NCBI GenBank assembly: GCA_904063045.1
Contig: CAJFCJ010000015.1
Location: 992,001-1,056,000, forward strand
Direction of reading: 5' to 3'
DNA: 64,000 nt
Source of the DNA: Dimorphilus gyrociliatus
Lineage: Eukaryota; Animalia; Annelida
The position numbers and the translations under genes were made by a program. Positions 1-64,000 of this stretch are shown here, in pieces. The notes under the pieces were generated by a model. The model was given only the letters and a program-made list of their open reading frames with translations, was not told the origin of the DNA and did not search any database. Numbering within the stretch: the first letter of the stretch is position 1; each line of letters opens with the position of its first letter.

Positions 1-467
1 ACATGTTCTTGAATTTTTGAATACTTACACACACTAGCTACGAAGGGTACGGAAGTTAAGTCAAAAACAGGAAATGTTTTCAATAGCAATCCATAGCAAG
101 CATTACAAGCAATACCACAAATTATTAGAGGCATAGGCAAATCTTCGGTCAAGAGAAAGAGAAGTTGAATGCCTGTTACAATCTGTAGAGTATAGAAAAA
201 TCAAGCAAAAATTTTAAATTTTCTTATAAATTACTTACAATTAAAGTATATTTTATAATTTTTCCAGATATGACACAATACTCCTCAACTAATTCCGCCA
301 GATAATACAAACCACAAGCTGAACAAAAAAAATTATATTGAGCGATAATAAATAGTTCGGTGTATTTAAGTCAGAATATACCAATCTAATATCATACCTA
401 TTGACAATGTAAAAAAGCATATTTGGATGAACAGGGAAACCCAACTTAATAAATACAGTAACCACAT
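1..467 (-). CDS. TEX261: TEX261/Svp26-like ER-Golgi cargo adaptor, 5' part (runs off the left edge; absent from the ORF track)
   Basis: Manual minus-strand translation across GT-AG introns: ATG at 467, MWLLYLLSWVSLFIQICFFTLSI / ACGLYYLAELVEEYCVISGKIIKYTLI / IVTGIQLLFLLTEDLPMPLIICG...LLKTFPVFDLTSVPF. The GLYYLAEL(V/I)EEY motif is diagnostic of TEX261/Svp26. Confidence 0.88.
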
Positions 468-613
468 AATAAAGAAATATTTTACTAAACTAATAAGTTC
501 AACAACTCGGAGTAGAGAAAACTGGTTACAGAGTCAAGGAGAGAGTGTTTCGAAAGATTGCAGCAAGTTATTAACAAATTAATTCAAATTTCTACATAAG
601 GAAAATTTTTGAA

Positions 614-3600
614 ATGTCTTTTCTCTGTGGAGTATGTGAAGGTAATATATTGGATTAAGTTTATCAGCAGGAACATTATTTAATCTTATACAATCACCTA
701 CAATATTCAATAATCTGTGTGGTATCATTGTGTAGGCGAAATAATAATTGTTTACAATATAATTTAAGCATCAACTTCCCTCTTCTTGCAGTATTGCAGA
801 ATAAAAATTTATAGTTACTTGTCTTTAAATATATACAAATAAATAATACAGCATTCTAGCCATATTTTTATCGTTTCAAGACATATTTTTTGTTTTGAAA
901 GATAATTTAGTCAATTTATTGATTGCAGTCTTCGATCTCAGTTTGCTGCTAACGAAGTTGTATTTGTATTAAATTTAAAGGCCTTTTGTGTTTCAATGCT
1001 AATTTATTGATGCTCTGTTTTTTTTTTTAGAGAATTTTTTTTATATAATTATTAAATACAAACCATTTTCACATTTATAGGGTTTTATGGAAAACCATGG
1101 AGATCGGATCAAAGAAAATCTTTATTTGAACGGTAATGTATTGGAAAGCTAATCAAGTTTTTAGACTGTATAATTATAATATTTGATGTTTTTTTAGCAT
1201 GAACAAAATCGGACTTAATACTTATTTATACGCTCCAAAAGAAGATTTAAAGCATAGAGCTAATTGGAGGGAGTTATATACAACAGAAGAAAGCGGTTAG
1301 TTATATGGATTCTTCATTCTATTTCAATTAATAATAAAAACAAATGGTTTTTCTCTAATAGACGATTTAGCATCTTTAATCCAATATGCTCAGAAGAATA
1401 ATGTTAAATTTATATACGCTCTCTCTCCTGGATTAGACATCAGCTATAGTAATAATGAAGAATTAAACAAACTAAAAGCCAAACTACATCAAGTATGCTA
1501 TAAGAAATTTACATATTCTACTTGTTAATAAATAATTTTACCTCAAATACAGGTTTCTAAATTAGGATGTACAGCATTCGCATTATTATTTGATGATATA
1601 GAAACAAAGATGTTCCCTGAAGATGAAAATGAATTTGGAACTTTCGCCAAAGCCCAATGTCACATTACAAATGCAGCATATAGCGATCTTAAGGAATGCG
1701 ATCTGTTCATGTTCTGTCCAACAGGTAATTTTTACTTTTTTTAATGTAATATCTTAGAATTTACATTGTTAATTGTTTTTACAGAATATTGCAGTACACG
1801 AGCTGATCCTGATGTGAAGAGCTCATTATATTTACAAACTATAGGTTCAAATTTAAACAACGATATTCTTATTTTATGGACCGGGCCTAAAGTTGTATCC
1901 AAGTATATTACTGTGGATAACATAATAGAGGTGAGATAAATGTAAACAAATATGTTAGCAAAATGTTTTTATCATTATCATTTAGCTACAAGAACAAATT
2001 AAACGGAAACCAATAATTTGGGACAATATTCACGCAAATGATTACGATCAAACAAGAATATATCTTGGACCTTATAGAGGAAGAGAGTCTGGTATTAAGG
2101 AATTCGTAGCAGTAAGTTAAGCATAATGCCATTTTTAATCTATATTTTCTAGTATTGATGTTTTTAATAAATACTAAAAATTGTACATATCATTGAATGA
2201 TTAAAGGGAATTCTAAGTAATCCGAATTGTGAGTTTGAAGTCAATTTTATACCTCTTCATACCTTGGCCCAATGGTGTGATCCGCTATCTTTACCCTTAA
2301 TGGACGACAGCTTTAAAGGTAATTGAATTTTCTTTTTATTGAAAACATACTATCTAATTTACGTATTTACGCTTATTTACGCGAAATCAATGAATTATTA
2401 CAGAACAAGAGCCGGCGAAGAGCTCTGAAACTGTTGACTATCATCCAGATGTAGCTTTAAAAAGAGCGATTAAAGCGTGGGTTCCATATATATATACATC
2501 AGTTGGAACGGAAGGTATAACACCAGCATCATTCGATAATACCGATTTTGAGCAACATAAAAAGAAATTAAAAAAGAGACTCTCGGATGATTTAATTAAC
2601 GAAGACGATCTGTTATTACTAGCCGAACTTTTCTATTTGCCTGAAGAGTATGGTTCAGTTGGTATTCATTTGTTAACCGAAGCTAGCTGGTTATTAAATA
2701 ACGCTGATTCAGTAAATGAACAAGAATCAAATTCTCGCGAAATATCAACTAAAAAACCAATAGTAAGGATAATTATTCAATTAAATAAGCTAAATTCTTC
2801 TTTATATATAATTATAATATACAATTAATTCAGTGTCCGGAAGGTAGGAGCTGGCATAGAAGGGCGTTAGATTTCCATGATAAACACGCGGAGGTAAAAT
2901 GAATTTCCTACTACAAATAATTAATTTATATTTTATCTTAATAATTCGCTTATTCCTTTTATTTTCGTTTAATAATTACAACTAGATTTGCGACATGATG
3001 GATAAATTATTGAAAATACCGAATAGAGCTTTTTTGTACGAAATCTATAATTATGTTTCTGATTTACGAAATGTTCTCAGTATGATTAATTCTTATGTAA
3101 CTTGGCACGGTAAATAGCTTGTACATAATTAGTAATTTATATATTAATTTTATAATATATATATCTTGTATATGTGCGTTTATACAAAAGGATTAGGGAG
3201 GAAAACTCGAGAACCTTTTAGCAGAGATGAACCTGAACCGTGGGTAAAGCACGGAGGATTACAAGGTGAATTTCGACGACTACTTAATGTTGAAGGAAAA
3301 TACGATTTGTTTCCTAGGAAATCTTCAGTACCAAAAGTATTTACCGTAAGAAACTTTCTAAAATCTGATAAGGTATTAAAAGAGTTGAATATAAATCAAT
3401 TAAGCCGTTACGTAATTAAATAACCTATTTGTTTTAATAGGAAAAATTATACAAGTTCTTTGAAAGCGACAAGGAACTGTTTCCAAACTTTCCTAATATG
3501 CTTGCCGATCACGTAGTTGGCGTTCATATCGAATTAGAACCTTCTTTATGTTTCATTCTAGAAGATGATTTCACCAATATCATCAGCTTCGCTCTAGCAA

Positions 3601-4085
3601 CTATAAATATTAAGGATTTTATGAAAAAAGCCGAAGAAAGCTATATTGTAGAATTAAAAAAGAAGTACAACCTACAATTATTCCCTGAGGAGCAACTTAC
3701 TGAAATGGAAAGGGTATTTATTATAAGTGTATATTTAAATAGATATCTCTATTTATATATTTACTATTGCATTATACTTTAGTCAACTATCGAGAGATTG
3801 AATAATCGTGGGAAAGTTCACGATGGTCTCTGCGACAAATATCCTGGATTTTTGCATTTCATTACCAATTCACACCATTTGGCCGATAAAGAATCGTGTG
3901 TAGGAATGCAGAAATTACTCTTAACCGTCAAAAATTATCTAAAACAAAATGGTGTACAAGGAGTTCACTGCTGTTTGGATTCAAGTCAATCTAAAATCAA
4001 AGATATCTATTATAAAATAGGTTTTATAGATTTTATGAAGAAGAAAGAAGAGAGCAAAAGCGATATTTTAATCTTAAAATTGTAG
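614..4085 (+). CDS. OGA: O-GlcNAcase (GH84 catalytic domain, stalk, C-terminal pseudo-HAT domain), multi-exon
   Basis: Spliced reading [16 protein letters not shown]; [12 protein letters not shown]; catalytic FALLFDDI (DD at 1592-1597); [10 protein letters not shown]; [11 protein letters not shown]; C-terminal [15 protein letters not shown] pseudo-acetyltransferase segment; stop at 4085. Confidence 0.93.
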
Positions 4086-4409
4086 ATAAAGGAGAATATC
4101 TTCTTCCTCTTTATCTTTTTTCTTCTTTTGCATTTGACACTATAGAAGTGATTTAAAAAAAAAGTCTATTTTCCTTAAAACAAATGAATATTTTTGTTTA
4201 AAAAACATAAAAGCTGAAAAAACATAAAAATAAAAAAAGAAGAAGAAAGGAATGGAATAAATTGCTTAATTAATAAATGTTAGGAGCTTTAAAGTTTATT
4301 TTCTATTGAATTCCAAATAAAAAGTCTTTAACTTGTTTTGTTGATGTGTTTCCATGTTACACGCGCAGTTACGAACTCGTATTTTTGTTTGTTGCCGTAA
4401 CGCCTATAT

Positions 4410-5503
4410 CTAAATGGGAGTAATCCTTAGAAGTCTTAAAGCAGATATTATGCAGAGTATAAGGGCAGCTACATTAAATGTACAAGAGCCTAAAGTATAC
4501 TGTATATGACTTTGTATTCGATTTCTTATAGCTTTAAAGCAAGATGTTGTATAAGTGACTTCTGGATCTCCATCTATCATACATTTTCTCCAATTATAGA
4601 CGGCTTTTATGCCTAAAGATCTTGAATTCCTCTCAAACGGGTAACTAATTCCGTTAGACGATACACAACAACTCGGTGGATATCTAGGCCTAAAATCTAT
4701 ACCGGGATCTATAGTATTGCTGGACCATTCACTATGTTGGAAAGAGTTAGGATCAGTAGAATAGTCGTTTATAGATTGCCTAACTCCGCAACACTTTAAC
4801 TAAAATGATTAAAACTATATTTTATATAGAATTTTATGAATTTATTTACATGAAATTGAGCTGTATCCCATGCAACTGACACTAGATTATCATCCAACTG
4901 CAATTCGCCATTGCGTAATAATGGTTTAGATTTATAATATTCTGCAAGATGAATATGCAAGCCTTCGTTAAGTCTTTCGGTATTTTGCGTATGGAATTTT
5001 GATGCTAGAACTATAGCGGAACTTTGCATCATGAAAACGATGTTTATGAGTAGGATATAAACTTCTAAGATAGTTCCAATGTTCCAGAGAGCGCCAAAAA
5101 AGCCGAAAACTATTAGAAATAACTTTAATATTGTGCCTACTATAACCAAGATGTTGGCAATTGCTAATGAAGAATACTCGTCGAAATTAGCTGATTGATT
5201 AACTACGGAGAAAACTTTAATAATGGGATCGTATCTTATTGTTGATAGGCTAAACGAAGATAAAAATAAAGTTATTAATCCAATAACGAAACTGATAACT
5301 TGGATTATAAGAAAGAGAAGATGCTGTTTCGATAAGACGATTTTTTTCTGAAGTTTATTTTCATCCGATATAGGTTTATCTTCAGCCTCCTCTTCATTCA
5401 ATCTTTCTTTCAATTGTATTTCTTTATCCGCTATATCTTCTTGAGTAGGTGGAGGAGGAGGGGGAAGGGGAAGATCTAAAGTAGAATCTGGGAGATTTAT
5501 CAT
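4410..5503 (-). CDS. Tetraspanin, two coding exons (50-nt intron 4800-4849)
   Basis: Likely ATG at 5503 (the ORF track starts further upstream). Three TM helices in exon 1. Exon 2 reads LKCCGVRQ...YPPSCCVS...TSCFKAI then TM4 and stop at 4410, giving the CCG and PxSCC tetraspanin signatures. Confidence 0.87.
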
Positions 5504-5753
5504 TATTCCCAATAATTCAAATATTTGAATAAGATTATTATGACTAAAATAAAAAATCCATTTATTTCTTTGCTCTGCTTTCTTTTTTCTACTATTGAAG
5601 TTCTTTCCTACTATATTCAATATCAATGTAGAGTTAGGCCTACTAGTTCAATAGTGAAATTCACTGATGCATAAAGGGTAGGTAGTGGAGTATTATTAAA
5701 GTCTGAATCTAGATGATTTGAAAGAAATTGTTTTTTTTGAGCATTTATTAACA

Positions 5754-8144
5754 ATGAAATGTTTACTATTGTTAGTAATTTATCAGTTTTTATCCATTAA
5801 TTGCACGGATATTTTTACATCATTAACACATTTAAAAGATATAATTGAGAATGAAGAAATTCTTTTAAAAACTGTTAGTGACTACGTGACATCGGAAGAG
5901 GATAAAATAAATAACTTAGAAAGGTTAAAGATAATTATTTTCTCTTAAAAATATCGAATTTATTGTTTTATAAATAATAGATTCGTTGAATTATCTAAAG
6001 AAGAACCAATAAAGAAATCTCTGTTATCTAATAAAACAGTTGATGAATATCTATCTCATCCTTTAAACGCTTACTATTTGATAAAGAAATATGCTTTAAA
6101 TTTGGAAAGATTAGCTCAAGTGGGAAATTACAATAAATCTCTTGTTGGTATGTTAATGGAATTTATAGTATTATTTATCTTATTATCAGTTAAATCGTTT
6201 TCTAAATATGAATTTTTTTTAAACAGCAAACTTTCCAGACGAAACAGATATTGCAGGAGCTGCAGCAGGTATTATCCGACTACAAAGAACTTATCAACTA
6301 TCTACAAACGACCTTGCTAATGGAAATATTAAAGGGTTTGTATACAAGGTAGTTTAGTTTTGATATTTTACACATTGATTTTTTATGTTTGTTTTTTAGT
6401 TTCAAAGCTGATCCGTTAAACTCTGACGATTGTTATAGATTGGGTGAATCGTCTAAGGAAAATTCAGAATTAGGTTTAGCTGTTCAATGGTTTAATAAAA
6501 GTATTGAGAAACTGCACGATGGGAGTAATAATAGACGTATAGAAGATATTGTTAGTCTCGTTGTGGATATGTTCCTACTGGTCAGTTTATTAAGTAATAA
6601 TTGTAATAGTTATAATAATAATTCATTTATTTAAAGATGGGTAATGGAAAAAAAGCTTTAGATATTTATAGTTTTGCTATAAAGACGGGTATGTACTTTC
6701 TTTTTATAAGCTAATAGATATAAACGTATATTCATTTTAGCTAAGAGTGATGAATCAAAGGAATTTTTTCAAGCTGAGCTTGATGACTATAATGAATTAT
6801 ATAAGGAAATTGATGTAGAAGAAAATAGTTCTATTCACGATGAATATTCATGGAGAAAGACAGAACCCGAGTGGAAAGTTAAATACGAAGAAATGTGTAG
6901 AGGACAATTTAAGCAAGTATGCATATATTTAATATATAAATACTTTTAGTATAAAGAGTTATTACAACATTCCAAAAGAACAGCAAATATGCGAAACATT
7001 TAAGATGCCGATACGTTAAAAGTTCAACATGTCCTTACGAAATTTTTAAGCAAGAAATCCTTAGCTTCAGTCCATTTATATCTATGTTTCACGATATAAT
7101 ATCAGATAAGGAGGGCGAACTACTTAAGGAATTGGCAAAACCAACAGTAAGTAGAATATATTATGTTAAAAGAGAGTGTTAATGAATAAACTTAAATGAA
7201 CTCTGTTAAATAGTTGGAGAGAGCTCAAGTTGGTGTAGCTTCAAAACCAGAATTAACAACTCAGAGGATTGGAAAAGTGTAGTTATTTCATTTATTATAT
7301 TAGTATTTTGAATAATATATTTATCATATTAATCCGAATTTACTTAAATATAGAGGATGGGTTTGGGATAATTACGATGGTATAGGTGTTACAAAGTTAT
7401 CAAATAGAGTTGCAAGGGCAACAGGCTTGAGTACAACTTTTAGACATATCATGACAGATGCAGAACCGTTTCAAGTTGTTAATTACGGCGTAGGCGGACA
7501 ATACGAGCCTCATACAGATTTTTACCTGGTGAAAATTAATTTATTAATTAATTAATACATTGATGATTTAATTAAATTATTAATCTTTTATTCTATTTCC
7601 ATTCGAAACAAAATAGCAAAGATCCGATTTAAATACAGTTCCCGAATTTTTACTGAATACTGGTGACCGTATAGCTACCTGGATGTTCTATTTGAGTACT
7701 ATACATGCTGGTGGGGCAACAGTATTTCCAGACGTTGAGGTTGCTGTACCACCGATTAAGGTATTAATGAAAAAGTAAATTTTTTGAATGCTAAAAACTA
7801 AATAATTTTACAAGAATGCGGCGGCATTTTGGTATAATTTTGAGGAAGGGGGTGATATGGATATGAGGACAAGTCATGCTGGATGTCCTATTTTATTGGG
7901 ACAAAAATGGGGTAATCTAAATATTTTATTCGATAATCAATGATTATAATAATATAATTTAATTTCTTTTGAAATAGTTGCTAACAAATGGATACGAGAA
8001 TTTGGACAATTCTTTACTAGACGTTGCCCAATAAGTGAATTTTTTGCCAATGAAGATAAATACTTATTGAGCTTGGGCTATAGTAAAAGGGAGATCGAAG
8101 AGATAAATTTTTATAGCGAAAGACCACCGCAACCAGATCAATGA
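5754..8144 (+). CDS. P4HA: Prolyl 4-hydroxylase subunit alpha, multi-exon
   Basis: Signal peptide MKCLLLLVIYQFLSINC; YLSHPLNAYYLIKK; FPDETDIAGAAAGIIRLQRTY; QVVNYGVGGQYEPHTDF (HxD); GDRIATWMFYL; TSHAGCPILLGQKWVANKWIRE (distal His and Lys intact). Confidence 0.93.
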
Positions 8145-8331
8145 TAGGTTTCCATATTGATAAAATACACATTATGCTATATATTGAATAAAAATCCATT
8201 AATAGCTTTTGCATTGATTCATCTTGAAAGCTATAAATGAAACAATTTACATGTCCTTGATCTATTTTAGAAGACATACAAAAGATTTGAATAGAAATTA
8301 TGAGTGCTAATAATGTAGCGGAACTATCAAG

Positions 8332-8371
8332 CTCTCTTTCTCTTCCTCTCTCTCTCTCTCTCTCTCGCTCT
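8332..8371. repeat. (CT)n microsatellite between the convergent P4HA and GPCR 3' ends
   Basis: Imperfect ctctct run seen directly. Confidence 0.9.
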
Positions 8372-8623
8372 CGCCGTGTATGAGCTACCATTTATATATA
8401 CCCATTATATTCTACTTCTTTGTAACGATATTGTACGTACTACCCTGGAAAATTTTTTTTACATGTATTTTGAGAAGGGAACATTTAATAAATAAAAAAT
8501 GGACGACCTATAATCATAAATGCACTTTTTAAAAGTATGAGCAAGGTTAAAGATACATTTCTATTTCACATATAAAACTTTCATATGACTTTTGAAACAA
8601 ATAGCAGAAACATACAAAAATGA

Positions 8624-9673
8624 TCAAGTTTGGGATATTTCGCTTGGATATATCCTTGATCTTCTCCTCGTAAAATTGTATATTAAATCAGTGATACTAC
8701 TTCTGCTCCTTTCTGAACGATTCGGAGTAAATTGTGGATCGTAACCAGAGAATGTTGTCATACTTGAAGAGCGTGAGTCGATTTCTTGGCAGTCGCACGA
8801 TTTAATAAATTTTCTATACAATTTCCCAAAAGCTGGTCGAAAGTCTGAAGTTTTAAAAGCGAATATCCATGGATTAACGGCACTGCATATCAAAGATAAT
8901 ACTGATAATAGCATGGACATGTTATTAGAGATTGGTCCAATCTCTGTAACTTGTAAAATATCAATAATTCTAAATGGACACCAAAAAAAGATATATACAG
9001 ATAAAAGGATTGTTAATGCTTTAATACATTTCCTATTTCTAGAACGTTGACGGGCTTCAAGTGGTCCTAAAACAGCTGATTCTACGGCTTCTATAGCTCT
9101 TAACTGAACGGTAACAATTTTCCATATTCGAAAATATACTACAATAAGTACGATAACTGGAGGAATAAATAGAAGATTAAGCGAAATTACAAGGAGAAGG
9201 TCGTTTTCTTTACAGTTATTAGTTAATTTTGAGTAAATGAAAGGCAAAAAAGATAAAGTAATGGCATAAATCCAACAGAAAATAGTTACAATTATAACAC
9301 GAAAAGTTGAAACTACTTGACTGTACGTTAAAGGTGATTTTATAGCCGTATAACGGTCGAAGGCAACTGCCGCAACATTCGTTATACTCAACCCACAAAT
9401 AATTCTGGAAATTGTCAAGGCCAGAGAACAAAGTTTATTCATTTCTTCGTCATTTTCTTTTAGGTAGAATATAAGGGCGACTGGTGCGATTAATCCTATA
9501 CACATATCCGTTACTGCTAACGAAACTATTGAATAATTACTTGTAGTTCGAATCTTGTGAAAGTATGCCATTGAAATTAATACTAAAGAATTCGAGAAGA
9601 ATAATAACATTAATAATAGACCACCGATAGCAACTAAAAAGGAAGAAGCAGAGAACCAAGATGATGATGCCAT
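8624..9673 (-). CDS. Class A GPCR, single coding exon (adenosine/biogenic-amine-receptor-like orphan)
   Basis: 349 aa ORF with 7 hydrophobic segments: LAVTD, FDRY, FFWCPF, NPWIF. An acceptor (ttaccag) lies 6 nt before the ATG and a candidate donor lies near 9845, suggesting a 5'UTR intron. Confidence 0.9.
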   Translation of the reverse strand: MASSSWFSASSFLVAIGGLLLMLLFFSNSLVLISMAYFHKIRTTSNYSIVSLAVTDMCIGLIAPVALIFYLKENDEEMNKLCSLALTISRIICGLSITNVAAVAFDRYTAIKSPLTYSQVVSTFRVIIVTIFCWIYAITLSFLPFIYSKLTNNCKENDLLLVISLNLLFIPPVIVLIVVYFRIWKIVTVQLRAIEAVESAVLGPLEARQRSRNRKCIKALTILLSVYIFFWCPFRIIDILQVTEIGPISNNMSMLLSVLSLICSAVNPWIFAFKTSDFRPAFGKLYRKFIKSCDCQEIDSRSSSMTTFSGYDPQFTPNRSERSRSSITDLIYNFTRRRSRIYPSEISQT

Positions 9674-10294
9674 TGTAAACTGGTAAATATATATTTTATT
9701 TTCAATATTTCGATATATTCATTCCATAGATTTCAATCTATTAAAAAAGTTAAAACATGTATTTTACATAAAATTAGGAAAGAAATAAGAAATTAAATAT
9801 AATGTATAAAGCAAAAAACAAAAATTATCACATAATTAATAGACCTGGACTACAACGAAGCGACGAGTGACAGTTGAATTATGAAAGAAAAACTATTCTT
9901 CCGAGTACGCCTTTGATGAAGCGCCTCCAGTCTCCTACGTTATTATTGATCTGAGATGTAATATATATTCAATAAAGCCGACTCTCAATGCAATTAACAA
10001 GATTTTTATTGTATAGAATCCTAGAAATTTTCTTTTTTCGGTTTAGAAAAGATAATTAAATATGGTATACAGTTGAAAGGAAAAAGACCAGGGGAAATAG
10101 ATAGGGAGGAAGAAAGGAGAGAGTGAAGAAATAGAATGAATAGCAATAACTTATGTAGTGACGCCGTTTCTATATAATAATATAATTGTATTTAATACTT
10201 AAACTGTATTGTATATATATATATATATTATATAACTTATTAATGAGCATTTCTGAAATTAATAAAGGTTAGATTCATTGTTTTATCATAAATG

Positions 10295-13200
10295 TTATGT
10301 CACTGAATAAAGTGGACTTCCATCTTTTAAACTTACACTTTTTGTTGCCGACATTTTTATATCTGGAAGATGAATAGCCTCTCCTTCAGGCTTATTGGCT
10401 TTATATACTGGATTAATAAAGTCATTACTAACTGACAAACTACTATCTTCAGTAAAATCTTGTGTACTATTTCTAATTGGAGTTGTTCCGTCACTTCGGC
10501 TATAATTCTTCAAGTTCTGCCATTTTCTATTCAGATTCTCACCAACTTCTGGTTTAAAGCGAATTATTGCTAAAATTATAATTACAATAAGGACTAAGCA
10601 GATGATAACTCCAATTGCTATAGCTGCTTTTGAACCACTTGATAAACCTTTTCTATTAGTTGGCTGTACCTGATCTATCGGCTTCGCTAAAAATAAATAG
10701 TGCAGTGTTAATTATTAAGGAATTAGAGCAAATTTCCAATATTACTTGATAATTTTGTTGTTTGAGTTATACGAGTTGTCGATAATTTAAAGGTAGTCGT
10801 TCTTATACTTGTTGTAGTTGGCTTTTTCGTTGTAGTTGGTCGTTTTGTTGTTGTACGAGTTGTAGAAATTATAGTAGTTGTCTTTTTAGGAGTTGTTGGA
10901 GTTGTTGCCTTTTTCGTTGTAGTTTGAGTTGTTGAGACTGTTGTCTTCTTTGGCGTTGTTGGAGTCGTTGGCTTTGAAGTAGTCGTTTTTATTGTAGTCG
11001 AAGTCGGTAGAGTTGTGGTTTTCGTTGTAGGTGTTGTTGCAGATGTTTGATCTTGTGTAGTAAAATCCATAGATAAAGTTGTAGCTTTAGTCACTAAAGG
11101 TGTCGGCCTTGGATCAGTTTTATTTGGTCCAGAAATATCTGAAACACAATAGGAATGGAATAAAATTCTAGGAAACGTTATCTCATACATTCATCATCCG
11201 TGTAAAATCTCCATTGAGCGTCTTCTGACGTAAATCTAATAACGTTTACATCGTGAACTTTATTACTAGGAATTTTCCAATCTATTAAGTATCCATCTGA
11301 ATTTCCTTGCACTTGTAGCCTGTACTCAACGCTTTGAAGAGTTTGAGTAAAGTTCCAATTAATTGTAAAATTCTTCCACTTTTGACAATCTAAGAAATTT
11401 CCAATTATAGAATCTTCGTTGCGTCCTCCAATACTTGAACGTACGGCTAATCGTGAATTTCCATTGATGCCAATAGCCACTTCGTAAGTATTATTTTGTA
11501 AGTTGTTCTCATAGTTTGCTAAAGCTACGAAAGCATTTTTGCAACCTTTAATTGAAGCGATAATATTATTTCTTCCGCTAACTCGAACTGTTTCTTGATT
11601 GCTATAAGAGCTTTTGTCGTTGATTGAGAATTGCACATAATTAACTGTAATTATAGTAAATGCTTTAATATATATAATCTGTTTATTACATAATTAGAAC
11701 AAATAGTATACTTACTTTCGCTTCTTGAAGTTGTCCATACAGCATCTGAATTAGTTATCAAATCAGCAGACGTTATAGTTGCGATGTCGTTAGAAAATGA
11801 TAACAGTGACTTTGATGTATACGCTAAAAATAGATTTTGATTAATTTCTCCGTAGCCAATACGTAGTCCTTTAGACCAAGTCATCCACAGGCGTTTTTCT
11901 CCACAAGTGAATAAATTCGGAGTTTGCACTTTCTTGACTTCCGCTAATACATTGTTTTTTCTTACAAAGAGTATACTTTTATGATCAAAAGTATTCAAAA
12001 TAGCTGATGCCATAATATTTGAATCTTTATCGGTAAAAGTAATGTTTGCTTGTGAGCATGTCTTTATTTTTGTTGTTAATGACTTGGTCTTTACTTCGTA
12101 TGGACCACTTTTCTTAGATTTTGATGTTTTAGAAACTAGTTGATCTTCTTCCAGATTGTTTAAATTCCAAATTCCTTCATTATCTTCAGTTTTAACGCTT
12201 ATTGCTCTGACAACAATTGGTGGATAACGGAAGTAATGCTGAACAAATACGTTCGAATTTAAAACACCTCCTTTACCCAAAGTTATCGATTCTTTATCCC
12301 ATTTAATCCATATTGTAGTCGGTATTGGACTATTTAGAATTTTAATATCGAAAGGATAATAAAAACTATCAGCCTGCTCTTTTATCATAAGTGCACTATT
12401 ATCAAAGCTACCGTAAGAAAGTTCATAAGAAGAATTTCCAGAGATACCTTCACCGTTACTCAGAAGAATTATTGCATTCCTTTCAGCCGATACCTTTAAG
12501 ATTGCATAGTTATTTTCAATACTAGCCCAATATCTTGAATAAACTGACGAGTCAGGTGTATGAACAGTAATAGAGTTGACCTTATACTTCTCGAATCGAA
12601 ATTTTCCAGTGCAAATATCTTGACAGGAAGTACTCATGGCAAAGTGAACGCTTCTCACACGTCTTGTCGCATTTCTAAGAGTTATTATCGGCTGAGAAAC
12701 TCCTCGATTTCCTATACCTAATTGAATCTTGTTTTCCTCCCATGACAGCCAGAATGTTTTATATAGCGTATCACTCAGAATATTAGGAGTTTGGTTTTCC
12801 TCTAAATCGGTAGAATTTATACTTCTCCTTATCACGCTTCGTTGATTGTCTTTTCCGATAATGATTTCGTAGGTTGTCGATGGATTTGGTGGAACTACTC
12901 CAACTTCTTCAGCTAGAGCAATGTACGCATCGCTTTTAGCTCTGATTCTAAATTCCAGACTATTTGTTGATGAAATAATCCAACCGTTTTTATATTCTAA
13001 CGTATTTGATGCTATTATTGTGTGAAAGGGTGATATAGATTCTTTATCTATTAACCAATCAGCGTCATTTCTAGTCGATGTTAGAGAAATGGCTTTTATA
13101 TCTCGGACACTTGAGTTGTAATTAAGAATTAAATCACCCCCAACAGACTCTCCTTTTCCCACACTTATCCTAGTCTTCGTCCATTCAATCCAGAACGGCC

Positions 13201-16200
13201 GACGTTCATCTGCCGATATCAATTGGTCGTTATCAATATCTATCCTCTTCAAGGTATTTGAACTCTCTTTTAATTCTATAGCATTCTTTTCAAGAGATAA
13301 TTTATACATTCCCATTGAAACTCCTAACCATTGATGGAGGCCTAGCATAACAATTTCATCAGATTTGACCTCAAAATTCAAAACGTTTATTATAGGTACA
13401 GTAACGTATGTTTGTAGTGCATTGATATCTGATAGCGTCTTGGCCAGTAGTTGATAATCTGAAAGAAAAGTAATAATAAGCTTCTCTAAGGCGAATAGTT
13501 AAAACAAAAGCACAATTACGAACTAGATGTTGAATGAATTTTCCATTCAGCCTCGAACCTTCGATCACCAGAGAAAGCTAATTCAGTAAATTCGCTTAAA
13601 AAGTTATTGTTTGTTGGAGTCCAAGTTAAAATTGTATTTTCATAGAATATTTCGCCAACTCCAAATTTCAAATCATTTATCCAACTTAGCCAGAATTTTG
13701 TAAACGCTCTACAATTAAGAATATCCGGAGTAACTTCTTCCTTTAGTTCCCGATTGCTTTGAAGGTCTCTAAGAATTGTATCCTTATTGCCATTGGCACC
13801 AATTTCCAGTTCAAGTCGAGCTCTTGTAGGATCTTTTTGAAAAATTCCTACATGACTCTGAGAACAAGAACGTATTGAGAAGAGGGTCTGTTTCGTATTG
13901 TCTATTCTCAAACGATGATTATTATACTGATCATAAACTGCAGGTGATTGTAATCCAAAGATTTTTTCTATATAGAATGAAATTTTGAAGTATGAAATCT
14001 TAAAGACAAAAAGAAATCTTTAAAATATTCTTACCTTGGTCGGTTCCAAAGAAATATTCAGCCTTTACAATCCCATTTGAAGCTAGTGATAAAAAGTTAA
14101 TTGGGAGCATGTCATTGGAGCTTTCAATGAATTCTATCACTGTTTCCCTTCCTACAACATGACCCCTTCCAAAAGATACTATATCGTGTTTCCAACTTAA
14201 CCAGAAAGGACGTTTCTCTTCATCACTTAAGATGTTTGGTGTGGGTGTTCGAACTTCTTCAATATTAGTGAATCTCTCCTTTTTCCTGCGAATTCTTGTC
14301 ACAGTATTTATATAATCACCAATTATTATTTCATAAATGACTTCTCTAGTATTTGTGGCAGTTTGTGATAAGATAAGTCTAGCTCCGTATCTACATCTTA
14401 CCGAGAATAAAAATGTCTTATCAGACGGAGCAGTGAGGTGTGTATCTGGCAAATATGAATTTGGACTTTGATATGAATAAACCTCAGAGGAGAGATGTTT
14501 AGATATCAGCCAAGTTGCCGGCGAAAATATATCTCCAGTAAACGATAAAGCATTAGTATTAATCCAATTTTCAGAATCATCAAAAGTAATAACTTCCTTA
14601 GACCCCCAGCTCCCCCTACCCAACTTAATAACTCCACTCTTCCAACTTATCCAAATTTTCTTCATTTCCTGTGAATTTACCAAATTAACTGTTTCATTGT
14701 GGTCTTTTATAACTTTGCCATCGATTATCTTTTGTACTTTGACGTATGAACCACCGAATGCAGCGCTTTTCATTGTTATTAAATAATAACGATCGGTTAT
14801 ATTTTCAGGATTTTCAATCAAACTTATGTGGCAAACGGGAGAACTGAAGGGTAGTATTGAATAACCAGCTGTGACAGATAGTTCTATATATGGTTGGAGG
14901 GGTATCATCACGAATCTATCTAAATGATAGCTATTATGAGTTCTTGTGGATATAAGTTCCCCATCAGTAATTGGAGGTAATCGCCATTTTCCCATATAGC
15001 CATGTCCAGTTGAAAAAGAAACTACTCTGATGTTATAGAGCGGTGCCATCTTCCAGGACATTAGTTTTCTTACTCCAACCTTAGTACCCTTTCCAAATTC
15101 GAGAAAACCATTTTTCCAGCTTATCCAAAAGTTATTCCATCTCTGACTAGACACAAGGTTGGGATTTCCTGGAACTGAATGTAAAACTGGTCCAGATATA
15201 CCGTTTCTAACTTCAATAACTTCATTTCTAGTACCTCCTATTGACACTTGATATGATCTGTAAGATGGAACTCTTGCGTATTCCTCCAGCAAGAGATAAA
15301 CATATTTTGTGGTGAAAACATCAAACACAATTGAATCTCTATTAACAGTGTGCAGCTGTACTCGATTGAAACTTTTAATTCTTCCAGAATTCCACATTAA
15401 ACTCCTTTCCGATCGCCTTTCAAACTGCCAATAACTAAAGCCAGGTGCAATTTGAACATCAGTGACTTCAAGTGGGAACTCTTCGTCAACATCTATTATT
15501 ATGTTTTGTTCTATATCTGTTCCTATTCCCACGATCCATCTCTTCTTATCCCTATCTTTAGCAATAATCGATACCCAGAAAGGTCTATATTCACTACAAT
15601 CTAATATTTTATCTGTAGAGTTTTGAGCAAGAATCACCTCCGAATTACCGTTTATACGTTTTAAAACTGTCTTGCTGTTTCTATCGGTACCGAAAATAAG
15701 TTTATGTGACGTTTCTTTTTCTGTTGCATTATCTACTTTAAATTCAAGTTGGGCGTTTCCACATGATTTGACTAAGAAACTAAACCAGGGACGCTTTTGC
15801 ATAGACATTGAAAATCCAGACGTTCCAGTAACACTGAGCGTCGATGAAGTGAAATGATCAATGGCCCATTCGGATTCTTTATCATCCGAACTAATAGCTG
15901 TAACCGATGTAATATTATATAAGGAATGACCCCATTCAAGTACAACTTTTTCATTTATTGTTGAAGAAGTACCAAAACTTATCTGATCTATCCAGCTAAT
16001 CCAAAAAAATCTCTTCTCAGTGCAACTTAATATGTTAGGTGTACTTACAGACACGAGCTTTTTATTACCAGCTACATCTTCTAGTTCAGTTTTCTCATTG
16101 TTCCTACCTACGTACAGAATATAAACACCTCCATCATCTATTGTTCTTCCAAAGGTTATTTCTACGTTTTGGCATGCTCTTACAGCAAATAAAATCCAAT

Positions 16201-19200
16201 GTTTGAAAGTTGACTTCATACTGAATGCTACGTCGTTCATTTTTCTAGATAGTTCAGTATATAATGGCATATCTCTTGGGAAATACCACTTTCCAGTACT
16301 ACCAAATCCTGTTGTGATTCCAACTGATCTTATGGTTTGTTGTCTGTGATTGAACCAAGTTATTATAGTTTTTTTGAAAACTTCTGTTCCTTCGCCCACT
16401 TGAACTATGTTATCTCTCCAAGATATCCAAAAAGCTTTGGGCGTGGTTTCATTTAATATTCTCGGGGTTTGTTTAGATCTAACAGCTGGTTGCATTATTC
16501 CCGGTCTTATCTCTGTTTTTGTATTCTTTGCTCCGCCTATTAAGATTTCATATGCTGCGATCTCGTAGTCTCCGGGTATTGATGTTAAAGCTAGGAATGC
16601 ATCATTTTTAGCCTGGACAAAGAAAGTGATATATTCTTCAGACACGGTAAAACTACTTTTTCCGTAAAGATAAATGTTGGGACTTTGAAGCTCAAGATAT
16701 TCACCCTCTGGTAGAATAGGCGTTACTGGAGGTAAAGTTGGAGGAAGTTGAGAAGTAGAATTTTCGAATAAAAATTCCCATGACGCATCAACATTGCTAA
16801 TCATCGAGAGACCGTTAACGTTCGCCTGTTCACCTAAAAATGCTTCAATAACCTTATTATCTCCAGGTTCTTCGCTTCTGCCTAATCTTATATTGGCCCC
16901 ATCCCATGATATCCAAATAGGTATAAATTGATCGCATTCTAAGAACCTTTCATAATTCACTGATTTAATTAGAGTAAGATCTTTGAAAACTTGAACTTGA
17001 TTATCATAGCCCATTCTCACTGAATAAGTCAGGGTTTTTGTTTCACCTGGAATAGTTGACAAAGATATTTGAGCTTCCGAACAAGCTTTTACACCAAATT
17101 GTACGAGTTCTCTGGCTACTCTTGTTACACCAACATACTTTACAAGTTCATTCTTCTTTGTGCTTGTTTGCATCCATCGAATGTCATCTTGAGCTATTTG
17201 CCATCTTCCATCGTTACCAAATCCAGCTGAGAAGGATATGTATGGTATGTTAAGAGAGGCGTTAACGTTATGTGCCATAAAAGGTTCAGAATTATTTTTA
17301 TAGCTTCCAGCTCCAACTGATAGTTCGGAGTTAGAGAATTTTATCCAAAATTTCCTCATTTCATAACAATTTACTATATTTCTAGTTCTTACATGAACAG
17401 CTGTTGAGCCCTGACGCCTTCTTCTAATTTCTGAGAATGTATTTCGCCCACCACCCAATACTATTTCGTACGTGTTTTTATTCGTTACACCTGCTTCCTG
17501 ACTGAGAGCGATGTGGGCATCGTGACAAATTTGAACTCCAAATTCTACATACTCCTTTTGCGGCATGAACCATGTCTTATCATAATTGTATACGTTCGGA
17601 GTGAAAACATCAACAACTTCACCGTAATCTGGACGAATTATTTTCCAGCTGTTATCTATAGGTTTATCTTTTCCAGCTCCCAATGCTATTCCATTTATTG
17701 GAATTATATCATCTTTATCTCTTTTCCAAGAGATAAGTTGATAATTTCCAATTGAAGTACCAAAACCTAACGAAAGATTTTCATCAACCCAGCTCAACCA
17801 GAATGAAGTTTCAGTTAAAGAATTTAATGGATTATTGAAAAATCTTGTCTCCTTTATTTCATTTTTATACGCAATTTCTATTTTACGATTACTGTCAGCT
17901 CCAATGGTGATAGTATAATCCCTTTCTTTTATATTGCCAATAATTGATGCTAAATTCAACTTTGCATATTCATTAGCCTTTACCGAAAAGTAATAGGAAT
18001 CGTATGTTGTTACCCCTAACCAAATACTACCAAAAATTCGATTTTTCCCACCGTACGCCATTAAAAAATTAACTATTTTGAATGAAGGAAAAGCATTATT
18101 TAACTCTAAAAATACACAGTATATTGCAAAATTATTACCGTCGGATGGAAATATTAGCCATCTGGAAGCGTAGGTTTCATATATAGTTTTCAAAATATAT
18201 CCAGTTGCATCCTCAAGACCGAATAAGGTTTTTGCTATTTCATTCTCGTACGGTTCTCCACTGCCCAATCTTATAGAATCTTTATCCCAAGACATCCAGA
18301 ATGTTTTATATCTATTTAAGGCAATAAGTCCTGGAATATTAGCCGTAACGTTGGTAACACCATGAACTTTAATGATTAAGTTATCACTGTTGCTATTTCC
18401 AATAATTGCTTGAGCCAAAGATTGTGTACTGTCCGAAATATTTACTAATTCTATACTCGCTCCTAAATCGGCCTCAAGTTGAAAGATAAGCAAATTTTTA
18501 TTAAACGGAACAATTAATGGACCGTCGTTGTCATTCGTAGTTTGTATTCTATGAACTTCGCCTAAATATTATTAAAAGTTTGCTTTTTAAAATAGGATTA
18601 ATTAGTTAAGATAAGATAAAGATTTTACTGTTAAATTGCATCCATTTAAAGGTGTAACTTGTTGGAGAAGCAAATCTTAGAGCTTTAATGTCCATATTTT
18701 CAGTTGAACGAAATTCTATAACTCTGAATTGAATGTAAAATTCTAATTATTTGAATAATAGTAGTGTTTTTAATAAAGTTACCTTTGTTGTGATACAATT
18801 GTTCCTTTTCCAAAGGAGATAGCGTTGTACTTCCATTCCAACCAGAAATAACGCATTTCATTGCAATCAAGAATACGAGGCGTTGATTGACTAGCAATTG
18901 TTGTACTTTTATCGCTGTGCCGAAGGAATATTGTATATCGATTGGAAGATGTACCTATTCTCAATTCGTAAGTCTGATATCGTAAAATTCCGACAAAAGG
19001 TGCAAATATGATGCTAACTCGGTTACAACTTTTTAATCCAAATACCAATTTAGTCATTGTTGATGGAGTGAACCAACTACCTAAGTCCTTCTCTGCTGTA
19101 GATAAATCCCTTTTAAACGTTATTTCCTGAGCTACTGTTCGCTGTAATTGATAAAATGATATTCTATCCGACTGATCTGAACGTAATTGTGAAAAGAATA

Positions 19201-22200
19201 TTGGTAAAGGAGAAGAATCTTTCACTTCAATGAAAATTGTATCGCCATGTTGTTTCATTGAGGATGAGATAATAAATAATCCATCTTTCCAAGATACAAA
19301 AAATGATCTTGCTGTGGAGCAGGTGACGAGATTATCAACTACAGTCTCATCTAATAGTTCCAATTTTTGCGATTTCCTTTTATACAATCGGAGTAGTCCA
19401 TCTCCCTCCATGTTGATATTTATTTGATAATTTGGTACACTAAATTCGTCAGATTCATGTAAATTCAGAACGCCACCTCTACAAGATAGAAGCTTAAAGT
19501 CCATCGAAAGCCTATGAGGTGGTATAGCTATGTTTATAGTTGTACGATCGTTTGACGGACCAATTGTATTTGGGAATGTAAACTCATCGCCTAAAAGTAA
19601 GAGAATAGTTAGAATTTTATCAAAAAAATTGAAATTATACCTTCAAAATCCATAAATCTCCATATTATTGTATCAACAGGGGCTGCTAGCGTACCAGATG
19701 TAACCGACAAATATCGTATAGTATCTTTTTGCCGTCTATTGGCTTTTACAAGAGTATTTGCTCCTATGATATCTCCTCTTCCAACAAGAATTTCATGTTT
19801 TGACCAGCTAACGTAAAAACGCCTTGTTAAATTACAATTAAGAAGATCTTCTTTAAATTCTGCTTCTCCTATTATACTATTTTGCTCTTTTACATAGATT
19901 TTTCTATTACCATCATCACCTAAAATAACTGTAAATCCAGTTGTAACAACTCCTTGTAATATGGTCGAATAAAAGCCCATACGAGCATCAGCGCAAGCTA
20001 TGACATCAAATACCATAGATCTTCTTTTCTCGATATTCCAACGTAAAACTTGCCAAATAGTCGAAGAAGTTGTTTTAACTTGATGAACCACTCCCTGAGA
20101 TTTTGAATATCTCCATTGTGCATCTTCGTCCGATCCTATTCGGATAAAATTCATTTCTACGTATTTCATTTTCTCTTTTAGAATGATTTGATTAGACTGT
20201 TGTGCTTTAAGAATTAACTCCTGAGTTATTGGCTTATACTGAATAATTAGGGTTCTAAACTCCCTACAATTGATAACATTTGAAATTGATTTAGTTTTGT
20301 TAGCCTCTCGATCTCTGAACACTACTTTATCATTCATGATTATAACTTGAGTAGCTTTTTTTAATTCGTTTAGAAGAGGATCATCTGTTATCGCAATTCG
20401 AACTGTTTTACAGCTTCTAACCGAAAATTCAACTTCATTTCTAATAGTACTGAACCAGATATCATGATATGAATTTCTATCGCCTAGATCTCTGTGCGAA
20501 TATATTTCCATGATATCTTCCTCCTGTTCGTCAAATTTCCAAGATATCTCTTCCGGACTATCAAAACTGGCTGCCGTTATCCGTGTAATGTTTATATGTC
20601 TTGTATTTAATAAGGTTTCATAACCTGGATCAGGCCCCAGTCCAAGTGCAACATACCTCCTTCTCCAACTTAACCAGAAAGTTTTCCAAGCAGAACACTG
20701 AAGGACATTACCTACCTCTCTTCTAAGAATAATCGCTCCATTAACTCCTGATCTTATTTCCGAGTTCCCTCCAGAAGTTATCACAATTTCTATCGCTTGA
20801 TCATTTGCAACTGCGAATTCACTCAGGACAATTGAAAATCTTTTACAAGTTCGAATAGTAAAGACAATATCTTTCTTTCCAATCAGGTTTTTCCATATTT
20901 TATCATATACTACTGGACTTTCCTTATTGAAAATATCCAAAGCTGGAACTGTTGGAAAAAGTCTTAGACTATTCAAAATTTTCTATGAATAAATTACCAT
21001 AATTTACAGGTAAACGAATTTCATTTAACGAAGCATTGGTCGGTGCATCACTGGCGAAGGAAATTGAGTTTACAGATACCGAACTTCTTGCAACTTTTAT
21101 AGCTTCATTGTTTGGATAAGCACCTGTTATAGATTATGTTGGAATAAGGGAACAATAACGTTAAATTATTAATGAAAAGATAATAGTATTAATAGATAAT
21201 AATTGAATAGGCAATATTTTTAACCTGAGCCCACTCGAAGATGGGAATCACTCCATGATACCCAAAATTTTCTTAATGTTTGAGGCGATAAAATAGATGA
21301 TTTAAAACTTTGTAGACCTAGATATTGCGACGATCCAGCCAATTTTATCCCTATTATAAAGATGAGTATGAATTATTTGAGAGTTTTTGTCTATATAGTT
21401 TTCCAACCTATAGAATTATTTCCCAATGGAGAGAATACAATTTCATAGCTATTATTTAACTTTTTTAGTGGTCCCAAATGAAGTGGTTGAGGTTCGTATG
21501 GTAAAAGCATAACTTTTGAGCCTGACATGGATCTAATTGAAAATTCTATGTGAGTTTTCACAATATGAGTGATTAAGGAATGCCGATATTCATTATCATT
21601 AGGATTTCTTATAGTATAGTCTTGATCTGAAATAATTCATTTTTATTAATTTAAATTCATTGATTTTCAAATCAACTTGAAATAAATACTTAAATCATTA
21701 GGAATAGTCCATAATCCGGTTGTATCCTTTGTTGCCAAACCAAACCCAACTACACTGGCGGTGTCACCTTTATCATGAATTAAAAGAACTTTTTGCCCAA
21801 TTTTGTAGCCTTTTCCAATTGTTACCGTTCCTTTTTCCCATCTGATAATAATGAATATAGATAATTCGTTTAAATGATAATTAATGAGCAAACCTGAACC
21901 AGAAGTATTCAGTCTTATTTTCAGAAATTAAATGTCTTTCCGTGGTATTTACTGTAATTCCTGTTCTTTTATCTTCTATGGAAACTAGATTTGAATCTTT
22001 AACATTTATCCCAATTTCAAATAAAACAGACTGAGATGTCCATTCATCGGTCAGAAGAATAAAAGCATCTTTACTGGCTTGAACTCCAATTACAGACTCC
22101 CTTGTGTCATAGACAGATTGTTGAAATACGTTTCGTTGAAAGTTTGTATTGGTCATCTTTTTAAATGATCTTGCTGAATTTGCTAATACTCTCCAAATTC

Positions 22201-25200
22201 CTTTTCCATCAGATATTTCCTTTCCATATAATTGAAAGAAGTTTAAACTTTTGAAAAACGGATGCAGTCTTTCAAATATTTCTTCCTCTCCAACGTCAAC
22301 TCCTTTCCCCATTCTGAGATAGCCAGTATAATCAGATCCGTTTTTAGTCGAACCCCAAGTTATCTATTTCAAATAGAGACAAATTGATGAGTATGGTTTA
22401 GGAATCTTTTACCAATAATACAAAAATAACTTACCCAAAATTTCTTGCTTATGTCACAATCCAACAGGTTACCAGTTGTAATATCTTCACGTTTACCGTT
22501 ATTATTTGTGCGTATTTCAATTCTAGCCTTATCGGGAAGGTAGTCCAGGGTTATTTCTGCATATTCTTGTCTTTGAAAACCATCTGATACTCTGGCCATT
22601 TCAATAATGGCTTTCATGCAAGCTTGAACCTCAAATACGAGGGAATTTTGATCAGTAAATACGGCCAAGCCATTTTCTCTTCCATTCGAGGTAATTGCAT
22701 AGATTTGGTTGTCTAACATAATGAAACAGAGATAGAGAGTGAAAGAGAGAGAGAGTGTGTGTGTGTTTGTGTGTGTGGGTGTGAAGAGATGTTATATTTG
22801 TAATTTTACTGTATCTTTAAGCTATTAATATACCTTGCATTATATTTGGTAGTGGTGCTGTAAAAAATGATAGAAAAGTGAAGTTTTAAAAGTCAAATTT
22901 GTATTAAAATTTAATGACTCTTACGTAATGTTGGGATGGGAGAATTATCAACTGGTACTGTAAATATAAAGGAAAATATATGCTTAGGCAAAATGAAAAA
23001 GAATGACCAATTTACCAGAGCTATTACCAAAATACCATGTTGCATTTGTGGATGAAGAATGAAAAGAGATGGCGTTAACGGCATTTGCATTGTTAATACT
23101 GCAATTTAATATCGTATTTTCTCCTGTTACTTCACCAACTCCCACTGGAAATATATGAGATAGAAGAATGAAAAGGAAGAATCAATAGCAATAATCTATA
23201 TATCTATATTTATATATTATATTATTATACATGATAATTCTTTATGATGCCATTCAAACCAGAAACTTCTTATTTTGTTTTCATCCAAAAGTGGAGGTGT
23301 ATCCTTAATGCATAGTAATTTTTCGAATGGGCTTTTAATCATCCTCTGAAAGACTTCTATCTTACTCTCTTCATCTCTTGTAATTGATATCTGTTTGAAT
23401 AATTACAAGTGCAAATGTTCACGAAACTATAATTAATATTTATACTCTATACGATAAATCTTCGTAAAAGTTTGGAATGTTGGTTGCAAAAAGATTAATA
23501 GATTTTGATGTTTGTACGTAGAAGACGATACTATTTTTTCCCAATGTACTAATCCATACTTGACCTAATCTATTATTATCGCCAACAGTATTTACACGAG
23601 CAGCAGTTTCTGTTTGAAAAGGGAGGAAAAAAAGAAGTTTTAATCCTATAATAGTCTTTTAAAGTATATTAACCTCCATCCCAGCTTATAGAATATATAG
23701 CTCTTTTATCTCTTACACCAAATGATACTGATTTAAATTCACTGCGATCCTTAACTTTACTAAGAAATATCATCTTATCTCCTTTGAATATAGTAGTCTC
23801 ATTTCCATTATTTTCAATATAAAAGAGACGATCAATTTCACAATCGAGTATTTTTGGAGTTGTTTCTACTTTTCTTTCAATTGTTGATTGTAAGGAAGTT
23901 TTGGTGTTTTTTTCAATTCCTAAATTGGCTTCGAAAGTTGAATTTTCAATCTCAAAATTTGAATACATTCGTATATTTGCATCGTTGCATGCTCTTACGC
24001 CAAATTTTACTTTTGATTCTGTTACGTTCATTCGAATAAAATCAGATTTATCTGAATCAACTGGAGCGATATTTAAAGTGTTGCCGAATGAATTGACAAT
24101 TTCGTAGTCTATTTTATCTTTTTTGTTGGCGAAACCTAAAGAATGGATTGGTATTTCGTGATTATTAGCCTCTAATATTAAATTCTTTCCAATTTCTCCT
24201 CCTTGACCAACGCCAAAATACTTTGAATCATTCCATTCAATCCAAAATGTTCTATAATCAGCACAGAATAGTAAAGATTTTTTTGAAGAAGATGCTATTG
24301 CCGTACTGTTATCTACACGAAATAACTTCGCCTCATTGGAGGAAGAGGTACCAATTTCTAATCTCAGAGAATTTTTAAAATGGATTCTATCTTCTTGACT
24401 CAAGTACAAGATAACACCAGTGCACGCTTTAACAGAAAATACAAAGTTCCGTCTTTCATTTACCATTATCCATGTCCAGGAATAAAATCTCTGATGAGCA
24501 GAAAATGATATTAATTGAACATTGTTGTATGTATATTGCCAATAGGATGAAACAGAATTTTTTGAATGAATCCTTAATAGAAGAGATCGATGATTTCTAT
24601 TTAAATCAGACTTCCATGATACCAAAACTTTATTTTTATTTGTCTGTCCTAATTCAATTAAACCACCTCTCCATGACAGCCAAAATGCATCTAGACGTTC
24701 ACATTTGAGGATATTCGGCGTTACAGTTCTATTCATTACTTCTCCTCCAACAGTTCTCCTTATTTCAGTATTTAGATTATCATTCGTTCCTATTCGAATT
24801 TCAATGTTATCATCTGACAAATCTCCCCTTGTTAATATGATGGAGACATCATCACAAGCTGCTACGTCAAATCTCCAAATATCTTGATTTTCATTGAGAA
24901 CAATTCTATTGCCTTTATCTCGGGATTCAACATATCCATGAACTGTATTAACTCCTGCCTTACTGAATATGAAGAGTCCATTCTTCGAATAAGCAGACAC
25001 CTCTGTTACAAGTAAAGGATTAGAATCTTGCCAGTAAATTAACGGTATCGTCTTTGAAATTCCAACTTGTATAAGACCATTTTCCCAACCAATAGTAATA
25101 TCTCTATATCGATTCGATGAAACAAACGAAAATGGACCAAATCGTTTTAGTTGTTCATTTTTATAAATTTCAACACGAAAACGCTGAAATCGGATTCTAT

Positions 25201-28200
25201 ACGAAGATGATTTCAATAAAGATGGAATATGTGAAAGGATAACATTAAATTCCTCGCCAGATTGTACCTTCAACTCTATAAAATTCTCTCCAGGTACAGA
25301 AATTGAGAAGGTCTTTTTTTTCTTTATTCTAGCTATCACTTTATAAACTAACGACCTCATTACACTATAAATTCCATCATTCGCCGATTCAAATTTTATA
25401 ATATCCAATGATTTTTTTGTCCAAGTAGCTGTTAGGACAACTTGTTGTAAGACAACTGTTCCTCTTCCAATTGCCAGCTGCGATCCCGACCAATCAAGCC
25501 ATATTGGAGCCGGCTCAGAACACGATAGTAAACCAGGATAGTCTCTAGTCGTTGTTGTTATCGACTGTCCGTTAATAGTAACATCATATTGGGTTATTTT
25601 AAACTGTGATAAAAAAGAAAAAGAGTTTCAATGCGAATGCTTGACTACTATTAGAAAATGATAACGAACAATAACTTTAAACTCTTCCTCATCAATTGAT
25701 CTTAGCTTTATCTCTAAATCAGAGCATGAACGTATAACAAGAACAATATTCTTTCTTAGCGGGTAGAGTGCCTCTGTATTTTGAAAGCTAAGTTTTATCA
25801 TCTTTCCTACATCTCTAAATGTTAGCCAATCGGCTTGATTTAGAGAAGAAAATGAAAGTTCCGTTATAGTATGACTGTTTGATTCGTTGGATGACCATTC
25901 ATCAATTATAGACTTATCTAAAATAAGACCGCGTCCAAAGCCTAAGGTCTGTTGTCTTAGCCAATTTATCCAGAGAGGAGTGAACTTATTACTGCTTAAA
26001 ATATTCTTAGTAGAGATATTACTCAGAATAGAGTGATCCTTCAACAGCTTTAAAATTGTTCGCGTATTGTTTTCAGCTCCAAATGTCAATTCATAGTCAT
26101 TCTGTCTACTAAAGTTGCGAGCAGGCGATAGTAAGACAGTAGCATCACTTTCGGATTGTACCTCAAAAGTTAATGCTGATTCTCTTGGACGAATCCAAAT
26201 ATTATCATACAATTTAGAATCCACAGCCTTTACAGTCTTAAAAATAGAGCTCCTAACTGAAAAAAGGTAAAATATAAATAATCTATTAAGCTTTACACAT
26301 TAAATTCTATTCTATTACATAAATTGTAAGGTATAAACCATTCTCCTCTATTTAATTCTGTTCTAAAAGAAATCAGATCCAAATCAGTCTCTGTCTTCAT
26401 ATTATAAGCCATTATAGTCATTTGATTGAAATCACTTCCAAATCCAAATTCAATCATTTTCGAATTCCACTGAATCCAAAATTGAACAAATCTAAATGAA
26501 TCTATAATTCTACCGGTGTTTTTAGAATCTGGATCTTGTCCAACTTCTCCTATTGTACATATTCTATTATTTACGCTTATACCAATTTGAACGGAGTGAG
26601 CTTTTCCCGGATCGCCTGGAGTATCTTCGGATAGATTTATGAAAGCATTAGCTTCAGCTCTAATACGAAATATCAGTTGATTTGAATCACTCGGCAATCT
26701 AAAGAAGTTGTCTTTAAAAGTGGTTCTTGAATGAGTGATATATTTGTACATAGGTGTTTCTATTAGGATTATAGATTATTATATCAAAATTTGTGCTTGA
26801 GTTAAATATATTCATTATTATGTACCTGAATATGTTTTAATATGCCATTCTCCGTAGGGAACTTTATCAGTCGACATTCCAACATTTCTCACTTCCGTTG
26901 AATCCGGTATATGGGATATATCGTGAGCCAAAAGAAAACTTTCTTCCAGAACATATCCTTTCCCTAAACGTACTAGTCCGTTATTCCAATGAATCCAGAA
27001 TGCACTCGGATTTAAACATACTAATATATCATCAGGAACTACGATACTAGTAACATTTCTCCGACCTACATCACCTATTTCAATGAGAGTATCATTTTTT
27101 TCCCTTTTACCAATTATAATTGCAATAGAATTTGGGGATACAGTTCTTGGAAAAGGTGATAAAATAAGTCTAACATTTCCACAAGCTAGAACGGAGAAGG
27201 AAAGTTGTTCGTTTGCTGCTATCCAATAATCTTTTATATGATTTTTAGTTCTTGTTTCAAATTGAAAATCAGTTAAAAGTGTTTTGGAGAAGATATATAA
27301 TATATCGAAAGTCTGACCCGCTGTTCGAGCTCCGATGCTAACTTCCTTCCAAGAGGCTCCTGCTCCTTGTTCATGTAACCTTAAAATTTCATTTTTTAGC
27401 ACTTCTTCACCTCTTCCCATAATAAAAGTCCCATTTAAAAGATGAACCCAGTACCTATGTTTTTAAAATAAGGTAAAGGAATAATTTTTTGTAAGAAAAA
27501 GAAAGAGTCTCATACGATCTTAGAGAATAGCAACTGAGCACTGAGCTAATGGAAGTATTAACGTTCTTAACAACACCACCTCCAATAGAGTTCATAAGAT
27601 CAATGCGCACTTTTTCTGTATCACCTTCAGGAGCTAAATTGATCTATATTGAAAAAAAATAGAATTTATTAATAATACCAAAGATAATCTTTTATAATTC
27701 TCTTCCTCGGACCTTGTGTACTCCGTAAGTTCCTGAATTAGGATATGCTTTAAATTCGATAGTTGCATCAGAGCAACCTAAAACTTTCCAGATAAATCCT
27801 GCATTTAAACCAGTCAAACCATAAGGTGCTCTTGAAGATGACGACCTTTCTCTCGTAGATATCATAAGATCTCCATCTGTAAAATATAGTATTAGAGAAA
27901 TTATGCTACAGAGAATCAACCTACCATTGTAGTTTGTAAACCTCCATCTACTTGTTGCCTTACTGTAGAAGTTAAAAGAATGAAATCTGGAAAATTGCGG
28001 TATTTGAGCGATATCAGTTGTTAAAATCACTCCATCACCGACAATGCTTCCACGACCAAATCTTAAAACTTTGTTATACCATGATATCCACATATACTTT
28101 AAAGGATATCTATACGCATAGAGATTTATTCGCGCACTTGCTACGATTTCGTCCTGAAAGTTGACTTGAACAGTCTCTTTCGATATGTTGAATCGATAAC

Positions 28201-31200
28201 TGAGAGGGCCATTTGCAGTATCAGTCGTAAGACGGACATACGCTTCATTCGGAAGTTGAAAATTTACGGCAAAGATCAAAAAGGATCTATGATTTTCATA
28301 TATTGTGGAAGTGACTCCATCCTTGGATAAGAATTCAACATCCATAACTGAAAAAATTTGTATGAAATAAATAAAGAACCAAAGAACTAATGTTCTTACT
28401 AGATGAGCGTTGAAATCTCCATTTAGCTAAACTACTACTACGTAATTCGATCCCTTTTAGTTCGTAAGGAAGTCTAGCATTCAAATTAATTAGTATATCC
28501 TGTCCAATGATTCTTCCTCGTCCTATCATTATACTTGACAACTGTTCATGTTTTATCCAGAAATTCAGTGAATTAGTACAACTAAACATATTAGATTCGT
28601 TGTAGGTTTTGTTGTTTAGTTCGCATCCAGGACAAATTATTTCAATAAAATCCATATTAAATATGATTTTTACATAGTCGCGCTCTAAAAATTTAGGAAA
28701 ACGAGCCAAAATCATTTCTGTTTGATTGCACGACATTATAGATCCATAGAAAGCATTTGAAACCATAGAAACATTTGTGTACATTGACGATTTGGTCTCA
28801 AGAAGGATTGTATTTTCATCTGGTTTAAATATTGGACTCTCTGTTGTTGGGATATCTGAGGGTTTTGTCACGGTGTTTGGATTCGGAGTGGTTCTAGGTG
28901 TAGTAGATATGGATGGGGGCAGTTGGTCATTATGAAACCGCCATTGGGCGAATCCAGATATTCCAATAGAGTTCATGAAAAATGCATCCTTATCTTCAAG
29001 TGTTACCGATATAATTTCCTGATTTGTATCCATTCGACGGAGTAAAATTCGTTTATCATCAGTTGTTAGTAGGAATCTTCTCATCTGACTCGGGCTTATA
29101 ACATTTGATTGGGGAAATGTTCTATTAAAAGACTTGCCGTCAGCTTGTGTATAAATAAACTTGGATTCCTTATTTTGATTTGCTCCCAGGATAATTTTAA
29201 TAAATGGTGGCCTATCGGAGAGTGGTGTACTGGTCAGAATCATGAATATCTCTCGACCGGATCTTACGCTAAATTCTTGACTATTCGAAGATCTATAACC
29301 AATCCAGGTCAGTATTTTATTAACATAAGATCTCGAGAAAAATTCAGCAGCTATAGAGAAAAAATGAAAAATACTGTTATCTTCTCCTAGTTATTGTCTT
29401 TATATATGGAAATAGATAATATACCATTTTCCTTTGGCACTCGCCAATCTGTCTTATTCCCGTTAAATCTAGCATGGCTAAAAGCAGTCATACTATCTTT
29501 TATAGTCAATATTTCTTGACCATCCGAATATTTTCCCGTACCTATGCTTAATATCTCTTTATCCCATATTATCCAAAATGGTCTAAGGATATAAGGATGT
29601 AGGCTAAATGGAATATTCTTTTTAAAAAAAAAATAAACATAAATATTTATCATCAATGAAAAATCTTAATGTATATAATAGGAAATGAAAGGATATTTAC
29701 CTCGGATTTAGTAACATTGCTACCGCTCGTTACAATTAACTGATACTTTTCGAATCGAATGTCGTAGCTCTTGTCAGATTGAATTCTTTCATTTTTTAGA
29801 TTAATAACTGCAGCTTCTTCCGATGAGACTTCAAATTGTAAAAGGTCAGTATTTTTGGGGAAAATTATGCCTGCATATTCAAAATTTTGATGCTCTGCTG
29901 TTATTAGGTAGGATGTTCCGTCTTCGTTGACATAATCTACGATTGCTCTGGCATTTTCAAAAGTACTTACAGTTACCGATGATATGTCTACTATCGATGC
30001 ATCAGTCCACTTTACCAGGACATGTTCATGGCGAACTCCTCCGGTCCCAACCGCAACTAGGTTACTCCTATCCCAAGCTATCCATAAACTCCTTGGCCAC
30101 TTGTTACTTAGTACACTTGTTATATTACTGCTAGCTTTTATATGGCCCCATAAACCTTCCCTATTATCGGCAAAATCAAATACATGATTTAAATTGAATT
30201 GATTAAACAACAGTAACTACCTGATTGATATCTTAGTTTTCAATATTTCAATATGATAGGCATTTCTATCATAAATTCGCGACGTTTCGGCAAGTAGAAT
30301 ATGAAGTTTGTGTTCACTAATTACATTCAAAACTACAAATTTCTCTTTAACAGGAACCCATAAATCTCTTAAATTCATATTTGGCTTAGTTAATTGTTGG
30401 AGATGATTGGCTGTTTGAATAAGATATCTTTTCAAATTCTGTATAATTTAGTAAGAAAGAAAACAAACATTGTTGTTGATCAAACAACCATCGTCCTTGA
30501 TCTGCTTGAGAAGAGGATTGCAATGCAAAAGCAGTATAATTTGTTATGCTTGCTGTAATATCATCCAAAATTCTTAAGAATGGCTCTCCAATACCAATTT
30601 TTAAAACATCAGATTCCCATTCTATCCAGAACTGTTGCTGAACATTGCAACTTAAAAAGATATTTGAACTGATAAAATAAGGATTTTGCTGGTCTGATAA
30701 GCGTACGATAATATTATCAGTATTTCCAACACCTAATAAAATAATTGATTATATTTGAATAGATTAATTACTAAGCTTACTAAATTCAATACTATCCGAA
30801 TTCGTATTTAATGGAGGTGACCGCAAAAGTAGTAGTTTAACGCTTTGACAAACCATCAAAGAAAATGTTATATAGTTCCTTTGTCTGGGATCTAGGTATA
30901 CAACGTTTGAATTGTTTGAAGGTACACCAGTCCAGAGGGAGTAGTAGGGATCTAAGTATATTTATAATGTATTATTAATTAAATAGTCATTGTTTCTTGA
31001 TTAGATATTTAATTTACTTCTATAGCCATTCAATTTCCATTGAACTGTATTGTCGTATATACCAGAGGCGAGTCCAATACCTCTTATACCATTCCATAAT
31101 TGTTTCTTATCGGGCTCGTAATGAGCTAAAACCACACTACCAACAGATCTGCCTTTTCCGAATAGAATTATTTCAGAGTCGTCTTCTTTTTTCTTCTGTT

Positions 31201-34200
31201 GGATTGTAATCGATACTTAAATGTAAAGTGAACTACGTTAACTTTTACTTGAAATTGCACCCAAAAATCCGTATAAAAGGCTTGTTCATTATAGCAGTTG
31301 AGAAATCTTCTTCCTCGTTTCTCAAAGATAACAACTCCGTTCAAAGATAGGGTAACTCTTGTCACGGAAACTTTTACAACTAGTGAATCCCTGCTTACAA
31401 TACCCTTATATTTCATTAAAACAACTTGAATTCCCTGACAACTTTTGGCACTGTTTTCAGAGATAGAATTATAATGTTTAAATAGTAATATATTTTAAAT
31501 AAAATTGAATAAAAACCTAAAGATAGAAGATGTTTTATGTTTCATTGAGTACCAGAATTCATCAAGTCTAGCGGTTTTAGTTACTACAGTTATCCAATGA
31601 TCTGAAAATTGATAAGTGCTTAATTCGATTTTACTGTTATGTTACTAGAGTAAAATTTCACCTTTTTCTTTTCGAATCCTCCAAGAGGACGGAGGTATAG
31701 CCATATCAACCGCATTTTCAGCAAAGAAACTATATGCTATTAAATGTTCTCTTTCCTGTATCGGCGTTTCTATTAGCTGCCTGTCTCCATAATTTGGACC
31801 CTGACCAACTTTCAGCATATTATCTGACCAAGTTATCCAAAAATAATGGAATTCATCGCAAGATAACATATCAACCTGTGTTTTCTCCTTTACTAAATTA
31901 TTTGCTTTAAATATTTGTATCTTTGTATTATCATTTCCTCCAAAGATAATCTATGCAAAAAGGAATATTCTTCTTATTAAATATAAAATATATATCTATA
32001 ATACCTGATACGTAAACGCATTAAGAATATCAACAGTTGTCTCATGTAGTTGTAGGTAGGCTTCTTTACAGGATCTAACAGCGACAATTATTGCTGTTTG
32101 ACCTCTATCGAGTGATACTATAATATTAAATGCAGGAGCTAAAGGTGAATTGATAATTGATGCCACATCCTCTAAATTAAAGTATACATAAATGGATTTA
32201 TTTGTCTGATAATAGAGGGAAAATGCTCTAACCGTAATACAAATCATTGTCAAAGATCCAATCGCCTGTATTATTTTTAGATGACAAAGCTATTTTATTT
32301 GATGTTAAACCTGCTCTATCTGGTTTAAAGATAATATTAAGTTTTTCTCCAGAGCCGACATTTTGACCCTTTCCACCCCAAAGTACATTAGAGTCCCACA
32401 TAAGCCAATAGTCGGAGTAGCTTGTGTCTGATAAAAGAATATCTGTACTAAGACCCTTTACAACATTTCCATCAGGAGGTGATAAAAAGAAAAGTCCACC
32501 AGACGTGTAATTAACTAAATTATGAATGAAATAAAGGAACTGTTTAGTCGAACTCTTGTTTTATTCAACTTTGATTAAAATAACTGACCTCTTCCTCTTT
32601 TATTTATTTCAAATTCCTTTGCAAATGACTCCTCTGAAATATCTCTATTAGTCGAAATCACTAAGGACGCTATATCCTTAGACTTTACTCTAAAGTTTAA
32701 GCCTCCTCTATTAGGTACCGATATCCAAGGTGAACTATCATACGAATTAAGATTTGAGGAATGATGATAAAACGACGAAACTAAGAGTTAATGGAAGAAA
32801 GTAGTTGAAATTAGAATAGAATATATTAATTTCCTATTTACCTATATGTTCATTAATAATCCATTCACCAATGTTTCTTTCTCCAGTTGCAAAAGATGCA
32901 GCAGTAATTGATAACTAATTGAAAATATTGAAATAAATTCAACCATATATAATATGGGTAAAACTTTACAAACCTTTAGAAAATCTCCTTCGATAAGAGT
33001 ATTTTGTGACGTCGTAGAACCTCTTCCCAATTTAACAGTATACATTGACGAGTTGAAACCCTTATCGTAGTAACTAATCCAAAACTTTCTTGGTTCCATA
33101 CAATTCAATAATGGATATCCAAATAATTTTGTTGTAATATTAACACTATCGTTTCCCTCAAATCTTTTAATTGATATTTTTCCATTGGTATCATCGATAA
33201 TGAATTCGTAAGAATTTTTGTCAGATTGTTTAAGTTGTTCGCTTAAAACTAATTTATTGATTACGTAATTGGTTTTTAACTAAAGTAATTATGTTTTTTA
33301 AATACTAACTTATGGAAGCAGAGTGGCAAGTTTTAATTGAAAATACAGCAATGTTTGAACCGAGAAGAATCCATGATGATTTATATTTGTCTATTAAATT
33401 TGAATTTGGCTTAGTTGGTTGAGTTCTTATTAAAATTCCATCATCTAAAAAGATTAAAGTATTATATAAAGACGTACACATCGTCTATATTTCTAATAGA
33501 TTTACCAGATTTCTCTTCAATACTCCATGATAAAAAGATATTTTGTTGAGTATTTTTGCCTGAAAAGGATACGGCTGATATTTCGAAAGCATTTTCCATT
33601 CGATGGTTGAAAATACTTTAAAAGTGATAATAAACTCTTGTGAATTATGTTAATTTGACAAATTATTGATAATACTGACATATTTAGACCCGGAGACTTG
33701 TCCGTCCCAAAATAAATTACTCCATTCGACCATGCAATCCAAAAATATCTATATACTGATGGATCTAAGACTTGACCTATCCAACGGCTTTCAATAACAA
33801 CTTCTCCCTTCCTCAATTGGACTCCTGTATTCCTTCGAGATCCAAGTACTATTTCGTAAACATCTACAGAAGCTATTCCTTGCCATCTTGCTGCTAATAC
33901 AAGAGCTTCGGCATTTCCTTTCAATCCAAATACAACGTAATGCCTCTTTGATCTAACATTTAACCAAACTTCATCATAGATAGGCCTCTGTGTGGATAAT
34001 GTTTGAATCCTTTCTCCTAGCGCTGTCATATGAGATAAAGTATTACATATATATTAAATTGATACTATTTGCTCTCTAACCATTATCTCTATCGAATTTC
34101 CACTGAATATATCCTCCCTGTTGTTTATCTACATTCCTAACATAAAGCTTATCAGGTCGAAATATTTCATCAGTACTCCAAGTAGCAATTACAAATTGGT

Positions 34201-35936
34201 CTTCATCTAATCCTTTACCAAAGGTAATATTTTTATTAGACCAACTTAACCATAGAGATCTATATTTAAAACATTCTAACGCCTTTTCGTTAGTATCTGA
34301 AGACAGATTCTTATATTCCGTATTATTGGCTAAAAACATTAAATCTAGGGATATTTTTCCATTAACAGAGCTAATTTTCAATCGAAACTTTACTTTCTCA
34401 TCTAAAAGTTATTGAGAAAATTTGTAGTTTAGATTATTGATATGTAAATTATCATTAACCTGGTTCATTAAAGAGATCAATTGAAACATTTGTATTACAA
34501 GATCGTATGTCAAATGGAAAGAAAGTCTTATATTGTACATCGATGGATGAACTTGTTGAGATGGTATCCCTATCGGTTTTAATGGTCCATTGATCGCCTA
34601 TAATAGAGAGACGTATAATATTCCAACTAGAGAGAATTAAATTCATAAAAGAAAATCGAACCTCTGGAATCTGGAAAATCCCAAATTGCAGTTTTATTCT
34701 CAGATGAATAGACAGAAACATATTTAGGTTTAAAATCAAAATCTTTCGTCCAACTTAGAATATTTCCTCTTTTGTTTAATGAACCCAATTCAAAAGTACC
34801 TTCTCTACCATTCCAATAGAGATTAAAGTCTCTTTTTGAAAAAATAGAACAATTTAATAACGTACTATAAGAATTAATAGAGTTTAATCTTTACCTATTT
34901 TCATCGCATGATAGAATGTGTGTAGTTGATATAAAAGTATAATCCATAGTTCTATTAAATCTAAATCCGCTTTTCATATTATCCTTTCCAATAATAATTT
35001 CCCTTATACTATTTAATTGATCTTCCTCTTCCGATAATAAAATTAATACATCGCTGCAGGCTTTTACTCTGGACGTATATTAAGAGTTGAATATAGATAG
35101 AAAGTATATTAATATAACCTAAAAAGTTACCTAAAATAGAATGTATGCGTAGTACGTTCAGGAATGAAATTTCTCCATATTGTTTTATATAATGGTCTCT
35201 TTGACCCAGTCTTTAAAAATACTTCCTTTGCTACAAACCAATGTATATATATACATATGTAAATAATTGCTTGTTTTTACCTACTATAGTCTTTAAGAAC
35301 TTTCCATTGTCCATCAGAACCAAAACCAGTATTTAGAGCAACTCCAGCAACTTGAAATTTAATCCCTTCATCAATCATTTTACCTATTTGATTTTTACCG
35401 AATTCACTACCCCTTCCAATAACAAGTGTTTTATTTGACCAAGTAATCCAGTAGGTTAAAAACTTATTCTTATCTAATAAATTAGGAATAAAATCGTTGA
35501 TTGGTTGACTTGTTTCATTTCTCATAAATAGTTTCCTTCCTCTGCTACCGCCAATAATAATTTCGTAATATCTTCCAGTTTTTAACTTGTTAAAATCAGG
35601 ATTTGAGGGAAATAATAAATGAGCATCATTTTCAGCTTTAATTTTAATAACTAGTCTTTCGAAATCAGTTGTAAAGAACGCATAATCGTAGACGTCATCA
35701 TGATTTGGCGTAAAAAATAAATACTCTATTTCTATAACAGATTGAAAAGACAATAAATAAAGGAAGAGATCGTTAAGTATCAATAACTTACCTTTCGAAT
35801 CTTCTTGTCCAAATACTAGATTACCTGTAAGAAATAACAATTTACAAAAGAGAATTAAATCGATAATTAATTGATCTAATTTACTTTTTATTAATACAAA
35901 AAATGAACATAACGCTATTAAAAAGCGTAAAATCAT
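10295..35936 (-). CDS. Giant type I membrane protein: signal peptide, about 45-50 tandem FAMeT-like (Methyltransf_FA) repeats, Thr-rich stalk, TM helix, FxNPxY tail
   Basis: A ~150-aa unit recurs throughout: F.V.AC..A.I.L..YEI.IG...N..S.IR..T..IL.C....FWISW....I..G.G...W.....S...G.W. The best copies (e.g. QAKNDAFLAL..YEILIGGAKNTKTEIR..FWISW..TTGFGSTGKW) match the arthropod FAMeT/CPAMD8 domain. Checked junctions are in frame (35.1-35.9k, 32.9k, 25.6k, 22.7-23.1k, 18.6-18.8k, 14.0k, 13.5k, 11.7k, 11.15k, 10.7k). No internal signal peptide or TM segment was seen. Not every junction was checked, so a split into more than one gene is not formally excluded. Confidence 0.8.
10790..11070 (-). repeat. 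Thr/Lys/Pro-rich mucin-like coding repeat (juxtamembrane stalk of the giant protein)
   Basis: KPTTPTTPKKTTVSTTQTTTKKATTPTTPKKTTTIISTTRTTTKRPTTTKKPTTT contains an internal imperfect duplication. Confidence 0.85.
22728..22783. repeat. Compound (GA)n(GT)n microsatellite in an intron of the giant gene
   Basis: gagagagagtgtgtgtgtgt seen directly. Confidence 0.9.
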
Positions 35937-36234
35937 TTCTATATTAGGTTTTCCTTTTGCAGAATATCAGTGTAAATTGTTTTTTAACTGACTTCTTTTA
36001 ATAATAAAAATGGAGAATGATTAAAAACAATTACGGTTCGAAATATTTGTGGGCGTTCTTTTTGCGATAAGACTAATTAGTATACTGTTATATTGATTAT
36101 GATGTAGTGATCTCTTTTTTGAATAATTCTATTTTATTCTCTTTACAAATTCTTAACGATTTAATAATTAATATGATAAAATATGCCTTTAGTTACTTAT
36201 TAAGCAATTGTCAATATTATGATGGTTTTAACAA

Positions 36235-36248
36235 TCACTAGATGGTGC
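36235..36248 (+). promoter_or_regulatory. CTCF-like motif about 300 bp upstream of the giant gene ATG
   Basis: TCACTAGATGGTGC matches 12/14 positions of CCASYAGRKGGCRS. Confidence 0.5.
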
Positions 36249-39200
36249 TGTTTAAAAAAATGATGTGAAAAAGGTAGTAAGGAGTAGTAAATAAGAGAAT
36301 AGTGGCATAAAATAAAAGATATTGTATTAGGAATATATCTTTTGCATTAAATACAATTTGTCCTGAAAAATGATTTATTTATTAAATTTTTTGTGTTGTC
36401 TCTTTTATCTGAGATAATAAATAGTAATTGTTGAAAGATCAATCGATTTTAAAGTGGGAAAAAACAGAAACAGTGGAAATTTTATAATCTTGGAAAGGGT
36501 TTACTTTTTTTCCTAATTTCTGTTACTTTATTAACTCTCCTTATCTAATATTATCAATCTGAAGAGGATATCGATAAAGGAAATCAACTTCTCAATCAGA
36601 ATTTATCTTTTTCTTCTAAATTTCACCTCCTACAACATTTTATACTTAATTAACTACAAACAGGTAACAACATTTCTTAGTTTAAAGCATATAACATTAT
36701 AAAACAGGATAAATAATCTTCTTTTATTTAAAGAATTTCGAATTTTGTCTTTTTTTCTTTAAAAAAGATATTTTTGCATAGGTCACGAAAGTTCAATTTA
36801 TTAGATTATTGATAAGGTGGGAATGTACAAAAGGAGAGACTAGAGAATGTCATTCATATGATATGTTTTAAACAAATGCTGCAATTCGAAGCATTTAATT
36901 GTTTTTATTTATTCAGAAAGTCTTTCGCTTAACAATGATGTAGTCATATTCTGGTCCACAATTTATCTCTACTGTATATACAAATATGTATGTATGTATA
37001 TTGGTCAATTTTAAAAACAACACAGTGAACTTATTATTTTCTTCAGATAACTCCAAGTTGAAACTATCGACGAACGTAATATAACTCATTTGTTTCTTTA
37101 TCTAAGAAATATGTACCCATACCTTATCTTGCTATATATAAGCACAAATAAAACATATAAAATAATTTAAAGGCAAAATTAATACATAAACATTATATCA
37201 TAACCTTCAAAGGTTAATTGTTATTTATACTACTGTTTTTCAGTTTCTTATCTTAGTCTGATAATCAATAATCAGACTATAATTAGAAAAAATACAAGTT
37301 ATGTTAAATTATTTTGTTTAAAAAACTTCTTTATTTGTTATATTCAAGATAACCTAAAAAAAAAAACTTGAATAAACAAATCCTGTAATTTAGATTCAAG
37401 AAAGACTATATGTTTCATTATTTATAAAAAAAAAAATAGGACATCCGTGTTAGTATATACAAATATCTTTCAGTAATAATCTAGGAAAGGAGAATAGTTG
37501 GCTTTATGGGATTTGTTTGTAACGCTTATGTATTTTATTTTCAATCATAAGAGGCGTTTAGAGGTCAAGCATTTAATAATCTCTCTCTCTCACTCTCTCT
37601 CTCCTCTATTTTGCCCTACTTTTTTCTTATACTTTAAATATGTTTGCTTTCAAAACATTCTAAAATCCAAAACACTAAGGAAGATTTATAAATAGCATTT
37701 ATAAATTAAATTCGAAGAGAAATGATCTGTAGAACCGATTTGGAGGAGGGAAGGCTTGACAATCTGAATTTTTTTCTCTTACATGAAACTCAGAAACGCC
37801 CCATTATATGGACTTTCATTTCTATTGTGCTGGATTATTGGTTTTTTAAGGAAAATGGTTCATTGACTTAGACTACTTGATCAAATCAATATATGACATA
37901 ATTTTAGGATAAAAGACGCCTAAGATAGTTTAATAGGATTTCTAAATAACGTTAAATGAAATAAACCTCAATGAACATAATTTCTTTTCTTTACCAAGCC
38001 AACAAAACGCAGATATCATAAGGACAAAGTATATTTAAACGCCACTTTACACTCTCCCTGATAAACAAAGCTTACGGGGGTGATTCATATAAAATTAAAT
38101 TCTATAATATAGCTGAATACTTCATGAAGTAATACTGTCTACTTTTGCTTTATTTAGAGTCATTTATGATTAATAAGAAGGGGAGAAATGAGATATGCAA
38201 GCGCTATCTCAAATCTATTGATACAATATACTTTCATATAGCATAACAGGTGAACTATTTATCTAGGTTAGAGAAAAATAATTCTCGTGAATCAAAAGGT
38301 GTGGCTTCAGCTTAAACCAATAGTGGGCGATCCCAAACTATATTTTCATTCAGCTAAACTGAATTTTCTTGTATATACACTTTTATGTAGTCTTACCAAG
38401 TTAGGAATGACCGTAATTTCTTGACTGTTAGCACTGGCAGAATAATTGATTTACTTGTCAAGCCTTCCCTCTTAAAAAAACGTCAATAATGCGAATGCAC
38501 TAATGATTTGTTGGAAATCTCTTATAGTTATCCTAGAACTTCATCGTAAAACTATGAAACTTTTTTCATTCTTCATTCTTCCAATTACGAAGAGGCCTTG
38601 ATTAAACTGTGACAAGGTTATAAAGATAACTAGAATGTTTCACCATACGTTATCAATTAATTATTATATATAATTTGTGTTTGAATCTATATGAGCTGCC
38701 CTTAAAGTGTAGGTATAGTGAAAGATCTACAAAGAAAATTTACAGGAGAATGACTTGAAGGAGAACTTGCATCTTTACAAACTCACTGAAACCGGTTATT
38801 CTTTTTATTTAAATATATGATAAAGTTCAAAACGTGAATATTATAGTCAAAATCAGCAAAAATAAAAAGTTAAGTCATAAATTAGAAAAAAATGCTTGAA
38901 CAGCAAAAAACAAAAACAAAAAAAAAACACACATACACTTATTGTTTCCGGCAACTATAAATAGATCACTCTTCAGGAAAATCGAGGAATTCATAATATA
39001 AAAAAAATTGAATAAGGTTTCCTGCTCTCTTTCTCTTTAATCTTTTAAAAATACTATTAAGGGAAGTTAGTAAGGGAAGTTAGTTATACAATTCGTTATT
39101 GCTATTTATTCAATGTAAACAGTAGGTAGTTCTACGTCTCTTTCTTATAGTTGTATAAGTTTGATAGTTTATCTTTATTTTAGCATTTCGAATGAATTAT

Positions 39201-39543
39201 CTACTGCTAACCGACAGTACTAGATCTCGTCTCAATGGCTCACGTATAGTTTTCCTAGTGAGTCACGTGATCTAGAGCCAGATGATTCACTTTTAAATAA
39301 AAATACTATACTAGTTCATATAGGAGCGAGACTTTGATATCCGCTCTGTAGATAGTTTATATACTATTACATGTATAACTTGAAAAGAGAGAAAAAAAGA
39401 AATATTGGATATAGGAGAATATATACTTTTGATAAACATATCGACGTAAAGGAAAAGCTCAATTATTAGTGAATATCTCTCGATGAAAAAGAAATTAAAC
39501 TTCCGAAACGCAGCTTTATGAAAAAATTTCTTAAACCATAATA

Positions 39544-40302
39544 ATGAAAGATTATAAACAGCATTTAAGGGATACCCTTACCACTTCTAGGAATAACACT
39601 TTACTTAAGATAATTATGGGAATTGCCTTGTCAATTTTTCTATTTCATTTTTTAGTTTTACCGAAACTAACTCGTAACTACGATGATCCCTGCTTTCTAG
39701 AAAAGGCTAAGTTCGATGCATTATCGCATACTCTTGGAGCTTTATCAAGATCACTGCAAAAACTTAATGAAACTTATTGGCTTGAATATGGAACTTTGGT
39801 GGGATTTTATAGGAGAAAGTCGATTTTAGAATATGATCATGACATCGATTTAGGAAGATTGATGCATGACAATAAGGATAAAGAAAGAAATGTATATAAG
39901 AAATTAAAAAGAGAGCTTTCAAAATATAATGTAGATTTAATAAAAAATGGATACGTTGTTAGGAGTAGAGCTCGTGATGGTAGCTATGTATACGGAGATT
40001 TGTCAACATGGAGAAAAGTTGTTTTGACAAAAGACGGAAAAAACATCACAGTCCTAAGGAGAATCGATCCAGACTTAAAACCATCGACATTGCTTTTACA
40101 TTTAGCCTATTCAACTGGGATGGGAGATATACCTTCCAATTGGATTTTGCCTTCTAAAAAAGAAAGATTATCAAATGGTAATGTTATTCACGTTCCAAAT
40201 AGCTATTTGAGAGTTATCAGACATAGGTATCCGCTCTCTTGGATGATACCCTTCCCATATAAGTGGAAGTGTTGGTTACCATGGAACTATCCACACAAAT
40301 AG
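39544..40302 (+). CDS. LicD/fukutin-family nucleotidyltransferase-fold protein, type II membrane, paralog 1 (intronless CDS)
   Basis: N-terminal TM (IIMGIALSIFLFHFLVLP); YWLEYGTLVGFYR...YDHDIDLG matches the LicD WLxxGTLLGxxR...DxDID motif. Confidence 0.85.
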   Translation: MKDYKQHLRDTLTTSRNNTLLKIIMGIALSIFLFHFLVLPKLTRNYDDPCFLEKAKFDALSHTLGALSRSLQKLNETYWLEYGTLVGFYRRKSILEYDHDIDLGRLMHDNKDKERNVYKKLKRELSKYNVDLIKNGYVVRSRARDGSYVYGDLSTWRKVVLTKDGKNITVLRRIDPDLKPSTLLLHLAYSTGMGDIPSNWILPSKKERLSNGNVIHVPNSYLRVIRHRYPLSWMIPFPYKWKCWLPWNYPHK

Positions 40303-40607
40303 GGACATAATTGATCTCTTTTTTACACTGTGATTGTTATAATTATTAATCAGGTTGAAGCTTTGTTAAACGAATCAAAATACAATATTGTTATACTTTT
40401 GAAATTTTTAATGCAGTTTCTTATAATTATAAACTGAATAAATAACTGAATAAAGAGATAAAGTGTACTGATTTCAAAAATCAAGGGAATGTTTGTTTGA
40501 ATGACTGAATGAGATAATTAAAGACTAGCGAATAAAACGAGTCATCCCACATAATCTGGTCATTACCATGTATGTGACAGTTCCCCGTGTCAATTGAAAT
40601 TCAATTT

Positions 40608-40621
40608 CCTGTAGATGGCGT
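40608..40621 (+). promoter_or_regulatory. CTCF-like motif upstream of LicD paralog 2
   Basis: CCTGTAGATGGCGT, 12/14 match to the consensus. Confidence 0.5.
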
Positions 40622-40658
40622 AGCGTACTACCAGTTTTTCACGTGAATGTTTTGAGAA

Positions 40659-41456
40659 ATGAAAAGCTGGCTTAACTTGGAAATTGCTCAGACTCTTCAA
40701 GAAACACGAGAAGACATGTTATCTTGTAAACCTAGAGGCCGAACTAAAGCGTCTTTAATAAAAAAAATTCTTATTGGCTCTTTTATATTTTTAGCTTTTA
40801 TGCACATTTATGCATTTCCTAAATTCACTCAATCTTACGGCGATCCTTGCTATCTAAATAAAGCCAAATTTAATGCCTTAACTCACATCCTTCACTCTAC
40901 TGTAGCTGTTCTACAAAAACGAAATGAAACCTATTGGCTAGACTATGGAAGCTTAATGGGATTTTATAGAGCACGTGGTGTAATGCGTTATGACTCAGAT
41001 ATTGATATGGGTCGATTAATTCACAGTGACCCAGAGAAAGAGAAACATTTTTATAAAGTATTTGTTGAAGATATGAAGAAGCATCATGTTGATGTAATAA
41101 AAAATGGAACAATGCTCCGTCGTCGAGCGGAAGATGGTGATTATGTATTTGGTGATCTCATGGTATGGAGAAGATCCACGATTACTCAAGATGATAAAAA
41201 AATTTCAGTTTTAACCAGAAGAGATCCTAAATGGAAAGAATCAATGATGTTAAAAGTTGCAAAGTCCATGGGGGCTGGAGATATACCTGAAAAATGGGTC
41301 CTTCCACCTAGGCCTCAGGTGTTATCCAGTGGTCAAATTGTGCACGTCCCTAGAAACTATGAAAGAGTTATTCGTTTTAGATATCCATTTTCGTGGAGAA
41401 TACCCTTTCCATATAAATGGAAATGTTGGCTTCCGTGGAATTATCCTGAATCTTAA
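40659..41456 (+). CDS. LicD/fukutin-family nucleotidyltransferase-fold protein, type II membrane, paralog 2 (intronless CDS)
   Basis: TM ILIGSFIFLAFMHIYAFP; YWLDYGSLMGFYR...YDSDIDMG. Shares YxDPC.L.KAKF.AL and C-terminal PFPYKWKCWLPWNYP with paralog 1. The true start may be the second Met. Confidence 0.85.
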   Translation: MKSWLNLEIAQTLQETREDMLSCKPRGRTKASLIKKILIGSFIFLAFMHIYAFPKFTQSYGDPCYLNKAKFNALTHILHSTVAVLQKRNETYWLDYGSLMGFYRARGVMRYDSDIDMGRLIHSDPEKEKHFYKVFVEDMKKHHVDVIKNGTMLRRRAEDGDYVFGDLMVWRRSTITQDDKKISVLTRRDPKWKESMMLKVAKSMGAGDIPEKWVLPPRPQVLSSGQIVHVPRNYERVIRFRYPFSWRIPFPYKWKCWLPWNYPES

Positions 41457-41700
41457 AAAATGCTTCATTTATGGCTGTCATTGAATTTTTTTTTAATATA
41501 AATCTTCCTTTTTTTGCATAATAAGAACAAGAAAAGTTTACAGTGCTGTAAAAAGTATCAAAATATGTTTCCTAATCAATTTCCAACAGTTACGAACTCA
41601 AGAAGATGATGCTTTATATTGAATTTAACACTAAAAAACAGTTCTTGTTAGAGATATCATTTATATAAAGTCAAAACTATTGAACAAAAGAGTTAATTGA

Positions 41701-42936
41701 TTATTTATTGTTTTTAGATTTTAACTTCTTTTTCTCTACTTTAGCCTTAGTAACTTTACTAATTTCCTTTTTCTTCATATTTTTCTCTTTTGTTATCTTT
41801 TTGACATCTTTCATAGTCTTCTTTAAAGTTTTCTTCTTAACTTGATCATTTAACCCATTATTGGTTTTAACATTCTCAGCGTTACTCTTATCTAATTTCT
41901 TTTTTTTGGTTTTATTTACTCCTTTTTTAACATTCTTCTCTTTACCAGTTTCCTTATCTTTTTTCTCTAAAAGTGGCCTGTTTTTTTTATTGAGCCTCTT
42001 TAGACCTTTCTTCTTCATTAAGTTCTTTTTTAATTTCTTGGTTGTACTCAGAATCATACCGGTTTCCATATCATAAACGTCGATATCACCATAAGTTCCA
42101 ACTTTAACTTTCTTATCAAGTTGGGTATCTATCTCCTCCAGATCTTCTTCAACTTTCTTTTCATTCGTAGTTTCACTCAAAATAACATCAGCTTTATTAC
42201 CGTAATCCACGTGAAGAGGTAGGGATGGACAATTGCTAGATATCAAATTAACCATTCGAAAGTTATTAGATCCTCCCGGTGTCTCTTTGCTCATAACTTT
42301 CAATATAGCATTGATATTTTGAGCGACATGAATATTCTTCATTTCTGTGCTGCCGACTGGAATGGAGACATTCTGGCCTTTGCCATGTAGCTCGCAAAAA
42401 GTGAACGATAATGCTCTTTGCAATTCTTTCTTTAAATTTTTCGCTTCCAAGTCGAAAGAGATCGGAAACTTATGGCGATCGTAGAAAGCCTTGCCCAATA
42501 TGGCTGGCAATAGACGATACACACGAGAGTCTGCAAGAAATATATCATAGAGCGTTGATAAATGACGCTTTGCTTCGTACGTCTGATGTTCTAACTTAAT
42601 TTGTTTCAATGGAACTATTGCCGAGATTTCCTCACTTATATTCTTTTCTTTTAACAGTTCTCTGAAGTTTTCCTCTGTATCTTCATATTCTCTGCTTGTC
42701 TTATCTAGATCTTTAGTAATCAAGCATACTTCAGCATTGTCCTCTATGAGTCTATGAGGCAGAGGAATCTTTATATGTCTATTTTCCTTAACGTTGGGGA
42801 TCTTCTTAAAAACAATTTGAACAAAAATTGATGAAGAATCCTTCAAAAGAGACTGCTTTTTATCTTCAGATTTATTATTTACTAAATCTTTAATAATTTC
42901 TACAGACTTTGCTAATTTACTTTCATTAAATTCCAT
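41701..42936 (-). CDS. RSL1D1: Ribosomal L1 domain-containing protein 1 (Cic1/Utp30 family)
   Basis: IPLPH, EVCLITKD, YEAKRHL...DIFLADSR+...LP..LGK.FY...KFP and a long Lys-rich tail. The CDS is uninterrupted; a probable 5'UTR intron spans 42942-43182 (aag/gtaagt donor, tttcag acceptor 5 nt before the ATG). Confidence 0.9.
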   Translation of the reverse strand: MEFNESKLAKSVEIIKDLVNNKSEDKKQSLLKDSSSIFVQIVFKKIPNVKENRHIKIPLPHRLIEDNAEVCLITKDLDKTSREYEDTEENFRELLKEKNISEEISAIVPLKQIKLEHQTYEAKRHLSTLYDIFLADSRVYRLLPAILGKAFYDRHKFPISFDLEAKNLKKELQRALSFTFCELHGKGQNVSIPVGSTEMKNIHVAQNINAILKVMSKETPGGSNNFRMVNLISSNCPSLPLHVDYGNKADVILSETTNEKKVEEDLEEIDTQLDKKVKVGTYGDIDVYDMETGMILSTTKKLKKNLMKKKGLKRLNKKNRPLLEKKDKETGKEKNVKKGVNKTKKKKLDKSNAENVKTNNGLNDQVKKKTLKKTMKDVKKITKEKNMKKKEISKVTKAKVEKKKLKSKNNK

Positions 42937-42971
42937 TTTGCCTGAAATTAAAATTAGTTAACTCTCCAAAA

Positions 42972-43029
42972 CACGTGCTTTCGCAGTGGACTGCCTAAGT
43001 AGTAGTATGTCGCGATTAAAAATGGCGGC
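42972..43029. promoter_or_regulatory. E-box (CACGTG, 42972-42977) and YY1-like motif (AAAATGGCGGC, about 43019-43029) near the RSL1D1 5' end
   Basis: Exact motif matches. Both motifs are typical of ribosome-biogenesis and housekeeping promoters. Function untested. Confidence 0.4.
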
Positions 43030-43445
43030 ACATTGAGAAATCTACTTTTCACTTAAAAAAGTTTTTTTCAAATATTCGTAAAAATATCATTCATGGATTA
43101 TAAATAATATAACTTTAAATATATGATTAATAGTCAATGATGAAAAAATTTGAAGCGATAATTTTTAAGATAGTTTACTTACCTTTAATAGAATAAATTT
43201 ATGAAAAAGCTTAATTTATCGATAACGTTTTTATCCCGTAAAAGATTTTTATTTATCTCAAATTCATTTAGCTCTTCTCTTTTATATTAATAATCTAATA
43301 TGTAGTAGCGTCCAATATTCTTAGAAAGTAGCTAGACCAGCTGGCCTATTTCCTTTTCCGGTATTTGGTTTTTCCACAGAAACCAAAGGTAAACTATTTT
43401 ATTAGATTCGATTTGATTAGCATCTTTGTCTGATGACGATATGAT

Positions 43446-45080
43446 ATGAGTAAGAGAAAGATATTCAAACAAACTTCGATTAAAGATCACGTAAATAAAC
43501 GCCCCAGAATTTTACCATCGGAAGAAACGAAAATACAAATAAGATCCGGTGAAGACAATCAAATTACAATGGCAACTTCTTCATATCTAACAAGAGAGGA
43601 TCATGGTATAAGCGATTCTGATGAAGAAACCCAGCCAATCGATAGTCATGATGACACGGATGAAGATGATAGTAGTAGCGATGAATACGATAATAACGAG
43701 CAGAGTTTAAGGAAATTAGGAGAGGAAGGAATTCCTATTCAATTTGGTTGTGAAAATGAAATTTTATGTATGCCAGGAGCCGATAAAAATTATAGGCATG
43801 ATGATTATGTAAAAATGCCCACTGAGTCACGAAGGTGGACCGAGATTACAAATCAATTAAAAAATGTTAATGATTTTTGTAGTTTTAAGAAGGCCGTGAA
43901 AAAGTATTTTAACGACATTAACGGTACAAGTTTGAATTTTGAAGCTTTAAAAGAGTTTTTGAAGCAATATTCAAAAAGGAGGGAAACCCTTGGTAAAATT
44001 GTTCGGTTGGCTCTGGAGCTGAGAAACTATAAAATTCCCTATCTTAAGAGTGGAACAAAAAAATGCATTACGCTTGGCCAATACAGCATCGCATGCTTGT
44101 TAGCTAATGCTTTCTGTTGTACTTTTGAGCAGTCAAAACAGGATAACTGTCCAAATATTAATTTCTCTCATCTTTTCTTTTGTGATGATCAAGGACCAGA
44201 CATGCAAAGAAAATTGGAAAAATTGAGGTGTATTTTCAATTATTTTGATCGAATTATTGATAGGAAGGACGAAGGTGGCATGGAAACTTACATAACATTT
44301 GACAGACGCCATGTTACGAGTGATATGATTCCTAATTGGGAAACAAGTTCTGCTAAAATTGGTTCAGAAAAATTTTTTGTTACACACAAAGAAATTCATC
44401 AATCAGATTATGCTGTAGTTGATTTTGCGAATAAATATATAGGAGGAGGTGTTCTTGGCAGAGGACTCGTTCAAGAAGAGATAATGTTTTTACAGAATCC
44501 TGAATTGATTGTTTCAAGACTATTTACCCAAAGATTAGAAAGTACAGATTGCTTAGTTATTACCGGATTTGAAAATTTCAATAAAACTACAGGATACGCG
44601 TCAACTTTCAAATTTGATGAAAAATCGGACGATAAAACACATACATATCAACTATGCAAAGATATGAAACAACGTTTTTCTCAAACAATCGCCATTGATG
44701 CTCTACCCTTTAGAGACCCTAGTGACCAATATAAACATGCAAACCTAAAACGGGAATTGAATAAAGCTTTTGTTGGTTTTCATGAACCACATGAAAAAAG
44801 CGTTGCTTTAGCCACCGGAAATTGGGGCTGTGGAGCTTTTAAAGGAGATAGGGAATTAAAATTTTTAATACAATTAATGGTAGCCACCGAAACTAAAAGA
44901 GAGATTTACTATTCAACTTTTAACGATAAAAGATTCGAAAAGAAACTAAGAAGTATATACAATAAATTGAAGAGCAATCGCAAAGAAGTGAAAGATATTT
45001 ATAAATACATTATAGACTTTGGACCTGAAGTGTTCAGGAATGAAGCACATATCTTTCGATTTATTGAAGAAAACCTTTGA
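43446..45080 (+). CDS. PARG: Poly(ADP-ribose) glycohydrolase (intronless CDS)
   Basis: VDFANKYIGGGVLGRGLVQEEIMF (GGG-x-QEE catalytic loop), TGYA Tyr clasp, ATGNWGCGAFKGD, SLLANAF-like segment (ACLLANAF). Confidence 0.93.
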   Translation: MSKRKIFKQTSIKDHVNKRPRILPSEETKIQIRSGEDNQITMATSSYLTREDHGISDSDEETQPIDSHDDTDEDDSSSDEYDNNEQSLRKLGEEGIPIQFGCENEILCMPGADKNYRHDDYVKMPTESRRWTEITNQLKNVNDFCSFKKAVKKYFNDINGTSLNFEALKEFLKQYSKRRETLGKIVRLALELRNYKIPYLKSGTKKCITLGQYSIACLLANAFCCTFEQSKQDNCPNINFSHLFFCDDQGPDMQRKLEKLRCIFNYFDRIIDRKDEGGMETYITFDRRHVTSDMIPNWETSSAKIGSEKFFVTHKEIHQSDYAVVDFANKYIGGGVLGRGLVQEEIMFLQNPELIVSRLFTQRLESTDCLVITGFENFNKTTGYASTFKFDEKSDDKTHTYQLCKDMKQRFSQTIAIDALPFRDPSDQYKHANLKRELNKAFVGFHEPHEKSVALATGNWGCGAFKGDRELKFLIQLMVATETKREIYYSTFNDKRFEKKLRSIYNKLKSNRKEVKDIYKYIIDFGPEVFRNEAHIFRFIEENL

Positions 45081-45508
45081 TTAAAAAGCAGAAACTCTGT
45101 AAAACAGTCTTTTCTATCATTAGTTAATGTTTCAATTATTGCACATTTCTTATAAATTTTAGTTTCTGTTATTATGGAGAAATTAGATATTTCTTAATTG
45201 TTCTCTCTCAGTTTCCACCTCTCTTTCTTCTTCTCGTTTCCTTTATAATAAAACTTCAGGGAGGGAAAGAGAGAGACAGAGAGCGATTTCTGTAAAAGAA
45301 TTATTATTTTAAGTATAAATATAAATTGATTTTGCGAATGTTTTTTGTATTCCTTGTCTACTTTCTCTTATCATAGAGTTGATAAGTAATACATAATGAG
45401 CATAAATTGCACTATTAACTACTAAAAATGATTTAAGCTTCTATTCTTCAAAGATGCAAATATTACAAAAAACTTGAAATTAACTTTTCATGATATTTTA
45501 TCTCTTCG

Positions 45509-45522
45509 ACACTAGATGGCGT
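45509..45522 (+). promoter_or_regulatory. CTCF-like motif between the convergent PARG and COG3 genes
   Basis: ACACTAGATGGCGT, 12/14 match to the consensus. Confidence 0.5.
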
Positions 45523-46526
45523 TTTCTCCAAACTAGTCGACGTTGAGAAGTATCATTAAAAGTTACAAGTATGATGATAGAGTTAATAGATAGCATATAT
45601 TTTAAATGGACATATAAAGAACAAAAATATATACATCAAAAGCTTTTTAAAGGTTTTTTTACACTGTTTTTGACAAAAGGTTTCGTATTGGAAATGTGAT
45701 TTAAATTTTAGTTCTTAAGGTAATTAAAGCCAGTTTACTTCCGGTTCAAAGGCTTACAATAAAAGAAGATGAGAAAGCTCTATACTATAATAACAAATAA
45801 AATGCTTTCCTTTTTTCCTTCATCTTTTTTTATTATCCTATTCGATAATTTATAGTTTGTCAGATTATTGTAAAAATCAATCATCCTTTTGGTCTCTTTC
45901 TTCCTTATTTAACGGAAATAGTTTAAAGAAAAATTTCAAGGTTGTTAACTCTTTGGTTACTTCTTTCAATGTAGGTATTATCCTTTATAATCTATTCTAA
46001 AAGAAAAACCTTGTGGAATAGAATGTGGGCAATCTTACCTGGCTTACAGCTGATTCGATTAAACTCCCCCACCGCCTTCTACTTTTCTTTCATCTTTTCA
46101 TATAATTTGTTAGTCCCAAAGTCACGTTCTCTACTCAATTTATCCTCTAACACTACTATCATTTACTTCTCAATCATCCTCTTTTTGACCTTCATAAACA
46201 TGTTTCATTAGACTTCAACTACTATGAGAAATTTACAAGAAACCGTAGTACAACTAACTAGATTTTCATAAAAGGGTTTTACATTTATTATAAGGCCGCT
46301 TTTTCTCCAGATTAGTTTCATGTATACGATTTAAACATTTGTGTAAAGGTATAGTTTCGTTTTACAATATAACCTTGATTTATAAACAGTTCATAAATAT
46401 GCATATTTTATTTTTTAAGTGAGCGAAAGAAAGAGTTTGATAGCACATCAAATATCGACATCTTTTCATTCTAACTTGTCTTTTATCACAATAAACAAGC
46501 ACTGATCCTCTCATTGCATAATCTTA

Positions 46527-49500
46527 TCAAGTATTAGAATTCAAAACAGGGAGCGTTGTTGACATAACCAAATTAACTTGCTCTAAAGAGGGCGCGGCAA
46601 TTATTTGTTTATCTTCTTCGTTATAATGATCTTGTAGTAGCGAGTGAAGAGTTTGAAATTTTGCATAGACCCCCGTCTTTACTGGTCTAATTAGAATAAT
46701 TTCTGTATCCCGATTTGCTAGGTAAAGAGTCATCGATTTCTATATGAAAACAATAAACTTGTCAATGACTATTTAGTATAAAAGAAAAGAAGATGGCAAA
46801 GACTAGTACTTGTAATTGCTGCTTGTCGACTTTAAGCTTTTTGTAAGTCTCAGCAACGACATCATTCAACACCTGAGGTGTTGCAAAAGGTTGATTACGC
46901 AACTTGACATCTGGACCTCCATCTTTACTCATATTAAGACATCGATCAGCCTATAAGATTTATATACTCAATTATGTTGAAAACAAGAACAAGTGATTTA
47001 ATAAGAAATAATTAAATATAGTAAAATATACCTTATCAAGAAATGCCATTAGCGGCGCTACTAAATATTGAGTAGCATGATTTATAAAATTTTCGCATGA
47101 CTTTTTCAATTGAGTATCAACCTCTTTCTTCGAGTCTATAAACGTCTCAGTAACTTGTGGCGTTCCCTATAATTTATAAAAAAAAGTAAAGTACAGTTAA
47201 AGTGCAAAAAACATGTAGAATGAAACTAATTATTGTCGTCAATCATAATCTTACATCGAAAATAAATTTCAGGAGAGCATTATTGCTATTAAGTGCAAAT
47301 AACTTTGATCGAGCCGATAATAAACCTGCCGCAGCATCTAAAATAACAATGATAAAAGTTTAATATACTGAATATAGGTAAAAGAAAAAAGTAGCTTCCA
47401 ACCTTTTATCTTACTAAAGTCAAGAGCCGTTTCCTTTACTGAAAAATCAACATGAAAAGGTACAATTTGTTCTCTCAAAATCAGCAGGTGCTTAATAAGG
47501 AATAATAAACCGTCTAATTTTGTCTAAAAAAAAGTACAGATATATTGAAACTTTTTGAAAAATACATCTGACAGGAATATTGATTAAATTTTACCTTTTT
47601 ATTACTAATTATAGTCGATGCTCCCACTAGAGATTCAATGCACATATTTAAAGCTTCTTGCGATAAACCTTGAAATGTCGATTTCTGAAAGAAACCATAA
47701 AAACAATGTAATCATTGAAATTCTAGGTTTGTAGTCAAACAACAAATTGTTGCAATTCGGAATATTATTTCATACGTACATCAACGCAACGGTATAATTT
47801 TGATAAACAAACTAGAGTTCTCCTAACAGTTGGATACCACATACCATGTAGATCTGCAGGACTTATTGGCATATTCGGATGAGCAACTACTCTTCCATTT
47901 ACCTCTGAATACGTATCTGTAATTTTCATAAATACATAAATAAATAAATATTGATTAATATTCAAAAGTTTAAGTAAAACCAACCTTCCAAGGATATTGC
48001 AGAAAAACCAACGGGTGATGAATTGTTTGACTCAGTCTCTTCTCTAGTAGTATTGTTACTCGTACCCGTATTTATTCTAGCAACCTCAGCTGATGTTGAC
48101 GATGCAGTTGAAGTTATTGAAGATGTTCGTTCGTGTCCTTTTAATTTTTTTCTGTGACTATGAGCTATATTTTGCATCATTTCTAGTTTATCAGGATAGG
48201 CTAAATCACCGGGAGCTGGTTTGTAACCTAAAATTTCACTACGAACATAACTCTGAGCCCTATAGACGAGTCTCTCTAACACATCTTGTAGCATTTGATT
48301 ACAAACGTTCTCAAAAGCCAATAAGCAATCCCCAGTGCTGATAGTGTGTTCTTCTAGCATTTCAACTTTTAATATACTACAGAGTTCGGCTAATGTTTCA
48401 AGGTGATTGATGTGTATGATAAATGGTCGCAGAACGTCATACAAAAGGGTGCACAATGCTTCCAGCGATTCATGCAATATAGGTGCTTGTTTGGAAAAGA
48501 AGTGAAAAAACAATTGATACTCGTCTTCACATAAACGTATCATAAAGGCACAGCCACTTCTCATCAAAGCACATTGATCTCTTGCGTGTTTCTTTGCTAA
48601 ATCAGTGACCGCAGCAGTTACACTAGGTTGTAAAAGCTGGTTTCTTTGTTGAAGATAAAAGCTCCGACAATCGTATAAGAAATTTTCATATTCTTCAGAT
48701 ATATTTACTCGTTGTTCTATTTGTTCCATAAATGACTTGATACGAGGAGCGTTTGTTCTAAATTTACCATAGAACAAAGTGAACGCGTCATCAGTTGGAT
48801 TAGGAACAGTCTACAACAAATAAAGAATAAGAAACAATATAGAAATAAACGGGATGTAATAAAAAAATATACCTTATGTATATCAGGCATAACTTTTTGA
48901 GTTGCTTCAGTTAAAACTTGAATAACATAAGTCTTTATTCTTAATAAAGCCTTAGATAACAGATTAGTATACTTTAATAAGTAATTTTGAGATTCTTTAA
49001 AGTTAGGCTATCAAATAAAAAAAAATATAAAGGAAATAATGAATGAAAAAAGTGAAGAAAAGTCACTCAATATACTCTTTTATACATACATTTTTTTTCA
49101 TAAAATCAATGCAGTCGTCTATTTTGTTTAATAATGGAATTAAATTTTCTGTTGTTGCAGCCACATAGGGTAACGATAGTTTCTGTTTAATTTAAATATT
49201 AATTGTAATAATAACTTTCATAAAATTATTGAAGAAGCTTACTTTGGAAATTTTATCATATTCGTTAAAGTAACCTAATACGTTGGCAATTTCATCAGCA
49301 TTTCTAGATAAACGCTGTTGTTCTGCTAACCAATGTTCACAAGCGGAATGTAAAGCCGATGTTGATGTTGATACTCTTACATATTTTTCTTTCAAATCTT
49401 CAGCACATTCTAATGTATGAGAAACTTGTAATAAGGTTTCGGTACATTTTTCCTTTTGCTTTAGAAGTGCTTTGAGATATGCTGAACTTTTTCTACTATT

Positions 49501-49922
49501 TTCATCCTCTATACCTTTACTGATAGCTAACATCCATGAAAAATACTAATAGATAAAAAGAAAACATAGATTCTTATTGCAGTTTGAACGTAAATGAAAA
49601 CCTCTTGGAAATTTTTTACTGGAAAATGCTTTTCTCCCATAAGATTTTCCATTGGTGTTTCTGTTGAATTAGAATTGGGTACGGAGATAATTCTTGGGAA
49701 ATCATCTACTGGCAGCTGAAAAAAATTCCATTGGGCGGTGAATTTCGACAATAGAGATATGAATGTAATACAAACTTCAGTTGGTAACGCACGATGATTA
49801 GCCAATGTTGATAAGTCCATAATGGAATCCTTTTGTTCATCGCTCAATGGCGCTGTGGGATCGGTTTTAGCATCCCATTTGGCAAGTTTTTCCCGAAGAC
49901 ACCGCGGATCTAAATCTGCCAT
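46527..49922 (-). CDS. COG3: Conserved oligomeric Golgi complex subunit 3 (Sec34), multi-exon
   Basis: [34 protein letters not shown]; [25 protein letters not shown]; C-terminal [17 protein letters not shown]...[13 protein letters not shown]. Confidence 0.93.
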
Positions 49923-50161
49923 GTTGGCTATAGAGCTAGCAAAACATTCTAAATTATATACCAGTTTTGTGCAAAGTATAGATTGGCGCCTCCAATAGAA
50001 ATGATAAACGAACAGTTCGCTTTGTTATATAGGCATTATACAGAATTATAATCCCTCAGTTACGCCGTTTTGTTTGTGATTTTCGATCTTAAAGATTTAC
50101 TAAGCTTAGTCCTTAAAAGTCCATACTCTATTTTTCTTACTCTTGACTCCTGGAATAAAAA

Positions 50162-50780
50162 ATGCAAGACGGAAATAAAGTGAACAAAAAGGTAATTAGA
50201 TAATGGTTTATTAACTTAATGATTTTCTAAGATAAAAACTACGCAAGCAAAAAACTACTATACGCAGGTTTCACTGAGCGTTAATGAAGACGATGAAAGA
50301 CGACTACGAAAAATATCTCTATCTTCTTTGGAGAAGCGTCGGATGACACGAAGAATGTCAAGAACAACATTTCTTTCAACAGGAGGGAGTACAATTGTAG
50401 AGAGTTTACCGAAAAAACCATTAAAGTTAGAGAACACTTATAGAATGGCGCCGAAAATGGAAGAGAAATTTAGTACAGCTAAAGCAAAGAAGGCACTTCG
50501 AGATGTCATGCAAAGTTTCCTAGAAGATAAAACGTACGGAAGAGATAACGCGAATATTGTCAAACAGCTATCCGATATTATAAAAAACGAGATGAAAGAA
50601 GTAATTAGTGACAGGCATAAAATAGTTTGCTGGTTAGTTTTAGGTGAAAAATTCTGTCAAAGTTTACAAGGAGGTTCCAAATGTTTATGGGATTCCAAAA
50701 CTGACAACTACGTAAGCGAAACATATTCGAATAATAGTTTATTTGTAAATGCAACTGTTTACGCTTTATATTGTGAATAA
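50162..50780 (+). CDS. Tctex-1 domain dynein light chain (TCTEX1D/DYNLT-like), two exons
   Basis: Short exon 1 (MQDGNKVNKK, ATG 50162) splices in frame to the ORF-track segment LENTYRM.P..KF...RHKIVC...GE...QSL..SKCLWD..TDNY.S..Y.N..LF..ATVYALYCE. Confidence 0.88.
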
Positions 50781-51112
50781 ATGAAGCAAACAAAATAAGT
50801 ATTATAAAAAAAAATGTATACGCATGGCAATAGTTATGTTTCTTACAAAACGAAATAAGTAATTAGTATATGAAAAAGAAACAAAGAAAGTAAGAGCCGG
50901 ATCTATAGTACTTACACTTTTAAGTTATAAATTATTAGTACTGCATTAGATAAAATATCCTTATTTTTAATACTTCAAGTTACTATGGGAACACCTCAAA
51001 AAAAAAAATTATTCAAAAGTTTTAATATTGTCTTAGGGCTGTGTTCACATTATTTAAACACGTGAAAACGCTTCAGAGCATTTGCTTATAAGGCTAAAAA
51101 AAGAAAAGCTTA

Positions 51113-52243
51113 TCAAACGTTACTAGTAACCGTTTTACTTGTGTCGACGCTGATATTAGATATTTTGCGTAATGTTGGAAAAATAAGATCTGGCCACGAG
51201 TTCACTTCTCCTGTAGCTTTCGAAGTTAGAGAGGATCGTCGAGATCTATCCATGACTGCAGCGGGTACCGGTGGGGGTACTGTCAGAGGAGGTTTTTTCA
51301 CCCTGATGAGATTTGCTACAAGCGGATTTCGTATGGCATAAGTAAAAGGATGAACTACACTCGCTGTCCAATTTATTAAAATAAGAGTCGAATCGGCCTT
51401 GGGCCCTATACGAACATTCATCATTTGGCAAATAGAGGCTATAATAATCGGTGACCTGAGCAACAGCGTCGTTGTTATCATAATTAGAACAGTTCCTGCA
51501 GTTCGAACTTCACCTTCAAATTTTAGATTTTGTGCTTGAACGGAAGCAGGAGTTATCTTTGAGACTGACGGTCTTCCTGCCAATTTGAACAATTTTCTAA
51601 GACTATAGAGCATAACAGCAAATGGAAGAGCAAAAGTGATGATGATAAAGACGCCTCTTAAAAGTTTTACTCTTTCCAAATTTTGGTTGCCTAAAAGGAG
51701 GTAGGAGCAGTGTATGAATGGCTGATGATGTTTAATTTTTGCCGAATTGATGGCGGAAGGCATCGAGAAAGTTAATGAAATTATACAGCAGAGGAAGATG
51801 AGCCCAAAGCAGAACTTTTTACTAACCTTTCTTTGTCTATTTAATAGGGATAACCTGTCGATTCCAATAAGCGTTACCATAAATACACTCATACTATCAC
51901 TGAAAACAGTTGAAACTGCGTTGAACTGACATGCTACATCAGGCAAACGGTTCATACTTAAAGCTGCTAAAGCAATCGGCATTGAAATCGAGCAATTCAG
52001 CAGATCACATCCGGCCAAGGCTAATATAAAGGCATTGGTAACACTTCTAAAGCGTAAGTGTTTAAATATAGCAAAAATAACTGCAGAATTTCCTCCAACT
52101 CCCAAAAGAATTAAAAGGCCAATATATACACCTTGAGAGATCTTTGACGCCGTAGAAAAAGTTGACGTCGTAGACGTCGTGTTGTTTGACATGTCGGCGT
52201 CATCTCTGGCGAAGAATTTTTCACATACGCACTTTGACGTCAT
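51113..52243 (-). CDS. GPR135: Orphan class A GPCR, GPR135-like, single exon
   Basis: RSVTNAFILALAGCDLL, EVRTAGTVLIMI and YAIRNP resemble vertebrate GPR135 (recalled, not searched); 7 TM segments. Confidence 0.7.
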   Translation of the reverse strand: MTSKCVCEKFFARDDADMSNNTTSTTSTFSTASKISQGVYIGLLILLGVGGNSAVIFAIFKHLRFRSVTNAFILALAGCDLLNCSISMPIALAALSMNRLPDVACQFNAVSTVFSDSMSVFMVTLIGIDRLSLLNRQRKVSKKFCFGLIFLCCIISLTFSMPSAINSAKIKHHQPFIHCSYLLLGNQNLERVKLLRGVFIIITFALPFAVMLYSLRKLFKLAGRPSVSKITPASVQAQNLKFEGEVRTAGTVLIMITTTLLLRSPIIIASICQMMNVRIGPKADSTLILINWTASVVHPFTYAIRNPLVANLIRVKKPPLTVPPPVPAAVMDRSRRSSLTSKATGEVNSWPDLIFPTLRKISNISVDTSKTVTSNV

Positions 52244-52343
52244 AGAAACGCGATTCTATTGACTCTGCTTGCTATTTCTATGACAACCGATGTATTATCT
52301 TTACATATATATTTCTACAAGATGAATATGTATGTAGAGCATT

Positions 52344-52345
<2 letters not shown>

Positions 52346-52375
<30 letters not shown>
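52346..52375. repeat. (TA)15 microsatellite upstream of the GPR135-like gene
   Basis: Seen directly. Confidence 0.95.
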
Positions 52376-52376
<1 letters not shown>

Positions 52377-53627
52377 GGCATATATTTATATATTTATTTA
52401 TATAATAGTATATACTTTAATATTATTTATGTTCGTAAATAAGTCAAAGATTAAAAGCCTATTTATTTGTATTTATTAATATCACAAAATATATTTTTTT
52501 TTCTAAAAAAAAACTTTTTACGAAATCTACTTATTCTGAAAAACTAAATATCAGTAGATTATAAAAGATATTTTAAAAATCAGATAATAATTAACAAACG
52601 AATCTTTTTTATAACTAATTGCCTTTCACGCATCTTATGATCTAGCTCTACTTTTTAAGTCAGTTTATAATACAATGCATTATAATATCCCTTCAAACAA
52701 AAGAGCTTTATAACATTAGTGACACACAGGTAGATGCAGTACATATCTAATAAATATATTAATGTACCCATAAATTAAAGCTATATACATAAAACGCACG
52801 TATGCATATAGATATACATGTATAAATTATATTGTGTGTCTGTCCATATTGCATACTATATATTTTGTTAATTTTTATGGAAGAAGAGATAAGATTTACT
52901 GTAGAGAAACTGTTATTTCCAAGCGCACAATATTGTCCTTAATGGAAATATAATAAAACTGGCATTTTCTATTCAATCTATTCAAAAAATAAAAGTATAT
53001 CCTTTTCTTTAAATACTCTAATTCATATTTCCTTTTATCTTATTGTCTGTATATGTTTATCTATCTATCTATGTCTTTTTTTTAATTCAATCTTATATAT
53101 TAGTATATATATATATTAGTATATATATTTATATATTTATATACACCGCATATGAATAAAACTTTGTTTCTTTCACAATAGCCCTGAAGACATAGATAAT
53201 GTATATTGTAAAGAAAAAATTATGAATATAAGACAAATAGTATATAGACCATTTTTTTTTTCTTCTTTCTCCGTCTCCTTCTCCTTATTCTTTCGATATC
53301 TCTTAATAAAATAACAGCTGCCTACTCGAAACTGTCGTTAATGATCTGATTTATAGTATAATAATAAACTTTGTTAATCAATTGTCGTTTTAAGAAAAAC
53401 CCTTATTGATTATCCAAATTTGCATTAAAAAAAAAATACAATTCTTTTATAGCTTTTATAGAATATAATAATATATATACTTTATACACTAAAATGGATT
53501 TATATAGTATATACAAACTATATATAGCTATAGCGAATATACTTTGTATAGTGGAATAGCAACTTAACGACCCAAGCTTTTAATTTTTTTACATTTGTGT
53601 CAAGAAAAAAAAGATAGTGATGATTAA

Positions 53628-53649
53628 TCTCTCTCTCTCTCTCTCTCTC
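53628..53649. repeat. (TC)11 microsatellite
   Basis: Seen directly. Confidence 0.9.
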
Positions 53650-54016
53650 ATATTATATATATATACCATAAGTTGCTTTCATACGTAAAATATCTCAAGG
53701 CAATATAAGCCTTATAAAAATGAAATTGTATATTACCCTTTATCTCTTTTAATTATTCAAATAATGGATAAAGTAACTAATTTTAATATTATTTACATAG
53801 ACAAAAAGAGGAAAGAGTAAAAGAGAAAAAGAAAAACTTTTACCTTCTTTTTTATCGTTTACAACTAGTTTGCTAATTATAGCAAATTGTTATAAAAACT
53901 TTTCTAGAGCAAGATTAAATAACGTTTCGCTTTAATTTTTACTTTTTATTATTCATTTCGTAATCTATTAATTATTTATATTCGTATCTTAAAAAGTCGG
54001 TTATGAAATATAGAAT

Positions 54017-54034
54017 ACTATAGGTGGCACTAGT
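54017..54034 (+). promoter_or_regulatory. 18-bp element ACTATAGGTGGCACTAGT (CTCF-like), copy 1, upstream of LHFPL6
   Basis: Identical to 56920-56937; contains the TAGGTGGCACTA CTCF-type core. Confidence 0.6.
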
Positions 54035-54189
54035 TGACTGTAGTTTCTACTCTTTAACAAAGTATTTCAAGTTGACTTTTTTTCCACTTCATATAACTTA
54101 TATATGATACAATATAGTTTAAAGGGTGAGAGAGAGGGGAAGGGGGACAGAGAGGAGGGGCCAATGCTTGAAATTAGTTTTTGTAAAAT

Positions 54190-54204
54190 TCGTCAGATGG
54201 CGCT
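54190..54204 (+). promoter_or_regulatory. CTCF-like motif near the LHFPL6 start
   Basis: TCGTCAGATGGCGCT, intact core CAGATGGCGC (11/14 match). Confidence 0.45.
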
Positions 54205-54280
54205 TTCGTGCACTTTTTATCTGTTGTGATCTTTAAGCGAAACATTTCGTGTTGGGCGCGACTGCGGTTGGATACAAGTA

Positions 54281-56135
54281 ATGACTGCAAGTGCTTTATA
54301 CAATAATAATAATTACGTAAAGAGAACAATGGCCAAGAGTTTAACCTACGTAGGAATTATATGGGTGATTTTGTCTGTTGCCTGTGCAATTTGCTGTTCA
54401 TTAGGATTCTATATGCCTTACTGGCTAAATGGAAAGTTTATCAATGAAACAGAATCCAATCTAGGTTTATTCAGGCGATGCAACTATTTAAAATTAACAA
54501 GCGGACGGCTAGAAGTGACAATCGATTGTGGAATGTATGCATCTTTCTCGGATATACCTAGCAATTGGTGGAAGATTAGTGTCGTCTGTGTCGGCTCAGC
54601 AACTTTTATTACGGCCACTATAGCCTTTATGGGTATGTTCGCCTTCTGTATCCGAGATGCCCTTTCGAATAAAGCGGCCAAATTATCGGGTTTATTCCAA
54701 GCATTTTCAGGTTTGTATCGTTTATTGTTTCTATTCTCATCCTTTTTCTCTCCTTAATTAAATTTTCTATCATTTCCGTTCGTTTCTTACCGTTGAAATC
54801 TCTTTTCCTTCTTGTTGTTTGTGTTTATTTCGACGGATTTATCATAGACAGCGGTATTATTTCGTCGTTTATCATTGTCACGTTCGCGTAGCGCATAATC
54901 TATCGTCCGACAACAACATTTCCCATCGGTCAACTAAACTGCTAGTTCGACTTATTCCTCACTTCATTTACTATATCCTCCACTCTCTCGCCTCCTTTTA
55001 ATCTAAAAATCTTAATGCTAGAAAAAAGAATCCATTAATATTCATATCCATAAATTCTAATAATCATAAACCTGCAGAAAACTAGGGAGGAGGCTGGGAG
55101 GGGGGCTGAAAAAATCTATTTATATACAAAGTTTTCGAAACAAATCTTGCATGGAACAATAATTCTAGCTTTCTCCCATTCGAAACTAGATCTACTTTGG
55201 CATGCTGCCTATTTATTTAGTGTTTGTCTATACATCCGTCTTACAGTTGGGATGTGTTTGCAAACTATACCCTAGCGGATTTACAAGTAGGCCTTATTAG
55301 TATTGTACAAATGTATCTCTCTAATTTATATACCAGAGATAAATACTCTATAAACAACCAATCCTATCTGTCTATCTATATATCTTTCCATTTATACGGT
55401 TGCGTGAGTTTTCCAGAGTCCTATAAAAGAGCTTAAAAGGACAAGCCTAACAATAGTCTATTTCGTGTAGGATTGATCAAAGTTTCCTAGAAGCAGCTTG
55501 AATCTCACGCAAGATCTCATCGTATTATACCATATCAAATCCCTCACAGTAATCGTCAGCATGATTAAAACCCAATAAAAGAAATATTATATTGTCTTCA
55601 ACTTTTTTTCTCTCCCTCTCTTACTCCCCTTGTCTGTCTAGCACTCTCTGTCTCTCTCCGCCTCTCTTTTTCTCATTTCATTTAGTGTGTACGCTTCGTT
55701 TGCTGGCTTCACAGGGAAAAAACAAGAAGAAAAGAAAATTCTTCTAACTTTCTTCCCTTAGCTGAATCAGCCTTTAGGAAAATTGAGTATAGAAGGGCAG
55801 AAGGAAAGGGTACAGGTGCTAAAAGTTCGTCATTGCGTGGATTAATCTTTCTTTTCTTCTGTCTTTCTACCCCCAACCTAGTTTACTATACGTTGCTCAC
55901 CGATTAGGTTTTATTTACGTTTCGAGATCGCACCTTTTTCCTTTGCATAAAATAGGCCTAAAAGAGTTGTAGTAAAAAAAAATAAATTACGTGTTGGAGA
56001 GAGTATTGTGTATTTAGTCAGGTAGCTTTGTTAAATTCATTGGGTATTAGATATAATATATCACTATAAGAGTACTATAGAATCTATCCCTTTATAAATA
56101 ATATATTGTATATTCTGCATATTTATATATATACA

Positions 56136-56181
<46 letters not shown>

Positions 56182-56586
56182 TGTGTATGGTTTATACGTA
56201 TATAATAAGAGGGTAGACAGGAAGCGACGGAAATTTCCTTCTTTACGAACACTAGTGAGTTTTATTATAAAAAGAAGAGAATTTCGAATGTAGCCAATAA
56301 GGAAAGGCATTTGAATTGATTACCCCTCCGGCCCTCGACTCATGCAGAGTTTTAGAAAACTACACTGAATCGCGTTAATTACTTAATGTTTTACATATTT
56401 GCCTACACATTTCTATAATTCTTTCCTACTGTTTTGCAGGCGTATTAATGGCGACCACATGCGCTGTATTTTATCCACTGGGATGGAGTAGTTCTGAAGT
56501 GAAGCAAGTGTGCGGAGATGAGGCGCGTAATTATAAATTAGGTTAATATACTTTTTCTTTCTTAATGATTCCTTTACCATATGCAG

Positions 56587-56639
<53 letters not shown>

Positions 56640-56880
56640 AATATCTATATATATCTATATATATACAAATACAAATTAGTCTCTTATTCAATATATTTTC
56701 GTGTTATTTATAGGACACTGCGAATTAGGATGGACTTATTTCTTAGCATCCAGTGCTGCAATTCTAGCTTTTATGTGCCCCTTATTATCATGTCATAGCG
56801 CCAAATCAACCGGAAATTCCATGAAGTATTCAGCAGTGAAAGCGTCTTGTTCCCAAACTACTGAAATACAACATTTATAA
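54281..56880 (+). CDS. LHFPL6: LHFPL tetraspan family member (LHFP/LHFPL6-like), three exons
   Basis: MAKSLTYVGIIW..LS......LGFYMPYWL.G (true start may be 54329), GLFRRC, IPS..WK. Exon 2 from 56440: FYPLGWSSSEVKQVCG. Exon 3: HCELGWTY..., stop at 56880. Confidence 0.85.
56137..56180. repeat. (TA)22 microsatellite in LHFPL6 intron 1
   Basis: Seen directly. Confidence 0.95.
56591..56636. repeat. (TA)23 microsatellite in LHFPL6 intron 2
   Basis: Seen directly. Confidence 0.95.
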
Positions 56881-56919
56881 TAATGAAGAAAATAAAATGA
56901 AGAAATAGTCAAAGTTTAA

Positions 56920-56937
56920 ACTATAGGTGGCACTAGT
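56920..56937 (+). promoter_or_regulatory. 18-bp element ACTATAGGTGGCACTAGT (CTCF-like), copy 2, 40 bp after the LHFPL6 stop
   Basis: Identical to 54017-54034. Confidence 0.6.
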
Positions 56938-57931
56938 CATTCAATCCAAACGGGAATGTGCACATTGTAATAAACATAAAACGGTACTATTCTTTTCCTT
57001 TTTCATCTTTTATTGTCTTATTTTTAAAATGTATTTCTCTCATTATATAGAATTTCTTTTACGATTCGAATTTTGATATTTTGAATTATATATACAGTAT
57101 ATATATATTTGTTTCCTTAGTTCTTTTGTTTGTTTAGTTGTTTGTCTGTTAATATTTATTACGATTTTGTTTATTTTGATACATTATATACTTTAATAAG
57201 TAGAATATTACGTAAGAATGAAAGAAAATTGAACATTCGTAATTTATCTATTACATAGTGTGTTCATATATTAATATGTTCAATTGATTTATGGTGCTAA
57301 TTGCATTAAAAATATAAATATGTTTTAATTGTCTAGAAAGGCAAGTTTTGACCTGATTTTTACTCCTACCTATCAAATGACCATTTTGTACATATTCCGT
57401 TTATTATATATTGTACACTCCACTTCATGTAATTGTATATATTCAATAAAAAGCAATATGTGGTTAACTATAATTGAAATTTCATTCGTCCATTTACCCA
57501 TTTGCTTAAATACATATGTAAAATATATTTACTTAACATAGTATGAATAGGTTAAGTATTCTTCCTAACCCATACATTACTTATATATATAAACATCTCA
57601 TTTAACCTTTTTTCGCAATTAGCTTCGAGGACTGTAAATATTCTGTATATTCCTATTTGTTTACGGAGTAGAAGAGATGAAAGATTGCAATAACTAAGGT
57701 TTCCTAGCATTTATTAATAATAACAGACAATATGATGAAATATTCACTTTTCAATCTCCATCGAAAAATATATTCCTAGAATACAACAAAGAGGTAACTT
57801 TTAGCCTTTTTCCCCTAATATCATTAAACCATTATCATAGTTTCGTATGTGTGTATACTGTATATACAGGCATTGTCCACTGAATGCTATACATATATAC
57901 ACATATAGCAGACGTATATATCATTATTTAC

Positions 57932-59342
57932 TCAAACTTGTGCTTCTTTACTTGATTTCTTCCGACCACTTTGTTTAGACGCAGAAGAGGACATTTGCAA
58001 CTGCCACTGGTTCAATTGCCGTCGTCTGCAGAATATTTTTAATAATTCCTTTCTGAAATTTTTTTAAAAGTAGATATTAGTGTAAAGAAGCAATCTCTAC
58101 TGTAGTCTTTCTATAGTTACCTGAATGCTGATCCTCCCAGACAGTAGAGGAAAAAATTGATACTATGGTTAAACACTGCGAATAAATTAGTTATCCTTAT
58201 AGCAACTAGCCATTTGAAACTTTCTTCTCTTGTTTTATGACTTGTACCATTATTAAAACTTTTTAAGATCCTATCACTATGATAGGTGATAAGATTCGGT
58301 AATCGTATCAGAACAAAAGTTATTGCCACTAAAAGTAGCATAAAGGTAAGTTGGGATTGTTTAGATTTATGATGATTTGTTGAGTTTGTTAAACTTTTCT
58401 TTTGACCTTCTAATCTGCCCATTCTTTCTTTTTTAGCTTTCCTTAAATGAATTAAAATTATAATCGTACAAATGCTCACAATTAAGCTGGGAACAATCAT
58501 CTCAAAAATTCCAAGAACAATTAAACTCCATAATTCGTACATTCTCTTGTCGCTTACCATACATAATGTTAAACTTGTCTCATTATTACTAAATTTAATA
58601 ATATCAATACTAAGAGCTCCTCCAATGCAGATAGTAGTTGTTATAATTGGTCCTATAAGAAGCATGAATTTAGCTACAGTTGGTGTGGATATTGATCCAA
58701 CGTGTAGAGGAACAACAACAGTTAATAGGCGTTCAACAGTTATGCCGACAGTTAACCAGGTAGATGTAAATTTTGACGAGTATCGTAAAAAATATATAAG
58801 CTTACAAGCTATTCTTGATCTATGAGAAAAGTCCACATTTAATAAGAATCCTTGAGAATCCGTATAATTATTCAAATTAGCTAACAGTTCGGCCAAGAGA
58901 AAAAGTATATCAGCAGCGGCTAAAGCCATTAAGTAATGTCCAGTACTAGATTTTCTTAAAGAAGATAGACAAAATACAACTAAAGCAGTGATGTTACAAA
59001 CAACCCCAATAGGAATGATTAAAAATAAAAGGGCACCGAGGTGGATCCAAGTGATAGTTAACGGTGAAGTTTCATTTAGGCTATCGCCTAGAGTTTCTAT
59101 TGGCAAAACATTGAAAAGGTCGGGTTAAAAAACCTTCTACTTAAAAGAGAAATCGAGACAGTAAAAAAGAAAGAAAAAAAGATAAAGAGAGAGAGAGAGA
59201 AAGAAAGAAAGAAAGAAAGAAGTAGTCAACTTAGATATCTCTCTAAAAAAAAAGTCTTAAAAAGTTATATAAAAACAGCAACTGTTATTTAGACATTTAG
59301 TTGAAAATAAGTCAAACTTTGATGCTTACCGTTCCCCGGCAT
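57932..59342 (-). CDS. Class A peptide GPCR (FMRFamide/myosuppressin/sex-peptide-receptor-like), three coding exons
   Basis: GVVCN, YLMALAAADIL, ITVERL, LIRLPN, NHSINFFLYC. The ORF track starts at a TTG. Predicted exons are 59330-59342 (MPGN), 58121-59096 and 57932-58052. Confidence 0.85.
59186..59221. repeat. (GA)n(GAAA)n microsatellite in the peptide GPCR intron 1
   Basis: Seen directly. Confidence 0.85.
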
Positions 59343-60275
59343 GACGAGGCGCGAAGGAGTGAGTGAGGCAGACGAGAAAGAGAGCGCCAAAGTCAGAAAG
59401 TCATTAATTATAGGCGATGCGAAAACGGTCGGATATTGAGTGACAATTTGTTTGCAACGTCTCGACGTTTAATACATTTCCTTAGCTAATGGGACAGACT
59501 ATGTCAACATTGTCTCATTTATGAAATGTTACATATAATGAATATACACTGAATATCAGCATGTCTTACGTATAAGTATACATTTTAAAAGTATACATAA
59601 ATATACCCGCTTCCAACTTCTATATTAGATATAATCTTCCAAATAGGCCAACATATATATATATATATATATAAAACTATTACATGAATTACTAGCTATT
59701 TCACAGCTTTTTATTACACCGTGGTAAGAAGTTCGTAAAGCTTTGTTTCAAGACCTTCTACCAGGCTCTTATCTGACAATAATGAGTTCCTAGTCAAACA
59801 AGTATGCATATGGTGCAATTACCAGCCTATCTGTAAAAATGGTTTATTCCCAGAAAAAATTTATAAATGCAAAAGAAATAGAGCCTATTATTGTTATTAT
59901 TATTATTATATATTATTATTAATATTAATTACGGTAAACTAGTAATGAGATAACAGCAATTTTTTATTATTAAGAGATCGCGAGGATCAATGGCAAAAAT
60001 GTGAACATTTTAGCACAAAAAAAGGAAAGAAATTGCATAACATTTCAAAACAAAAAAAAACTGTCATATAAATCAAATTCTTTCTTTTTAAAACATTTTG
60101 ACAAAATCCAATGTATAATTATACATTCTAAAATTTTTGGCCATATTACACTGATATCTATAACCTATGAAGCCAAAAATAAAACAATATTTTACTCTAT
60201 AAAAACACGGGAATTGATGTATATTTAAACTAATTTAAATTGTGTTATTTGAATTTACGCTCCTATAAAATCGGT

Positions 60276-63200
60276 TTAGTCGTCGTCTTCGTCGTCATCG
60301 TCGTCTTTGTCAACTAGAATCTTCGTCTCTTTCTTCGAAGATCTGTAATTTGTTTAGAAAAGGAAAATAAGATGAAATAGTTATATGACCATAGTCTAAA
60401 TCAATTTCCACGTCTAGTATAAAAAATAAATTTAAGTGGAAAAATCTGTTGTAGTAGGATTAAATGATTAGCTTTCTAACTAAGTTCTAACCCATCTCTT
60501 TCCATAGTTTGCCTAAGTAATTCAATTTTCCTGGTAATTAGTTAGAATAAATAAAAAAAGGAATTTCTTTTACTAAACAACAAAAAAAATAATAGTAACA
60601 GTGCTAATAACGATAACACGATAATAGAAGATATCATATAAGGAATAGAAAAAAGAAATGCACATAGACAGACATACACATTCCCCTCTCATTCGTCTAT
60701 TTAATACTAGTCTAGTAATATCAAACGGAAGTAAAAGGTTAATTAAAATGCACAACCCTCAAACTATCTAACATACAAAAGTAATTACGCGGTTAGATTA
60801 GTTTCTATGGTTGAAAAAGTATAATTTTACGTATAATGCACGATGACTTTTCTAAGAAATGATCTAAGTGTGAAACGAATGAATTTAGGAAATGGAATAG
60901 GGTAGGGGGTAAGGATAGAAGAGTTGAAAAATTGATAGAGGATAGGACCCGGGCAAAATGTGATTACGGTACTAGAAAGTATTTTTTTTTCTATTAACAT
61001 TAAGGCCGATTGTGGTAAATTTTTCTGAGATTTTCTTCTATCGAAAAGTAACTATAAACAGAAAATTTTTCAACGTGCTATTGCGTGCGTTCTAAAGGTC
61101 ATTCCGTTTAAAAGAAGAGAGCAAGACATTCATCCCTACCGCTGATAATCTCTCAGTTTCCACTGTAAAGCTTGAATGCCAATTCTGGCAGTGCGAATCA
61201 ATATTGTAGCAAATATTTAAGGATATGCATATATAAATATATATATATATATGACACACTTATAACAATATGTAAATAAAAACTATACTGATTGCTTACC
61301 TATTTGTAATAAGTCTACGAGTATCTCCCCTATGGCGATTTGTAACACCGTCTTCTTCGTCCATCATACTCTCCAATTGAGCTTGATCGTCTGCATCTAT
61401 AGGTGCTATACTTATATCTCTTACAGCTCTAAATTGACCACAATTATTCAAGTGCTCGTTTTCTAAACGAAAAAAATTCCAAATAAAACGCCTAAAAACT
61501 TCTAGAGACGCCATTATTGATGCTACTATTTCTTTATGAACAAAATTCTGTCCTATTAGAATAACGGCGAGTACCCATTTAAATCGTAACAATCCATCCT
61601 CAATTATGGCAAAATAGTAGTAATACTGTGTAACGTTTAACAATTCGTAGTTAAAATATGGAATAAGTTTACCTTAAAGGGTATACTACCTTTGAAGCAT
61701 AGACAACTTCCTCTCTTAAGTACTTATTTTCGCCTGCATTAGAATCCAGCAAACCCCAATCCATCTTAATATCCCAAGTTAAAGTATAGCATGTACTAAT
61801 GACTTTGGCGATAATAAACAAGTAGAAAAATGCATTGTACTCCTTCGCATGATTGGCTATTTTATGTAATATAGTAAATTATATCAATATTATTACTTAT
61901 GCATCACTTACTCTTATAGGCTTTATTTAAGGTGTCGAATAGAACAACAAAAAATGTTGTCGAATACTTTCCAGCATTAATTATGTGAGGAAAAATCAAC
62001 CTTGTATCCCTGTAACGTCTTAGGCATTGAGCAAAACGAAACCAAGCTGGTAAACAGGCTACTATAGGTCTAACTCCGTAAGATATTGTACCACAAACTG
62101 AGTTATCTAAAAAGAGTTGAAATAACGATAAAGAAAATAAGAAATTTGAGAAAAGTGTTTAAAGCGCTCTACTAGGCGGTTTTAAATTAAGAAAATATTT
62201 CCTACCGTCTACTATTTCTTTTCCTAGCCAATCAACTTGAGCGGTATAGAAGCAAATCATATACTCAAAATCCAATAATACACCATTCAAACTATTTAAT
62301 TGATCTGCAAGCCAGAAATCAGCAAAGCCAACATGATGAAATGGCGCTGTTACTATTCTAAACTGTTAAATTCGATAATCATTTTTAGAATAAATACAGA
62401 ATAATAATAAGCAAATATAAATAACAAACCAAAACTTTAAGTAACCAGAATCTGGCTTTGTAGTAAAATACCCGAAATGGATTGAGTATTAACAATAAAC
62501 ATACTGTTACCAGGGCAAGAGGAGCAACAAACATAGGCAATAAAATATAATGGCTGAATAGAAAGCATAAAACGCTTATCGACCATATAACGGAAAAGAA
62601 GCAGGATACCTTAAAAATTAAAAAAATAAGAGCGATATTATCTTACTTTTGAACAAATTTTTGTAATGAAAAAAAACAAACACAAACTTCTAGTAGTTGC
62701 TGATGGTTTAGATGGTGCCTTGGATCCAGTTCAAAAATTAGTACATGATTTACTCCTGAAGAACGCCATCCATAAGTATTTAAACCCAATAAAAAGCAAC
62801 ACAATATTATAAGAAACGTCCCTCTATAGATATGTAAAGCTGGAACCCAAGAATGGGCAAGAGATTTTGAGTCCACGAAATTAGCTGTCATAATTAATAC
62901 ATAAATATCAATAAATATGTCACCAACAAAGTAGATAAATTTAAAACTAATATAAATATATGCAGTCTATATATGTATATATATATATATATATATATTT
63001 GCCTTATTACTATTCATAACTTACAAAAGTCACAATTAAATGTTGATTGACTGTTATTTCTCTTTTCCATAACAGTAATTGATACTAAAATTTATTTTTT
63101 TTTTATTATTTTATCATACGTTTAACGTAAATATTGTTTTTAATCTCTTAATATACTACTTTTTTTACCGTTGTTTATCGTGCAATAAGCTTTTGTCATG

Positions 63201-64000
63201 TTATAAAAATTTATATAATTCCAATTTATCCTTGCCAATAGAAAACCTATATTAATACTTTATCTTTAGAATACGTTGCTTGATAGTATAAGGAAATAAG
63301 AAAGAATGTCCCTTATTAAAAAAAATAAATTATACTTTACCAGCAATAACAACTGTTATAACCATTACTATAAATGAACCAGCGAAGAGGCCTACTCGAA
63401 AAGTTGTCCATGGATTTTGCTCTTGACCCAATGGTGGAACTCTGAGACGTTTCATGGCCTTCTGACGATTTCCACCTTCCAATTGAGTTGTAAAAACAGA
63501 CTAATAACAAAATAAATGTTAATTGATGCATTATTAGATAATTTTAGTATTTAATCTCTACTTTACCTCTGTTTCCTTTATCAACTGATCCACTTGTTTT
63601 GTTGTGTAAAATGGTGCAGTTTCTACATTTGCAATTCTCCATTTTGCTCCCGATGAAGTTTGCAATTCCTAATATTAAATTAACGTTATTTATAGAAAAA
63701 CTATTCATTTTTCTGTTAATCACTATAACGTACTTTATCAAACTTTTTCAATATTTTACGAAAACCCGTAAAGTTTAATGTTTGATAATTCTGCAGTAGA
63801 ATTAATGACAAGTAAAATTCAGAAAAAGCCAATTTTAAATCATGAATTTTCCTGGCACTAGGCGGTTGTTTAACGAGAGGACGTAACGTTGAGTTTCTTC
63901 TCTTTCTAATTGTAGGAGATTCAATTTGTTCATTCGTTCGAATTGTCAATTCTGATTTCAAGGTTGCAAATTTTCTTGAAGCTTCAGCTAACTTTTCTAA
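60276..64000 (-). CDS. XPR1: XPR1 phosphate exporter (SPX and EXS domains); 5' end lies beyond the right edge
   Basis: SPX: [56 protein letters not shown]: [27 protein letters not shown]. Terminal exon 60276-60342 reads [22 protein letters not shown]. Confidence 0.93.

What the first reader, a model, noticed from the sequence alone, without database searches (positions are those of the whole stretch)
10295..35936. Giant single-pass receptor built from about 45-50 tandem 'farnesoic acid methyltransferase' domains
Seen: about 30 ORF fragments share one ~150-aa repeat and splice in frame wherever checked, from a signal peptide (MILRFLIALCSFFVLIKSNLVFG/QE) to a mucin stalk, TM helix and short tail. 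The length estimate (about 22 kb coding, 7,000+ aa) comes from 10 repeats per 1,497 aa and typical intron sizes. Established: Methyltransf_FA domains normally occur in one or two copies (arthropod FAMeT, CPAMD8), lack a SAM-binding motif, and have disputed enzyme activity. Inference: a megalin-sized extracellular array shows the domain is a binding module, and this protein is an undescribed multivalent receptor (scavenging, feeding or mucus, nephridial uptake, or immune recognition).
Basis: partly seen in the sequence, partly recalled or inferred. Interest (0 to 1): 0.92.

Follow-up and report, generated by a model that had tools for sequence, protein, structure and literature searches.

The report
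Giant 48-module lectin-fold membrane protein
A tiny marine worm's compact genome holds one 25.6-kb gene for a 7,423-residue cell-surface protein made of 48 different copies of the misnamed "farnesoic acid methyltransferase" domain, which folds like a sugar-binding lectin, so the protein is probably a binding or uptake receptor rather than an enzyme.

Summary
On the minus strand, 35936 to 10295 is one gene. My model has 54 exons and 53 GT-AG introns (median 61 nt), a 22,272-nt reading frame and 7,423 residues.

The protein has a signal peptide, 48 tandem Methyltransf_FA (PF12248) modules, a Thr/Pro stalk, one membrane helix and an 88-residue tail containing FINPVY.

A transcriptome run confirms 17 introns. 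One of its contigs is 20,168 nt long, and a junction-spanning contig links it to the 5' part. A related species has a collinear gene at about 59% identity.

The module is an all-beta sandwich (pLDDT 94). It nearly superimposes on the CPAMD8 domain and resembles galectin and CBM66 folds, not a SAM methyltransferase.

Among the relatives found, no other protein has more than 17 copies, and none combines a long array with a signal peptide, membrane helix and NPxY tail. The 48 modules are only 19% identical to each other, yet each is conserved between species.

The receptor function is inferred, not shown. Endocytic receptor and adhesion or matrix anchor remain close rivals.

The scan had already noted the FxNPxY motif on this same window.

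Verdict: a new variant of a known kind, of moderate to high interest.

The parts
35885..35936 (-). Exon 1: start codon and first 17 codons of the signal peptide (MILRFLIALCSFFVLIK)
   Evidence: First in-frame ATG after a stop at 35967-35969. The donor AAA|GTAAAT was chosen by the DP model. No RNA contig covers this exon.
35792..35824 (-). Exon 2 (33 nt): end of the signal peptide and the predicted cleavage site VFG|QE
   Evidence: Canonical AG acceptor and AAG|GTAAGT donor. An X2 contig ends 9 nt into this exon, and its match stops exactly at the acceptor of intron 35791-35732. Similarity to the orthologue starts at the next exon, at EIEYLF.
11211..35675 (-). Array of 48 tandem Methyltransf_FA (PF12248) modules, period about 147 aa, interrupted by 49 short introns
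   Evidence: Pfam. Own repeat profile on the ORFs and on the spliced model. 17 introns confirmed by RNA. Collinear orthologue for model residues 2079-7145.
28833..28919 (-). Internal Thr/Pro-rich hinge between repeats 12 and 13
   Evidence: A 60-aa gap between repeat matches, with the sequence PPSISTTPRTTPNPNTVTKPSDIPTTESP.
14035..18072 (-). Largest exon (4,038 nt), holding repeats 34-41 whole and most of repeat 42
   Evidence: Open frame. 59% identical to the orthologous 1,331-aa ORF, aligned without large indels.
10628..11210 (-). Membrane-proximal stalk, residues 7156-7313, 56% Thr/Ser/Pro (mucin-like, presumably O-glycosylated); includes introns 11188-11139 and 10745-10687
   Evidence: Read directly. 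Composition. The orthologue continues with the same SGPN.TDP start and a TTKP-repeat stalk.
10562..10627 (-). Single transmembrane helix AAIAIGVIICLVLIVIIILAII (residues 7314-7335)
   Evidence: The only internal hydrophobic segment above threshold in 7,400 aa. Coordinates.
10298..10561 (-). Cytoplasmic tail, 88 aa
10403..10420 (-). FINPVY, an FxNPxY motif of the LDL-receptor type, 47 residues after the TM helix
   Evidence: Read directly. Present in 0.07% of 200,000 shuffles of the tail, and NPxY in 1.8%. It is the only sorting motif found there.
10295..10297 (-). Stop codon TAA
9833..10294 (-). Inferred 3' UTR of about 460 nt; end approximate
   Evidence: The length of the 20,168-nt X2 contig, walked along the final exon model from window 32511, ends at about 9833. 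The next gene, an intronless GPCR, starts at 9673.

Best explanation
SHOWN. One gene on the minus strand (35936-10295) makes one very long mRNA of about 22.3 kb coding sequence. It encodes a 7,423-residue type-I membrane protein. The order of parts is: signal peptide, 48 tandem Methyltransf_FA modules, Thr/Pro-rich stalk, one TM helix, and an 88-residue tail with FINPVY. Each module is predicted to be a compact galectin/CBM-like beta-sandwich, not a SAM-methyltransferase fold. Neighbouring modules are joined by short linkers of low confidence. The modules are only about 19% identical to one another, but each is about 59% identical to its counterpart in a related species.

INFERRED. The protein is not catalytic. 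It is a long, flexible, heavily glycosylated chain of 48 individually specialised binding modules, held off the cell surface on an O-glycosylated stalk.

Most likely function (about 40%): a multi-ligand uptake (scavenger-type) receptor that works like the LDL-receptor/megalin class. Ligands, probably glycans or glycoconjugates, would bind different modules. The FxNPxY tail would recruit PTB-domain adaptors of the Dab2/ARH/Numb type for clathrin-mediated endocytosis.

Sub-probabilities: the architecture claim about 0.9; binding module rather than enzyme about 0.8; specifically endocytic about 0.4.
For: Single gene and mRNA:
- One open frame across 54 exons.
- 15 RNA joints and a 20,168-nt transcript contig. 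Its length requires it to run from 32511 through the stop codon.
- Junction letters link the 5' contigs to that contig.

Domain identity: PF12248 at E 7e-138.

Fold:
- AF2 pLDDT 94 and pTM 0.89.
- CPAMD8 residues 956-1091 at TM 0.89.
- Galectin-7 at Z 11.7 and CBM66 at Z 11.1, over the whole domain.

Flexible linkers: three-repeat model with pTM 0.57 and linker segments below pLDDT 50.

Constraint:
- Orthologue collinear over more than 5,000 residues.
- 59% identity without large indels, against 45% for the neighbouring PARG.
- Positions that vary among paralogues are still 52% identical between orthologues.

Extracellular binding context for the domain:
- Co-occurrence with WSC, Sushi and F5/8-C domains in P0009.
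- Sea-star adhesive footprint proteins (PMC9382459).
- An abalone shell protein with a signal peptide (PMC6003135).

Receptor reading: the order stalk, TM helix, FxNPxY tail is the same as at the C-terminus of the LDL receptor (established knowledge). The motif occurs in 0.07% of shuffled tails.
Against: - No ligand, localisation or uptake data exist.
- A shared fold shows no function. Identity to galectins is only 5-8%, and no galectin sugar-binding signature was detected.
- FxNPxY is a single short motif. Its conservation could not be tested, because all orthologue contigs break in the stalk and the tail exon found no homologue.
- NPxY also serves cytoskeletal anchoring, as in integrin beta tails.
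- The best-documented extracellular contexts of the domain are adhesive and matrix proteins, not receptors.
- Exon 1 with the signal peptide has no RNA support.
- The 5' 3.4 kb lies on contigs of about 10-fold lower mean depth than the 3' 20 kb. A shorter, more abundant isoform is therefore not excluded.
Confidence: 0.5

Rival explanations
1. Adhesion or matrix-anchoring protein. The 48-module chain binds secreted mucus, the cuticle or apical extracellular matrix, or the substratum. The NPxY tail ties it to the cytoskeleton through talin-, kindlin- or PTB-type adaptors. It would work like a giant membrane anchor of the Dumpy kind, or like the cohesive proteins of temporary adhesives.
For: - FAMeT domains occur in six sea-star adhesive footprint proteins and in mollusc shell-matrix proteins.
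- The P0009 mosaic combines them with WSC, discoidin and Sushi adhesion modules and a TM helix.
- Great length and a flexible beads-on-a-string build suit tethering.
- NPxY is also the integrin-beta anchoring motif (established knowledge).
- The animal named in earlier notes glides on cilia and mucus.
Against: - The sea-star proteins are cysteine-rich and secreted, with 1-2 FAMeT domains among other modules. This protein has 0.85% Cys and nothing but FAMeT modules.
- The F at position -2 of FxNPxY matches the LDL-receptor internalisation form of the motif.
- There are no expression data.
Confidence: 0.3
2. Passive surface barrier or glycocalyx spacer. A very long, heavily N- and O-glycosylated membrane protein whose modules serve mainly as rigid, protease-resistant spacers, as in membrane mucins, without specific ligands.
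For: 73 N-glycosylation sequons in the ectodomain and a 158-aa Thr/Ser/Pro stalk, plus an internal Thr/Pro hinge.
Against: Spacer modules should tolerate change. Here each module keeps its own sequence between species, including surface-type positions that vary among paralogues (52% identity). The alignment has no indels over 1,331 residues and no loss or gain of repeats.
Confidence: 0.1
3. A true enzyme array: the modules methylate farnesoic acid or another small molecule, as the Pfam name suggests.
For: Only the family name and the original crustacean reports.
Against: - All-beta lectin-like fold with no Rossmann or SAM-binding fold.
- Extracellular location behind a signal peptide, where SAM is not available (inference).
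- FAMeT activity has never been reliably shown, and fly mutants keep normal hormone levels (PMC10015273).
Confidence: 0.02
4. Not one gene: several adjacent genes, a decaying pseudogene array, or an assembly artefact of a repeat.
For: - 36 of the 53 introns are predicted only.
- 5' contigs have about 10-fold lower mean depth than the 3' contig.
- Some X2 contigs leave the locus with letters found nowhere in the window.
Against: - No stop codon in 22,272 nt.
- A single 20-kb RNA contig, and a junction-spanning link at 32589/32514.
- The repeats are only 19% identical, so they cannot be collapsed or mis-joined by an assembler.
- The same order of repeats is found in an independent assembly of another species.
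Confidence: 0.03

Closest known systems
Methyltransf_FA domain of human CPAMD8 (Q8IZJ3, residues 956-1091)
   Same: Same domain family. Best structural match to a single repeat: TM 0.89, rmsd 1.7 A, 29% identity. Also extracellular.
   Different: CPAMD8 has one copy, inserted in an alpha-2-macroglobulin/complement-type protein with a Kazal domain. It has no array, TM helix or NPxY tail.
Lingula anatina uncharacterised protein LOC106167937 (XP_013402294.1, 3,814 aa; a cluster member of 4,785 aa)
   Same: The largest other array found: 14-17 PF12248 copies and no other confidently matched domain (one marginal Luciferase hit, no passing stretch). A lophotrochozoan.
   Different: - No signal peptide or TM helix in the model, and a 1,000-aa domain-free N-terminus.
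- Its repeats are 41% identical to each other, and each is closest to another Lingula repeat. It is therefore an independent, younger amplification, not an orthologue.
- Uncharacterised.
LDL receptor / megalin (LRP2) class of endocytic receptors
   Same: It would work like them. The layout is a large modular ligand-binding ectodomain, an O-glycosylated Ser/Thr-rich stalk next to the membrane, a single TM helix and a short tail. The tail carries FxNPxY: FINPVY here, FDNPVY in the LDL receptor (the latter from my own knowledge). The size is in the megalin range.
   Different: Not a member. It has no LDL-A repeats, EGF modules or YWTD propellers, and the ectodomain is filled entirely by PF12248 modules.
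Arthropod FAMeT proteins
   Same: Same Pfam domain.
   Different: They are small proteins with 1-4 copies, usually followed by DUF3421 (PMC10015273). The protein here has 48 copies, no DUF3421 and a TM helix, and is predicted to be secreted.
Sea-star footprint proteins Sfp1/3/4a/5/7/8 and abalone shell 'Uncharacterized protein 5' (P86728)
   Same: FAMeT domains in secreted, extracellular adhesive or matrix proteins. P86728 is the second-best structural match, TM 0.78.
   Different: One or two copies, mixed with EGF, vWF, hyalin, WAP and other modules. The gland-type-1 (AC1) Sfps are cysteine-rich. No membrane anchor is described.
Galectin carbohydrate-recognition domains and CBM66
   Same: Same overall beta-sandwich over the whole domain: Z 11.7, rmsd 2.6 A over 117 of 132 residues for galectin-7, and Z 11.1 for CBM66.
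   Different: 5-8% identity and no Pfam galectin hit. Sugar binding is untested.

Membership tests
Methyltransf_FA (PF12248) domain family | Match to the Pfam model above its gathering score | tested here: met
   454 bits against a cut-off of 24.2 for the 1,497-aa ORF, and above the cut-off in five other ORFs.
Methyltransf_FA (PF12248) domain family | Same three-dimensional fold as recognised members | tested here: met
   TM 0.89 to the CPAMD8 domain, 0.78 to Haliotis P86728 and 0.68 to At2g30600.
Arthropod FAMeT proteins | Small protein with 1-4 PF12248 copies, either two in tandem or followed by DUF3421 | tested here: not met
   48 copies. No DUF3421 hit in the six repeat-bearing ORFs scanned. 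Every residue outside the signal peptide, stalk, TM helix and tail is accounted for by repeats and linkers of at most 87 aa. Architecture as defined in PMC10015273.
SAM-dependent methyltransferases | Rossmann-like alpha/beta fold with a SAM-binding motif | tested here: not met
   All-beta sandwich of 10 strands and one short helix. All structural neighbours are lectins, CBMs or GH16 enzymes.
LDL receptor family | LDL-receptor class A repeats, EGF modules and YWTD beta-propellers in the ectodomain | tested here: not met
   Only PF12248 was found. There is no room for other domains.
LDL receptor family | Single TM helix and a short tail with FxNPxY | tested here: met
   TM helix at residues 7314-7335 and FINPVY at 7383-7388.
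LDL receptor family | The tail motif binds PTB adaptors and drives clathrin-mediated endocytosis | not testable with these tools
   Needs binding and uptake experiments. Conservation in the orthologue could not be obtained.
Galectins | Galectin-type beta-sandwich fold | tested here: met
   Z 10.4-11.7 over 115-123 residues.
Galectins | Galectin sequence signature (Pfam Gal-bind_lectin) and beta-galactoside binding | tested here: not met
   No Gal-bind_lectin hit in the Pfam scans, and 5-8% identity. Sugar binding itself is not testable here.
Membrane-tethered mucins | Ectodomain dominated by Pro/Thr/Ser tandem repeats, usually with a SEA domain | tested here: not met
   The PTS-rich part is only 158 aa plus a hinge of about 30 aa in an ectodomain of 7,313 aa. 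No SEA hit.

The most novel reading that the evidence does not exclude
This is the founding example of a new class of giant endocytic receptor. It is analogous to megalin but built entirely from galectin-fold 'FAMeT' modules, each with its own conserved ligand site. By extension, the Methyltransf_FA domain would be a lectin-like or ligand-binding module throughout animals. Arthropod 'FAMeT' would then be a binding protein rather than a hormone-synthesis enzyme, and PF12248 hits would be invalid as markers of methyl-farnesoate signalling.
Probability: 0.2. Interest if true: 0.8.

Novelty: new variant of a known kind. Interest (0 to 1): 0.58.

Why it matters
1. It is by far the largest array of this domain found in a search of 1.84 billion representative proteins: 48 copies against 17 or fewer. 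It is also the only long array found with the full set of a signal peptide, stalk, TM helix and FxNPxY tail. It sits in a genome otherwise known for compaction, where a 25.6-kb gene that is 87% coding stands out.

2. It adds strong indirect evidence to an old dispute. The 'farnesoic acid methyltransferase' domain is a lectin-like extracellular beta-sandwich, not a methyltransferase fold. This matters in practice, because annelid and other invertebrate studies count PF12248 hits as evidence of methyl-farnesoate hormone synthesis (PMC12023644).

3. The 48 modules differ from one another as much as from bacterial copies, yet each is conserved between species. That makes the protein a natural library of 48 variants of one fold, suitable for finding out what the domain binds.

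Tried and rejected
The middle of the gene therefore has no direct read evidence.
- First DP model: intron 19045-18974 was rejected because retaining it raises the repeat score by 29 bits. Intron 26749-26699, and with it a 10-nt exon, was rejected because the orthologue conserves the removed peptide. I suspected that the 33-nt and 24-nt micro-exons near 22900 were artefacts, but the orthologue conserves both.
- I at first read as showing that a 5' contig carried 248 foreign letters upstream of 35733. On re-reading the minus-strand record coordinates, only 9 letters lie upstream, so there is no evidence against exon 1.
- The search for exon 1 in RNA runs returned only DNA runs, and with 15 sampled words it is uninformative.
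- The TM-plus-tail exon found no homologue, and every orthologue contig ends inside the stalk repeats. Tail conservation is therefore untested.
- A profile search of PDB sequences found nothing.
- An Rfam scan of the locus found nothing.
- The first three-repeat alignment (A2) was out of register because of overlapping rows and was discarded.
- The PARG neighbour could not place the organism. The best named hits were a cestode, a rotifer and a mollusc at 31-42% identity. The species name rests on earlier notes of this scan.
Full report
**1. What is in the sequence**

The minus strand between 35936 and 10295 carries a dense series of open reading frames, the longest of 1,497 codons. Pfam assigns every long ORF to PF12248, Methyltransf_FA. 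The 1,497-aa ORF scores 454 bits (E 7e-138) with nine matched stretches. Five other ORFs score between 32 and 149 bits, against a cut-off of 24.2.

I built a 123-position repeat profile from the window itself and ran it over all six frames. It gave 57 hit pieces. All lie on the minus strand between 35675 and 11211, and none lie elsewhere in the 64 kb. The pieces fall in 31 ORF fragments.

Neighbouring fragments are often split by a single in-frame stop or overlap by a few bases. This made sense once the introns proved to be about 60 nt long.

**2. RNA evidence and the gene model**

Two public runs hold the locus. Run X2 behaves as a transcriptome. Its contigs skip 48-66 nt with CT..AC ends on the plus strand, which is GT..AG on the minus strand, at 15 listed places. 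One contig of 20,168 nt ends at window 32511 and runs towards the 3' end.

I trained a simple splice-aware dynamic programme on these 15 introns. It used codon log-odds from the long ORFs and donor and acceptor matrices, and it forbade stop codons. It found one uninterrupted frame from the ATG at 35936 to the TAA at 10297-10295, and it re-used all 15 known introns.

Two predicted introns were then removed:
- 19045-18974, because keeping that sequence raises the repeat score by 29 bits.
- 26749-26699, because the peptide it would delete is conserved in the orthologue.

Two micro-exons of 33 and 24 nt that I had doubted are conserved in the orthologue, so I kept them.

The final model has 54 exons and 53 GT-AG introns of 48-121 nt (median 61). 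The CDS is 22,272 nt, encoding 7,423 residues of roughly 0.8 MDa, and 87% of the 25.6-kb gene is coding.

Two introns that were not in the training set are confirmed by loose-end letters reported:
- The eight letters before 32589 equal window 32507-32514. A 5' contig therefore crosses intron 32588-32515 into the exon where the 20-kb contig begins.
- The eleven letters behind 34837 equal window 34901-34911.

In total, 17 of the 53 introns have RNA support, and the 5' and 3' parts are physically linked. Walking 20,168 exonic bases from 32511 along the model ends at about 9833. The contig must therefore include the stop codon and about 460 nt of 3' UTR.

Remaining weaknesses:
- Exon 1 has no RNA coverage, and exon 2 has only 9 nt.
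- The 5' contigs have about ten-fold lower mean depth than the 3' contig. This may be 3' bias, or it may point to a shorter, more abundant isoform.

**3. The protein**

The N-terminus reads MILRFLIALCSFFVLIKSNLVFG|QE. It has one basic residue, a 12-residue hydrophobic core, and Val and Gly at positions -3 and -1. This is the pattern of a cleavable signal peptide (rule from established knowledge, since no predictor was available).

48 repeat matches follow at a period of about 147 residues, and 43 of them are near full length. Splicing restores complete repeats across most junctions, which supports the model independently. The largest stretches outside repeat matches are a Thr/Pro hinge between repeats 12 and 13 and the divergent first halves of two repeats. 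There is no room for any other domain.

After the last repeat come:
- a 158-residue stalk that is 56% Thr/Ser/Pro;
- a single TM helix, residues 7314-7335, the only internal hydrophobic segment in the protein;
- an 88-residue tail.

The tail contains FINPVY. FxNPxY occurs in 0.07% of 200,000 shuffles of the tail, and no other common sorting motif is present. Two earlier first-reader notes on this window had flagged the motif, and I confirmed it. The ectodomain has 73 N-glycosylation sequons and only 0.85% Cys.

**4. Intron pattern**

37 of the 53 introns are phase 1, and many of them fall in the linkers between modules. This is the usual signature of duplicated extracellular modules.

Several internal positions recur in different repeats: profile position 38 in phase 0 four times, position 13 in phase 2 twice, and position 97 in phase 2 twice.

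The 5' third has about two introns per repeat. The 3' half has exons of 4,038, 1,930, 1,743 and 1,308 nt. That pattern would fit 3'-biased intron loss, which is an inference.

**5. Fold**

AlphaFold2 on repeat 35, with a 62-row alignment, gives pLDDT 94.3 and pTM 0.89. The model is an all-beta domain of ten strands and one short helix.

Among reviewed AlphaFold models, the best matches are:
- the Methyltransf_FA domain of human CPAMD8 (TM 0.89, rmsd 1.7 A, 29% identity);
- abalone shell 'Uncharacterized protein 5' (TM 0.78);
- the N-terminal domain of Arabidopsis At2g30600 (TM 0.68);
- then galectins.

Among solved structures, the neighbours are galectins, GH16 glucanases and CBM66. VIA-align gives Z 11.7 and rmsd 2.6 A over 117 of 132 residues for galectin-7, and Z 11.1 for CBM66. 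No solved structure matches by sequence.

The module therefore belongs to the concanavalin-A-like lectin/glucanase fold class and has nothing of a SAM-dependent methyltransferase.

A three-repeat model has confident modules, but the linkers fall below pLDDT 50 and pTM is 0.57. I read this as beads on a string. The alignment was shallow, so this is weak evidence.

**6. Relatives**

An exhaustive HMMER search of 1.84 billion representative proteins gave 1,547 hits. Counting repeats with my profile gave:
- the largest other arrays are in the brachiopod Lingula anatina, with 14 copies in XP_013402294.1 and 17 in a 4,785-aa cluster member;
- everything else has nine or fewer.

The smaller arrays include secreted proteins of bacterial type, one of them from a Dependentiae MAG. 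A 7,735-aa EukProt protein mixes five copies with WSC, Sushi and F5/8-C domains and a TM helix.

None of the many-repeat relatives (7-17 copies) has a signal peptide together with a TM helix and an NPxY tail. The Lingula model shows neither a signal peptide nor a TM helix.

Inside those other proteins the repeats are similar to one another: Lingula 41%, a moth protein 56%, and others 60-94%. No Lingula repeat is closer to a repeat of this protein than to its own paralogues. Those arrays are therefore independent and younger.

Here the 48 modules average 18.8% identity (maximum 36%). Adjacent modules are no more alike than distant ones, and the figure is about the same as their identity to bacterial copies.

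**7. Orthologue**

Logan assemblies of another sample (SRR23372229) hold a genomic contig whose ORFs are collinear with model residues 2079-7145. HSP breaks fall at my intron positions, including two introns that are 'optional' here but obligatory there. The contig then continues into a Thr/Pro stalk before it ends. A third sample holds a 64%-identical first repeat, and the similarity begins exactly at my exon 3.

The same sample keeps the neighbouring genes in the same order: L1-domain gene, PARG, COG3.

Identities between the two species are:
- 59% for the long exon, with 1,331 residues aligned without large indels;
- 45% for PARG;
- 75% for the L1-domain protein.

Positions that vary freely among paralogues are still 52% identical between orthologues. 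The array is thus old, stable in copy number and under purifying selection module by module. That speaks against a mere spacer, and against simple multivalency for a single ligand.

**8. Organism**

The neighbours are ordinary animal genes: three intronless rhodopsin-type GPCRs, PARG, COG3 and a tetraspanin. PARG has no close annotated relative.

Earlier follow-up notes on other pieces of this genome name it Dimorphilus gyrociliatus. The median intron of 61 nt here fits the published median of 66 bp for that 73.8-Mb genome (PMC7854359). I could not verify the name directly.

**9. Function**

Shown: the architecture, the fold, expression as a very long mRNA, and conservation.

Inferred: a non-catalytic binding role. 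The reasons are the lectin/CBM fold, the extracellular position, and the company the domain keeps:
- sea-star adhesive footprint proteins (PMC9382459);
- abalone shell matrix (PMC6003135);
- CPAMD8 (PMC9363628);
- the WSC/Sushi/discoidin mosaic.

FAMeT's enzymatic role has never been reliably shown (PMC10015273).

Between the two main readings, I put an endocytic multi-ligand receptor slightly ahead, at about 0.4. The C-terminal layout (O-glycosylated stalk, TM helix, short tail with an FxNPxY almost identical to the LDL receptor's FDNPVY) is that of the LDL-receptor class. That comparison comes from my own knowledge.

An adhesion or matrix anchor is close behind, at about 0.3, because the documented extracellular uses of the domain are adhesive, and because NPxY also serves anchoring.

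The protein is not a member of the LDL-receptor family, of the galectins, of the arthropod FAMeT proteins or of the membrane mucins. In each case a defining feature was tested and not met (see the membership table).

**10. Verdict**

It is a new variant of a known kind: a known domain in an unprecedented, conserved 48-module membrane-anchored array. No paper in the held library describes such an array. Interest is moderate to high rather than exceptional, because giant modular surface proteins are common in invertebrates and the function is still untested.

Noticed in passing
window 8624-9673 (-), 51113-52243 (-), 58117-59106 (-): Three intronless rhodopsin-type GPCR genes (7tm_1, with Srsx/Srw-like hits). 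The first starts only about 160 nt downstream of the inferred 3' end of the giant transcript.
   Followed up: partly
window 41701-48777 and L004: The gene order L1-domain protein (-), PARG (+), COG3 (-) is conserved in the related species' contig. Identities are 75% for the L1-domain protein and 45% for PARG.
   Followed up: partly
window 31516, 35090, 35093, 35265 (run X2): X2 contigs leave the locus at these places with 255 or more letters that occur nowhere in the 64-kb window. Mean contig depth is 70-76 over 34900-35299, while the flanking exons sit near 5. This could reflect chimeric contigs, paralogous transcripts or alternative exons elsewhere. Unexplained.
   Followed up: partly
window 32511/32589: Contig mean depth steps about ten-fold, from 81 to about 5-7, between the 3' 20 kb and the 5' 3.4 kb of the same gene. 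This could be 3' bias or a shorter major isoform starting near 32500.
   Followed up: no
window 22713-22833: The longest intron (121 nt) holds a (CA)n/(CT)n microsatellite.
   Followed up: no
window 10295-35936, intron distribution: There are about two introns per repeat in the 5' third but very long exons (up to 4,038 nt) in the 3' half, a pattern that would fit 3'-biased intron loss. 37 of the 53 introns are phase 1.
   Followed up: partly
run X1 (coral metagenome metatranscriptome): A coral metatranscriptome holds spliced fragments of this transcript, one contig at 99% identity or more and one at 95-99%. The animal, or a very close relative, was therefore present in that coral sample.
   Followed up: no
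P0082, P0027, P0029, P0041, P0049, P0148: Proteins of 1,700-2,600 aa carry 7-9 Methyltransf_FA copies. Most have signal-peptide-like N-termini, though P0082 does not. One is from a Candidatus Dependentiae MAG and the others are from metagenome or Logan contigs. The domain thus also forms arrays in bacteria-like sources, possibly symbionts of eukaryotes.
   Followed up: partly

Follow-up and report, generated by a model that had tools for sequence, protein, structure and literature searches.

A candidate FxNPxY sorting signal in the predicted cytoplasmic tail of a giant PF12248-repeat surface protein of Dimorphilus gyrociliatus

The window analysed here, a stretch of 64,000 nucleotides from the annelid Dimorphilus gyrociliatus, encodes on its minus strand a giant, probably type I surface protein whose last exon carries the hexapeptide FINPVY behind a single transmembrane helix. 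The motif is a candidate sorting signal for PTB adaptors, and the reading preferred here, to which we assign a probability of roughly 0.45, is that it couples a giant lectin-like array to clathrin-mediated uptake or recycling. The protein would run from a probable signal peptide through about 46 Methyltransf_FA (FA, PF12248) domains and a mucin-like stalk to the transmembrane helix and a polar tail of 88 amino acids. Sequences of the FxNPxY type form a type I beta-turn, and the non-phosphorylated FINPVY would adopt a beta-turn of this kind and be bound by a PTB adaptor of the Dab, ARH, Numb or GULP class. The adaptor would in turn link the giant protein to PtdIns(4,5)P2, AP-2 and clathrin, and the receptor, together with whatever the lectin-like array had captured, would be internalised and/or recycled. 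The gene and the parts of its 3′ end are listed by their positions in the window.

10295–35936, minus strand: whole giant gene, leading from a probable signal peptide at 35936 through about 46 PF12248 domains in tandem to the stalk, transmembrane helix and tail
11189–11644, minus strand: exon with the final Methyltransf_FA domain, which shares 47% identity with its orthologue in contig L001
10746–11138, minus strand: Thr/Pro/Lys-rich mucin-like stalk exon
10687–10745, minus strand: 59-nt phase-1 intron, GT..AG on the minus strand, defined by the 10686/10746 joint of the X2 contig
10628–10686, minus strand: predicted extracellular juxtamembrane linker of 19 residues, opening the last exon
10562–10627, minus strand: single transmembrane helix, 22 hydrophobic residues long and with basic R-F-K directly after it, read from the sequence
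10298–10561, minus strand: predicted cytoplasmic tail of 88 amino acids (RFKP...LYSVT), polar and Ser/Thr-rich
10403–10420, minus strand: FINPVY, a [FY]xNPx[YF] motif, tail residues 48–53
10295–10297, minus strand: stop codon of the giant gene, from translation and kept in the mRNA contig

The tail exon is real and expressed. A spliced contig of 20,168 nt from the public run X2 aligns to the window and lacks six introns, all of them canonical and on the minus strand. Among its joints is that of position 10686 to 10746, which connects the tail exon with the exon of the Thr-rich stalk. The same contig is unspliced over 10017–10686, and the stop at 10295 is therefore retained in the mature RNA. 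The window is AT-rich (about 31% GC) and its introns measure 50–71 nt, which fits the published median intron of 66 bp for D. gyrociliatus (PMC7854359).

The last exon of the giant gene (10295–10686, minus strand) encodes the linker, the one transmembrane helix and the tail. Its first two bases finish a codon begun in the preceding exon, and its translation then reads KPIDQVQPTNRKGLSSGSK, the transmembrane helix AAIAIGVIICLVLIVIIILAII, the 88-residue tail from RFKP to LYSVT, and the stop. An initial annotation had reported FINPVY in a tail behind a transmembrane helix, and translation of both positions 10290–10696 and the exact exon bears this out, placing the motif at 10403–10420 of the minus strand within DFINPVYK (10400–10423). 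The tail is shorter than the approximately 95 residues given there, and one letter of the helix had been misread, the sequence being LIVIIILAII rather than LIVLIILAII. The RFK directly after the helix is a basic stop-transfer, and the F of the motif is tail residue 48, which puts the motif 47 residues past the 22-residue helix. Since an ectodomain led by a signal peptide and a mucin stalk precede it, the motif would be exposed to the cytosol; both this topology and the disorder of the tail are predictions from sequence. FINPVY fits the full [FY]xNPx[YF] consensus, its aromatic Phe occupying −5, Asn −3, Pro −2 and Tyr 0. It lies in a tail predicted to be cytosolic, that of a type I membrane protein, and in line with the earlier description it matches the FxNPxY consensus read by the PTB domains of Dab, ARH and Numb (Traub 2003, PMC2173531). 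It is the sole canonical sorting motif in the 88 residues, a scan of the tail for YxxPhi, dileucine, NPF, PPxY and PDZ-ligand motifs having found none. On the same scan, YxxPhi, dileucine and PDZ-ligand readings of the tail were rejected, the C-terminal YSVT included.

With the amino-acid composition of the gene itself, a tail of 88 residues is expected to hold 0.006 NPxY and 3.5e-4 FxNPxY motifs. FINPVY is the only [FY]xNPx[YF] in the 22,143 residues of all stop-to-stop segments of at least 60 amino acids, taken from six frames over the whole window, and the ectodomain of the giant protein, some 7,000 amino acids long, contains no NPxY at all. This is suggestive but short of proof, and such statistics would not settle the matter alone, because the motif was picked post hoc and because a whole proteome of tails is expected to hold about 0.1 to 1 chance FxNPxY, a rough estimate from the per-position rate. 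FINPVY could thus be a chance motif in a fast-evolving disordered tail that has no adaptor partner and acts as a stop-transfer or anchor segment only, an explanation that we regard as somewhat unlikely. The shortness and post hoc selection of the motif, the proteome-wide estimate and the lack of relatives of the tail in any search would all agree with a chance origin, whereas the low expectation for this particular tail and the fit to all six consensus positions, including Phe at −5, speak against it.

A chance origin is also at odds with the conservation seen in a relative represented by contigs of the marine metatranscriptome X1, which are about 94% nucleotide-identical to the window. The differences listed for the FA exon comprise 18 synonymous and 5 nonsynonymous changes. 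Over about 62 codons, the stalk differs by 3 synonymous and 6 nonsynonymous changes, whose ratio is thus reversed, and the 3′UTR directly past the stop has accumulated 3 substitutions and an indel within 13 nt. The visible part of the tail (10298–10410, 38 codons) differs by one synonymous and one nonsynonymous change, the latter M to K at 10353. Because it shows these two differences against a fast-diverging stalk and 3′UTR, the visible tail is constrained about as strongly as the folded FA domains. Within the motif, X1 has the codons for V and Y unchanged, along with two bases of that for P; those for F, I and N (10411–10420) fall within 30 nt of the contig's end, a stretch for which differences are unlisted.

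A deeper orthologue is found in the Logan assemblies SRR23372229, SRR23372216, SRR23372228 and SRR31984834. Identity amounts to 59% in the 1486-aa exon (P0002) and to 47% in the last FA domain, and the exon order is the same. The orthologue contigs L001–L004 all end inside a TTKP stalk repeat; on the other side, the neighbouring GPCR is matched by P0003 and P0004 (81% identity), and contigs L005 and L006 start in a TA repeat just 3′ of the expected stop. The tail exon of the orthologue is out of reach because the contigs break in the stalk repeat and in the TA repeat of the 3′UTR, which flank that exon. The stalk itself (10746–11138, minus strand) evolves much faster than the rest of the gene and forms a near-perfect TTKP tandem repeat in the deeper orthologue (L001, 17090–17283), at which short-read assemblies break.

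Searches with the tail returned no relatives. When the tail exon was compared exhaustively with 1.84 billion representative proteins by phmmer, the single match, P0001, was rejected as spurious because it reflects a tandem repeat, STQDFTHPVY. The transmembrane helix plus tail, used as query in a word search, gave 5 candidates, none of them at E ≤ 10; a scan of JGI metagenomes with the tail matched 177 pattern stretches, none of which was confirmed; and a sequence search of the tail against PDB chains gave nothing relevant. The window's own proteins are absent from the protein collection, and therefore the missing self match is meaningless and the blank tail searches say little about absence.

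The tail had earlier been called an LRP-like trafficking tail. Of this description the six residues FINPVY stand, and the rest of the tail has no relative in the protein, word, PDB or metagenome searches. Since no relative of the tail exon was found, FINPVY would be a short linear motif and not part of a transferred or homologous tail, and the candidate of a homologous LRP tail was rejected for lack of similarity past the six residues. On these searches, none of the LDLR-family tails resembles that of the giant protein beyond the hexapeptide. LDLR (802-FDNPVY), LRP1 (FTNPVYATL) and megalin share with the giant protein a type I topology and an FxNPxY, a class of motif that the PTB domains of Dab2, ARH and Numb read, five of the six residues being identical to those of LDLR. 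The LDLR family is built from LDL-A, EGF and YWTD modules, whereas the giant protein has PF12248 only, with no tail likeness past the motif. The LDLR motif also lies about a dozen residues from the membrane, compared with 47 residues in the giant protein. Tail residues 11–19, NRKWQNLKN (10505–10531, minus strand), may be faintly like [KR]NW[RQ]xKN, with which LDLR and VLDLR tails begin, although this likeness did not emerge from the profile searches.

The ectodomain is composed of one domain family. In Pfam scans of 18 exon ORFs, every large minus-strand exon in 11189–35936 matches PF12248 (Methyltransf_FA) alone, and LDL-A, EGF, Ldl_recept_b and EMI give no matches. In the 57 minus-strand segments, 1.2% of residues are Cys and no 45-aa window reaches 6 of them, from which it follows that LDL-A and EGF modules are absent. 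The initial annotation was thus right in describing an ectodomain without LDL-A, EGF and YWTD modules, since Pfam gives PF12248 only and no such Cys-rich window exists. Membership of the LDL receptor family was rejected because its defining LDL-A, EGF and YWTD modules were looked for and are absent, the ectodomain having no Cys-rich modules. The 1497-aa exon scores 454 bits against a gathering cut-off of 24.2, with 9 PF12248 stretches, and a profile made from the gene's own repeats gives 56 domain matches, which correspond to about 46 domains. The first exon begins with a plausible signal peptide. All protein searches were carried out exon by exon, on separate exons rather than on the joined spliced protein. 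The giant protein is tied to the Methyltransf_FA family by ectodomain repeats that pass the Pfam gathering threshold many times, but described members are either small cytosolic arthropod 'FAMeT' proteins or secreted matrix and adhesive proteins with 1–2 copies, as against about 46 here. A literature search found no paper on a transmembrane PF12248 protein with about 46 copies and an NPxY tail.

One FA domain (17174–17611, minus strand) was modelled with AlphaFold2 from an alignment of 29 of the gene's own repeats, giving a confident model with a pLDDT of 89.6 and a pTM of 0.85. The best fold matches of the model in the PDB are galectins and a GH16 glucanase (TM 0.49–0.57, E about 4e-4; galectins TM 0.52–0.57), and a PDB sequence search with the FA profile gave nothing relevant. 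The FA domain models as a galectin/ConA-like beta-sandwich and not as a methyltransferase fold, a weak fold resemblance that does not imply sugar binding, and on this model the family name 'farnesoic acid O-methyltransferase' looks like a misnomer for an extracellular binding module. The galectin resemblance of the model fits a ligand-capturing array. FA domains are also found in secreted sea-star adhesive (footprint) proteins and in abalone shell matrix, and this occurrence points to an adhesion or matrix role as much as to cargo uptake.

With such a role, FINPVY would dock adhesion or cytoskeletal proteins or would signal recycling, and would be bound by FERM-F3/PTB-like domains of the talin, kindlin, tensin and SNX17 class as in integrin beta tails, and a giant matrix- or cuticle-binding protein would be anchored to actin or returned to the surface. 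This function would suit a protein that forms an extremely long rod, with about 46 domains carried by a mucin stalk, and would agree with the presence of FA domains in adhesive and matrix proteins; NPxY is also the focal-adhesion motif of integrins. Integrin beta tails, however, combine a membrane-proximal NPxY with a distal NxxY below an integrin beta ectodomain, whereas the giant protein has a single NPxY, no second NxxY in its tail, and a PF12248 ectodomain. The tail appears to have no integrin-like membrane-proximal helix motif either. The Phe at −5, by comparison, is a hallmark of Dab/ARH-type endocytic signals (PMC2173531), and we hold docking or recycling of this kind to be quite improbable.

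The presence of an NPxY on a non-LDLR receptor is in itself ordinary and has many precedents. The convergent assembly of an endocytic receptor, as proposed earlier, would be no new principle, as Draper, Sas, APP/Appl and Amnionless all carry NPxY/F on non-LDLR ectodomains. The motif is FDNPVY in Draper, where it binds Ced-6/GULP (PMC3338440), YDNPSY in Sas and YENPTY in APP/Appl (PMC10289811), and FXNPXF in Amnionless (PMC8710305). The earlier interpretation is partly supported, being plausible and ordinary in kind, with an NPxY tail on an unrelated ectodomain well precedented.

Among these precedents, Draper and its relatives CED-1, MEGF10 and Jedi-1 share with the giant protein a non-LDLR ectodomain with an FDNPVY-type motif, which in their case binds Ced-6/GULP. 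The giant protein could be an engulfment receptor of the same kind, its NPxY recruiting GULP/CED-6 so that particles or microbes caught by the lectin-like array are phagocytosed. The near-identical FDNPVY of Draper binds Ced-6 (PMC3338440), Jedi-1 acts via GULP and clathrin (PMC4055271), and a multivalent lectin-like ectodomain would suit particle binding. Draper-type receptors nevertheless have EMI and EGF-type repeats and a YxxL-type tail motif, and the giant protein has neither, with no EMI/EGF ectodomain and no YxxL/ITAM-like second motif in its tail (no Y..[LIMFV]). As the adaptors overlap with those of the proposed signal for uptake or recycling, engulfment, which we rate as very improbable, would differ from it only in cargo and cellular outcome.

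Other systems resemble the giant protein in overall plan. Cubilin–Amnionless (CUBAM) and Drosophila Stranded-at-second (Sas) combine, as the giant protein does, a very large multi-repeat ligand-binding ectodomain with a short tail, and the FXNPXF of Amnionless and the YDNPSY of Sas drive internalisation or Numb PTB binding. Their domains (CUB/EGF and VWC/FN3, respectively) are unrelated to those of the giant protein, and the motif of CUBAM is carried on a separate subunit. Members of the mannose receptor family (MRC1, DEC-205, PLA2R, Endo180) share a design principle with the giant protein: they have tandem lectin-fold domains, one transmembrane helix and a short F-x-N-x-x-Y tail, and undergo constitutive endocytic recycling. 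They contain 8–10 C-type lectin domains compared with about 46 PF12248 domains here, and there is no sequence relationship. FINPVY also fits the FxNxxY of this family.

The giant protein may be the founding example of a new metazoan class of endocytic or scavenger receptor, in which an array of roughly 8,000 residues, made of about 46 'FAMeT' domains with a galectin fold, would bind glycan-bearing ligands or particles to be cleared via an FxNPxY read by Dab, ARH, Numb or GULP. This broader proposal is rather unlikely; if true, it would provide PF12248 with its first cell-biological role, that of a lectin-like cargo binder. Should the motif work, it would provide a simple handle on an otherwise unstudied giant surface protein, and the 'farnesoic acid methyltransferase' domain of marine adhesives and shell matrices would be an extracellular binding module that cells can take up.

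Several observations concern the region downstream of the giant gene. The X2 contig has two plus-strand GT..AG introns, at 9683–9842 and 9958–10016, and therefore points to a plus-strand spliced transcript that overlaps the start of the GPCR gene in antisense and converges on the giant gene at its 3′ end. The plus-strand exon at 9843–9957 has stops in all three frames. Positions 9842–10001 are 100% identical in an X1 contig, with other X1 contigs at about 94%, and the exon is about 90% identical in the deeper relative (L005), where its flanks are about 50% identical. The exon may belong to a conserved element, either a non-coding RNA or part of a UTR; on 9600–10350, Rfam gave no match. The GPCR gene is intron-less and of rhodopsin type, and lies at 8624–9673 on the minus strand, which it shares with the giant gene, 622 nt downstream of the latter. 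The GPCR orthologue, with 81% identity, carries PF00001/PF10320. Contigs L005 and L006, with a conserved intergenic block, suggest that the neighbourhood of the GPCR and giant genes is kept in the relative.
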